Assembly (NCBI GenBank): GCA_965197525.1
Contig: OZ240211.1
Span: forward strand, 224,001 to 288,000
From: Nitrosopumilus sp.
GTDB lineage: Archaea; Thermoproteota; Nitrososphaeria; Nitrososphaerales; Nitrosopumilaceae
Direction of reading: 5' to 3'
Length of the DNA: 64,000 bases
The position numbers and the translations under genes were made by a program. The notes beneath the pieces were generated by a model, which did not search any database, was not told the DNA's origin, and saw only the letters and a program-made list of their open reading frames with translations. Shown here piece after piece: positions 1 to 64,000 of this stretch. The stretch's first letter is position 1. Every line of letters begins with the position of its first letter.

Positions 1-1
1 A

Positions 2-184
2 CAATATCCACAATTCCATGATTTAGATATGAGATTACATATGATGAAATCTTTGGGGTTAGAGAGACTTCCTCCAATAATCCCAGATATCATTGATGCA
101 TCATCAGGAATCATTGCCAAAGAAACCTTACTTCTTAAAAATTTCAACTTTGAAGAGCTTTTAGAGAATGACAGAAGGGGTTAG
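2..184 (+). CDS. 3' end of a gene truncated by the window edge; stop overlaps the PIN gene start (possible antitoxin partner)
   Basis: Open frame from nt 2 (QYPQFHDLDMRLHMMKSLGLERLPP...ENDRRG) to TAG at 182-184, overlapping the ATG at 168. Confidence 0.5.
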   Translation, partial: QYPQFHDLDMRLHMMKSLGLERLPPIIPDIIDASSGIIAKETLLLKNFNFEELLENDRRG

Positions 185-696
185 AGTTTATTTTGATACA
201 ATGCTGTATCTAAATAAATTCCGAGATCCTTACACAGTTAAACCAGAAACGACAAATATGTTCAACAAAGTAAAATCTGGTGAATTTAGATTGATTATTT
301 CTCAAACAGTAATGATGGAGATTTATCATGTTTTGTGTTTATCCGTAGAAAAAATAAAAAAGTTTGAAGAGGCGTCAAAAATAATGGAAGAATCTAACAC
401 AATGAATGATAAAATAAAAAAAAATTCTGCTTTCATTCCCAAATACTGAATTTGCAGATAAAGAGTTTGACGGAATTAAACCTGAAAATTTGATTCAGTT
501 TGTAGAAAATGTGCCAGGATCAAATTTAATTGATTTTTATGGCAAGAAGCTGCCAGGATCAATGGATTTTATTCATTTAATGGTTGCATCGAATTTGAGA
601 TGTGAAAAGTTCTTTACTTACGACACTGGTGTGTTAAAACTTGCTAGTTATAATCAAAAAGGAAATATGAAAATCATAGAACCGTACAGGCCATAA
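168..696 (+). pseudogene. PIN-domain (VapC-like) protein split by a +1 frameshift in an A9 tract
   Basis: N-terminal RVYFDT and IISQTVMMEIYH motifs (168-449); C-terminal DFIHLMVA...FFTYD motif (490-696). Removing one A from A9 (416-424) joins them as DKIKKILLSFPNTEF... Confidence 0.7.
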
Positions 697-912
697 TCTG
701 GAATAACAAAAACAATATGTTACTTGTGGCGCGTTTCGTCTCTCATAATATCTTTTAATTTTAACAGACTAGATCATAAATTTTTGACAGCGGTGTTAAC
801 GCATCTATGGCAGATCTGAGAAATCAATTATTATTCATAAATTCTTATCATTAAAGTTTAGTTTGTGAATCTTTGGAATTACATTACGTATCTGTTAACT
901 GAATTTTGCATA

Positions 913-2172
913 TCATCGCTTTTTTGCACGTCTTCTTTTACTGTTATTGACTTTCTTTCTAATATGTTGTACCACCATTGGTAGAAATGCTCCTACATCT
1001 GACACTATTCCTAATGCCTGCCATGTGCCTCTGTCCATGAGTTTTGTAACAGTTGGCTGACTGATGTCAACTACGATTACTTTGACATCTGCAGGTAGCA
1101 TGTTACCCACTGCAATTGAGTGCAGCATTGTTGATATCATGATGACTATGTTTGTATCCTTTAGAACCTTCTTGTATTCGCGCTGCGCCACAGACACGTC
1201 TGTAATTACATCAGGCAACGGACCGTCATCCCTGATGGAGCCTGCCAATACAAATGGTATCTTGTTCTTTACGCATTCATACATTATTCCCTTTTGTAAC
1301 TTTCCTGTCCTTACCATGTTTGATATGGAACCTGCTTTGAAGACTGCATTGACTGTGACCATATGGTTTCTGTGTCCGTGATGTGCAAGTGTTGCATCAT
1401 TGACGTTCATACCCAATGATGTTCCTAATGTGGCATATTCTATATCGTGAACTGCAAGGGCATTTCCTGCCAGTACTCCGTCAATACATCCAAATCTTAT
1501 TAATTTTGATACTGCATCATCAGCTCCTGTGTGCACTATTGCAGGCCCGCCTACGATAATTATCTTGCCGCCATTCTTTTTTGTTTTGTAAATGTCATCT
1601 GCAACCTTTTTTGCAATATGTTGGGTGGGCCTCTCACTTGAACTTGAGCTGTTCATAAACTCAAATACATTTGAGCCCTCTCTTGGGCGTTCAGGTGGTG
1701 TGATTTTAATTCCATCCTCGCCTACAATTATCATGTCATTTTTTTTGATATCTCTTATTGGAATACAAAATGCCCTGTTATTCTTTATTACGATACACTT
1801 ATCCATCATCATGTTTTCTACATGAATCCACTTTTTCTTGTAAAATACGGATGTGCGGTTATTTGTTGTGCTGTAAAAATCATCAGGCATTACTTTGTCT
1901 TTTGCAGCTTTTTTTAACGCGATCTCTTTTTGGGTTTTGGCAGTTGCGCCAAATCGGTATACCGTCTCTAGAATCTTCTTGAGGTGTCCCTGGTTCTTTC
2001 CGGTGATTATTAATCGTGCAAATGAGCGCTCGTTCTTTCTCTTTCCGACAGTAATCTCCTCTACTTGAAACTCTCCTTGCAGGTCCATTACCTTGTCAAA
2101 TATCTTAGTCAGTATCATGGAGTCGATCAAATGTCCACTGACTTGGATCTCTTGAGAGAAATTGTTACTCAT
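913..2172 (-). CDS. TIGR00300-family protein (ornithine cyclodeaminase / LOR-SDH-like)
   Basis: GHLIDS N-terminus, FYSTTN, GGPAIVHTG, GNALAVHDIE, AGSIRDDGPLP motifs. Confidence 0.85.
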   Translation of the reverse strand: MSNNFSQEIQVSGHLIDSMILTKIFDKVMDLQGEFQVEEITVGKRKNERSFARLIITGKNQGHLKKILETVYRFGATAKTQKEIALKKAAKDKVMPDDFYSTTNNRTSVFYKKKWIHVENMMMDKCIVIKNNRAFCIPIRDIKKNDMIIVGEDGIKITPPERPREGSNVFEFMNSSSSSERPTQHIAKKVADDIYKTKKNGGKIIIVGGPAIVHTGADDAVSKLIRFGCIDGVLAGNALAVHDIEYATLGTSLGMNVNDATLAHHGHRNHMVTVNAVFKAGSISNMVRTGKLQKGIMYECVKNKIPFVLAGSIRDDGPLPDVITDVSVAQREYKKVLKDTNIVIMISTMLHSIAVGNMLPADVKVIVVDISQPTVTKLMDRGTWQALGIVSDVGAFLPMVVQHIRKKVNNSKRRRAKKR

Positions 2173-2289
2173 AATACTTGGATTATATCACGATAACTAA
2201 AGCTTTACGTTGCTAGGTTCTGTGAAATTATAGAGACCTTACTTATGAGGATAGGCGTACATAAATGCCCCAAAATCATAGAATATTTG

Positions 2290-3483
2290 TTGAAGGCAAT
2301 AAAGTCAATAGCACAAAAATATACGCCAAACTCTGACCTAATGGATATGATGGCCACATTCACGGACATGGTTAACCGTTGCATCAAGATAGGGTTAAAA
2401 GAAGACACACACAATATGAAAAGGCTATCATGTCTATGCTATCAGGAATTGAGAGACTATGACATTTTGTCGTCATACAAACTAAATGCAATATCAAGAG
2501 CTGCTGGCATATTGGCAAACAGAAGACAGTCAATAAAACGTGGTGTCAAGGTTAGATACCCAAAGGTAACAAAGCCGTTTATCACTAATTGTTACGGTAT
2601 AAAACACAATGGTGCACTACTTACAATCCCATACAAGAGTAGAAATCCAATCAACATCTTGTTAAACCCGCATACCCAAAAAATCCTGTCAAATCCTGCC
2701 TTGACAGTACGCTCGTTTTCATTGACTGCCTTTAACATCAGTCTTTGTGTTTCCAAGGAGACTGAACAGATAGAATGTACCAAGGCAGTAGGAATCGATA
2801 GAAATTTGAGGAATGTTACATGTGGCAATGAGGAGCAAGTAACATTTTACAAGACAAACAAAATACTATCCATAAAAGAGAACACCATGCACGCCAGAGC
2901 CGGATTCCACAGAAATGATCGCAGAAAGAAAGGTCAATTCTGGAAGGTAAGACAGCAAAGAATGACCAATAGAACAAAACAATACATACACAGAATATCA
3001 AAAGATATTGTGGATAATGCAGTCAAAGAAAAGGCTGTAATCGTTCTAGAAAACCTAAAAGGAATTAGAAAACTCTACAAAAAAGGAAATGGTCAAGGCA
3101 ACAAATACAGGCGCAGATTAAACGGATGGCAATTCTACGAGTTGCAACGCCAAATAGAATACAAAGCCCAATGGGTAGGACTCCCACCAGTCGAATATGT
3201 AGACCCAAAAAACACGAGCACGCAGTGTCCAAGATGCGGAAAGAAACTCCAAGAGGACATGCAACACAGTCGTAAAATGTCGTGTAATAATTGCGGATTG
3301 TACATGGACAGAGACATTGTAGCTGCCATGAACATATCACGCAAACTGTCCCCTAGGTTTAGGGATAGTGGAGATAACATAGGTGAAGCGCAGTCCGGTG
3401 TTTTTGAACCGGCGATGATGGAACCCTGCATACCGGTAATCCAGATAGTCGATATGTCAAAGTCGAGTGATAGGAGGATATGA
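2290..3483 (+). CDS. tnpB: TnpB RNA-guided endonuclease, copy 1
   Basis: RuvC-I GIDRNL, RuvC-II LENL, Zn finger CPRC..CNNC, RuvC-III DRDIVAAMNI. TTG start at 2290 chosen by alignment with copies 2 and 3. Confidence 0.95.
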   Translation: MKAIKSIAQKYTPNSDLMDMMATFTDMVNRCIKIGLKEDTHNMKRLSCLCYQELRDYDILSSYKLNAISRAAGILANRRQSIKRGVKVRYPKVTKPFITNCYGIKHNGALLTIPYKSRNPINILLNPHTQKILSNPALTVRSFSLTAFNISLCVSKETEQIECTKAVGIDRNLRNVTCGNEEQVTFYKTNKILSIKENTMHARAGFHRNDRRKKGQFWKVRQQRMTNRTKQYIHRISKDIVDNAVKEKAVIVLENLKGIRKLYKKGNGQGNKYRRRLNGWQFYELQRQIEYKAQWVGLPPVEYVDPKNTSTQCPRCGKKLQEDMQHSRKMSCNNCGLYMDRDIVAAMNISRKLSPRFRDSGDNIGEAQSGVFEPAMMEPCIPVIQIVDMSKSSDRRI

Positions 3484-3490
3484 CTTGTTA
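3340..3490 (+). ncRNA. Putative omega/reRNA overlapping the 3' end of tnpB copy 1 (approximate bounds)
   Basis: TnpB guide RNAs are known to overlap the gene 3' end; stem 3346-3368 shows a compensatory change in copy 3; conservation among copies stops after GTC(G/A)AGT. Confidence 0.55.
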
Positions 3491-3526
3491 AATCAACAGG
3501 TACCTATAACTTCACAGAACCCGTTG

Positions 3527-3883
3527 CTATACAGGTAAGATTACCTTACCCTCGAATTTTGGGATATTGTCATCTTGAAGTGCTTTTTCTATGACTTGTT
3601 TTTGTTGGACTGTGACTCCTTGGACTATGGTTTTAGATGATCCAGTCTTGTCAACTAGCGCAAGAATGTATCCGCTGCTGTCAGTTAGTACAAATCCAGA
3701 TGATTCATCAACAAATGCGTATAGATTCTCCTCGCCTACAGGGTTCCAGACCTTTGTAGTACTGTTATTGTTTGCCACTAGTGCTAGTGCAGGCATGGCT
3801 TTACCATCAGTCAGTGAATTAAGATATTCTCTTGCTGCGGCAACTCTTTTTTGGCCCAACTTTAATGCTTGAAAGTATTGCAT
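3527..3883 (-). CDS. Conserved hypothetical protein
   Basis: 118-aa ORF; its stop codon lies within the right TSD of tnpB element 1. Confidence 0.75.
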   Translation of the reverse strand: MQYFQALKLGQKRVAAAREYLNSLTDGKAMPALALVANNNSTTKVWNPVGEENLYAFVDESSGFVLTDSSGYILALVDKTGSSKTIVQGVTVQQKQVIEKALQDDNIPKFEGKVILPV

Positions 3884-4157
3884 GATTTAGTAATGACAGA
3901 CTGGTTATAAAAACAAATTTGTGTATCAAACAGATGTTATCTCTGGGTACTGCGTGATTCTGTAGATAGACATTCTAAATACACGTTGTTGAAGTTATGT
4001 ACAACATCGAGTCCTTGATATTGGTATACACTATACCACTTGACAAGCAAGTATACGTGACTTGTAATTTCTCCTTCTCCTTCTTTTTTTATCTGTCATC
4101 GACTAATCTTGAAACTTTGTTCAAAAGACAGTTATATGATCAGCACTCAAGACCGTC

Positions 4158-4535
4158 ATGCCTCTTACAAACGAAGTGATAATAAAGCTAAATGAGATTA
4201 CATTGCTAGTTGAGGATAAATCAAAGCTTACAGAATCTGAGACCGATGAGATAAAAACCATCTTTAGAAATCTTGTAAAGAGCAATCAAAGATATGATAT
4301 GGATGAGATAGAGTACTGGTTTAGCAATGAGGGTAGCTGGACAGTAAGAGAACCTAGAATTCGAATCGTCAACCTTGCAAATTACGTTCAAGACAAGTAC
4401 CAACAGACTGCTCATTTGAGAATTCTCTCTGATACTAGTTGTAATGATGATGGTTGCTGTAGTGATGATGGCGGTGGTAGTAGCAGCAGTAGTGATGGCC
4501 GCAGTGATAGCGGCAATGACGACCATAAATGCTGA
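4158..4535 (+). CDS. Hypothetical protein with D/S/G-rich low-complexity C-terminal tail
   Basis: 125-aa ORF with globular-looking N-terminal part and tail DDGCCSDDGGGSSSSSDG. Confidence 0.75.
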   Translation: MPLTNEVIIKLNEITLLVEDKSKLTESETDEIKTIFRNLVKSNQRYDMDEIEYWFSNEGSWTVREPRIRIVNLANYVQDKYQQTAHLRILSDTSCNDDGCCSDDGGGSSSSSDGRSDSGNDDHKC

Positions 4536-4538
4536 AAA

Positions 4539-4763
4539 CTAGTCTTCTAGCTGTTCTAACAACCTCTTGACAATTTTCGAGTTCTCTGTTCTCGCACTCT
4601 GTATCTCTTTTATACGTACATTATCTTTGTCGTCTTTTACAACCAATTGAAAATATTCTTGGTCTAGGTCACTGTTTGTCTGCTGTCTTTTAATTATTTC
4701 AAACAAAATTCCGATCACCTGTTTTTGCGCATCAATTAGTTCGTCTTTACTGTTCTGGGACAC
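4539..4763 (-). CDS. Small helical hypothetical protein
   Basis: 74-aa ORF, convergent with the preceding gene. Confidence 0.65.
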   Translation of the reverse strand: MSQNSKDELIDAQKQVIGILFEIIKRQQTNSDLDQEYFQLVVKDDKDNVRIKEIQSARTENSKIVKRLLEQLED

Positions 4764-5029
4764 TGCTATGTTTTAGTTGCATGTATCTATATAATTTTAT
4801 TTTTCTTTCTTTTCCTATCTGCCATCTCATATTTGACATATCTACACTGATATTTTATCTAACTCTGATCCGACTCTTAAATCAAAAACTAGTGGCTCAA
4901 AGTCAATCTCAACCAAAAAAATAAACATATGGCATAGTTAGCTCTGATGCAAGCTGCATTAATCTAAACAAGTTTTCTCTCAAATAATTATCTAAATATA
5001 CATTTACAAATTCGATATATCATCTAGTT

Positions 5030-5578
5030 CTATAAAATATCATCAAGTATCTTTACTAATTTTGGATCTGTGATTTCATCTTTTGCAGTTTTCAAAAAAG
5101 TTTCAATATCATACTGTGTTACTTCTCTGATATCTGTTCTGCATTTTGGTATATCTTTGCGCGCCATTTCTAGTTTATCAATCTGATGCAACAATCTTGA
5201 TTCCTCGGTTGCATTCTCCTTGTATTCTTGCCAAATTCTCTGATATGCCGATTGTATGGTTGGAGGCAAATGGTCTAATATTTCTGAGAATGCATCATCT
5301 TCTAGCTGCATCTTTTTTGATTTAGAGATTTGGTTTGGAGTGTAATCTCCGATTTTTGATTCTGCTAGATCATGTAGCAATGCCATTTTAATCATTTTTT
5401 CAGAATCATATCCATTTACATCTGACATGATCATACACATTATTGCTACAGAGTACGAGTGATCAGCTACTGATTCAGGATTGACAATAGATAATTTCTC
5501 TATCCAGCCTTGTCTTGGAACCTCTTTGAGATGTGCTACAGTATTGAAAAAGTCAAGTATCATGCTATCCCTGTTCAA
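5030..5578 (-). CDS. HD-domain hydrolase (YfbR/HDDC2-like 5'-deoxynucleotidase family)
   Basis: LKEVPRQGW, ESVADHS, ALLHDLAE, DKLEM motifs. Confidence 0.9.
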   Translation of the reverse strand: MNRDSMILDFFNTVAHLKEVPRQGWIEKLSIVNPESVADHSYSVAIMCMIMSDVNGYDSEKMIKMALLHDLAESKIGDYTPNQISKSKKMQLEDDAFSEILDHLPPTIQSAYQRIWQEYKENATEESRLLHQIDKLEMARKDIPKCRTDIREVTQYDIETFLKTAKDEITDPKLVKILDDIL

Positions 5579-5625
5579 TTTTGGTATTATTGGGTTTCGA
5601 AGCGTATATTAGCTATTTTTTACCT

Positions 5626-6186
5626 ATGGAATCTGTGAAAATATACACAAAAACAGGAGATGAAGGAAATACCGGACTACAAGACAATTACCGAATATCA
5701 AAATCACACCCACGAATAATATCTTATGGAACAGTTGATGAGGCCAATGCCGCATTGGGAATAGTTCTTGCAAACTCGCTTGATGATGACGTCGCTGATA
5801 TTTTAACTAGGATACAAAACGATCTGTTTGTGGTAGGCGCTGACCTCTCAAACTCTAATCTAAACGATGTAAAAAACCGTATATCACTTGACATGATTGA
5901 TAATTTAGAGCGACATATTGACAAATTTGAATCAGAGTTAGAACCTTTGACTAGCTTTATTCTCCCTGGCGGTGTCATCCCTGCAGCGCAGCTGCATCAT
6001 GCGCGGACAATTGTAAGAAGAGCTGAGACTTTGACTGTTAAACTAAGTGAAACAGCAGAGATCAACTCTAATTGTATAAAATACCTTAACAGGCTATCTG
6101 ATCTGTTGTTTGTAATGGGTCGATTGGCAAACAAGCGTAAAAACAACAAAGACGTAGTCTGGAAACCCAAAAGAGACAAGTTTTAA
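5626..6186 (+). CDS. PduO-type cob(I)alamin adenosyltransferase
   Basis: KIYTKTGDEG, YGTVDEAN, RTIVRRAE, YLNRLSDLLF motifs; ATG at 5626. Confidence 0.93.
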   Translation: MESVKIYTKTGDEGNTGLQDNYRISKSHPRIISYGTVDEANAALGIVLANSLDDDVADILTRIQNDLFVVGADLSNSNLNDVKNRISLDMIDNLERHIDKFESELEPLTSFILPGGVIPAAQLHHARTIVRRAETLTVKLSETAEINSNCIKYLNRLSDLLFVMGRLANKRKNNKDVVWKPKRDKF

Positions 6187-6214
6187 TTCCTCAATCATAC
6201 ACATCCTTTCGAGT

Positions 6215-6291
6215 GCCGAGGTAGCTCAGCCTGGGAGAGCACTCGGCTGAAGACCGGGCTGTCGCAAGTTCAAATCATGCCCTCGGCACCA
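6215..6291 (+). tRNA. tRNA-Phe (GAA), CCA encoded
   Basis: Acceptor GCCGAGG/CCTCGGC, anticodon arm CTCGG-CTGAAGA-CCGGG, TTCAAAT T-loop, ACCA end. Confidence 0.95.
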
Positions 6292-6519
6292 TTTCAATTG
6301 TGCTTTTGCCATGTGTGTGATTTGGCAATATTTTAGCATGACAGTGATACCTAGACTATGATGTCAATATCTGAAGAGGTATTTTACCAATCACCCGTGT
6401 ACCCTATCTAGCATCTGACAAACTAGAATCGTGCATTGACTAAAAATACGACTGGTGCTCAAATGAATCAATTTTGAATAATGTTTAAAAGTAACCCTAT
6501 CCCTTGTTTTTCGATATCT

Positions 6520-6735
6520 ATGGCTGAAAAGGTAGCTAAAAAAAAGACCAAAAAGCAAGCAAACAAGACAAGTAAAGGTCGTAAATCCAAATCTAAATCC
6601 AAGAAAGCAAAAGAAGAACCACTAGGTGATGGCATTGTCATAGTTGATGATGATATTGAGGTTGATCAAGACAAAATCAACGAAGAACGACGTGCTTATC
6701 TTGAGGAAGCTCGTTCTCAAGAAGCATTTGACTAG
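6520..6735 (+). CDS. Small Lys-rich/acidic hypothetical protein
   Basis: MAEKVAKKKTKK...EEARSQEAFD; start inferred at 6520. Confidence 0.7.
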   Translation: MAEKVAKKKTKKQANKTSKGRKSKSKSKKAKEEPLGDGIVIVDDDIEVDQDKINEERRAYLEEARSQEAFD

Positions 6736-6770
6736 GAAATACTTATCAGAGCTAACAGCATATATCCAAT

Positions 6771-7010
6771 ATGCGAGCCTTGTGTTTGATTCTAGTAAAG
6801 CCCGGCAAGGTTGATTCGGTAGTTGAAGTTTTAAAGAAAAAGCGCAAGGTGGTAAAACAAGTCATGATAGTTACAGGAAGAGCTGACATTAGTGTTATTT
6901 TACAAGGCAACATAAACGAAATTAATAACATGGTGATTGATTTTAGAAAGATAAAGAATATCGAGACTACTGAAACGTTAATTGAAGTGGAGGTTAATCT
7001 AGGATGGTAA
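6771..7010 (+). CDS. Lrp/AsnC ligand-binding (RAM) domain protein
   Basis: Stand-alone ~79-aa RAM fold: LILVKPG...VTGRADI...IETTETLI. Confidence 0.8.
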   Translation: MRALCLILVKPGKVDSVVEVLKKKRKVVKQVMIVTGRADISVILQGNINEINNMVIDFRKIKNIETTETLIEVEVNLGW

Positions 7011-7222
7011 GGGCAATTATTCTAGTAAAATCTCCTAAAAAACTAATTGCTGCAAGGTTAAGAAAGATATCATCTGTTGCTGACTCGTTTCCTACTAGTG
7101 GACAATTTGATGCTGTTGCTATAATTGTAGTTGACGAACTAGTTCAGATAAAACAGATCACAACCCAGATTCAAAAAATCACAGGTGTTGAGAGAACGGA
7201 AACCATGGTTGAAGTTACATAG
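7004..7222 (+). CDS. Lrp/AsnC ligand-binding (RAM) domain protein, tandem paralogue
   Basis: AIILVKS...TSGQFDAVAI...GVERTETMV; overlaps the preceding gene. Confidence 0.8.
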   Translation: MVRAIILVKSPKKLIAARLRKISSVADSFPTSGQFDAVAIIVVDELVQIKQITTQIQKITGVERTETMVEVT

Positions 7223-7438
7223 CGTGTTTTTTCTAAACGCGTTTTGTATTCATTCTTATGCTTTGTTTGAACTATTGGTGTGATGGTATTATTCTGAGTT
7301 TTACTGCCGTGCTATAGTATCCTGATATTATCAATCCTATTATTATTATTATCACTGCCTTTACTAAGATCTGGTAATTTTTTAAACCTTTTTTATTTTA
7401 TCGCTTACACTTTTGAAAAATTGTACATGTAAGACATG

Positions 7439-8341
7439 CTACTTGTTGATCTTTTTTATGTATTCTATTATCCCTGTATAGTCTATATGTCCGAATCCTT
7501 CTACAACTGCGTCATTGTATATTTGCTCTGCATGATTGATCATAGGTAGATGTATATCTAAAGCGTTTGCAGCATCTGTAATTGTACTGATATCTTTTTT
7601 AAGATTTGCAAGTGTAAACGTGGTGTTGTATTTACCATTTATCATGTTGTATGCCTTTTTTTCACTCATTCCGGTCTTAAAATATGTAGAGTTTAAAACC
7701 TCGAGAAATATCTCTGGCTTTACACCTGATTCTTTTACAAGGGTGATGCCTTCTGATAGTGATAGTGCCAGCATTGCAATCTGAAGGTTCATAGCTAGCT
7801 TGACTGCATGTGCAACTCCATTACTATCACCAAGCAAAAAGACCTTTCTTGCAATGACATCAAAGACGTCTATGCATTTGTCAAAGCCTTCTTTATTGCC
7901 TGATGCCATCATTACTAGATCACCTGTAATTGCAATATTTGGTCCTCCCATTACAGGAATATCTAATTTAATCATATTGTATTCTTGAAATTTTTCAAAT
8001 GTCTTCACTGACTCTGCAGGTGAGATGGTACTCATATCTGCTACAATCAAGTTTTTGTGATAGCCTTCTACTATTCCGTCTTTATTAAATGAGACCTGTT
8101 TTACAGCATGCGCATCTGTTACTATGATTATTACTAGTTCAGAGTTTTCTGCCACTTCTCTGGGAGTTTTTACAATCCTAACTCCTTGGTCTTTTAATTG
8201 GAGTGTCTTCTCTTCTGTTCTATTATATGCTGTTACATCAAATCCTGATTTGATCAAGTGCGATGCCACTGCTGTTCCTAGCATTCCTAGTCCGACTATT
8301 CCAACTTTTTTTATGCCTGTATTGCTAGTGTCGCTCTTCAT
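7439..8341 (-). CDS. NAD(P)-dependent oxidoreductase, 3-hydroxyisobutyrate dehydrogenase family
   Basis: GIVGLGMLG Rossmann motif, YNRT, DMSTISP, DIPVMGG, VKLAMN. Confidence 0.9.
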   Translation of the reverse strand: MKSDTSNTGIKKVGIVGLGMLGTAVASHLIKSGFDVTAYNRTEEKTLQLKDQGVRIVKTPREVAENSELVIIIVTDAHAVKQVSFNKDGIVEGYHKNLIVADMSTISPAESVKTFEKFQEYNMIKLDIPVMGGPNIAITGDLVMMASGNKEGFDKCIDVFDVIARKVFLLGDSNGVAHAVKLAMNLQIAMLALSLSEGITLVKESGVKPEIFLEVLNSTYFKTGMSEKKAYNMINGKYNTTFTLANLKKDISTITDAANALDIHLPMINHAEQIYNDAVVEGFGHIDYTGIIEYIKKINK

Positions 8342-8711
8342 CTCTAATCTCCCAGTGATTGCCTCTAAACCTTGGTGCTACAAACTCTAGCTGACCTATT
8401 GTTTTATCACCTCTCTTGACTTTGGCAAAATCAATCTTTTGTCTTGTAAACGTTTTCTCCTTTGGTTTGTATCCTCCTTCTATGACCTTTACCTTGAATC
8501 TCTTGCTGGCTCTGAGAATTAACTTTCTTGCAATTTGCACGTCACCTATCCACGAAAACATCTCAAAATCTCCAAAGTTTTTTGTAGATACATTGTATCC
8601 ATATAACCTAGCTTCAAGTTTTATTGACTGTGTCTTTGCTTGCTGGTTTAGCCATGCTACTACCTTCTCCCCATGGCCTCTCTCCACTCCAAACGTCTCT
8701 GAATCCCTCAT
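8325..8711 (-). CDS. Conserved hypothetical protein
   Basis: 128-aa ORF overlapping the start of the downstream dehydrogenase gene. Confidence 0.7.
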   Translation of the reverse strand: MRDSETFGVERGHGEKVVAWLNQQAKTQSIKLEARLYGYNVSTKNFGDFEMFSWIGDVQIARKLILRASKRFKVKVIEGGYKPKEKTFTRQKIDFAKVKRGDKTIGQLEFVAPRFRGNHWEIRDEERH

Positions 8712-9288
8712 ATGACTAAGCTTGTAATGCTATACCATAATAATAATTTTCATAGCTATAATATTTTTTGACTTGGTTGATAATACAGACATAGTTTATC
8801 TTTAAAAAGTATCTTTTAATTCAAACATCTTCAGTTGGTATGGCGACCACATCATTATGCCCATGTCTAATGTTGTATTAGGTATTTGGGATCTTGAACA
8901 TACACCTTTTCACGTCATACTATTTATCAGTATCATGTCTTGTATTTGATTGCATTTCATACATGAATGCATCGGCAAAGATTTTATCATGCTGTCATCA
9001 ATAGAGGTGCTTTAGAAAATAACGTGCCTAATTTTTTGTTTTTCAGTTTATGTATCATGTATAATATTATGATCAACTGTTTTTTACCAAACGCCTGTTT
9101 TAATTCTTCGTTATCTTTTTAGAATATTTCTACTGCCATCAAATGTAAGATATCTTGAATTAGTTTGATGGCTGCACTGTAGTGTGCTATAACAATAGAT
9201 ATCATGGCAGCTATATGGATTGTGGCAGGGATTGATGGTAATTGAAAAAAACAAAAAATAATCTATTTGGAGTGTGGTAACGGCATGT

Positions 9289-19135: not shown

Positions 19136-19612
19136 TTGATTGTTGTAAATGCCTGTGTGGCTTTAACTGCAGCGCTGATACTAACTGGAATTGCGATAGC
19201 ATTACTAGTGGTGTACGGAGCCGATGTCGTAGTGGGATATACCACCGATGACGGTCAGGGGTTTATTCCATTTAATCATGCAGCACGAGGAATTGGACTA
19301 GGGGTGCCTGCATTGATACTTCCAATTATCGGATATGTTATTTCAAGACGCGATCGCTCTGCAGGCTTGGGTATTATGCTAATAATTGCAGGAATCTTGA
19401 TTCTTGTAGGAGGCGCAGTGGTGATTGGTAATGCTAGTTCTCCGGATGATGTTGCACAGACACCGCCGGGGGAGATTGATCCTCGTTCTCTGAATGCTGT
19501 TGCTGACGAATCTGGACGTAACGTAGTCACTGAGACTGCACCATTAATTGTTGTTGGATTTATACAGATTGGTCTAGGCATACTAAAGATCAAGAGATCT
19601 AAATCGGTATAG
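19136..19612 (+). CDS. Hypothetical membrane protein
   Basis: About four hydrophobic segments. Confidence 0.7.
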   Translation: MIVVNACVALTAALILTGIAIALLVVYGADVVVGYTTDDGQGFIPFNHAARGIGLGVPALILPIIGYVISRRDRSAGLGIMLIIAGILILVGGAVVIGNASSPDDVAQTPPGEIDPRSLNAVADESGRNVVTETAPLIVVGFIQIGLGILKIKRSKSV

Positions 19613-19615
19613 ATT

Positions 19616-19762
19616 ATGGCTGTTTGTGCTAAATGTACAAATGACGTAAAACGAGTTTACGACTGTGATCACACAAATTTTGAAGCATATTGTGTGGAAT
19701 GCTATACAGAGTTGCATTATTATCTTACTGAGGGCAATAATGGTGATAATGATGCTGACTGA
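19616..19762 (+). CDS. Small Cys/His-rich putative zinc-binding protein (48 aa, not in ORF track)
   Basis: MAVCAKCTNDVKRVYDCDHTNFEAYCVECYTELHYYLTE...; CxxC, CxH, CxxC, H; fits between two genes with overlap. Confidence 0.75.
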   Translation: MAVCAKCTNDVKRVYDCDHTNFEAYCVECYTELHYYLTEGNNGDNDAD

Positions 19763-20153
19763 CAGAGAGATGGCAATTTATGCATTGGGAAAGACCGAGG
19801 GAATTCACTGTGTTGCGGAGACCTTTGGAAAAGGGTTTGATGATAAAAAATATGTAGAATCTTGGAACAAGGCCCTGTCATTGTTGGGAGTGAAGATGTC
19901 TTTGAAAAATCTTGAAGAGATTTATGACGAATTTGCAAAAAAGATGGATAAAGTTACAAAGATGAGCAATGATCATGTCGTCAATCCTGTTGATGCCAAT
20001 ACTATAGGTAATGATAATGTTGATGTTGATGCTGATGATGATGGCAGTAGTAGTAGTAGTAATAATAATAATAATACCAACAGCAGTAATGATGCTACTA
20101 TTACCAGTCCTACAAAACAAAGCGGCAACAATAATGATGATATCACACAGTGA
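19749..20153 (+). CDS. Hypothetical protein with D/S/N-rich low-complexity tail
   Basis: MMLTDREMAIYALGKTEG...; tail DDDGSSSSSNNNNNTNSS; start inferred at 19749. Confidence 0.7.
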   Translation: MMLTDREMAIYALGKTEGIHCVAETFGKGFDDKKYVESWNKALSLLGVKMSLKNLEEIYDEFAKKMDKVTKMSNDHVVNPVDANTIGNDNVDVDADDDGSSSSSNNNNNTNSSNDATITSPTKQSGNNNDDITQ

Positions 20154-20258
20154 TAATATCCAACATGCTCTAGAATTTCACAACTTTACTGTACTACTAA
20201 TTCAGACATTAACGATTTAGTAAAATCAATTTTCATATACTCGAAAAATAAACCATCT

Positions 20259-20972
20259 ATGTTGAAAGCGGTAATATTGGCAGGAGGAAGGGGTACACGG
20301 CTTAGACCGCTTACAGATTATGTGCCAAAACCATTAATTCCAATAAAGAACATCCCTATAATAGAATGGCAAATAAAATACTTGACAAAATTTGGAATAA
20401 ATGATATTATTATTTGTACAGGATACAAAGAAGAGTTGATCAAGAATTATCTTGATACACGCAAGATGAAAAAGATCAATATACAATTTTCAATTGAGGA
20501 TGCTCCACTAGGGACTGGAGGTGCAATAAAAAACGCTAGTGCTCTAATTGACAGTGATAGTAACAATAACGATAACACTGGAGGTACCTCTGCATCATTT
20601 CTGGTAATTAACGGTGATATCATAACTGACATTGATTTGACAAGACTGTTGCAAACACCAAACTGTATTGCATCAATTAACTTGCAAACAAAGTTTGGTG
20701 TACTTGATACTGACGGCAACAAAATTACAAAATTTAATGAAAAGATTGCAGTACCACACTTGTGGATGAACGCTGGAATATATCACCTACAAAACGATAT
20801 CTTAAACGATCTACCTGACACGGGAGATATTGAAAAGACTGTGTTTCCAAAATATGCCCAAGATGGCACATTAAACATCGTACAGTTTAGCAACAATGTA
20901 CACTGGTACTCTATTGACTCGTTTAAAGACATTCAAGAATGTGCCTCAGAGATTGAAAATATAATAAAATAG
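20259..20972 (+). CDS. NDP-sugar nucleotidyltransferase family protein
   Basis: AVILAGGRGTRLRPLT..PKPL, PLGTGGAI, NGDI; loop insertion SDSNNNDNTGG. Confidence 0.92.
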   Translation: MLKAVILAGGRGTRLRPLTDYVPKPLIPIKNIPIIEWQIKYLTKFGINDIIICTGYKEELIKNYLDTRKMKKINIQFSIEDAPLGTGGAIKNASALIDSDSNNNDNTGGTSASFLVINGDIITDIDLTRLLQTPNCIASINLQTKFGVLDTDGNKITKFNEKIAVPHLWMNAGIYHLQNDILNDLPDTGDIEKTVFPKYAQDGTLNIVQFSNNVHWYSIDSFKDIQECASEIENIIK

Positions 20973-21254
20973 TCAGATGTAAGATATCAAGCCCCTGTTC
21001 TATGAAGTGTAATCATTATGTATGCTATCTCTTCTACAAATGGTCCGTCTCTTCCTCTTCCTTCTACGTACTTTGTAGCATCACTCCAAAATCCTGGTCT
21101 CTTTTCTCGAATTCCTAACTCATGTGTTAGTATCTGTTGTTGCTGTTGATCCAATAACCTATTTTGATGCTTTTTTTGATAACATCACTCCTCAATGAAA
21201 ATTAACCAAATAGTGAAACATAACACTAGAATATCAGAAGATTCACATGTTTTT

Positions 21255-22363
21255 ATGCGCACTGCATGCAGTCTAGGCTCACTACTTTCAATCCCTGAAA
21301 TATTGGAATGCTGTGATGCCATCTCAAAAACCAATGTGGACAGTATATGGATTCCTGAGACTTGGGGGATGGAGAATCTCTCAATGCTTGCAGCTATATC
21401 TGCTAAAACTGCCACCACTAGTGTGAATATAGGCTCATCTATAATCAATATTTTTTCACGCAGTCCCTCATCTATTGCAATGGGAGCTGCAACCGTTGAC
21501 ACCCTGTCACACGGGCGTCTTATTTTAGGATTAGGCACTAGCAGTGTCCCAATTGTTGAGGATTTTCACGGTTACAGTTTTGACAAACCGTTACAGAGAA
21601 TGCGGGAATACGTGCAAATTATTAGACTGATGCTTACCGGACAGCCAGTAAACTATACAAACGATACATTCAACCTCAAGGGGTTTAAACTACTGATAAA
21701 ACCTCCTAGGACATCAATTCCAATTTATCTTGCAGCCATTAACAAAAAAATGGTTAATTTAGCATGGGAGCTAGGTGACGGCGTAATCTTTTATCTCCGA
21801 CCGCTACACGAGTTAAAACAAACAATATCTTACATGCAGTCCAAACGACACATTGACGTTACCAGTCAGATAATCACGTGCGTTTCTGATGACTCTGAAT
21901 TGGCAAGAATACGGGCTAGAAAGACACTGGCGTTTTATGTTTCAGTTGGTAAAGTGTATAGGGATTTTTTAGCGCAAAATGGGTTTGCACAAGAGACTGC
22001 ACACATATTTGATGAATTTAAGAAAACAAGCTTTAAACATAATTACAAATTTGTTACAGATGCAATGTTGGACTCTCTTACGATATCTGGTACTCCCAGT
22101 CATTGTAAAAAGCAGCTAGCGAAATTTTTAGATTGTGGAATTGCTTTGCCGATATTACAATTTAATCCTGTGGTGGACAATACCAGTAACAATACCAGTA
22201 ACAATACCAGTAACAATACAATAACAGTAACAATAACAGTAACAATAACAGTAACAATAACAGTAACAATAACAGTAACAATAACAGTAACAATACCAGT
22301 AACAATAACAGTACTATCAAATCATTTGAACTGTTTCAGGGAACATTTTTTGATACATCATGA
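21255..22363 (+). CDS. LLM-class (luciferase-like, probably F420-dependent) oxidoreductase; C-terminus frameshifted by a VNTR
   Basis: WIPETWG, SRSPSSIAMGAATVDTLSHGRLILGLG, IPIYLAA. Probable native stop TGA 22361-22363 overlaps the thiolase ATG; as read, the ORF runs to 22406. Confidence 0.85.
22178..22314 (+). repeat. 12-bp tandem repeat CAATA(C/A)CAGTAA x11 plus one 5-nt partial unit
   Basis: Three units, CAATA at 22214-22218, then eight units; 137 bp total. Confidence 0.95.
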
Positions 22364-23472
22364 AAGTTGGCATAATTGGATATGGGGTTACACCATTCAC
22401 ACATGATGATGCAAAAATTGACTCTCTGCTGTTGCAGTCTGTAAAACACACCTTTTCTAACAACCCAATCATTACACAGGATGATGTTGATGCAGTACTC
22501 GTATCTACAAACGACAATTCCAAGTATTTGGCATCTGTCCTATCAGAGACGGCAGGCATCCGACCAAAGATTGCACATAATGTCGAGAGCATGTGTAATT
22601 CAGGTAGTAACGCCATCGTCTCGGCATACGCGTATATTGCATCAGGACTTGCAGATGTCATTCTTGTAAGTGGTGCTGATAGACGCACCAATCCTGGACA
22701 GATACTACAATGGGACAATTCTAGAGGTGAGTACAAACATCCCATATTTTGGGCATCAATCTTTACTAAATCATACAAGAGAAGATACGGCATTACTGAT
22801 GAGGAGTTGGCGCTTGTCCCAGTAAAGAATCACAAACATGCCTGCAAAAATCCCAACGCACTATCTCCCAAGACGTGCACAGTGAAAGACGTAATAAACT
22901 CAAAACCGTTAACAGGCGATCTAAGAATATTTGACTGTTCTAGGTCGTGTACCGGAAGCGCGTCAGTTATTTTAGCTTCTGAAGATGCTATTCGAAGACT
23001 TGGTATAGCCCAGCCTGTCTGGATTACAGGAATCGGGCAAAAGACGACTTCTGCAGGATTTGCAAAGAATCCATCATTTCATTCCATGGAATCCACAAGA
23101 CTGGCAAAAGACTTGGCATTTCAGATGTCAGGCAAGCGCGCACAAGACATTGATGTTGCTGAAGTCCATGATGCATTTTCAGTATGCGAGGTTATTGCAC
23201 TGGAATCCTTGGGGCTAAGTCAACCCGGTCAAGGAACTCAAACTGTAAAAGAGTTACATGAGACTGATAATTTTATGATAAATCCTCGCGGGGGTCTGCT
23301 TGGTTCTGGACACCCATTGGGTGCGACAGGAATTGCACAAACAGTAGAGGTGACACAACAACTATTATCCAAAGCAGGTCCAAGACAGGTTGACAGTAAT
23401 ACGAGTACGGGGTTGGTTCACAATTTGTCAGCTGCTGCAACATCATCAACTGTACTGGTGCTTGAGCGATGA
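22360..23472 (+). CDS. Archaeal-type thiolase (acetoacetyl-CoA thiolase family)
   Basis: ESMCNSG, VKNH, AEVHDAF, INPRGGL, GHPLGATG. Confidence 0.92.
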   Translation: MKVGIIGYGVTPFTHDDAKIDSLLLQSVKHTFSNNPIITQDDVDAVLVSTNDNSKYLASVLSETAGIRPKIAHNVESMCNSGSNAIVSAYAYIASGLADVILVSGADRRTNPGQILQWDNSRGEYKHPIFWASIFTKSYKRRYGITDEELALVPVKNHKHACKNPNALSPKTCTVKDVINSKPLTGDLRIFDCSRSCTGSASVILASEDAIRRLGIAQPVWITGIGQKTTSAGFAKNPSFHSMESTRLAKDLAFQMSGKRAQDIDVAEVHDAFSVCEVIALESLGLSQPGQGTQTVKELHETDNFMINPRGGLLGSGHPLGATGIAQTVEVTQQLLSKAGPRQVDSNTSTGLVHNLSAAATSSTVLVLER

Positions 23473-23777
23473 GTTTTGAATCAGAGCTATCATCAGGAAG
23501 GTTTTGCATTCCCTCCTGCATGCAATGTAAAAAAATTGTATGGCCTCCAACTGAGTTCTGTAATCGCTGTTTTGGCACCATCACACTAAAACACGGAGAT
23601 TTTGTAGGTAAGGTTGTGGAATTTTCAGAGTATCATGATCATTATTTTTGTGTAGTGGAATTTGAAGGATCTGTACAAGTGATGGCGAAGATCTCAAATA
23701 TGCCCATAGTTGGTCAGAGCGTAAAGATTGTACAATGCGGCATATCAGACGGAAATTATTTTTTCAATGTTGCTTGA
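23469..23777 (+). CDS. DUF35 Zn-ribbon/OB-fold thiolase scaffold protein
   Basis: CxxC...PP..FCxxC followed by OB-type strands; ATGA overlap with the thiolase. Confidence 0.85.
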   Translation: MSFESELSSGRFCIPSCMQCKKIVWPPTEFCNRCFGTITLKHGDFVGKVVEFSEYHDHYFCVVEFEGSVQVMAKISNMPIVGQSVKIVQCGISDGNYFFNVA

Positions 23778-24606
23778 ATTTTGTGTATATGTACGGGGTT
23801 TCAATCTTTTGATCAAATGTCCACACGGTTGGCAATGATATAACATCAATCACTTGTAGATTGTGTTTTTTTATCAGGGCGTTCCATCCTCCATGCTCTG
23901 AGCTGTTACTGGACAGATGTCTCTTTGTATTGGTCCCTGCAAATGTTATTGCCGTGTTGTCTTTGAGGTCTTTGATATTTTTTATCTTTTCAATTATGTT
24001 GTCTGCTAGGACATCTCCTCCCATCTGTGGAAGGCCACCTACAAAAAATATTGGATGTTCTAGCTTTAATTCTGTATAATCAAACTCTAAAGCGTCGGCG
24101 TTTACTGGATTAAAGTTTTGATGTGCCTGTTTAGCAATTATTTTTTGTAACTCTGTTAATGTGTCATCTATCTCTAGGCTGTATGTCGTTAATCCTAACA
24201 GGTGCCCGCAAAATGCAATTCGTCCATCTCCTGAGCCTATGTCGACTAATTCTGTGTATCTAAACTGCTTTGCAGCATATGCCATGATAAATGCCGACAT
24301 TATCCATGTAGGGTAAAACGGCTGGCAACTAGAACCGTGCTTGATACTGTTTAGCCAGTATTCGTTGATATCACCTTCGTATATGGTACAATCAATCCCT
24401 AAAATTTTTTGATTATAATGATTATAGTATATTGGATTTTTTTGAGCAAATCCATGCAATGATGCTAACAGACGCTCTGGGTATGGAAATTCTTTTGATG
24501 TTTTATTTGGAACCACTTCTTGAATATGCGCGTTGCCTACATAGTTTTCTGCAAAGTTCTGTTTTACGGAAATCAGAGTCTCTGCTTGATTATTGTTTTG
24601 TATCAT
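23764..24606 (-). CDS. Class I SAM-dependent methyltransferase-like protein
   Basis: LVDIGSGDGRI motif I, SLEID, DALEFD. Confidence 0.75.
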   Translation of the reverse strand: MIQNNNQAETLISVKQNFAENYVGNAHIQEVVPNKTSKEFPYPERLLASLHGFAQKNPIYYNHYNQKILGIDCTIYEGDINEYWLNSIKHGSSCQPFYPTWIMSAFIMAYAAKQFRYTELVDIGSGDGRIAFCGHLLGLTTYSLEIDDTLTELQKIIAKQAHQNFNPVNADALEFDYTELKLEHPIFFVGGLPQMGGDVLADNIIEKIKNIKDLKDNTAITFAGTNTKRHLSSNSSEHGGWNALIKKHNLQVIDVISLPTVWTFDQKIETPYIYTKFKQH

Positions 24607-24638
24607 GGCTTTGATCTCTTATATGGGTTTGATAAACT

Positions 24639-26010
24639 GGTTCTGTCGAGTTAACGGGTGTTGACTGATGAGGATTCTATCAGCATCAAAACTCATATAC
24701 CTATTTCAACAGTGTTCATTAGGTAACACATTAACTACTTGACTTTGACATATCGACTATCTGGATTACCGGTCTGCAGGGTTCCATCATCGCTGACTCA
24801 AAAACGTTAGACTGCGCTTCACTTATGCCAACTCTACTATCCCTAAACCTAGGGGACAGTTTGCGTGATATGTTCATGGCAGCTATAATGTCTCTGTCCA
24901 TGAATAATCCGCAATTATTACACGACATTTTACGACTGTGTTGCATGTCCTCTTGGAGTTTCTTTCCGCATTTTGGACATTGTGTGCTCGTGCGTTTTGG
25001 ATCTACAAATTCGACGGGTAGCCCGACCCATTGGGCTTTGTATTCTATTTGGCGTTGTAGCTCGTAGAATTGCCAGCCGTTCAATCTGCGTCTGTACTTG
25101 TTGCCTTGACCATTTCCCTTTTGGTATAATTTTCTTATTCCTTTCAGGTTCTCCAAAACAATTATGGCTTTTTCCTTGACGGCATTATCTACTATGTTTT
25201 TTGAGATTTTGTGTATGTATTGTTTTGTTCTGTCAGTCATTCTTCTTTGTCTTTGCTTCCAAAATTGACCTTTCTTTCTACGATCATTTCTATGGAATCC
25301 GGCTCTAGTATGTATTGTGTTCTCTTTGATTGATAACAACTTGTTTGTTTTGTAGAATGTTATCTTTTCTTCATTTCCGCATGTGACGTTACGTAGATTT
25401 CTATCGATTCCCACTGTCTTGGTACACTCTATCTCTTCTGTTTCTTTCGAAACACAAAGACTGATGTTGAGAGCAGTCAATGAAAACGAGCGTACTGTCA
25501 AGGCGGAGTTTGACAGGATTTTTTGAGTGTGTTGGTTCAACAAGATGTTGATAGGATTTCCACGTTTGTATGGTATTGTGAGTAGTGCACCATTGTGTTT
25601 TATGCCGTAGCAGTTTGTAATGAATGGATTTTTGATAATTGGGTCTTTTACTTTGACACCACGTTTGACTGACTGCTTTCTATTTGATAATACTCCGGCA
25701 GCTCTTGATATTGCATTGAGTTTGTATGAAGATAAAATATCATAGTCTCTCAATTCGTGATAGCATAGCATGGATAACCGCTTCATGTTGTGGGTATCTT
25801 CCTTTAGTCCTATTCTAATGCAATGGTTAACCATCTTTGTGAATGTAACCATCATATCCATTAGGTCGGAATTTGGTGTATGTTTTTGTGCTATTGACTT
25901 TATTGCTCTCAACGAATATCTTCGGTTTAAAGTTATTTATATCTTGTTCAGAGGGATCTTTCTACCATGGAATCAAAATTTATTTCAACACCCGTTAACT
26001 TGACAGAACC
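24639..26010 (-). mobile_element. Non-autonomous tnpB element, copy 2, with TIRs and 8-bp TSD
   Basis: 26-bp TIR GGTTCTGTC(G/A)AGTTAACGGGTGTTGA with one mismatch; TSD GATAAACT at 24631-24638 and 26011-26018. Confidence 0.95.
24731..25912 (-). CDS. tnpB: TnpB RNA-guided endonuclease, copy 2
   Basis: GIDRNL, LENL, CPKC..CNNC, DRDIIAAMNI all intact. Confidence 0.95.
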   Translation of the reverse strand: MRAIKSIAQKHTPNSDLMDMMVTFTKMVNHCIRIGLKEDTHNMKRLSMLCYHELRDYDILSSYKLNAISRAAGVLSNRKQSVKRGVKVKDPIIKNPFITNCYGIKHNGALLTIPYKRGNPINILLNQHTQKILSNSALTVRSFSLTALNISLCVSKETEEIECTKTVGIDRNLRNVTCGNEEKITFYKTNKLLSIKENTIHTRAGFHRNDRRKKGQFWKQRQRRMTDRTKQYIHKISKNIVDNAVKEKAIIVLENLKGIRKLYQKGNGQGNKYRRRLNGWQFYELQRQIEYKAQWVGLPVEFVDPKRTSTQCPKCGKKLQEDMQHSRKMSCNNCGLFMDRDIIAAMNISRKLSPRFRDSRVGISEAQSNVFESAMMEPCRPVIQIVDMSKSSS

Positions 26011-26249
26011 GATAAACTCATTGTAATATTCTCACATGTTTTTGTCTACACGTCGCTCTTTTTCCTGCACTTCATAAAATGATCTGTTTCTGAGACGAGT
26101 CTTTGTACTTGATGGAATCTTCTATAATCAATTAACACCTAATCTTATGGATTTTGGGAATTCATCTTTGAATTATACAAAATAATCTTGTAAATTAGTG
26201 TACTATTTTATAATGATTATATAATTACCTTGATCTTTTATGTGACTGC

Positions 26250-26903
26250 ATGGTAAGAAAATATTTGACGCCAAAGTTCTTCTCATCAACTGTTATGGCC
26301 AAACCCTCTAGTAAAAAAATTCGCGTACAGAATCAGCGGTCTGCCCGTTTGCGTAGACAGCGAGGATATCACTGGGAGGATACAATCGTAAAGAGGTTCA
26401 ATGATCAGGACAATTGGAAAGCGTTTCGACTAGGATCTGCTAGTAATGCCTTGCCTGATATACTGGCAGTTAATACTCAAGCCAAGACGATATATACAAT
26501 TGAAGCAAAATCAGGCACTGGCACATCATTGTTTGTGCCTGCAGACCAGATTGAACGATGCATGCGTTGGGTTAAGACGTTTGATATTTACAAGAAGAGG
26601 AAGGTTATTCTTGCCTTTAAATTTCTCTCAAAGAAGCGGATTGATATAGATGTGTACCAAAGTCGTGAGTTGAGAGAATTTTTTAAGATCTGGGATGATG
26701 ATCGGGATATTACAGATTGTGTATGTAGTTACGATGGTAAGGTATCGATAAAAGTAGGTGGTATAGAAAAGACAGAGATCGCACTTAAGAGTGGCAAGAT
26801 GCCGTTTCAGATTAGAGGGGGGACTAAATCACTAAAACTGCCAACCAAACGGCTAAAGTATAAAAAAAAGATCAGAGATACCCGGAAAACTAATGCCAAG
26901 TGA
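26250..26903 (+). CDS. Holliday-junction-resolvase (Hjc)-like PD-(D/E)XK nuclease
   Basis: GYHWE, PDILA, IEAK motifs; start may be 26295. Confidence 0.8.
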   Translation: MVRKYLTPKFFSSTVMAKPSSKKIRVQNQRSARLRRQRGYHWEDTIVKRFNDQDNWKAFRLGSASNALPDILAVNTQAKTIYTIEAKSGTGTSLFVPADQIERCMRWVKTFDIYKKRKVILAFKFLSKKRIDIDVYQSRELREFFKIWDDDRDITDCVCSYDGKVSIKVGGIEKTEIALKSGKMPFQIRGGTKSLKLPTKRLKYKKKIRDTRKTNAK

Positions 26904-26945
26904 GTTTCAAATCGTTTTTAAGTATAGTATACTAAATGATATTAG

Positions 26946-27410
26946 ATGCCCAAAGAAACAGATGATGATATTAAGATAAATACCGAACTAGACCCCAAGA
27001 TTACGGAATCATTACTAGAGACAGTATCTGATGCTAACGTTAACTCACGAATCAATTTTGAAGAGTTTACTGACGAACGTGTGCTGATAAGTCATGATGC
27101 CTTTGGCAAGAAACAGATGAAGATCAAAGTGTTGGAGGTATCTGACGAGATTCCTACATTACAATGGAAGTTTGGAGATCGTGTAAAGATCACAAAAATT
27201 CTTGTTACTGTAAAACATCTTACAACACAACAAGTTGAAGAAGCAGAGTTTGACATAGAGGCAATAGAACTCGAGATGGCAGAAAAGAGACACTATTCAT
27301 CTACGAATAGATGGATTCCTAAAACAGATATAAAAAATGGTTATGTGGTAGGATCAAAACATACTAGGTTGATAAGCGATGCGTCAGCATTAGACTATAT
27401 CGCATTTTAG
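26946..27410 (+). CDS. Conserved hypothetical protein
   Basis: 154-aa ORF. Confidence 0.7.
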   Translation: MPKETDDDIKINTELDPKITESLLETVSDANVNSRINFEEFTDERVLISHDAFGKKQMKIKVLEVSDEIPTLQWKFGDRVKITKILVTVKHLTTQQVEEAEFDIEAIELEMAEKRHYSSTNRWIPKTDIKNGYVVGSKHTRLISDASALDYIAF

Positions 27411-27626
27411 ATTTGTCTCAAACACATGATAGAATGTTTATTCATTTCATAGTTGCATCAACATTGCTGTAATTCTATTTTTACTCCATCTTGACTTTTA
27501 CTCTCAAATTAAATCTTGTCCATTTGTAGGAATATTCAAAAACAAACAAGCAAACAAACCAATTTTAAATCAATCTGGATGTCCTCAACGATAAAGTTTT
27601 ATGAATCAAATATGTGTTAATAGTGT

Positions 27627-28886
27627 ATGATAAATGATAAAATCATAATTGCGATAATTGTAGTACTCACTGGAATTCTTGGTGTCGTTGCCCTCTCTTC
27701 TGGAGCTGATATTGAAATTCTTGATGCGATTCCAAGGGATATACGCTCAATAACGCTAGATGGTGATGCTGCCTCTGCAGCTGTCGTAGATGAGATAATT
27801 GCAATGTATGATTCTGATAAAGAAGGTACTTTGGAGTATATCAATAATCTGGATTCAAATGATCCGTCATATCCATTCGTTATTGACGCGATACGGGGGT
27901 TAATCATAGCTCATGGTTCTGACTCTGACTTGACATCAACTGAATCTTTGATACCTCTTGATAGAGCTCACAAACCATATGCTGTAATACTAGATGAATT
28001 AATAGAACGAAGCACAGATACTAATGAATATAGGGGTGTTTGGGCAGAGTATGTATTTCTAAATCCTGAGTTGGGTCAAGATCAACTCAAACGTTCTTGG
28101 TTGGTGTTGCATGATGGTTACATCTTTGGTTCTGGGCATTACTACTCACCCGAAGCTAGGGCCCAACAAGAAGTTTCTTATGCAATTGAGTTGTACGACG
28201 AGATAGGCCGAGATGCATTTAAACGTATTAACACATTGTCGTTACAGCCCTACTCGTTTTATGCAGTAGTCATTGAGATAGATTCTTCCAAAGTTATAGC
28301 TCACGGTGCATTTCCTTATGAGAATGTTGGAGTCAAAGTAACCCAATCACTTGAAGGATTAAATGATTTAGATCATGATTCCTCTTTTTGGCTGTACGTA
28401 CAAAATAAGAATCCAATATCGGGGATTGTTGAGCAGAAACGTATTTGGGTAACTCCTCATGAGGGATATCTCTTCACATCTGGATATTATTATTCAGCTG
28501 AAGAAAAAGTCCGCGAGAATATTGAAGTTTTAGTTGATGCATACAAATCTAATAAAAAACAGGTGTTCGATGAAGTAAATGCTTTAAACTCTGTTGATCC
28601 ATACTATCCATTTATTTTAAATGCCACTACTGGAAAGATTGAAGCCCATGGCGCTTTTGTAAGTCGAATTGGGATTGATTCCATAATACTAAATGACGGA
28701 ACAGAGAGGTTATCAAAAGACATCCTCGATGATCTGTACAAGTATAACAGTACTTGGACTGATTACAAGTTTACAAACCCTAGCACAGGTGAATTAGAAC
28801 ATAAACGCACTTATTTGTACTTGCATGATGGATATGTCTTTGGTGCTGGATTTTATTATTCTGTATTTGGAAGCACTGCACGTTAG
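27627..28886 (+). CDS. Membrane-anchored or secreted protein with three Cache-like domains
   Basis: N-terminal hydrophobic helix; three repeats ending W.xY.F.NP..G....K......DGY.F..G.Y. Confidence 0.75.
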   Translation: MINDKIIIAIIVVLTGILGVVALSSGADIEILDAIPRDIRSITLDGDAASAAVVDEIIAMYDSDKEGTLEYINNLDSNDPSYPFVIDAIRGLIIAHGSDSDLTSTESLIPLDRAHKPYAVILDELIERSTDTNEYRGVWAEYVFLNPELGQDQLKRSWLVLHDGYIFGSGHYYSPEARAQQEVSYAIELYDEIGRDAFKRINTLSLQPYSFYAVVIEIDSSKVIAHGAFPYENVGVKVTQSLEGLNDLDHDSSFWLYVQNKNPISGIVEQKRIWVTPHEGYLFTSGYYYSAEEKVRENIEVLVDAYKSNKKQVFDEVNALNSVDPYYPFILNATTGKIEAHGAFVSRIGIDSIILNDGTERLSKDILDDLYKYNSTWTDYKFTNPSTGELEHKRTYLYLHDGYVFGAGFYYSVFGSTAR

Positions 28887-29356
28887 AATACATTTTCAAG
28901 ATTTATCTGTGTCCTGTCGTTTGACGTCATTTTATCAACACATTAATGTTAGTACACATTGAGATTAGGCTCATAGATTGTAGATGTCATAAGTGTAAGG
29001 TCATTTTTTACCCAAGTTTATCTAATTGTGCTAGTTGGGGTTACTAAAAATTTAGCGATAATTACGACTAGTATCAGTTGTTATGAACGTAGACGCCGCT
29101 GGTTAAAAACGAATATAATAACACGTATTCTTATATACATATTTTTAAGAACGTTATAGTCTAATTTTAGAGCATGGTTATTTTTGTAGTTATGCAAAAA
29201 ATTTAATCATGCTAGTCAAAAGCACTACGCTGATATTAGTTTAGGCTCTTCACACATAATTGAAGAAAGATACTTAAACTATGAGAAATTATTTTGGTTA
29301 GGAATTAGCAATCATGTATAATAATAATAATAATACAGAAAAGTTAAAGATCCACT

Positions 29357-30175
29357 TTGGGACTGTTGGCTATGATTGAATTTGATCTCTTTATTCTTGG
29401 TATAGTTGGCTTTGGATTAGGTTGGGCAGTTGGCATGTCAGGATTAACTCTTACATCTGCCCGTTTTTTAGCAGTAGCTACTATTGAATTTTCCATACCT
29501 ACAGCAGTTGGTACAGCTATTGGTGGGACTACATTTAGCATGATACCTGCTGCGCTAAATTACTACAAGACGCGCAGTATTCATACCAAAATATTTGCTG
29601 TAATGGTACCTCCAGGTGTCGCCGGCGCCATCTTGGGGGCACTGTTTATCAGTTTTATTCCTAGTGCTGTCATTATAGCAGTAATCACAGTCTTGATGGT
29701 GTATGGTCTTGTAAGTCTATTGCGTAGTAAAACAATAAAACATGGTGGAGTTCAAACTGTATTACACAAGTATCAATACATCCGAGAAGGTATTGTCGCA
29801 TTTGGATTAGGTTGGCTTGTTGGCATGTTTGGAGTGCTGCTTGTAAATGTAAGATTGCTATCAATGATGGACAAGTTCAAAATCGGGCCAAAAGTTGTAA
29901 TTGGGACTAGTATAGCTATCTCATGTGTTCTCGGATTGACATCCTTTGCAGGGCATACTATTCTTGGTAACGTGAACTTTTTGTTGTTATTTGTTCTAGC
30001 TAGCACTGGGATGGTGGGAGGAATAATTGGCGCTAAATTTACAAATCGCATGAGTCAAAAAAAGTTAAAGATTATACTGATTATCCTATTTTTGTTTATA
30101 ATCAGTTACCTGCTCTTTATGTTGACTAATGTGTTGTTACGACCATCTGTCATTAATTGTAGCACATGTTTCTGA
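29357..30175 (+). CDS. Sulfite exporter TauE/SafE family membrane protein
   Basis: Multi-TM protein; AVGMSG, AVGTAIG, VIGTSIA pattern. Confidence 0.85.
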   Translation: MGLLAMIEFDLFILGIVGFGLGWAVGMSGLTLTSARFLAVATIEFSIPTAVGTAIGGTTFSMIPAALNYYKTRSIHTKIFAVMVPPGVAGAILGALFISFIPSAVIIAVITVLMVYGLVSLLRSKTIKHGGVQTVLHKYQYIREGIVAFGLGWLVGMFGVLLVNVRLLSMMDKFKIGPKVVIGTSIAISCVLGLTSFAGHTILGNVNFLLLFVLASTGMVGGIIGAKFTNRMSQKKLKIILIILFLFIISYLLFMLTNVLLRPSVINCSTCF

Positions 30176-30251
30176 ATATGGAGATTATGTCAGTAACTGT
30201 GCCAACGCAGTCATGATCTGATTAACAATTCGTACTAGTATTAGGATTTAG

Positions 30252-31539
30252 GGTTCTGTGAAGTTATCGGGGGTTATCTGTTAATCCCTAAATTGTATAA
30301 ACCTCTAAACCGTAAGATATTCGTTGAAAGCGATAAAGTCAATATCACAGAAATATACGCCAAACTCTGATCTAATGGATATGATGGCCATATTCACAAA
30401 GATGGTCAATCATTGCATCAAGACAGGATTGAAAGAAGACACTCACAATATGAAGAGGTTGTCCATATTATGTTATCATGAATTACGTAATTATAACATC
30501 CTGTCTTCATACAAACTAAATGCAATATCACGAGCTGCAGGCATGTTATCAAACAGAAAACAATCAATCAAACGAGGTGTCAGAATAAGAGACCCAATAG
30601 TCAAAAATCCCTTTATGACAAACTGTTACGGCATAAAACACAACGGTGCACTATTAACAATCCCATACAAGAAACATAACCCAATCAACATTTTACTCAA
30701 CGTTCACACCCAAAAAATCCTATCTGATCCCGCCTTGACGGTGCGCTCGTTTTCATTGACTGCCCTCAACATCAGTCTTTGTGTTTCAAAAACAGTACAA
30801 GAGATAGAGTGCACCAAGAAAGTGGGAATAGACAGAAACCTAAGAAATGTGACGTGTGGGAACAAGCAAGAGGTGACAGTCTACAAGACAAACAAACTGT
30901 TATCCATAAAGGAGAACACAATACACGCTAGGGCAGGATTCCACAGAAATGATCGCAGAAAGAAAGGTCAATTCTGGAAACAAAGACAGAGACGAATGAG
31001 CAATAGAACAAAGCAGTACATCCACAGAATCTCAAAGGATATAGTAGACAACGCAGTCAAAAACAAGACTGCAATCGTCATGGAAAACCTGAAAGGAATA
31101 AGAAAATTGTACCGAAAAGGAAACAGTCAAGGTAACAAGTACAGGCGTAGATTGAACGGGTGGCAATTCTACGAGTTACAACGCCAAATAGAATACAAAG
31201 CCCAATGGGTCGGGTTGCCTCCAGTCGAGACAGTAGACCCAAGAAACACGAGCACGCAGTGTCCGAAATGCGGAAAGAGACTCCAAGAGGACATGCAACA
31301 ACATCGTAAAATGTCGTGTAATAATTGCGGTTTGTTTATGGACAGGGACATCATCGCTGCCATGAACATATCACGCAAGCTGCCCCCTAGGTTTAGGGGT
31401 AGTAGAGATGACATAGATGAAGCGCAGTCCGGCACTTTTGAGCAGGCGATGACGGAACCCAGCACATCATTGGTAATCCGAATAGTCGATATGTCAAAGT
31501 CAAGTTATAGGGGTTAACCCTCGATAACTTCACAGAACC
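30252..31539 (+). mobile_element. Non-autonomous tnpB element, copy 3, with TIRs and 8-bp TSD
   Basis: 25-bp TIR GGTTCTGTGAAGTTATCG(G/A)GGGTTA; TSD GGATTTAG at 30244-30251 and 31540-31547. Confidence 0.95.
30324..31517 (+). CDS. tnpB: TnpB RNA-guided endonuclease, copy 3
   Basis: GIDRNL, MENL, CPKC..CNNC, DRDIIAAMNI all intact. Confidence 0.95.
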   Translation: MKAIKSISQKYTPNSDLMDMMAIFTKMVNHCIKTGLKEDTHNMKRLSILCYHELRNYNILSSYKLNAISRAAGMLSNRKQSIKRGVRIRDPIVKNPFMTNCYGIKHNGALLTIPYKKHNPINILLNVHTQKILSDPALTVRSFSLTALNISLCVSKTVQEIECTKKVGIDRNLRNVTCGNKQEVTVYKTNKLLSIKENTIHARAGFHRNDRRKKGQFWKQRQRRMSNRTKQYIHRISKDIVDNAVKNKTAIVMENLKGIRKLYRKGNSQGNKYRRRLNGWQFYELQRQIEYKAQWVGLPPVETVDPRNTSTQCPKCGKRLQEDMQQHRKMSCNNCGLFMDRDIIAAMNISRKLPPRFRGSRDDIDEAQSGTFEQAMTEPSTSLVIRIVDMSKSSYRG

Positions 31540-31822
31540 GGATTTAGTACTCAAACAGTGGGTGCACTATTAACCCCAATATAAGACAAGGATGGAAAAA
31601 CATGTTATCTGTTCTGATGAGTGTTAGACATTATAATACAGTCTAACTCTTATTTGTGACTTGTGTCCTAGGTTTTGTGGATTTATTGGGAATTTTTTGC
31701 TGTTTGATACCTGTTCATGCTTTTACCTTGCAACTGTCAATAGTATTTGTGCTGTTTTGTTATTGCCAAACATTGCACAATCTTTGGGTAATCTTTAGAT
31801 TAGACAAATCTCTAAAAATTAC

Positions 31823-32197
31823 ATGGTTACATATAATGAATATCTAAAAAACATTCTTACCAAGATTGTTAATTCATATGACAACCTTGAGTCGATTCAG
31901 GACAACCCCGGTGATCTTGATCATATTAAAAGAGAGATGCTCAAACTTAATGGCTTTATCAAAGTTCTCGTACACAATACCGATGAATACAAAATTCCTT
32001 TATCTGATTTTAAAACACTTAAACCCAAACTAAGATATTATTTAGAAAATTATTTTTTTGAACAAGAGATTGATACTATGAGTTCATTGTATGCAAATGA
32101 CACTCACAGAATGAAAAATATGAGATTAAAGATACTTCAAGCCTTAAAGGATAGAAAAATGATTGATGATGTGGGAGAACTAATTGAAAAGTTATGA
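31823..32197 (+). CDS. Conserved hypothetical protein
   Basis: 124-aa helical ORF. Confidence 0.7.
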   Translation: MVTYNEYLKNILTKIVNSYDNLESIQDNPGDLDHIKREMLKLNGFIKVLVHNTDEYKIPLSDFKTLKPKLRYYLENYFFEQEIDTMSSLYANDTHRMKNMRLKILQALKDRKMIDDVGELIEKL

Positions 32198-32498
32198 CTG
32201 GTAGAAAAAAATGTATCATATGCGGTTGTTCAGATCACAAGTTGTTTGGATGCAATAGACACGTTTCCAAGAAATGCAGCTGTTATGCTAATACTAACTA
32301 ATTTTGTATAGATCATACTCGTTTAGGCCCTGACCTTTCATGAAAGTTCAAACAACATTTACACTCTTTTTCAAGACATTCTGATTCATTATGATGCCCA
32401 CAAATACCACACTCACAACTATTTGTCATATTCGCTAATGTTTTGCATAGAATATATTTTTTATAGTAATTTTTTATGAGTTCTAGCTTAAAATTTAG

Positions 32499-32810
32499 TT
32501 ATTTTCTTGATCTTGATTTTTTTAGAGGCTTTGTTTCTAACTCTTTTTTAATCTCTTCTGCCTTGTTTTCTACTGCATGTATGATTTTTTGAATAATGCC
32601 ATCTAAGTCGTTATCTTCAGCCGCTGGCTCAATAGTACTTGCAATATCTTTAATTGTACTTGAGATCTCTGCGCTAATATTCTCAAAACTTTCAGGGTCT
32701 TCATATGCTGCATTGTAGAGGTTTTTGAGGCTATTCACTTGATTAATTACTTGTTCGGTGAGTACGATCTTGTAGCTAGTACCATTTACACCAAACTCAC
32801 TTAGACTCAT
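32499..32810 (-). CDS. Conserved hypothetical protein
   Basis: 103-aa ORF. Confidence 0.7.
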   Translation of the reverse strand: MSLSEFGVNGTSYKIVLTEQVINQVNSLKNLYNAAYEDPESFENISAEISSTIKDIASTIEPAAEDNDLDGIIQKIIHAVENKAEEIKKELETKPLKKSRSRK

Positions 32811-32892
32811 TACTCATTTTTGCAATTCTTTTGTTTATATTTATTTGGGGAATTGTATACGTGATGTAGGATCCTAAAAGTCGCATACCTCT

Positions 32893-33090
32893 CTACCTAA
32901 CATCGTATTCTAGCCTGTTTGCTGGCCAATAACAGTTTCCTCTGCAGGGACATCTTATGGGAGAATGCCTATGTAGCGTCTCTTGATTATCCCAATCAAT
33001 AGGGCTGTGCACCCGATCGTCGTTGTACCCCTCCATGAATCGATATATGGAACCCATCGTCATCGACGATATATGAAACAGTCTACCCAC
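32893..33090 (-). pseudogene. Integrase-core (IS481/IS3-like) transposase C-terminal relic
   Basis: FMEGYNDDRVHSPIDW resembles the YN..R.HS.I motif; locally GC-richer. Confidence 0.45.
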
Positions 33091-33286
33091 ATGACTGTCA
33101 TGCAGGATTCATACCTATCTGTCATAGTACATTCACAGCAGTTTAGCTACATCTCCATGTAGATAATCATTTGTGATACACCTGCACTATAACAAGAGTT
33201 CGTACTATCAAATAGTACATATCTCTAGGGCATATCCCAACAAACATACAAGAAGAAGTTATATCTCATTAGCAAAAAGTAACAAT

Positions 33287-33766
33287 ATGTTAAAATTTAC
33301 AGCGCCTGTAGACAATATTTACAATACTAAAAAAAATCATACCTATGACACATTAGAGCAACTACAATTACCACGCTCAGATCTAGATAAAAGAATCTTG
33401 AGAAAAAAAACTGATAATGGAACAGACATAGGCATACAACTTGATCCAGGTATAGCATTACATCATGGGGACATATTCAAAGATAACGATGTAGAAATTC
33501 TCATCACGCAATTACCGGAAAAAACATTGTCAATCAAGTGTATGTCTTTGGATAGACTAGATGTATTCGTGTTACTAGGTCATATAATTGGTAATAGACA
33601 TAGACCTATATCAATCCAGAATAATGTTGTAACATTCCCAATACAATCTGATACAGAAAAAACCACATTTGAAAAATTATTTCATGATGTTCTACCTTAT
33701 ATTGAGATGACAATCCAAGAACAGATCTTTCTGCCTCACCAAAGCGCTGATGTACATGGACATTAA
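33287..33766 (+). CDS. ureE: Urease accessory protein UreE
   Basis: LRKKTDNG, LHHGD, LGHIIGNRH, C-terminal HGH; ATG at 33287. Confidence 0.9.
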   Translation: MLKFTAPVDNIYNTKKNHTYDTLEQLQLPRSDLDKRILRKKTDNGTDIGIQLDPGIALHHGDIFKDNDVEILITQLPEKTLSIKCMSLDRLDVFVLLGHIIGNRHRPISIQNNVVTFPIQSDTEKTTFEKLFHDVLPYIEMTIQEQIFLPHQSADVHGH

Positions 33767-34457
33767 TGATATCCGACAAGAACTAGGCGTATTACAGCTG
33801 TCTGACTCATTCTTCCCTACTGGACTTTATGCGACATCAAATGGACTAGAATCCATGTTTCTTCAAAAACAAATTGACAATGCTGGCGACGTTGCTGAAA
33901 TTATTAACATATGCCTAGCCCAACAAATAGGTCCAACTGATTGTATTGCACTATCAGAAACATATAACGCTATGACCAATTACGGCGATCAAAAAATTGT
34001 TCACATAGATAACGCATTGTTTGTTACAAAATCTATCAAAGATATACGAGATGCGTCGACCAGATCAGGCATTCAACTAATCAAATGTGTAGCAGAATTT
34101 GCCAGCGACAGTAAACCGTTGTCAGATTACTATAACAACATTCTACAGCGTAACGCGTATGGTATCTTTCCTGTCGCATTTGGCATATGTTGCAACAGCA
34201 TGCAAATCCCAAAGGAAAAGAGCATACTCATGCTATTATACGGTTTTACAGTTAGTATGGTAGGTGCTGCCATGAGACTAGGCTTGATTCAGCACATTGA
34301 AGGGCAAAAGATAATTCATGACATCAAACCTGTTATCGGCAAAACCATGCTTGAAAATATCGATAAACCATTGTCAGATATGGCACAATTTGCCCCCCAA
34401 ATGGACATCGTCCAAATGTCACATGAGCAGTTAGATTCTAAAATGTTTATTACGTAA
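33750..34457 (+). CDS. ureF: Urease accessory protein UreF
   Basis: LQLSDSFFPTG..S.GLE, C-terminal HEQLDSKMFIT. Confidence 0.92.
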   Translation: MYMDINDIRQELGVLQLSDSFFPTGLYATSNGLESMFLQKQIDNAGDVAEIINICLAQQIGPTDCIALSETYNAMTNYGDQKIVHIDNALFVTKSIKDIRDASTRSGIQLIKCVAEFASDSKPLSDYYNNILQRNAYGIFPVAFGICCNSMQIPKEKSILMLLYGFTVSMVGAAMRLGLIQHIEGQKIIHDIKPVIGKTMLENIDKPLSDMAQFAPQMDIVQMSHEQLDSKMFIT

Positions 34458-34475
34458 AATTACGTCTTTGATCAC

Positions 34476-35129
34476 ATGCACATTCCGAGAATTGGTATAG
34501 GGGGACCTGTCGGATCAGGCAAAAGCATGTTAATTGAACGTCTAGTTCCATTATTTGCAAAACATGGATATCATGTCAGTATAATCTCAAATGACGTAAT
34601 CTCCAAAGAGGATGCCGATAGAATGCGAACAAATCTTGCTATTAATAAAAAACTTTTGCCTGAAAATCTAGTCATTGGTCTGGCAACAGGTGGCTGCCCT
34701 CATACTGCAGTGCGAGAGGACCCTTCGATGAATCTTGCCGTAATAGAAGAACTCGAGTCACAGCATCCAAACCTCGATCTGATAATTATTGAGAGTGGCG
34801 GAGATAACATTACTACTACGTTTAGTCCAATTCTGGCCGATTATTCCATCTACATTATTGACGTTGCAGGAGGTGACAAATATCCTCGTAAAGGCGGATT
34901 AGGAATTCAAAACTGTGATCTACTGGTAATAAATAAGATTGACTTGGCCCCGCTAGTTGGAGCCAACATTGAAATTATGAGACAAGATGCGCAAAGGATT
35001 AGAGACGATAAACCATACGAATTTGTCAATTGTAAAACAGATCAGGGTATACCATCTATTGCGCAACACATTATACATGATGTACTTTTTGACAGTCTTC
35101 CTAAATCTGCAGGTATGGCCCGTGACTGA
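34476..35129 (+). CDS. ureG: Urease accessory GTPase UreG
   Basis: GGPVGSGKS, TGGCPH, ESGGDN, INKIDLA. Confidence 0.95.
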   Translation: MHIPRIGIGGPVGSGKSMLIERLVPLFAKHGYHVSIISNDVISKEDADRMRTNLAINKKLLPENLVIGLATGGCPHTAVREDPSMNLAVIEELESQHPNLDLIIIESGGDNITTTFSPILADYSIYIIDVAGGDKYPRKGGLGIQNCDLLVINKIDLAPLVGANIEIMRQDAQRIRDDKPYEFVNCKTDQGIPSIAQHIIHDVLFDSLPKSAGMARD

Positions 35130-36075
35130 ACTACAGTATCCACAAACATCATCATCTGACACACCGCAAATCATGCAAATGTACAACGCGCCACTAAAAC
35201 AATTACAAGTCGGAAGAGCAGGAAAAGTAGGAATTCTTGATATCGAACTGTCACTAGACAAGGATGCAAACAAGACTGTTATCACAAAACAGTTCTTTCA
35301 AGTGCCACTACAGGTTCAACGCATACTACATCTGGAGAAATCCATACCTCAGATGGCATATTTGTACATGTTATCATCCTCAGGAGGAATTTTGCAAGGT
35401 GATCGATACAGCATCAATATTACCTTGAAAGATAATGCCATATCTCACGTAACGACACAAGGCGCAACTCGAATATATGGCATGAACGCAAATTATGCGT
35501 CTCAAACTCTAAACATTACTACACATCCGGGAAGCTATCTTGAATATATCCCAGATCAAATAATTCCATACAAGAATTCTAGATATCATCAAAGAGTAAA
35601 TCTTCAAGTGGATAACAGTTCTACACTAATTTATGCTGAGATTCTAACCCCTGGTCGCGTTGCTATGCATGAATTATTCGAGTACGACATATGTTATCTT
35701 CAAACTTACTGTCAAGATCAAAATCAAAGGATCAAATTTATGGAAAATGCAAAAATTCAGCCAAAGGATCAACTAGTAACTAAATTTGGAATATTAGGTA
35801 ACTACAAAACAGTCGGAACAGTCTACATTATGACTCTGAAAAAATATTTGGGCAAGCTCAAGGATATGATAAATCAGGACATAAAACAGATCTATGAGAA
35901 CAATACCCGCATATCCTTTGGAACATCTACTCTTCCAAACAACTCTGGTATTGTAATCCGTATTTTAGGAGACAAGACAGATGATATATCTGATATTATC
36001 ATTAGGGTGCTGCAGATCAGCAGAAAAGTCATTCTTAACTCGTCATCATTACCAATCAAAGTACGAAAGAGCTAA
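35122..36075 (+). CDS. ureD: Urease accessory protein UreD/UreH
   Basis: SSSGGILQGD, TTQGATRIY, LEYIPD.IIP; GTG start overlapping the ureG stop. Confidence 0.9.
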   Translation: MTELQYPQTSSSDTPQIMQMYNAPLKQLQVGRAGKVGILDIELSLDKDANKTVITKQFFQVPLQVQRILHLEKSIPQMAYLYMLSSSGGILQGDRYSINITLKDNAISHVTTQGATRIYGMNANYASQTLNITTHPGSYLEYIPDQIIPYKNSRYHQRVNLQVDNSSTLIYAEILTPGRVAMHELFEYDICYLQTYCQDQNQRIKFMENAKIQPKDQLVTKFGILGNYKTVGTVYIMTLKKYLGKLKDMINQDIKQIYENNTRISFGTSTLPNNSGIVIRILGDKTDDISDIIIRVLQISRKVILNSSSLPIKVRKS

Positions 36076-36198
36076 TAATAGTAAGTATGCTAGTTATTGT
36101 CACTGATCCTCAGATCACTTTCAGGCAAATCAATATTTTTTATTAATAAATAATTTTAATTCATAAAATTCTATCTGAAACATCTTCGTACCCTTACC

Positions 36199-36540
36199 AT
36201 GATTCAGATTACATTCTATATCCGCACAAGTCATACTACAAAAATAAAAATGATTCAATTCTCAAAGAATCATGAAAAAAATCTAAATACGCTATACGGA
36301 CGAGTCAAAGAATCCATGGCACGTAAAGAGAAAAGCAGTTTGGAGCAATTCCTGATGATCTGTTGCTTTTATCTAGTCAAGGAGATTAGGAAAAAAACCA
36401 TAACAAACACCATCAAAGACAAGCTTGTTGCAGAATGCTCAGAGCATCGCACAAAGCAATTTTTACAAGATATCAAAAATATGTCAATTGAAGCAAAGAT
36501 TGACAACATTCCAAAAAAGATACTGCACTTTACGCCTTAA
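36199..36540 (+). CDS. Hypothetical protein
   Basis: 113-aa ORF, no motif recognised. Confidence 0.4.
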   Translation: MIQITFYIRTSHTTKIKMIQFSKNHEKNLNTLYGRVKESMARKEKSSLEQFLMICCFYLVKEIRKKTITNTIKDKLVAECSEHRTKQFLQDIKNMSIEAKIDNIPKKILHFTP

Positions 36541-38864
36541 TCTAACAGCACTACAGGTTTTGAGCATAGTTTGAGCACTTTATTTGTAGTACTGCCTAAA
36601 TCAGAAGCAGTCTTTCCTATGCCCTTTTTACCCATTATCACCATGTCTACATTGAGTTTCTCTGCCAACTCGGTAATCTTCTCTGGCGGATTGCCCAATT
36701 TGACAATGCGTTTGTAGTCATTTATCTGCTTTGGGACAACAACACTTCTAAGAATCAGCTTACCTTCTTCTTGAATATGCAATGACATCTCTTCATCGAT
36801 ATTCTCCTCGTCATCGTTACTCCATTCCATCACGTGCAACAGATAGATTCGTACGCGAGCCGCTCCTCTAAATAGATAGTTTGCGTGATATAACGCCTTC
36901 AGTGATCTTGCAGAACCATCAATCGGAACTAGAATCTTCATTATTGGCTGCTCATCTACGGGAACCGCCGGGTCTACACTTCTGTTCATCTCACTATCAA
37001 TTGATGCCTTGTGAAATATCTCCCCGATACTCTTCCTTGCCTCAATTAACGGCAAAAATATTACTATTCCAGCTGCCCCAAATGCCCAAATTATTGCAAG
37101 CCATATCCAAAGATGAAATGATTGCTCCTCAAAGACAAACTCTGTCAGATAAAATGACGCAGGCCATACGATAACCAAAAATATAGATATGGAGAATCCA
37201 GCCCGTTTGCAGAACTTGAGTGATCGTAATAGAAACTCTTCATTGGTATCTTTCTTTAACATGGAACGAACCTTGTCATCAACTAGCAGGATCTTTTGTT
37301 TCATGATCTCAAAATCAAAGTTTTCAGGTTTTACCATACTGCCAATCAGTGTAACTCCTAGACTTACAAGAATCGATACAAGATTTCCTACCAGTAATGG
37401 TATTAGATTTCCTGTACTAGCAAGGGTGATCTCACCGTATAGATAGTTTGCAGACCACAGCCAAGACGATATACCACATATCAACCCGACAATAGCGGCA
37501 CTAGTTGCAGCATATCTGTTAGTCTTTTTCCATAGTATGGCAAAAGAGATAGGGGCAACTGCTGATCCTATGAGGATGCCCATCATAAGATAGACATACT
37601 GCAAACTAAATCCTGAATGAAACAACAACGATGCCAACAGCCCCATGCCTATCCCAAATCCTAAGATGGTAAATCGTGAGATCTTTATCAATTGACGTCC
37701 AGTCGATGAGGGTTTCAGATACGTGCGAAAGACATCGTATGTGACAAGTGATGATACGCTGACTAGCTGTGATGAACCAGCTGCTGTAACTGCCGTAAAT
37801 ACTATTGTTAGTATTAGTATTGCCCCAAGGTCACCCATGAGGTTTGCTGCAGCAGTAGGCGCGACTAGTCCTAATCCTATCTCACTCTCAGTTAATGTGA
37901 CTCCGGTTGCCACTGCTGCCAATCCCAATGTTGTTGCAAGCGTGAACGGAATTGCAAACCATGCAAGACCGCCCAAAATAAACCCGCCAGTAGCTGCCTT
38001 TGGTCTTGAGGCAATTGCCCTTTGCCAATAAGACTGGTCAACGAATACTGTCCCAAAATTTCCAACGATATTGATAATTCCAAATATCAATGCACCCATC
38101 GATGCTAGTGTCAGATATGTCCCAAGTGTATTTCCTTCTACAGGATGCAGTATAGAGGCCTGTGTCAGCTTTTCATACATTCCAGCTATTCCGCCAATCT
38201 CAGGAGTTGCAAAATAGATTACAGTTACAAATACTAGTACCACTACAAAGATCAGTGTAACGTTTAGATACTCGGCAAAAAATGTCGCCTTTAATCCTCC
38301 AAATATGGTGTACACCACAATACCTACAGGAATCAAAAATGCTGCAAGCGTAATGTCTACTCCCGTAAGGGCATTTATCACCACTGCACCACCTAGCACA
38401 AGCATTGCAGTTACAATGGTATTAGTCATCAACGCAAAAAATAAAAAAACCTTGTGCGAATGCTTTCCGTATCTTACATTTATTATTTCAGGAAAAGTAT
38501 GTGTCATCGGAGCCTTTCTTTTTACCTCAATTGCAAGTATTGAAAATAAGATTACCTGTATGCTAGCGCCTGCAGCATACCAGAAAGAACCGCCTATGCC
38601 GTACTCAAAAGTTACTGTTGATGACTGTAGCAAAGTTGCAGCCCATGTCCATGCAGATACAATTGATGATGCGATTAACCCTGTCTTTATTGTACGTCCT
38701 GCAGTGTAAAACCACTCGGATGTCTTTTTTGTATACAGCCATTTTGTTTCAGCTTTTACCATTAATGTAACTGATAGCGCCATTATCAGTCCCACACCAA
38801 TTAGTACAATATATCCAATATTTTCTGATAGAATGGCACTCAATAGCAAATATGTAACGTTCAC
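36537..38864 (-). CDS. DUR3-like sodium:solute symporter (urea transporter) fused to a C-terminal USP domain
   Basis: SAWTWAATLLQSS, NFGTVFVDQSYWQRAIA; C-terminal ILVPIDGS...MGKKG..LGSTT.KVL. Confidence 0.92.
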   Translation of the reverse strand: MNVTYLLLSAILSENIGYIVLIGVGLIMALSVTLMVKAETKWLYTKKTSEWFYTAGRTIKTGLIASSIVSAWTWAATLLQSSTVTFEYGIGGSFWYAAGASIQVILFSILAIEVKRKAPMTHTFPEIINVRYGKHSHKVFLFFALMTNTIVTAMLVLGGAVVINALTGVDITLAAFLIPVGIVVYTIFGGLKATFFAEYLNVTLIFVVVLVFVTVIYFATPEIGGIAGMYEKLTQASILHPVEGNTLGTYLTLASMGALIFGIINIVGNFGTVFVDQSYWQRAIASRPKAATGGFILGGLAWFAIPFTLATTLGLAAVATGVTLTESEIGLGLVAPTAAANLMGDLGAILILTIVFTAVTAAGSSQLVSVSSLVTYDVFRTYLKPSSTGRQLIKISRFTILGFGIGMGLLASLLFHSGFSLQYVYLMMGILIGSAVAPISFAILWKKTNRYAATSAAIVGLICGISSWLWSANYLYGEITLASTGNLIPLLVGNLVSILVSLGVTLIGSMVKPENFDFEIMKQKILLVDDKVRSMLKKDTNEEFLLRSLKFCKRAGFSISIFLVIVWPASFYLTEFVFEEQSFHLWIWLAIIWAFGAAGIVIFLPLIEARKSIGEIFHKASIDSEMNRSVDPAVPVDEQPIMKILVPIDGSARSLKALYHANYLFRGAARVRIYLLHVMEWSNDDEENIDEEMSLHIQEEGKLILRSVVVPKQINDYKRIVKLGNPPEKITELAEKLNVDMVIMGKKGIGKTASDLGSTTNKVLKLCSKPVVLLD

Positions 38865-39779
38865 GTATTAAAATACGATCAATCATATAACATGCCTGAG
38901 AATTTTATCTGGAATTATTACACCATATGGTATAAGCAGTAGTGTTGTCATGGCTGGTCTTGTATGTTATAACACATCTTTGTTTTTATCATATGACTAC
39001 AGTCCCGCATTCTAAATTTTATGATTTGATTATATCATTATATGAATTGTGGATATTAAATTCATGAAAACATAATTGTTTTTGATGTTTGTTTTAATTG
39101 AACTCTATATACATTTTTTATAATGTTATTAATTTTTAATAACACAAATTTGAATTTTATTGTACATTTTTTCAAACTTGACGATGACGTTTATGTGAAA
39201 TTGTTATTATTCATGCATGTTTTGATAGGTTGTCATCTTGTGTGCTAAATTATCATTTCTAAAAATATAACATTCAAGATGATATACATACAATACATTA
39301 AACAAATGTAGGTTTTGGTTATAAAAGAATATTATTATTGTATAACTGCTTGCATGTGGTAATGTAGTATAAATAGAATTAAACCTAGTACTATGCTTGA
39401 CTAGTTCTACATAATTCTCTATCTTTTGTATAAGGAGAGTTTGTATAGTTATTCCATATCTGCAATTGATTTTCATCATAAAGATAATGATGTAAAGGAT
39501 TCACTGCATCATTGTGTCAGTAGAGGTTACAAAAATTCTTGGGTTACTGCACTACATGTTTTAATAGTTAATCGTCTTGCCGACATCGACTAAATCGACA
39601 TCTTTGATCATACATTCTATTTTTTCTAGATTATCTAGTACGCAATACTCAAAATAATATAATTCATCCAACTACATGCTATTGTTGCCTACTCGATGTC
39701 AAAACAGCGAATTTTAAACATCACATATAACTAGACATAACTCGTCAAATGCTAAGTAATTTTCTAATAACCAGTCATT

Positions 39780-41813
39780 GTGGAGATAAGAAAATCCGTT
39801 CCGGTTGCTGCACTGTTTGTTATCTTTGTTACATTAATCGCCGCAGCTGGAGTTCTTCCACAGTCTGCATATGCTGCAGGTGAAATCTCTGAAGGTTTTG
39901 CAATAGGAGAGGCACTTCCAGAATGGATTGGTTGGGCAATAGTTGTCGGACTAGGTGCGGTATTTGCAGTAATCATCTCAGTAGAAGTAAAGATTGAGGA
40001 ACGATATCTTGGAGTCCATCAAACATCTGAGATGTTCAACACAGCAGGTAGAACCATCAAGACCGGTCTGACTGCTGCAGCCATAGTGTCTGCATGGACT
40101 TGGGCTGCTACTCTGTTACAATCCTCGACAGTAGCATACCAGTACGGTATCAGTGGTCCATTCTGGTATGCCGCAGGCGCATCAATTCAGGTCTTGTTAT
40201 TTGGTATTTTAGCTATAGAATTAAAACGAAAGGCGCCAAACGCGCACACTTTTCTTGAGATTATTCGTGCAAGGTTCGGTAACGGCTCGCACAAGGTATT
40301 CTTGGTATTTGCACTGATGACTAACATGATAGTGACTGCCATGCTCCTCCTAGGAGGCTCAGCTGTAGTAAACGGTCTGACCGGCATGGACATCTCCATG
40401 GCAGCATTCCTGATACCCATAGGCGTCATGATATACACGTTGGTAGGCGGTCTAAAAGCAACGTTTGTAGCCGATTACATGCATACCATAGTCATATTTG
40501 TAGTAATTCTAACGTTTGTAGCTGCAGTATACCTCAGTACCGACATTACAGGCGGCATAGAGGGAATGTATGAAAAGCTCGTAGCTGCAGCAGACCTGAG
40601 ACCGGTTGAGGGCAATGCCGCAGGTGCGTTCCTCACCATGGCATCCATCGGAGGTCTGATGTTTGGTATAATCAACATTGTAGGTAACTTTGGTACAGTA
40701 TTTGTAGATCAGGCGTACTGGCAGCGGGCCATAGCTGCAAAACCCTCCTCCACAGTAAAGGGATTTCTGCTAGGAGGGGCATGCTGGTTTGCAATTCCGT
40801 TCACTCTTGCAACTACCATGGGACTGACTGCGATAGCGCTTGATGTGGACCTTACCCCAGAACAGGTTCAGCTTGGTCTAGTAGTCCCTGCAGCAGCTAC
40901 TGCCCTTATGGGAGAGGTAGGCGCCATCATGGTTCTGACCATGCTATTCATGGCAGTAACATCAGCAGGCTCTGCTGAACTAATCGCAGTATCCTCGTTA
41001 ATTACGTATGATATCTACCGGACGTACAAAAACCCCGACGCATCAGGCAAACAGCTAGTAAAAGTCTCGCGTGCAACTATCGTGGGATTCGGCTTGGGTA
41101 TGGGAGGTCTTGCAGTACTACTACTCGGTCTGGGTCTAAGCCTGGGATTCGTCTATCTTGCTATGGGTATCTTAATTGGCTCAGCTGTCATCCCAATTGC
41201 CTTGACCATACTATGGAAGAGAACAAACCGCGTTGCAGCAACTGCAGGTGCAATAATCGGTTTGATGGTAGCTGTTACCACTTGGGTATCAGTTGCAGCA
41301 TCACTGCCAGAGTACGGAGGGGAGGTAACCCTGGCAAGTCTTGGCCACAACTTTTCCATGCTGTTTGGCAACGTTGCAGGCATTCTGACTGGCGGAGCAG
41401 TTGCAATATTTGGCAGCCTTGCATCCAAGACCACGTTTGACTGGAAGGATCTCAGAGAGAAGATCACACTAGTAGAGCTCAGCGCTGCAGCATCAGCTCA
41501 GGTAACAGAGAACGAAGAGACTCTCAAACGCGCATTCAAGTTCAGTCTCAAAGGCGGCGGTCTTATGACACTTGTACTAATCATAGCATGGCCAATGCCT
41601 TTGATTGCATCAAGTTACGTATTTGATCAATTCAGTTACGGTGCCTGGGTCGCAATATCTGTAGTCTGGGTTAGCGTGGCAGCAGGGTTTATCATATTCC
41701 TGCCAGTTATAGAGGCACGACACGGCATTGCGCAAGTAATTCGAGGGAATGGAGGAAATAGCAGCGACTCGGCATCCACTACGGCAGAAACTACGGGAAC
41801 AGAGAAGAAATAA
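39780..41813 (+). CDS. DUR3-like sodium:solute symporter (urea transporter) with N-terminal signal-like extension
   Basis: SAWTWAATLLQSS, NFGTVFVDQAYWQRAIA. Confidence 0.92.
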   Translation: MEIRKSVPVAALFVIFVTLIAAAGVLPQSAYAAGEISEGFAIGEALPEWIGWAIVVGLGAVFAVIISVEVKIEERYLGVHQTSEMFNTAGRTIKTGLTAAAIVSAWTWAATLLQSSTVAYQYGISGPFWYAAGASIQVLLFGILAIELKRKAPNAHTFLEIIRARFGNGSHKVFLVFALMTNMIVTAMLLLGGSAVVNGLTGMDISMAAFLIPIGVMIYTLVGGLKATFVADYMHTIVIFVVILTFVAAVYLSTDITGGIEGMYEKLVAAADLRPVEGNAAGAFLTMASIGGLMFGIINIVGNFGTVFVDQAYWQRAIAAKPSSTVKGFLLGGACWFAIPFTLATTMGLTAIALDVDLTPEQVQLGLVVPAAATALMGEVGAIMVLTMLFMAVTSAGSAELIAVSSLITYDIYRTYKNPDASGKQLVKVSRATIVGFGLGMGGLAVLLLGLGLSLGFVYLAMGILIGSAVIPIALTILWKRTNRVAATAGAIIGLMVAVTTWVSVAASLPEYGGEVTLASLGHNFSMLFGNVAGILTGGAVAIFGSLASKTTFDWKDLREKITLVELSAAASAQVTENEETLKRAFKFSLKGGGLMTLVLIIAWPMPLIASSYVFDQFSYGAWVAISVVWVSVAAGFIIFLPVIEARHGIAQVIRGNGGNSSDSASTTAETTGTEKK

Positions 41814-41886
41814 CACATCAAATGAACGTGAACATCTTACAAACCGTATTAAAGAATTAGATGAAGATACGCAGTCTATTCCAAAC

Positions 41887-41908
41887 TGAATGAATGAATG
41901 AATGAATG
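41887..41908 (+). repeat. (TGAA)5 microsatellite
   Basis: TGAATGAATGAATGAATGAATG. Confidence 0.9.
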
Positions 41909-42080
41909 TATGGTACAAGAAACCGATCCTATCAGTAAAGAAGATGCGTGCTTTGAATATGAAAAATGTAAAAAATAATTGGATAAAAAAGTGAATAAAA
42001 TTTTATGAAACAAAGATACGTGGTCTTGAAGAAGACGAATGAATAATCAATTATATATAAAAGTAAAATATCATAATAAT

Positions 42081-43187
42081 ATGCATAACTTTCACAAACA
42101 CACATTGCAAGACAAACAAAAAATAGTATCAGAATTTTGTAAATTAAATACAGATGAAATCAAAACTCTCAATACGCCAGATCCTCAAAAATACGATTCC
42201 TTGATTGAAAATGTAATTGGTACATATGTATTGCCAATAGGTGTAGCTACTAATTTTAAAATTAATTCTAAAAAATATTTGATTCCCATGGTAACTGAGG
42301 AGCCATCGATAATTGCAGCAGCATCATCCGGTGCAAAAGCAGTTATCGGAGATATTGTCACATCTAATTCTGATTCATATATCATAGGCCAAATTCAAAT
42401 AATAAATCCTGATTCAGATGCCAAAGGACAGATAAAAAAAAACATGAAAAACATTCATGCAGAAATAAATAAATTTTTATCAAAACATATGAGATGTTTG
42501 AGTGTAGAGTATGAAGATATAGCGATTCCTATGGATAACCCCGATATACCCAAAATGGGGAAAGTAGAAATAAAAATAGATGCCGGTAATGCTATGGGTG
42601 CTAACGCAGTAAACACTGTGTGTGAAGGGATGTCCCCACTGATTCAAAGTATTACAGGCGGTCGTGTGTTATTGAGAATATTGTCAAATGCAAGATCACA
42701 ATTTGTACGGGCAGAGGCGACATTTAATGTTGATAAACAGGTAGCAAAAGATATCTTACTTGCATATCAATTTGCGCTAGTTGATAGTAATAGGGCAATA
42801 ACACACAACAAAGGAATAATGAATGGTATTTCGTCTGTTGCAATGGCTACCGGGCAAGATACCAGAGCTATAGAGGCATCTGCTCATTTACACGCTGTCC
42901 AGCATGGTAGGTATGAACCATTAACAACGTGGAGAATTACACAGCAAGGTTTGTTAGGTGTTATTGAATTACCAATACCAGTTGGTGTTGTTGGCGGCAT
43001 GACTAAACATCACGATACTGCGACAATTGCGTTAAAAATGCTAGGAAATCCAAATGCTTACCACTTGGCAGAGATTATGGCAGCAGTTGGATTATGTCAA
43101 AATTTTGCTGCGTTAAGAGCATTATGTGTTGATGGCATTCAAAAAGGACATATGAAATTACATTCAAGACGACAGGTACAAAGTTAA
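42081..43187 (+). CDS. Class II (bacterial-type) HMG-CoA reductase
   Basis: ENVIG, TEEPSIIAA, AMGAN, THNKGIMNG, ATGQDTRA, GHMKLH. Confidence 0.9.
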   Translation: MHNFHKHTLQDKQKIVSEFCKLNTDEIKTLNTPDPQKYDSLIENVIGTYVLPIGVATNFKINSKKYLIPMVTEEPSIIAAASSGAKAVIGDIVTSNSDSYIIGQIQIINPDSDAKGQIKKNMKNIHAEINKFLSKHMRCLSVEYEDIAIPMDNPDIPKMGKVEIKIDAGNAMGANAVNTVCEGMSPLIQSITGGRVLLRILSNARSQFVRAEATFNVDKQVAKDILLAYQFALVDSNRAITHNKGIMNGISSVAMATGQDTRAIEASAHLHAVQHGRYEPLTTWRITQQGLLGVIELPIPVGVVGGMTKHHDTATIALKMLGNPNAYHLAEIMAAVGLCQNFAALRALCVDGIQKGHMKLHSRRQVQS

Positions 43188-43393
43188 GCTGTGTTTTTAT
43201 TTTAGTTTCTACAGACATATTTATTAAAAAAAAGTAATTAGATTAGTGATAAGAAAAGAACAAGGGCATAATTGCTATTTATTGTTATCAATACAAAATT
43301 TGTAATGTTTTGTACTGGTATCGCTATGTGACAAATTCATGTGTTTAACCAAGATTTTCAAATATTCTTTTAAAGAAATTAAGATGATATAAC

Positions 43394-44013
43394 ATGGGAC
43401 GTTGGAAAAAAGGTCAAAAAATGGATTATTTGTTAGAATATTCTACAGTGCAGCATTGGCAAAATAGATTAAGAACAAACGGTTTAAAAAACACAACAGC
43501 AAATTCTAGTACAAAATCTGTATATTTGTACAAGCTTTCAGATTTCAATCAATGGTTCAAAGGACGACCATTTAGTGTCAAAGTAACCATAATAAAAAAT
43601 AATAAAATGATACACGAGAATACACAAAAAACCTTTGACAATGTAGAAAAACTGCTAGATTTTGGAGAAGAAGTAAATGGAAATGTCCCGCAAATAAAAA
43701 AGATAGTCAGTATGTATCTAGATGGCCCAATACATGAACATCTGTCATGTTCTTCAATGGATGGTATCTGTCTGCAATAAAATCATATTTTAGTGTACAT
43801 GATGTAGAAATTAACATAAAGTTCAATGGTCGTAAACGAGACCAATTTAACATTGAGGGAGAAGCAGAATTAACAATATCGGAATTTTATAAAATGTTGA
43901 CATATTCCAAGGCAGACCATACACCACGTGCAGTTGTGATGGTGAAATTTCAATCTGATCTTGACTCCAGTACACGCCAAAATAGAAAAAAGTGCATTCG
44001 TCCGAACATATGA
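43394..44013 (+). pseudogene. Tyrosine recombinase/integrase relic, frameshifted and truncated
   Basis: STKSVYLYKLSDFNQW, then YLSAIKSYF in a shifted frame, and RAVVMVKFQSDLDSST (start of catalytic domain); C-terminal catalytic part missing. Confidence 0.6.
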
Positions 44014-44108
44014 TCGTTCTTAAGACACATGTTTTTCATTTCATTCCACATTGATATTACTTGACGGTGTTGGGATATGGTGTTTCGCTTACCTGAGAAA
44101 TTTGGTTA

Positions 44109-45905
44109 CTACACCAGATTCTTAAACCGCTTGTCGCTCGTGATTGTGCCAAACATTCCATTAGAGATGTTGGAACCCATTGATTTCTTGAAATCAGGAT
44201 CAATGCTTGTAAGTGTCTCCAGTAATTCTATGCATTCATCAATCCTTCCCATATGTGCCAAAATGTCAGCCTTTAGATATTTTGTTGATGTCTGGAACGA
44301 ATCTGATCTCTCCGACCTATCTGCGTAGGTAAGTGCCTCCTCTTTCCTATTCAGTTTCATCAGAGTATTTGCTAGACCGTATAGTGCTACAGGGTGCTCA
44401 GGATCTGATCTCAAGACACTATGAAAGTATGGCAAAGATTCAGATATCTTGCCCGAATTAGACATTGCCGATCCCAGGTTAGTTTTTGCTTCTAGATCAT
44501 CTGGCTTTATGTCAAGAACCTTCCTGTAACATGTCACGGCCTCTTTGTTTTTATCTAAATTTTGCAATGCCACACCCTTGTTGTAATATCCCGAGTACTG
44601 GGCAGGGTCTATTTTAGTGACCATTTCAAAGCATTTCACCGCCCTTTCATGATTTTCTATACCGGCATATGCCATACCCATAATTTCATATGCATGAGCG
44701 TTACGCGGATTGATCAGAATTTCCTTCTTGCAACATTCTATCGCTTTGTCGTAGCTACGTAGATTGTAATGTGCAAATCCCTTGTCAAAATCAATGCCTG
44801 TATAATCTAAATTTTCTTGTGATACTATGGAAAAACAATCAAGAGCGTCTGAATACTGCCCTAATTGTATAAACGCTCTCCCCATACCCAAGCGTCCCAA
44901 ATGGTCGTCAGGGCAGTATTTTATGTATATGTTCCAGTATTTCATGGCGGATTCTGCATCATTTAGTCCATCCTGTGTAATTATTGCGATGTGAAATACC
45001 GCATGGGATTCGTCATCGTCCAAGGTGCGCAGTTTGTCAAACATCTCAATGGCATCATTGTACATACCATAGCGCTCTAACCGCAAAGCGTTTTTGTGTA
45101 CCAATGATGCATCTTTCATCTCTTTACACTTGGCTACCTCCTCATTGATTCGATTTTCTGCGACTTGCATCTCTGCCATGTTGTTGTAGTTGTATTTTAA
45201 TTCATATGTGTCCCCACTATGACTTGCAGGATAGTCACGTTGCGTGTGTGGCATATGCCTCAAGGTCATAAACGAATCCCATATATGTGACCAGCGGTCA
45301 GTGTTTTGAATCGTCGCGTGTTCTGTAGAGCGCAGATTTTTTACCTCTTCCCACTTTCTGATCAACTCACTGCTTGCCTCCTTGTTCTCAGGATAGTTAT
45401 CGAACACCATCCACCTGTTCAGCAGATCATTGACATCCTTTGTTCTGTCTTGCTTGAGCATCTCCTTAATTATGCCTTCCTCCTCGTCCAATTCAGTTAG
45501 CATCGTGCATAACTGACATGCATCCATAGCAATATGTGTCTTGAACCACTGCTGTATGATCTCCGACATTGTATTCTCAGTGTCCTTTGCAGTATCAACT
45601 GCCAACCGGATCGATTTGAGCGGCAGAATTAACATTCCTCCGTTGGCTCGTATCATAGCCTGCGCGGTCAACATGGCTGTTCTTTTGTTGCCATCACTCA
45701 AGGCATGCACCTTTGTAATCGTCTCCATCAATATTGCTGCCTTTTGATATAGTTCGGAGTACTTTTCATTACCGTAGATATTCATCCTGGGTTTTTCCAG
45801 TGCAAATTCAAGTTGACCGTTGTTTATGATCACTATTTTGGTATGCTGTGACTTGTTAATCTCCTCTATAATTGCCTTAACATGCTGTATGGTTGGATAG
45901 TACAC
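44109..45905 (-). CDS. Fic/Doc-domain protein fused to C-terminal TPR repeats
   Basis: HALSDGNKRTA Doc-type motif; repeated TPR consensus (AYYN/KG.AL...A..CY..VL.I.P). Confidence 0.88.
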   Translation of the reverse strand: MYYPTIQHVKAIIEEINKSQHTKIVIINNGQLEFALEKPRMNIYGNEKYSELYQKAAILMETITKVHALSDGNKRTAMLTAQAMIRANGGMLILPLKSIRLAVDTAKDTENTMSEIIQQWFKTHIAMDACQLCTMLTELDEEEGIIKEMLKQDRTKDVNDLLNRWMVFDNYPENKEASSELIRKWEEVKNLRSTEHATIQNTDRWSHIWDSFMTLRHMPHTQRDYPASHSGDTYELKYNYNNMAEMQVAENRINEEVAKCKEMKDASLVHKNALRLERYGMYNDAIEMFDKLRTLDDDESHAVFHIAIITQDGLNDAESAMKYWNIYIKYCPDDHLGRLGMGRAFIQLGQYSDALDCFSIVSQENLDYTGIDFDKGFAHYNLRSYDKAIECCKKEILINPRNAHAYEIMGMAYAGIENHERAVKCFEMVTKIDPAQYSGYYNKGVALQNLDKNKEAVTCYRKVLDIKPDDLEAKTNLGSAMSNSGKISESLPYFHSVLRSDPEHPVALYGLANTLMKLNRKEEALTYADRSERSDSFQTSTKYLKADILAHMGRIDECIELLETLTSIDPDFKKSMGSNISNGMFGTITSDKRFKNLV

Positions 45906-45906
45906 G

Positions 45907-46035
45907 TTAAATCTCTGCTAGCCTGTTGTACACTTTAAAGTTTTTGGAAAGTGCTTCGGCTACTATCTTCTTGATATCTTCTTCGGTGACGTTTTTCATT
46001 GGCTTAAACGTTTCTTTTTGCTTCTCTTGAATCAT
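45907..46035 (-). CDS. 42-aa putative antitoxin upstream of Doc-TPR (not in ORF track)
   Basis: MIQEKQKETFKPMKNVTEEDIKKIVAEALSKNFKVYNRLAEI; ends 1 nt before the Doc GTG. Confidence 0.6.
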   Translation of the reverse strand: MIQEKQKETFKPMKNVTEEDIKKIVAEALSKNFKVYNRLAEI

Positions 46036-46693
46036 GATATCTGTTGATCTTCTTTATGTAAATATGTTATGCAGTAGTCAGTAGTCTGCGGTATCCCGAA
46101 AGTAGTTAATCCATCTTCAAAACTTGGAGATGTTTGCATGTGTGATGTTCTGGAGTGAGACATAACTGTCTTGCGATAAATTCTGTTGTACAATTCATAT
46201 ATTTTAAATTAATAACTACATCTGTAAAATATGGAAATCTCTATCTAAATTCTTAAATATATTCGACGTCTATACAATTTATGCGAACAAGGGATCCCAA
46301 ATACAGAAAGTACATGTATGCTTTAATGGGTGTGTGCGCTGCTATAATACTACTAGTGAACATCTAAATCTTGGTTGATTGAGTGTACAGCAAGCATTAT
46401 CTGAATTTGTATCTATATCTTGTATGTCGGGGTATGGTAATCTAGTACTGTCTATAATCATCAAATTTTAAACCGATGGAGAAATATGCCATATGCTAGT
46501 TAAATAAACAGTTTTACAATAAAGATATCAAAATATCAATGCTATGTGATGCTGGTAATTATTATGATGGTGGTGGTGATGATGATGTATACATGATAAT
46601 GCATCTTAGCAAAGATGATAATCCGAGTAGAACCTATGAAAATCTCCAAAACCATACATTTCCTTTAAATTATGATTTATTTGATAACCCTGT

Positions 46694-48034
46694 ATGCAAG
46701 ATGATGCTTTTCTCAGATGCATAAATCCACAATGCGGTTTGGAGTATCCAATCCACAGTGCAAACGTATACTGCGAACATGGCCATTTACTTGATGTTAC
46801 ATACAAAAACAAGCCTTCAGTTAGTCTCAAGGATACATTTTACAAAAGACGCAACTCCGAAGGTAGTATCTTCAATGAGAGCGGGGTATGGAGATTTCGT
46901 GAATTGTTAAATTTCTGTCGTATAGATACAGAGGACATTACAGAGTGTTCCAAATATCTGGTATCCCTTGATGGTGCTGAGGGAAGACAATCAAAACCAT
47001 ACAGAATGTCAAAGGCTGCAGACTATATCAATACCTCAAATGATAACTTATGGCTACAACCAGAAGGCTACAACCCAAGCGGCTCATTTAAAGATAATGG
47101 CATGGCCACTGCAGTAACTCATGCAAAGATGATAGGTGCCAAAAAAATTGTTTGCGCGTCTACGGGCAACACCTCAGCATCAGCTGGAATGTTTGCAGCT
47201 AATGAGGGAATTGAGTGTGATGTATATATTCCAGCAGGGCAAATAGCTCCTGGAAAACTCAGTCAAGCATATCAGTTCGGAGCTCAAATCTTGCAGATTG
47301 AAGGAAATTTTGACGATGCATTACAACAATCACTGCATAATACACAAAACAACAACAATGGTTATACCGTTAATTCCATAAATCCATTTAGAATAGAGGG
47401 TCAAAAAACAATTCCGTTTAGAGCATTAGAGTACTTGAATTGGGAGACTCCTGATTGGATAGTGTATCCGGGTGGTGCATTAGGGAACACATCAAGTTGT
47501 GGCAAAGCACTAATGGAATTATATGAATGGGGGTGGATAAAAAAAATTCCACGAATCGCAGTTATTAATTCGCAAGGCGCTAGTACTTTATCTGACCTGT
47601 ACAATGGATCATTCCAAGACGAACCACTAACATGGAACAACGGCAATCCAAATACGGAATTGATCTCCGAGTACTATGACTATCTGAATAAACAGGATCT
47701 AAAACCAAACACCAAAGCCACTGCCATACAGATCGGAAGACCTGCAAATCTCCTCAAGGGATTGCGAGCATTAGAATTTACAAACGGTGTGGCGACTACA
47801 GTCTCTGATTCTGAGATGCTTGATGGAATGTCTGTTGTGGGTCTAAACGGATTTGATTGCGAGATGGCATCAGGTGCAACAGTAGCAGGAATAAAGAAAC
47901 TGATCGATGAAGACATAATCAAAACTGATGATGATGTTGTTGGAATCCTTACAGGCAGGCAAAAAGATGCAATGATACCTGTCACATATCACAACAATCC
48001 GGAGAATAAATTCGCGATTCCGCCAAAAAGCTAA
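46694..48034 (+). CDS. thrC: Threonine synthase
   Basis: NPSGSFKD PLP-lysine motif, CASTGNTSAS, NSINPFRIEGQKT. Confidence 0.93.
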   Translation: MQDDAFLRCINPQCGLEYPIHSANVYCEHGHLLDVTYKNKPSVSLKDTFYKRRNSEGSIFNESGVWRFRELLNFCRIDTEDITECSKYLVSLDGAEGRQSKPYRMSKAADYINTSNDNLWLQPEGYNPSGSFKDNGMATAVTHAKMIGAKKIVCASTGNTSASAGMFAANEGIECDVYIPAGQIAPGKLSQAYQFGAQILQIEGNFDDALQQSLHNTQNNNNGYTVNSINPFRIEGQKTIPFRALEYLNWETPDWIVYPGGALGNTSSCGKALMELYEWGWIKKIPRIAVINSQGASTLSDLYNGSFQDEPLTWNNGNPNTELISEYYDYLNKQDLKPNTKATAIQIGRPANLLKGLRALEFTNGVATTVSDSEMLDGMSVVGLNGFDCEMASGATVAGIKKLIDEDIIKTDDDVVGILTGRQKDAMIPVTYHNNPENKFAIPPKS

Positions 48035-48172
48035 TCATTTTTCCGATGGGATCACTTTAAAACGTTTTTTGCCTAAAGGTTAAATTCTAGTCCAGCCAAC
48101 AGATGGTACCAAAAAGATGGTGCAAAAAATCTAAATGAGTACACAATACACTAATTTACAAAAATCTTCCCA

Positions 48173-49438
48173 GTGGAGAATGGTATGGTAGATTTATGGG
48201 TAGAGATCACAACGTTAGCTGTTCTTATAGGAATGTCAGGATTCTTCAGCGGATTGGAAGTTGCACTAGTAGGGGTCAGAAAATCAAAAGTTCTTCAATT
48301 GTACAAAGAAAAGAAGAAAGGTTCAAAGGCACTGTATCGACTAAAGACACACCCTACTTGGATGATGGCAAGTGTGAATCTTGGAAACAATCTAGTAAAT
48401 ATTGGCGCATCAGCACTTGCTACTAGCGTAGCTATCAGACTATTTGGTAATGACGGATTGGGTATCGCAGTCGGGGTTATGACGTTTCTTATCTTGATAT
48501 TCGGTGAGATTACCCCCAAGACGTATTGCAATGCCAACTCTACTAAGATTGCGTTACGTTATGCAGCAGTGCTGCTGATATTTAGTTATGCGCTTTATCC
48601 TGTCGTAAAATTCTTTGAGATAATCACAAAAGGGGTTGTAAAACTTACAGGCAGTAGTCACGAACCGCCTCCCATAACAGAAGATGAGATCAAAGGAATA
48701 ATCGAACAGGGATTAGAGGAGAAAGCTCTTGAAAAAGACGAGATGGAACTAGTTCACGGTGCACTCAAGTTTGACGACACTGCAATTCGTTCTGTTATGA
48801 CTCCTAGAACCAAAATGTTTACACTAAACTCCAAGATGTTACTCTTTGAGGCATTACCACACATCAACAAGTGTGGACATTCAAGGATTCCAATCTTTGG
48901 TAATACCAGTGATGATATTGTAGGATTTATTCATGTACGAGATGTTCTACATGAGTTTGAAAAAGACAACAAAATGGCAACGCTAGAGCAGATATCACGT
49001 AAAGCAGTGTTTGCATCGCAAGAAAAGATGGTCAGCGCGTTACTCAAAGAAATGAAGGGTAGAAAGACCCACATAGCAATAGTGCTCGACGAGCACGGTG
49101 GTGTTGAGGGGCTAGTGACATTAGAGGACTTGTTAGAAGAGATTGTAGGCGAGATTGAAGATGAGACTGACCTAGAACCTCCAAAATTATACGAACGAGT
49201 TGACAAGGACACTATAATTACAAACGGCGACATAGATATTGATATCATTAATGAGATATTTGACACACAGATACCAGAAGGCGATGATTATGCGTCCCTT
49301 AATGGATTATTGCACGAACGACTGCAAGATCTGCCGCAAGAAGGTGACAAGGTAGTACTCGATGATCTACGCATAGTGGTAGAAAAGGTATCAAAGAATA
49401 TTCCGAAAAAAATTCGCATTGCAAGGATTAAGGATTAG
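48173..49438 (+). CDS. CNNM/hemolysin-family protein (DUF21-CBS-CBS-CorC)
   Basis: SGFFSGLEVAL, GEITPK, MTPRT, DEHGGVEGLVTLEDLLEEIVGEI. Confidence 0.92.
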   Translation: MENGMVDLWVEITTLAVLIGMSGFFSGLEVALVGVRKSKVLQLYKEKKKGSKALYRLKTHPTWMMASVNLGNNLVNIGASALATSVAIRLFGNDGLGIAVGVMTFLILIFGEITPKTYCNANSTKIALRYAAVLLIFSYALYPVVKFFEIITKGVVKLTGSSHEPPPITEDEIKGIIEQGLEEKALEKDEMELVHGALKFDDTAIRSVMTPRTKMFTLNSKMLLFEALPHINKCGHSRIPIFGNTSDDIVGFIHVRDVLHEFEKDNKMATLEQISRKAVFASQEKMVSALLKEMKGRKTHIAIVLDEHGGVEGLVTLEDLLEEIVGEIEDETDLEPPKLYERVDKDTIITNGDIDIDIINEIFDTQIPEGDDYASLNGLLHERLQDLPQEGDKVVLDDLRIVVEKVSKNIPKKIRIARIKD

Positions 49439-50496
49439 AGATTAGATTTTGCAAAATATTTCTCTAGTTTATTCTTCTTTTCAGCCATATGAAATACGGA
49501 TTCAGTATGCGCAAATGCGTCTTTGTATGATCTATCAAATAACATAGCCTGTAACAGCATATGGTTTTCGGGAATCACTATCCCTGTTTGATCATCTGAA
49601 TACATCATCTGTATTGTATCTCCTATGGATACTGTCATGTTTGCATGAATGTGCAACATGTTGGTATCAGTAAAATTAAAGCCCATATTCTGTGCATAAT
49701 CTCTGACATCTTTTGTACCTTTAGCAGTCCACAATACTGCCACTCCGAATTCATCTGCAAACAAGTTGTGTATGTCTGATGGTTTTGGCGCAGGTGAATT
49801 TTTAAACCGAATATCAATAATATGTAAGTGCATCTGACGCGATGGAACTTTTATTGCACGAACGTATAACGGCGTATCTTTTTTGAGATACATCTTTGCA
49901 TCATCTCCATGGTGCGGTTTCTCTGTCATCTGTATGGTATCAACAACATCTTTTTCAGTCTGTTCAATATCTGCCCAACGCCTGACTAGTGTAAGATCAA
50001 ATCGTAACAATTCATTGTTGTATCTCTCTTGTAATGGTCCGATGACTCTGCCCATTCCAGTTACGTTGCAGCTTCCTTGCATTACGTGTGTTTTCTGGAA
50101 CGCTTTGTCATAGTTCATCCGCGAGTTAAATATCATGTCAGATACTGCCTGATCTCCAGTAGCTGATTCCCCGCCTTGATATATTGCACTAATGCCTTTA
50201 GGTTCGTACAGTGACACCTTGTTTTTATAACCCAATCCGTTTGGCGATGCATCAATAACTAGATCAGACTTGTCTAATGCGTCAGGTATTGTACCTGCAA
50301 TGTTGTAGTCGTTGAACTTGTCTATCCTGTCTTCTGGGACGTATATGTCAATGCCTTTGGATGTCGCAGTGTTTATCTTGTCATCTGCAGAGTATTTTCC
50401 TGCCCCTACAACTTTGATCTCAGGGTCATCCATAAGAAAAGCAGCAATCCTGCTACCGATTGAGCCATATCCGTTGACAAACACTCGTTTACTCAT
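49435..50496 (-). CDS. gap: Archaeal type II glyceraldehyde-3-phosphate dehydrogenase
   Basis: VNGYGSIG, GSCNVTG, RRWAD, HHG, IVIPEN. Confidence 0.9.
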   Translation of the reverse strand: MSKRVFVNGYGSIGSRIAAFLMDDPEIKVVGAGKYSADDKINTATSKGIDIYVPEDRIDKFNDYNIAGTIPDALDKSDLVIDASPNGLGYKNKVSLYEPKGISAIYQGGESATGDQAVSDMIFNSRMNYDKAFQKTHVMQGSCNVTGMGRVIGPLQERYNNELLRFDLTLVRRWADIEQTEKDVVDTIQMTEKPHHGDDAKMYLKKDTPLYVRAIKVPSRQMHLHIIDIRFKNSPAPKPSDIHNLFADEFGVAVLWTAKGTKDVRDYAQNMGFNFTDTNMLHIHANMTVSIGDTIQMMYSDDQTGIVIPENHMLLQAMLFDRSYKDAFAHTESVFHMAEKKNKLEKYFAKSNL

Positions 50497-50645
50497 AATT
50501 GCTATACTCTAATCACCCATATTTAGCTTAGTCATAAAGACAGATCTTGAATCTAATCCAAACAGAGTATCCAATTACGCACTGACAAAATCACCATATA
50601 ACAATGTCATTATACTTTAAATGCTTAAACATCTTGATACTGTTA

Positions 50646-50954
50646 ATGGGATTTCTATCAAATTTTAAAAAAGAACTCCAAGCGGCTAAAAAAGCCAAAG
50701 CGGCTCAAATCAACGGCAAAGAGCTAAAAAAACTATTAAAAAAATTCAAAGAAGAACGCGATAGAATAGAAAAAGAGACAGGCATCAGACCTCAAATCGA
50801 TTCCAATACACAAATGTTCATGCAAAAAGTTCTAAACGTCTGGATTAATCAAGGGCGAAACATTGACGAAGAAAAGTTTTGGCGAGAAGTCGATTACAAT
50901 AGACAGTTTGACCATCCTGTAGAATACTATGAAATTAACAGAGATATGCGGTGA
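50646..50954 (+). CDS. Conserved hypothetical protein
   Basis: MGFLSNFKKEL...; ATG at 50646 preferred. Confidence 0.7.
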   Translation: MGFLSNFKKELQAAKKAKAAQINGKELKKLLKKFKEERDRIEKETGIRPQIDSNTQMFMQKVLNVWINQGRNIDEEKFWREVDYNRQFDHPVEYYEINRDMR

Positions 50955-51091
50955 TGGGAACAGTAATAAGAATAATGAGGATATAACACTTCTCATAATT
51001 TTTTAACAGCAATACAAGATTTCAACTATATTCTAAACCGTGAAAACATTTTACAAAAGGCTAAATGGATTGACATATGTGAAATGTTATA

Positions 51092-51835
51092 ATGCTACAT
51101 CCTCTATCGCTTGCTATAGGTGCAGGCGTTACTGCTTTGGCAATAATGGTATCTTTTCTCATATTTACATCTGACTCACAAGAATTAATAATTGAACCCG
51201 CACCTGTTATTCCTACAGATATCAAACCATCACCTACGATAGAACCACAACGCCAAGCAATAATAACCTCAGAGACATTCTTGGCAAACGCGTCTCCCGT
51301 GTTAGGGAATCCTGATGCTGCAGTCACATTAGTAGAGTTTGGAGATTATCAATGCCACTATTGTAATGTCTTTTTTCATTCCACTGAGGATCAAATTATA
51401 ACCAAATATGTCAATACAGGCAAGGTAAAGATGATCTTCAAGGATTTCAACATTATAGGTCCTGACTCTGTTAACGCATCACATGGAGCACATTGCGCCG
51501 GTGATCAAAACTTGTTTTGGGAGTATCATGATATCTTGTACTCGAATTGGACTGGAGAGAACAATGGGTGGGCATCACTGGAGAATCTTGCAGTATATGC
51601 CCAAGAACTAGATGGCCTTGGCATCGATAAATGGTCTGCATGTATGGAGGAAGGCAAACACTCGCAAAAGATTCTTGCAAGTAATCAAGATGCCAAAACT
51701 TTGGAGCTGACCGGTACACCTGCATTCTTTGTAATAGGTCCTGCAGGCACAACAACACCACCGTTACAACTATTTGGAGCACAATCTTTTGAGACATTTG
51801 AGAGGGTTATTGAGGAGAGATTAGATGAAAGGTAA
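51092..51835 (+). CDS. DsbA-family thioredoxin-fold protein, membrane anchored
   Basis: EFGDYQCHYC, GTPAFF. Confidence 0.9.
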   Translation: MLHPLSLAIGAGVTALAIMVSFLIFTSDSQELIIEPAPVIPTDIKPSPTIEPQRQAIITSETFLANASPVLGNPDAAVTLVEFGDYQCHYCNVFFHSTEDQIITKYVNTGKVKMIFKDFNIIGPDSVNASHGAHCAGDQNLFWEYHDILYSNWTGENNGWASLENLAVYAQELDGLGIDKWSACMEEGKHSQKILASNQDAKTLELTGTPAFFVIGPAGTTTPPLQLFGAQSFETFERVIEERLDER

Positions 51836-51948
51836 TCCCAATTACGCTCAAATCACACAAAATTAGTCAAAAAATACTGCCAAACTAGTATAAAAGCCAT
51901 CTAATACAAATTCATTAGCCTTATTAATGAATCAGAGAATCCAATGAT

Positions 51949-53343
51949 ATGGCAGCAGGCATAGATGACATTGCAATATATATTCCCAGACTATATGTTG
52001 ACGCATCTGATTTTGCAGTTAATAGGGGTCTGGATCCTGTAAAGCTTCAAAAAGGTCTGGGCATATCCCAAATGGCAATAGTTGACGCCAATCAAGACCC
52101 TGCATGTCTTGCAGCAAACGCATGTCTTCGTATTATGCAAAAAAACAAGATATCTCCTGAAGATATTGGAAGATTGTACATCTCTACTGAATCAGCATTT
52201 GATGAGTCCAAGGCTATGAATTCTTACGTCATCGGCATGCTAGAACAAGTTTATGGTCAAGGTGCCTTTGAGCATTGTGGCGGCGTGGAGACAAAGTTTG
52301 CATGTGTGAGTGGGTCGTATGCATTATACGACAATACCAACTGGATTCGTGCAGGGGAATCAGAAGGAAAACACGCTCTTGTTGTGGTATCTGATATTGC
52401 AAAGTATGACTTGGGTTCAAGCGGTGAGATTACCCAAGGTGCAGGAGCAGTCGTCATGCTGTTAAATGACAATCCTAGACTATTATCATTTGACCCTCGG
52501 GTTACATCAACATCAATTAAAGATGAGTATGATTTTTACAGACCGTTTGGTAAAGAGACTCCCATAGTTCATGGACAATACTCTAACCTGTTATACATGA
52601 TCCAAGTAAGAAAGGCACTAGAGGCATACAAGAAAAAAGTGATATCATCAGGTCTGATACAAATCGAACCAGGTGAGACAATCCTTGATCATATGGATTA
52701 CATCAACATGCATCTCCCGTACAGTAATATGGGTAAAAAAGCACTAGCATACCTAGTCAGACACGAGTGGCGTCAGCTCCCCAGATGGAAGAGTATACTA
52801 AATGAGATAGGGATTGAAGAGCCAACACCCAAGGATCCACGTGGTACCATCGAGTCTGTACTAGGAGATGAGAAATTTATGGCACAAGATCACGAGTTCA
52901 CTAAATTATTTACGCAGACTGCAAGATACCAAGAGGTATACGAATCAAAACTTGCAAGCTCACTTGTTGCCTCAAGCATGATAGGTAACTTGTACACTGC
53001 ATCTTTGTACCTGGGATTTAGAAGTAGTTTGGAGTTTGAATACCAAAAGGGAATTGATCTTGAAGGAAAACGCGTGGGATTTGGCTCCTATGGTAGCGGT
53101 AGCAGTGCCATGGTGTTCAGCGGCGTCATTCAACCAGAGTATAGAGACATAGTAAAAAACATGAATCTAGAAGCTGAGATTGGCCCAAGAAAGAGATTGG
53201 CATGGCAAGAATACGAACAGCTACATGAGAATAAACTAACAATAAACGAGTCAATGATAGACTCTAAAAAAGAATTTGTTCTAGTAAATGTAGATACAGA
53301 TACTGCAACAAAAGGTGAGAGACGTTACATATACAATGAATGA
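51949..53343 (+). CDS. Hydroxymethylglutaryl-CoA synthase
   Basis: ESAFD, KFACVSG (catalytic Cys), QGAGAV, HLPY, GNLYTAS, SYGSG. Confidence 0.93.
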   Translation: MAAGIDDIAIYIPRLYVDASDFAVNRGLDPVKLQKGLGISQMAIVDANQDPACLAANACLRIMQKNKISPEDIGRLYISTESAFDESKAMNSYVIGMLEQVYGQGAFEHCGGVETKFACVSGSYALYDNTNWIRAGESEGKHALVVVSDIAKYDLGSSGEITQGAGAVVMLLNDNPRLLSFDPRVTSTSIKDEYDFYRPFGKETPIVHGQYSNLLYMIQVRKALEAYKKKVISSGLIQIEPGETILDHMDYINMHLPYSNMGKKALAYLVRHEWRQLPRWKSILNEIGIEEPTPKDPRGTIESVLGDEKFMAQDHEFTKLFTQTARYQEVYESKLASSLVASSMIGNLYTASLYLGFRSSLEFEYQKGIDLEGKRVGFGSYGSGSSAMVFSGVIQPEYRDIVKNMNLEAEIGPRKRLAWQEYEQLHENKLTINESMIDSKKEFVLVNVDTDTATKGERRYIYNE

Positions 53344-53966
53344 TGCAACAAAAAATCATTGACGAGATAAAGAACTATCTATTTGATCATCTTGAGAATT
53401 CATCAGCCCGGATATCTGAGTTACTGCTTGATAACAAATTTGATGTTGTGATTAATGATGCAGTTGAGAATTGTTATGACAAGACAGTATCACTAGGAGG
53501 ATTGCCAGGTGTTAGTGTATTGGGTACCGGTCTATTACACTATCTACTAACTAGGGCACTGATTACCAGTCAAAGAAAGGTAACATACCGGTATGATGGG
53601 AATCATGATAATTGGAATGTCAGTAACAATCAAGATGATACATCTATTGAGAATAGCAATGAAATACTCTTGAATATCGTGATACCCGATATTAAAACGC
53701 TCAAAAAAGATCCAAAAAAATCACTAATTTTGTGTATTCCTGACACAGATGACCCTGCAGTAATTACCCCATTAACTGCCAGATTGGAGAAGATTCAGCC
53801 TCAACTGCAGAATATCTGGATGGTCTTGCCTAGTGACAACATCTCTACCAAATACAAGACATACGTACTAGACAAAAATAACAACACATTTTCAAATATA
53901 ATATTTGATATCGGTCAATTTACCAGCGTAAATCAACAAAATCAGTTTAAAATTTTAAAGATTTAG
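53340..53966 (+). CDS. Conserved hypothetical protein with an N/D-rich insertion
   Basis: 208-aa ORF overlapping the HMGS stop. Confidence 0.7.
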   Translation: MMQQKIIDEIKNYLFDHLENSSARISELLLDNKFDVVINDAVENCYDKTVSLGGLPGVSVLGTGLLHYLLTRALITSQRKVTYRYDGNHDNWNVSNNQDDTSIENSNEILLNIVIPDIKTLKKDPKKSLILCIPDTDDPAVITPLTARLEKIQPQLQNIWMVLPSDNISTKYKTYVLDKNNNTFSNIIFDIGQFTSVNQQNQFKILKI

Positions 53967-54138
53967 GTTCAAATCGACAAGCGGTTTTGATATTTGCTAA
54001 AGTTTGATCGTCCCCTCATCATCAGTAACACTCAATACTATTCCAAATATCTCAAAACACACATTAAAAATTTCTTGGAAGTTCATATACAAAACCCGAT
54101 TACTTATTAACTACCAAATAACAACATCAATGAATTAG

Positions 54139-55578
54139 TTGTCTAAATCATTATTAATGCTCCAAGCCCTATCATTGATAGCAGTTCTAATGCTTGTGGC
54201 CAATGCCAGTCTGACATATGCACAGGAGGAGGAGGATGATGCCAATAACGAATATTTGCCTCCGCTCCGACAACATGTAGACGGACTCACAGTTGATGCA
54301 ATACAATGCAATGCTCCAATGGAGTTATACCTAAGAGATTCTCAGACCCCTGTATGCATTACTCCTTCTGCATTTGAAGCTCTCATAGAACGCAACATAA
54401 ATCTGATTTTGCATAAATCATACGCTCATACTATATACACAATTGTTGATACAAGAGAATCCGTGGTTCAGCGCACAGTTGATGAGACCCTCAACATGTA
54501 CAACTCTGACAAAGATAACGCATTTGCAAACATTAATGACATATCTGCAAATCTCATTTCACATTACCCATTTGTCTTGGATCCTACAACCAAAAAAGTG
54601 GTAGCACATGGCGAGAATCCAAATAGGGTTGGTGTATCGTCCCTTATTCTAGGAAGCTATGCGGATAAACCGGCTGATCAAATAATGGAAAAACTACAAA
54701 GTGATGGGGAAGTATGGGTAGACTATGTATTCATTGATCCCTTAACTGGAGAGGACGGCCTCAAACGTTCTTGGCTCGTACTACATGACGGATACATCTT
54801 TGGCTCAGGATTCTACTATTCAGCAGAGGAGAAACTAGTTAATGTGATTGATAATGCCATCAAACTATACCAAGAGGATGGAACATTTGATAGAATCAAC
54901 GCACAGCAAGTAGAACCGAACTCACATTATCCGTTTGTTATTGATCCAGTTACCAATAACTCACCTGCACACGGGGCATTTCCTGATATTAGCGAGTCGG
55001 CAATAGACACGGATATAACATTTCAGGATATTGCAGATAGCATACAAGATGATGATGATAATGGTATAGTTCACTGGTATATCCCATTTAAAAATCCCAC
55101 AAATGATAAAGTCAACCTAAAACACGTCATCTTCAAATTGTATGATGATTATCTCTTTGGCGCAGGCTATTATTATTCAGGTGACGAAAAGGTCAAGAGT
55201 ATAGTAGAAAATACCATTGAGATGTATAAATCCGACAGGGCAAGCTTGGTTATCGATATCAACTCGCAGTCATCGGATCTTATTACCCCTCATTATCCGT
55301 TTATCATAGACCCTCACACCAAAACAATAGTGGCAAATGGAGGATTTCCAGAAGTTGTAGGAAGCACATCATTGCTATTTGGGGACCATGCAAATAAAAC
55401 ACCTAATGAAATAATAGCCGAGTTGTATGCTGACAAGGGTGTTTGGGTAGAATACGTGTATAACGTCCCTGGGACAGATTTTGAAGAAATAAAACGATCC
55501 TATCTAAAATTATCTGATGGATACATATTTGGTTCAGGATATTATTTTTCATCGTTTACTGTTGTTCCTAACCGATAA
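54139..55578 (+). CDS. Secreted protein: signal peptide, thaumarchaeal PPLxQ..C..C module and three Cache-like domains
   Basis: LPPLRQ...QC...PVC...LIER; three repeats ending DGYIFGSG.Y; homologous to 27627-28886. Confidence 0.75.
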   Translation: MSKSLLMLQALSLIAVLMLVANASLTYAQEEEDDANNEYLPPLRQHVDGLTVDAIQCNAPMELYLRDSQTPVCITPSAFEALIERNINLILHKSYAHTIYTIVDTRESVVQRTVDETLNMYNSDKDNAFANINDISANLISHYPFVLDPTTKKVVAHGENPNRVGVSSLILGSYADKPADQIMEKLQSDGEVWVDYVFIDPLTGEDGLKRSWLVLHDGYIFGSGFYYSAEEKLVNVIDNAIKLYQEDGTFDRINAQQVEPNSHYPFVIDPVTNNSPAHGAFPDISESAIDTDITFQDIADSIQDDDDNGIVHWYIPFKNPTNDKVNLKHVIFKLYDDYLFGAGYYYSGDEKVKSIVENTIEMYKSDRASLVIDINSQSSDLITPHYPFIIDPHTKTIVANGGFPEVVGSTSLLFGDHANKTPNEIIAELYADKGVWVEYVYNVPGTDFEEIKRSYLKLSDGYIFGSGYYFSSFTVVPNR

Positions 55579-55625
55579 GATATTTTGACTAGTGTGGATG
55601 ACGGCGTGGTATGATTGACAGTTCT

Positions 55626-56417
55626 TTAGCAAAGTAACAATTTAAAATCAATATTTTTTTTAAACAGGTCATACATGAAATCGTCATTACGAGTACGATG
55701 GGTACTCGTGCTCTGATTGTCTTGATTGCTATCACTGTATTTTTTATTATCATAACGGTTATCCACGTTAGCATCCTCGTTTAATCGATCGTAATGCTCA
55801 ATGAATGGAATTACACCTAACACCGTCACATCAAGCAGATTTGTTAAATCTCGTTTAACTTCATCTACATTGTAGGGACCAGAATCAAGATCATTAATGA
55901 TTACACCTTTGACTGGAATGCCGTATCTTTCACATGTCTTTACTGACATTATAGTATGGTTAAAAGAACCTACCCGGGTTGTCGTAACGATGACTGCAGG
56001 CAATCTAAAATCCTTGATTAAATCAGCAATATAGTAGTCGTCAAGAATCGGCGTCATGATGCCCCCTATCCCCTCGACGAGAAGCATCTTGTGTAGCTTG
56101 GATAACTGTCTATATCGGTCTAGTATCAGAGATATATTGGGTTTTATCTTTAATGTCTTCCAAGCAGTGTATGGGGATGCAGGCATTGGAAAAAATTGTG
56201 GATTTACCAGTTCTTCAGAGTCACTAACGCGTGCTGCATTGCAGATTATCTGCACATCTTTTGACTTGAATCCTCTATTTTCAGGTGCAATGGTGCCTGC
56301 AGCAAACGGTTTCATGACCCCTACATCTACTCCCATTTTATGCAAGGATGATGCCAAACCTGCAGTAATGACAGTTTTCCCGATGTCAGTATCAATTCCG
56401 GTAACAAATAATGACAT
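55626..56417 (-). CDS. bioD: Dethiobiotin synthase
   Basis: FVTGIDTDIGKT, MKP, VEGIGG, GSFNHT. Confidence 0.95.
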   Translation of the reverse strand: MSLFVTGIDTDIGKTVITAGLASSLHKMGVDVGVMKPFAAGTIAPENRGFKSKDVQIICNAARVSDSEELVNPQFFPMPASPYTAWKTLKIKPNISLILDRYRQLSKLHKMLLVEGIGGIMTPILDDYYIADLIKDFRLPAVIVTTTRVGSFNHTIMSVKTCERYGIPVKGVIINDLDSGPYNVDEVKRDLTNLLDVTVLGVIPFIEHYDRLNEDANVDNRYDNKKYSDSNQDNQSTSTHRTRNDDFMYDLFKKNIDFKLLLC

Positions 56418-56526
56418 GGTACAAGATATAATGTTGGAATTTATTAGTTGATTGATTTGTTAGCCATGTTATATCATAACCCATCTGACATGTTGATTGA
56501 ATTGGACTAGACGTATTCGAAGATCA

Positions 56527-57172
56527 TTACAAATCATGCATGATATCGTCTTCTTTTTGTATTTTTGAGCTGGACATTTCAGGCATTGGCGATGACAGCC
56601 TCACTACCTGCACGTCAAGCCCTATTTTACTAAGCAAAATCACACAGATGGGTGTCTGTGTTGCATGTAATTAGGAAACATCCCTCCTTGATGTATTCTT
56701 CGTGGTGTGTTTGGTCGTATCCGAGCGCTATTATGTCGGGTTTGACGTTCATAACGGTACGAAAGATGTCTTTTTGTCCAACTAGACATACGTCTACCAT
56801 CCCAAGTGTGTTTGTAAGATTTTGACGTTCCTCTGCTGAATGACACGGTGTCTTTTTTTTCATACGCATGGCAGTATCATCTGTTGCGACTACTACCACA
56901 AGTACATCTCCTAGCTCCTTGGCTGTATTAAGAGTATATACATGTCCAGGATGAATGATATCAAACACACCTCCAGCTAGCACTACTTTGATTGATTTTC
57001 GTCCAGTTTTTGTAAGGGTTGTACCAGTTATCATTTTTTTCTGTGTCAGTCTGTCCAAACGTATACTTATTTCAGATGGAAGAAACATCTTGGACATTGT
57101 GTCGACAGGATCATCTCCGTTTATACTACATGTGTATAAAACGGTTAATGTATGTTTGTCGATTTGCTCCAA
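56527..57172 (-). pseudogene. ribL: Archaeal FAD synthase-like cytidylyltransferase interrupted by a 46-bp insertion
   Basis: GGVFDIIHPGH, DIIALGYDQ; native-looking tail SKIGLDVQVVRLSSPMPEMSSSKI (56527-56631) is out of frame after insert 56632-56677. Confidence 0.75.
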
Positions 57173-57760
57173 GATGAATTAAAATACAGCACATGGTATT
57201 TATATTATTTGTGAAAAGAAGCATATTGTTTCAATTAGTGGAACGGTATTAGCGTTTGCGTCTAGGGCAGAAGATCCAAAAAAATTCAAAGCATATACAA
57301 TTTTATTATTCCTATCAAACAAAATTAAAAACATCCAAGTATATTTATGAAAGAATAATATCTATGAAAAACTAATTGGGATGAGTTTTTGACGCCGTGA
57401 TAATATAGTAGTATCACTATCCATTGCAGTTTCACAATAATTATACAAACCTTCATGTTCGCACTGTTTTATTGCCACGATATTGATGAGAACAGCAATC
57501 TGGTTGATTATGTGACAAATACCAACAGAGGACGATGCTTGTATAGCACGGTCTTCTTTGCGATTATTGCATTCTGCTTGTGTACTCTCATTTATCATAC
57601 AAGGAATGGCAGCTACAAATACTGTTGATTAGTTATATCATTATTAGTAATTTTAGCCTAGAATCATCATCAAACCAAATACGAATAGGTCCAATCAGCC
57701 ATTAACAATCAACTGCAATACCGGCAATTCCTTTTTAACTAGGGATAGAGCAATAACTAT

Positions 57761-57865
57761 ATGAATACTAGATTTGTAATTGTAGGAGTGGTGTTAGGCA
57801 TTATAGTCACACTTGCAGTGATCGTTGGCTCACCAGCAATTGGTGGTTTTGATGCGCTACGTTAG
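57761..57865 (+). CDS. 34-aa single-pass membrane peptide (not in ORF track)
   Basis: MNTRFVIVGVVLGIIVTLAVIVGSPAIGGFDALR; convergent with bioF with a 4-nt overlap. Confidence 0.5.
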   Translation: MNTRFVIVGVVLGIIVTLAVIVGSPAIGGFDALR

Positions 57866-59121
57866 TAGTTGTAGAATTTTTTATATCCTCTTTGAAAAAT
57901 ATCAAGTACTTTTTCAATATCTGTATCATTTAACCACGCAGTGACTGAAATTCGTAATCTTGCTTGGTTCTGAGGGACGGTAGGGTATCTTATTGGCTGT
58001 ACAAACACCCCATTTTTTAGTAAAAATTCACTAAACCCCAACGCTTTTTTCTCATCCTTTACGACGATTGGGATTATATGCGTGTTAGAATGTATCTCGT
58101 ATCCTATCTCACGTAGTCTGTGAATAATTTTTTGCGTATTCTTTTCTAATCTCTTTCGTTGTCTTTCCCTGCTTGCAGACATGATCTTCTTTTGTGCATA
58201 TTCTACTAAAACAGAGTGACTGAAATTCTTCTTTTGTGCATATTCTACTAAAACAGAGGGTAACGCTGATGTATAGATAAATGATTTTGATTTATTGATA
58301 CAGTAATCCACAACATTGTTTTGTGATGCAATATACCCGCCAAACGATCCCAACCCTTTGCTCAGACTACTAGTGTATATGTCAATACTCTTTGCAACTC
58401 TTAGGTGATCGGGAGTTCCACGTCCATCCCGTCCAATCACAAAGTCACCATGGGCATCATCAACTATGGTGATTGCATCTTCTTTCTGGGCTAATTCTGT
58501 AATCCCGTCAAGCGGCGCAATATCTCCATCCATACTAAATATGCCTTCAGTAATTACAAACTTTTTACCTGTACATTGCTTTTTCAACTTTTTGTTTAGA
58601 TCGTCTGTATCATTGTGTTTGTAGATTACGATACGAGCGCCTGTCAGCTTGCACGACTCTATGATACTGGCATGGTTTAATTCGTCACTAAATACGGTGT
58701 CTTTCTTATCTATTACTGTAGATATTACCCCAATATTTGCCATATATCCTGTCGGATAAATCAGACTACCCTCGTGTGATTTGTGTTTTGCAAGCGTGCG
58801 TTCTAATTTTTTAAAAGACTCGTCGTTTCCTGAAACGAGTCTGGAGCTTGACTGTATCTGTCGGAATAGTGTTTTATCATTAGCATATGAGGATGACAAG
58901 AATGGTACAGAGATACCCAAATAATCATTTGAGCATAGATTAATCAATGTCTTGTCATTGATTTTAATCTGCGATCCAACAGAAATCCCGTAACGTAACT
59001 TTCTATACAAATTATCATGGTATAGTTTGTGTAACTCTGCATCAATAAAGCTAAATTTATCGTTGTTGCTAGTATTCTTATTCTTATTACTACTATTGCT
59101 GTTGTTAGGACTGACGGCCAA
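57862..59121 (-). CDS. bioF: 8-amino-7-oxononanoate synthase
   Basis: SNDYLG, DELNHASI, EGIFSMDGD, VDDAHG, SLSKGLG. Confidence 0.93.
   Translation of the reverse strand: MAVSPNNSNSSNKNKNTSNNDKFSFIDAELHKLYHDNLYRKLRYGISVGSQIKINDKTLINLCSNDYLGISVPFLSSSYANDKTLFRQIQSSSRLVSGNDESFKKLERTLAKHKSHEGSLIYPTGYMANIGVISTVIDKKDTVFSDELNHASIIESCKLTGARIVIYKHNDTDDLNKKLKKQCTGKKFVITEGIFSMDGDIAPLDGITELAQKEDAITIVDDAHGDFVIGRDGRGTPDHLRVAKSIDIYTSSLSKGLGSFGGYIASQNNVVDYCINKSKSFIYTSALPSVLVEYAQKKNFSHSVLVEYAQKKIMSASRERQRKRLEKNTQKIIHRLREIGYEIHSNTHIIPIVVKDEKKALGFSEFLLKNGVFVQPIRYPTVPQNQARLRISVTAWLNDTDIEKVLDIFQRGYKKFYNY
58187..58258. repeat. 30-bp direct repeat with a 12-bp spacer inside bioF (in-frame 42-bp gain)
   Basis: TTCTTTTGTGCATATTCTACTAAAACAGAG at 58187-58216 and 58229-58258. 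Confidence 0.95.
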
Positions 59122-60085
59122 TTTCTTTTATCAATTCTATATCGCTTTTTGCATCATTTCCGCCCGTGGTAAGATACCCCTCAGTAATTATCCCATTTGC
59201 TCCACTTTGTAATAGCTGCTGACCTGAATCTTTTAATTTTGATTCTCGTCCTCCTGAAATTTTAATCACCGATTCAGGTAACAGAAATCGTAGTACGGAG
59301 AACATCCTCTGAATCTCCGATTCTTCCAAATCTGTTTGCAGTTCTAGTGGCGTACCAGGTATCGGTACAAGAATATTTACTGTGACTTCTTCTGGATGTA
59401 ATCTTGCTAGTTCTAATGACAGCTCTAATCTTTGTTTGCGGGTCTCGCCCAATCCTACTATTCCACCTGTGCATAACTCCAGTCCTGCTTGCCTTGCAAT
59501 ATACAAAGTATCTAATCTATCTTGATATGTATGAGTCGTACAAATTTCAGAAAACTTTGATTTTGCAGTCTCTAGATTATGGTTGTATCTTTTTACCTTT
59601 AGCTCTTTTAACGTTCTTGCTTGGTTTTGTGTAAGAAAACCTAGACTGCATTCTACAGTTATGCCTACTTTGGTGTTTATCTGTTGGATTATCTGACACA
59701 CTTTCTTAAAATCATCATCAGAGGGTTGTCGCCATGCAGCAACAAGACAGTATGATTCTGCACCATCGTCTTTTGCCTTTTGTGCTTTGGTAACTATCTG
59801 TTGAGGGGATGGCAGTTGAAAAGTATCAATTCCCGTATCAAAAAAGGCTGATTGTCCACAAAACATGCAATCCTCACTGCATGCATTTTTTTTAATGTTG
59901 TTTAATTGCTCCACATCCACCTTGTCGCCATTAAATCCACGGGTAATCTCATCAGCACAATGTGCCAAAAATTCCAAGTCCTCGTTTGTAGTATCAAATA
60001 ATCTTTGAGCGTCATCTGCAGTTATTACAATACCTGCAAACACCTTCTCCTGACACTCTGCAATGAATTCTTGTTGCCGACTCAT
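59105..60085 (-). CDS. bioB: Biotin synthase
   Basis: CSEDCMFC radical-SAM motif, YNHNLET, ELCTGGIVG. Confidence 0.95.
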   Translation of the reverse strand: MSRQQEFIAECQEKVFAGIVITADDAQRLFDTTNEDLEFLAHCADEITRGFNGDKVDVEQLNNIKKNACSEDCMFCGQSAFFDTGIDTFQLPSPQQIVTKAQKAKDDGAESYCLVAAWRQPSDDDFKKVCQIIQQINTKVGITVECSLGFLTQNQARTLKELKVKRYNHNLETAKSKFSEICTTHTYQDRLDTLYIARQAGLELCTGGIVGLGETRKQRLELSLELARLHPEEVTVNILVPIPGTPLELQTDLEESEIQRMFSVLRFLLPESVIKISGGRESKLKDSGQQLLQSGANGIITEGYLTTGGNDAKSDIELIKEIGRQS

Positions 60086-60135
60086 ATGATATGCTGGTAC
60101 ATTCCATTAATAACAATACTGAAAATTAGTACTCG

Positions 60136-64000: not shown

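Follow-up and report, generated by a model that had tools for sequence, protein, structure and literature searches.

Three tnpB-only transposons of a sponge-associated Nitrosopumilus probably belong to an old archaeal family of non-autonomous elements whose sole cargo is an OMEGA module, comprising tnpB and the scaffold of an omega-RNA. We consider it likely that such elements are moved in trans and that their TnpB targets empty alleles. The elements are found at 2216-3521, 24639-26010 (minus strand) and 30252-31539 of the window, which is the whole 64,000-nucleotide stretch that was analysed. Direct reading reveals one intact tnpB in each, ends formed by 24-26-bp inverted repeats starting with GGTTCTGT, and a perfect 8-bp duplication; the cargo consists of TnpB and its predicted guide RNA only. 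The first-pass annotation had described tnpB elements with terminal inverted repeats and exact 8-bp target-site duplications, and the repeats, duplications and reading frames were found again where it had placed them. It had also noted that no transposase lies within the elements, which indeed have no room for such a gene, and that the left ends resemble one another only from a TATA-like motif ahead of the TTG start codon onward, a description consistent with the three left ends here.

Element 1 (2216-3521, plus strand, 1306 bp) is a tnpB-only, non-autonomous member of subfamily 3, which has two more copies elsewhere in the genome with 97% DNA identity to it. By direct reading, its left terminal inverted repeat, GGTTCTGTGAAATTATAGAGACCT, is located at 2216-2239 (plus strand) and its right repeat, GGTTCTGTGAAGTTATAGGTACCT, at 3498-3521. 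These are identical at 21 of 30 positions over 30 nucleotides, with one mismatch in the first 18. The duplication CGTTGCTA, likewise read directly, occupies 2208-2215 on the left and 3522-3529 on the right, and a TAM-like TTA lies directly 5' of the left copy (2205-2207, plus strand). The tnpB gene (2290-3483, plus strand) has a homologous TTG start near 2290, and its open frame reaches up to an ATG at 2245. The predicted omega-RNA scaffold (3354-3521, plus strand) includes a core at 3354-3466, corresponding to an nhmmer match at genome positions 227354-227466, and continues into the right repeat; position 3522 would be the first of the guide.

Element 2 (24639-26010, 1372 bp) belongs to subfamily 4 and carries its tnpB on the minus strand (24731-25912, 393 amino acids). 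Its repeats are 26 bp long with 1 mismatch, and the directly read duplication GATAAACT is located at 24631-24638 and 26011-26018. A TAM-like ATG, in minus-strand reading, lies 5' of the left-end duplication (26019-26021). The predicted omega-RNA scaffold (24639-24851, minus strand) has its core at 24739-24851 and its right end at 24639, and the guide would read downwards from 24638.

Element 3 (30252-31539, plus strand, 1288 bp) is a representative of subfamily 1, the most abundant, with 16 full-length copies whose TnpB proteins are 92-100% identical. Its 25-bp repeats differ by 1 mismatch, the right one lying at 31515-31539, and the duplication GGATTTAG was read directly at 30244-30251 and 31540-31547. 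A TAM-like TTA is found 5' of the left duplication (30241-30243, plus strand). The tnpB gene (30324-31517, plus strand) starts with TTG and encodes 397 amino acids. The predicted omega-RNA scaffold (31388-31539, plus strand) extends from a core at 31388-31503 through the right repeat, and the guide is expected to run from 31540 to about 31559.

The host genome (2.21 Mb, one contig, 99% complete) contains about 35 copies of full length, together with about 15 miniature derivatives reduced to their ends and the guide-RNA region. Genome-wide, 50 loci are homologous to TnpB and 51 omega-RNA cores are present. Miniature elements correspond to tnpB elements that have lost internal sequence but kept the 3' end of tnpB. 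A family-wide search, as the first-pass annotation had proposed, identified 54 pairs of GGTTCTGT repeats in the genome; 29 are flanked by perfect 8-bp duplications, and in another 2 the copies differ by one base. Flanks shifted by 10, 20 or 30 bp gave 0 matches, so the duplications exceed chance. The duplication is absent at 23 of the 54 pairs, and a search for reciprocal flank pairs that might account for these found none.

All three reading frames match the Pfam family Cas12f1-like_TNB (E values of 5e-21 to 2e-22), and a match to the NCBIfam model guided_TnpB reaches 125 bits (cutoff 100). Matches of the protein in the PDB are Cas12f and TnpB. As the first-pass annotation had proposed, the RuvC D-E-D residues and zinc finger are intact: D170, E254, D342 and the four cysteines of the CxxC...CxxC finger are invariant in the TnpB alignment.

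A covarying structured RNA spans the region from the 3' end of tnpB to the right inverted repeat. The omega-RNA model has 33 predicted pairs, and 94.8% of cells pair, compared with 26-43% when partners are slid. Compensatory double changes occur in 25 pairs (4-10 when slid), and 0 of 500 shuffles reached the observed values. Helix 6 joins the scaffold to the right inverted repeat, with compensatory changes, and positions 7-12 from the right end are part of one omega-RNA helix. Within the window's own lineage, helix 6 pairs imperfectly with the inverted repeat (4-6 of 6 pairs by manual reading). Homologous helices are retained in the Nitrosopumilus group and in the miniature elements. Covariation shows that the predicted scaffold shares sequence with the 3' end of tnpB and terminates within the right inverted repeat. 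An Rfam search with the omega-RNA matched no family. In element 3, RNA contigs, which show neither RNA ends nor levels, reach their maximum depth at 31354-31501, and this peak is a weak hint of the omega-RNA.

Empty single-copy sites were found for the insertions, one of them precise and two by synteny. A related organism has the exact empty site of element 3 with a single octamer, more than 40 genomes from the genus have the flanks of element 1 side by side, and element 2 is absent from the syntenic site in relatives. TnpB relatives with 37-90% identity, bearing the same ends and duplications, are present in Thaumarchaeota, Bathyarchaeia and Atabeyarchaeia (Asgard). The architecture spans three archaeal phyla.

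The candidate partner is a transposase with a DDE_Tnp_IS240 domain, for which the genome has eight loci. One intact gene lies within a 1970-bp element (C1:746475-748444) that is bounded by GGTTCTGT repeats and flanked by an 8-bp duplication. The repeat of this element is identical to that of tnpB subfamily 5 in the first 18 bp and at 21 of the first 22 positions. It is an autonomous DDE element of the kind that the first-pass annotation had proposed to look for. The transposase is about 380 amino acids long and scores 42-65 bits with Pfam DDE_Tnp_IS240 (cutoff 27). The first-pass annotation had called the mobilizing enzyme IS6-like. Among NCBIfam models, IS6 fits it best and along its full length, but the score of 103-121 bits is just under the cutoff of 125. 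"IS6-like" is the safe wording, because of this score and because SWIM and IS1/IS1595-type zinc-binding domains are added at the N terminus. ISL3, which had been offered as an alternative family, scores 19 bits compared with 103-121 bits for IS6 and is not supported.

Elements bearing this transposase are 2.0-6.5 kb in length and include passenger genes, such as a methylase with an HNH protein or an Eco57I-like enzyme. Other genomes contain about 40 of them with GGTTCTGT repeats and perfect 8-bp duplications. In an Asgard genome, the repeat of a 6.5-kb transposase-bearing element closely resembles the repeats of the local tnpB elements. The transposase was found in 4 of 5 tnpB-element host genomes in each of two sets tested; the search gave no match in the tnpB-element host G028 and in one other genome, G044. 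Recognizable inverted repeats are missing at 4 of the 8 transposase loci of the present genome. A tblastn search with the TnpB alignment placed tnpB inside none of the 36 transposase loci screened, its sole match (L120) falling outside the element, and of about 45 transposase-bearing elements examined, 0 contain tnpB. No fusion, operon or conserved neighbourhood joining TnpB and the transposase was found. Shared ends and 8-bp duplications, with tnpB in 0 of about 45 elements, support mobilization in trans. Moreover, this single-contig genome has no match to PF01797 (Y1 TnpA), for which controls respond, or to PF00239 (serine recombinase). The earlier suggestion that an IS6-like DDE transposase acts in trans is thus supported.

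The left flanks of the tnpB elements carry a conserved motif, N-T-R, that is mostly TTA or TTG and is separated from the duplication by a fixed spacing of zero nucleotides. With copies oriented by the omega-RNA, the motif abuts the 5' side of the left duplication in 28/28 intact copies of this genome and in 14/14 elements of other genomes, which is 42/42 in all, and miniature elements without tnpB also carry it. On the mirrored right side it occurs in 5 of 28, and the background is 14.6%. Transposase-bearing elements have it at background frequency (about 6/30 and 3/25), and the autonomous element whose repeat matches subfamily 5 is flanked by ACA/CAA rather than TTR. In a subset of transposase-bearing elements, oriented by the transposase gene, the duplication begins with TG. 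The TTR occupies the position at which the putative TAM of a TnpB guided by the right flank must be, so the empty site, consisting of TTR, the duplication and the right flank, would be a TnpB target.

The following mechanism is suggested by these observations. Movement of the tnpB elements is most likely catalysed in trans by the SWIM/zinc-finger IS6-like DDE transposase. The right flank would supply the guide, whose first 8 nucleotides would therefore be the target duplication. An unoccupied allele, 5'-TTR followed by the duplication and the right flank, would present a TAM with a full guide match. An occupied allele would be immune at both junctions, since the left matches the guide over 8 nucleotides only and the right is preceded by ...GAACC and not TTR. 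TnpB thus most likely cuts empty alleles, perhaps on sister or incoming chromosomes or in revertants without the element, and cutting would either impose repair templated by the occupied copy or eliminate the empty allele. Persistence would then be limited to insertions that arrive, or are placed, beside a TAM and correctly oriented. Among the points against this proposal, members of the IS6 family are considered to transpose through replicative cointegrates with no excision step, which removes the usual rationale that TnpB restores the element after excision. Also, selection acting only after insertion would not easily produce a motif frequency of 100%.

In another explanation, possible though in our view unlikely, TnpB or its ribonucleoprotein participates in target choice. 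Recognition of the TAM would position the IS6-like transpososome for strand transfer directly 3' of TTR. The presence of the motif in 42/42 intact copies at zero spacing fits this idea, as does its background frequency in transposase-bearing elements without tnpB, and post-insertion selection would need to discard more than 90% of random insertions. However, retention predicts the fixed spacing equally, since under it the first base of the duplication would also be that of the guide. TnpB and the transposase share no fusion, operon or conserved neighbourhood, and tnpB is in 0 of about 45 transposase-bearing elements. The miniature elements also bear the motif without tnpB, which calls for TnpB in trans under either model. 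If target choice is the cause, the family would represent a primitive coupling of an RNA-guided nuclease and a DDE transposase; the anatomy would be unchanged, and only the cause of the motif would differ.

Alternatively, TTR might reflect an asymmetric target preference of the transposase subfamily that moves tnpB elements, unrelated to TnpB, which we regard as quite improbable. The orientation-dependent TG bias in a subset of transposase-bearing elements implies that the enzyme family may not be strictly symmetric, and tnpB subfamilies lack one-to-one assignments to cognate transposases. However, a transposase has little by which to orient tnpB elements, whose two end repeats are almost identical. 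The ACA/CAA flanks of the element matching subfamily 5 and the background frequency of N-T-R across about 40 transposase-bearing elements also argue against such a preference, and the motif lies exactly where a right-flank guide predicts the TAM and is T-rich, as are known TnpB and Cas12f motifs. It is scarcely credible that ordinary IS200/IS605 elements of the IS1341 type inserted into pre-existing IS6-type MITEs, to which the repeats and duplications would then belong. Such tnpB-only elements are common in archaea, and this genome does have miniature elements with the same ends. Nesting is contradicted because the guide-RNA scaffold pairs, with compensatory changes, with the right inverted repeat itself. 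Only about 45-75 nucleotides, a promoter, lie between the left repeat and the start codon, and the stop codon is 20-150 nucleotides or less from the right end. The miniature elements are internal deletions that keep the 3' end of tnpB, the architecture is conserved as TnpB identity falls from 90% to 33% across three archaeal phyla, and the genome lacks a Y1 transposase. Retention of insertions through cutting of empty alleles remains our preferred explanation.

Among known systems, the closest are the DDE-associated TnpB branches DDE-1 to DDE-6 and the solo TnpBs with matching ends reported by Altae-Tran et al. (2023, PNAS, PMC10691335). The ends of those solo TnpBs resemble the ends of transposase-bearing elements, which is taken there as mobilization in trans. 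Because prokaryotic TnpBs in DDE elements and solo TnpBs in trans are already published, the present family is less novel than the first-pass annotation had hoped. As in that report, a prokaryotic TnpB lies between inverted terminal repeats rather than IS605 or IS607 ends, and the 3' end of tnpB is less than 250 bp from the transposon end. In contrast, the family named in the part of the paper covered here is IS630, no TAM-like motif beside the duplication is described in that part, and "IS6", "IS26" and "IS240" are absent from its main text; the covered part of a 2026 review (PMC13565253) names ISL2, IS630 and IS1031. Also in contrast, tnpB and a DDE transposase never share one repeat pair here (0 of about 45). 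One of the published DDE branches may be the present family. No literature link between TnpB and IS6 was found, nor any report of classical IS6 elements carrying TnpB.

Like the IS6 family (IS26, IS257/IS431, ISS1, IS1216), the partner has the DDE_Tnp_IS240 catalytic domain and makes 8-bp duplications, and the inverted repeats start with GGTTCTGT. Some repeats here read GGTTCTGTTGCA..., and the IS257 repeat is GGTTCTGTTGCAAAGTT (PMC4856351). The partner differs in its length, its additional N-terminal domains and its score below the NCBIfam IS6 cutoff. Its elements, at 2-6.5 kb with passenger genes, do not have the compact single-ORF size of classical IS6 elements, which are 0.7-0.9 kb with one ORF.

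The similarities to OMEGA systems of IS200/IS605 and IS607 elements (ISDra2, IS608 and the tnpB-only IS1341 group), and to their restorative homing, include the canonical RuvC D-E-D and zinc finger of TnpB and a predicted omega-RNA overlapping tnpB at its 3' end and extending to the right end of the element. A guide apparently taken from the right flank and a TAM-like motif at the left flank would make the empty site the target, as in those systems. In contrast to them, these elements have no Y1 or serine transposase and no subterminal hairpin ends, and instead have 24-26-bp inverted repeats and an 8-bp duplication that lies between the TAM-like motif and the left end and would form the first 8 nucleotides of the guide. 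Also, TnpA target sites match the TAM, whereas the partner transposase has no TAM preference. Fanzors resemble the present family in that a TnpB-family nuclease is the cargo of DDE-type transposons and the guide RNA overlaps the right inverted repeat. However, Fanzors come from eukaryotes or viruses, their RuvC-II glutamate is often rearranged, and they occur in autonomous elements of many superfamilies, whereas the elements described here are archaeal, retain the canonical glutamate and are strictly non-autonomous.

The three elements lie at window positions 2216-3521 (element 1), 24639-26010 (element 2, with tnpB on the minus strand) and 30252-31539 (element 3), in a genome that consists of a single contig (C1) of 2.21 Mb with 39.6% G+C. 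The stretch is also represented in sponge metagenome runs. On direct reading, the tnpB-only transposons reported by the first-pass annotation have exactly the coordinates, ends and duplications described: each begins with GGTTCTGT, has terminal inverted repeats of 24-26 bp, and is flanked by a perfect 8-bp duplication (CGTTGCTA, GATAAACT and GGATTTAG, respectively). The one ORF of each element encodes TnpB, with a match to the Pfam Cas12f1-like_TNB model (E about 1e-21) and a score of 125 bits against the NCBIfam guided_TnpB model, whose cutoff is 100; in element 3 the gene spans 30324-31517. Among solved structures, those of Cas12f and TnpB come closest. Residues D170, E254 and D342 and a CxxC...CxxC zinc finger are invariant in a TnpB alignment that extends down to 32% identity. 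Also located between tnpB elements is a separate insertion sequence, with a 407-aa IS4/IS5-type transposase ORF (9309-10532, minus strand; DDE_Tnp_1, E 9e-12).

A whole-genome scan for GGTTCTGT repeat pairs, together with tblastn, finds approximately 35 full-length tnpB copies of 1280-1450 bp in about ten repeat subfamilies, and miniature elements, some 15 in number and 208-497 bp long, that retain both ends and the last 90-120 tnpB codons. The conserved 3' region is present in 51 genomic copies according to an nhmmer profile. The scan for repeat pairs, which the first pass had proposed, yields 54 of them, of which 29 have perfect 8-bp duplications and two more have duplications differing by one base, whereas flanks of the same 54 pairs shifted by 10-30 bp give no duplication match. 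No match to Y1 transposase (PF01797) or serine recombinase (PF00239) occurs in the genome, although both profiles give hits in control genomes. The other 23 pairs (43%; for example, C1:182311-183642, 296603-297889 and 598949-600235) lack a duplication. Among the 15 of these that can be oriented, nine have the bases N-T-R (discussed below) at the left end and an unrelated right flank, an arrangement that resembles replacement of that flank. Reciprocal flanks, which intramolecular replicative transposition or recombination between copies would be expected to leave, were sought among the 23 pairs, and only chance-level AT-rich near-matches were found. Small single-copy elements of 171, 835 and 851 bp share the same ends, lack the omega-RNA core, and have content without informative matches.

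The association is also found outside this genome. Nitrosopumilus, Nitrosotalea, Nitrosotenuis, soil Thaumarchaeota, Bathyarchaeia and Atabeyarchaeia encode TnpB relatives with 37-90% identity. Most of these lie between GGTTCTGT repeats, and perfect 8-bp duplications accompany many of them. The pairing of tnpB with these repeats is old and stable, and is not a chance feature of this genome.

All three window elements are real insertions. For element 3, a contig of a related organism (~95% identical) joins window position 30238 to 31784 and holds ATTAGGGGTTAGTACTCAAATATGAG between the junction points. This contig has no element and one copy of the octamer (GGGGTTAG versus GGATTTAG), and so provides the single-copy empty site that the first pass had suggested looking for. 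The genes flanking element 1 are neighbours in over 40 genomes from this genus; because identity to these relatives is ~74% and the intergenic spacer shows a difference of ~11 nt, what they establish is absence of the element and contiguity of its flanks. Element 2 is absent by synteny, with a gap of ~490 bp in relatives versus 1784 bp here.

Matches to DDE_Tnp_IS240 occur at eight loci in this genome. One, an autonomous element of 1970 bp (C1:746475-748444), holds an intact 378-aa transposase gene (C1:746963-748096) between perfect 26-bp repeats (GGTTCTGTGTAATCTTCGTGATATGG) and is flanked by the duplication CTATTGTG. The repeat of this element agrees with that of tnpB subfamily 5 (GGTTCTGTGTAATCTTCGGGTG...) at each of the first 18 bp and at 21 of the first 22. 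A second element, of 3190 bp (C1:699962-703151; locus L005), has perfect 30-bp GGTTCTGT repeats and no target duplication; the passengers beside its SWIM-IS6-like transposase are a DNA methylase (N6/N4) and an HNH endonuclease. The best NCBIfam model for the partner transposase is IS6, matched end to end at 103-121 bits, just below the curated cutoff of 125, and SWIM and IS1/IS1595-type zinc-binding motifs occupy its N-terminal ~130 residues. Judged from these matches, the enzyme is IS6-like. ISL3, which the first pass had offered as an alternative, scores only 19 bits and is rejected. Several of the repeats here open with GGTTCTGTTGCA, to be compared with the published repeat of IS257, a member of the IS6 family, GGTTCTGTTGCAAAGTT (PMC4856351).

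The partner transposase is encoded in 100 of 251 genomes of the order. About 40 of its elements, of 2.0-6.5 kb, can be delimited by GGTTCTGT-type repeats and perfect 8-bp duplications, and none of these contains tnpB. In the Asgard lineage Atabeyarchaeia, a 6.5-kb transposon (chromosome CP147779, L120:6277-12830) with GGTTCTGT repeats and the perfect duplication TGGAGAAC encodes, besides a transposase of the same type, a 995-aa Eco57I/MmeI-like methylase-endonuclease; its repeat closely resembles those of the tnpB elements in the same genome. The GGTTCTGT-repeat transposons carry restriction-modification genes as well as OMEGA modules (tnpB with its omega-RNA scaffold). The transposase is present in four of five tnpB-element host genomes tested, and again in four of five in a second set. 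Because most genomes with tnpB elements encode it, mobilization of these elements in trans by an IS6-like transposase, as the first pass had proposed, is well supported; the shared ends and 8-bp duplications point the same way.

At four of the eight transposase loci here, no inverted repeats were found within 1.5-2.5 kb. Intact-looking IS6-like genes without GGTTCTGT repeats in that range (C1:2002343-2003476, 922604-923722 and 1596824-1597258) may be domesticated, may be parts of much larger elements, or may have decayed ends. In many cases a transposase element is separated by exactly 8 bp from the nearest end of a different GGTTCTGT element, and these 8 bp equal the duplication of the transposase element (X-E1-X-E2-X). 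Such arrays are found at loci L146 and L167 of one genome and at L172, L176, L177, L179, L180, L185, L187, L191 and L199, and suggest end-targeted insertion, in which new copies appear to enter the duplication flanking a resident copy. With orientation by the transposase gene, the duplication begins with TG, often after T, in a subset (L145, L146, L149, L152, L155, L159, L163, L181 and L182), several after TTATAA-N6; this subset includes orthologous or arrayed copies, so its effective size is small.

The omega-RNA comprises six helices with 33 pairs, as predicted by RNAalifold from 13 tails of the Bathyarchaeia and soil-thaumarchaeal group. In this alignment, 94.8% of cells pair, versus 26-43% when partners are slid by 1-3 columns; compensatory double changes occur at 25 pairs versus 4-10 when slid, and none of 500 shuffles matches the observed values. 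Helix 3 has five to six pair types at each of four positions. In helix 6, the segment just past helix 3 pairs with positions 7-12 from the right end, so that the right inverted repeat forms part of the RNA scaffold; in element 3 the predicted scaffold lies at about 31340-31539. The first pass had named an ordinary IS605 unit nested in a MITE as a case that would overturn its reading. Because the right repeat belongs to the scaffold, this arrangement is ruled out, and the OMEGA module forms a single unit with the inverted repeat.

The Nitrosopumilus group, among whose members are all three window elements and four of the miniature ones, retains helices 3 and 5 and, by manual reading, helix 6 in part only. 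Within the tnpB coding region it has an extra, lineage-specific hairpin (window 31420-31445 and homologous positions in other copies; alignment A4, columns 96-113) that is missing from the Bathyarchaeia and soil group. This hairpin covaries strongly: one pair occurs as GC, AU and CG, and seven double changes fall at a single pair. Joint folding of all 26 tails gave only two helices, since MAFFT misaligned the lineage-specific insertion, and the groups were folded separately instead. No Rfam family matches the omega-RNA region, and the class defined here is absent from that database. Among Logan contigs of two sponge metatranscriptomes, RNA-contig depth is 320 over the tnpB 3' end versus ~8 in the 5' part, and the ratio in a DNA run is ~4-6; because contig depths cannot rank parts of a gene or show RNA ends, the peak is no more than a hint. 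One RNA contig spans the right end.

Empty sites were reconstructed for all omega-RNA-bearing copies with intact duplications, oriented by the RNA. In the three bases directly 5' of the left duplication (n = 26), the first is T in 20 and A in six, the second is always T, and the third is A or G in 13 each; elements 1, 2 and 3 have TTA, ATG and TTA. When two copies with one-mismatch duplications are included, N-T-R is found on the left-end side in 28 of 28 copies and on the mirrored right side in five of 28. It also stands on the left-end side in all 14 copies from other genomes with intact or one-mismatch duplications. In contrast, transposase-bearing elements have N-T-R in about 6 of 30 cases on the side upstream of the transposase gene and in about 3 of 25 on the other side, and the background frequency in the genome is 14.6%. 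The motif therefore tracks the OMEGA module rather than the transposase.

N-T-R occupies precisely the place required of a TAM (the recognition motif of the TnpB target) if the right flank supplies the guide. The reconstructed empty allele reads 5'-TTR, duplication, right flank. At an occupied left junction only 8 nt match the guide, and at an occupied right junction ...GAACC precedes in place of TTR. Second genomic sites for 49 inferred guides were at chance level among the matches obtained (up to two mismatches), with no exact match bearing TTR. The family supplies compact archaeal TnpBs of ~395 aa for which TTR is the likely TAM.

Alongside the observed anatomy, copy history, covarying RNA and one-sided motif, we propose the following as the most likely course. 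The IS6-like enzyme would move tnpB elements in trans, and the omega-RNA would continue past ...ACAGAACC at the right end and terminate in the flank. TnpB carrying this RNA would cut TTR-flanked empty alleles, and occupied alleles would then be copied or favoured. In this retention model, insertions without a TAM would be lost, whether through deletion between the duplication copies or because they recombine with empty alleles present in the population. The main rival has identical anatomy, but holds that TAM recognition by TnpB steers integration itself. The fixed spacing and 100% frequency of the motif fit both steered integration and retention; we consider steering improbable. A target-indifferent DDE transposon might gain a strict, oriented rule for landing or survival (5'-TTR directly before the duplication) solely through TnpB and its omega-RNA. 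This idea, whose boldest form has TAM recognition directing IS6-like integration, is improbable; if that form were true, the family would represent a minimal natural precursor of transposition coupled to an RNA-guided nuclease, and one independent of CRISPR-associated transposons.

In the accepted view, TnpB restores IS605 or IS607 elements that have been excised without a scar. Its role in transposons that have target duplications and may never excise is discussed mostly for eukaryotic Fanzors. Among prokaryotes, the present family offers a clear-cut case: its independent insertions number in the dozens, and nuclease module and transposase are on separate elements. Transposase-only elements serve as an internal control, given that the TAM-like motif appears only with the OMEGA module aboard. 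Because of this separation and control, the role of TnpB can be tested by simple assays.

TnpB within DDE-type elements is already known as a kind. The main text of Altae-Tran et al. 2023 (PMC10691335) describes six DDE-transposase-associated TnpB branches, all with inverted terminal repeats, and solo TnpBs whose ends match transposase-bearing elements, which were read as trans-mobilized. A 2026 review lists ISL2, IS630 and IS1031 (PMC13565253). We found no literature link between TnpB and IS6, as far as the main text is concerned in the case of PMC10691335. New here are the strict separation of nuclease and transposase on different elements, the incorporation of the inverted repeat in the omega-RNA, a TAM-like motif adjoining a duplication that would supply the first bases of the guide, and the IS6-like partner transposase.
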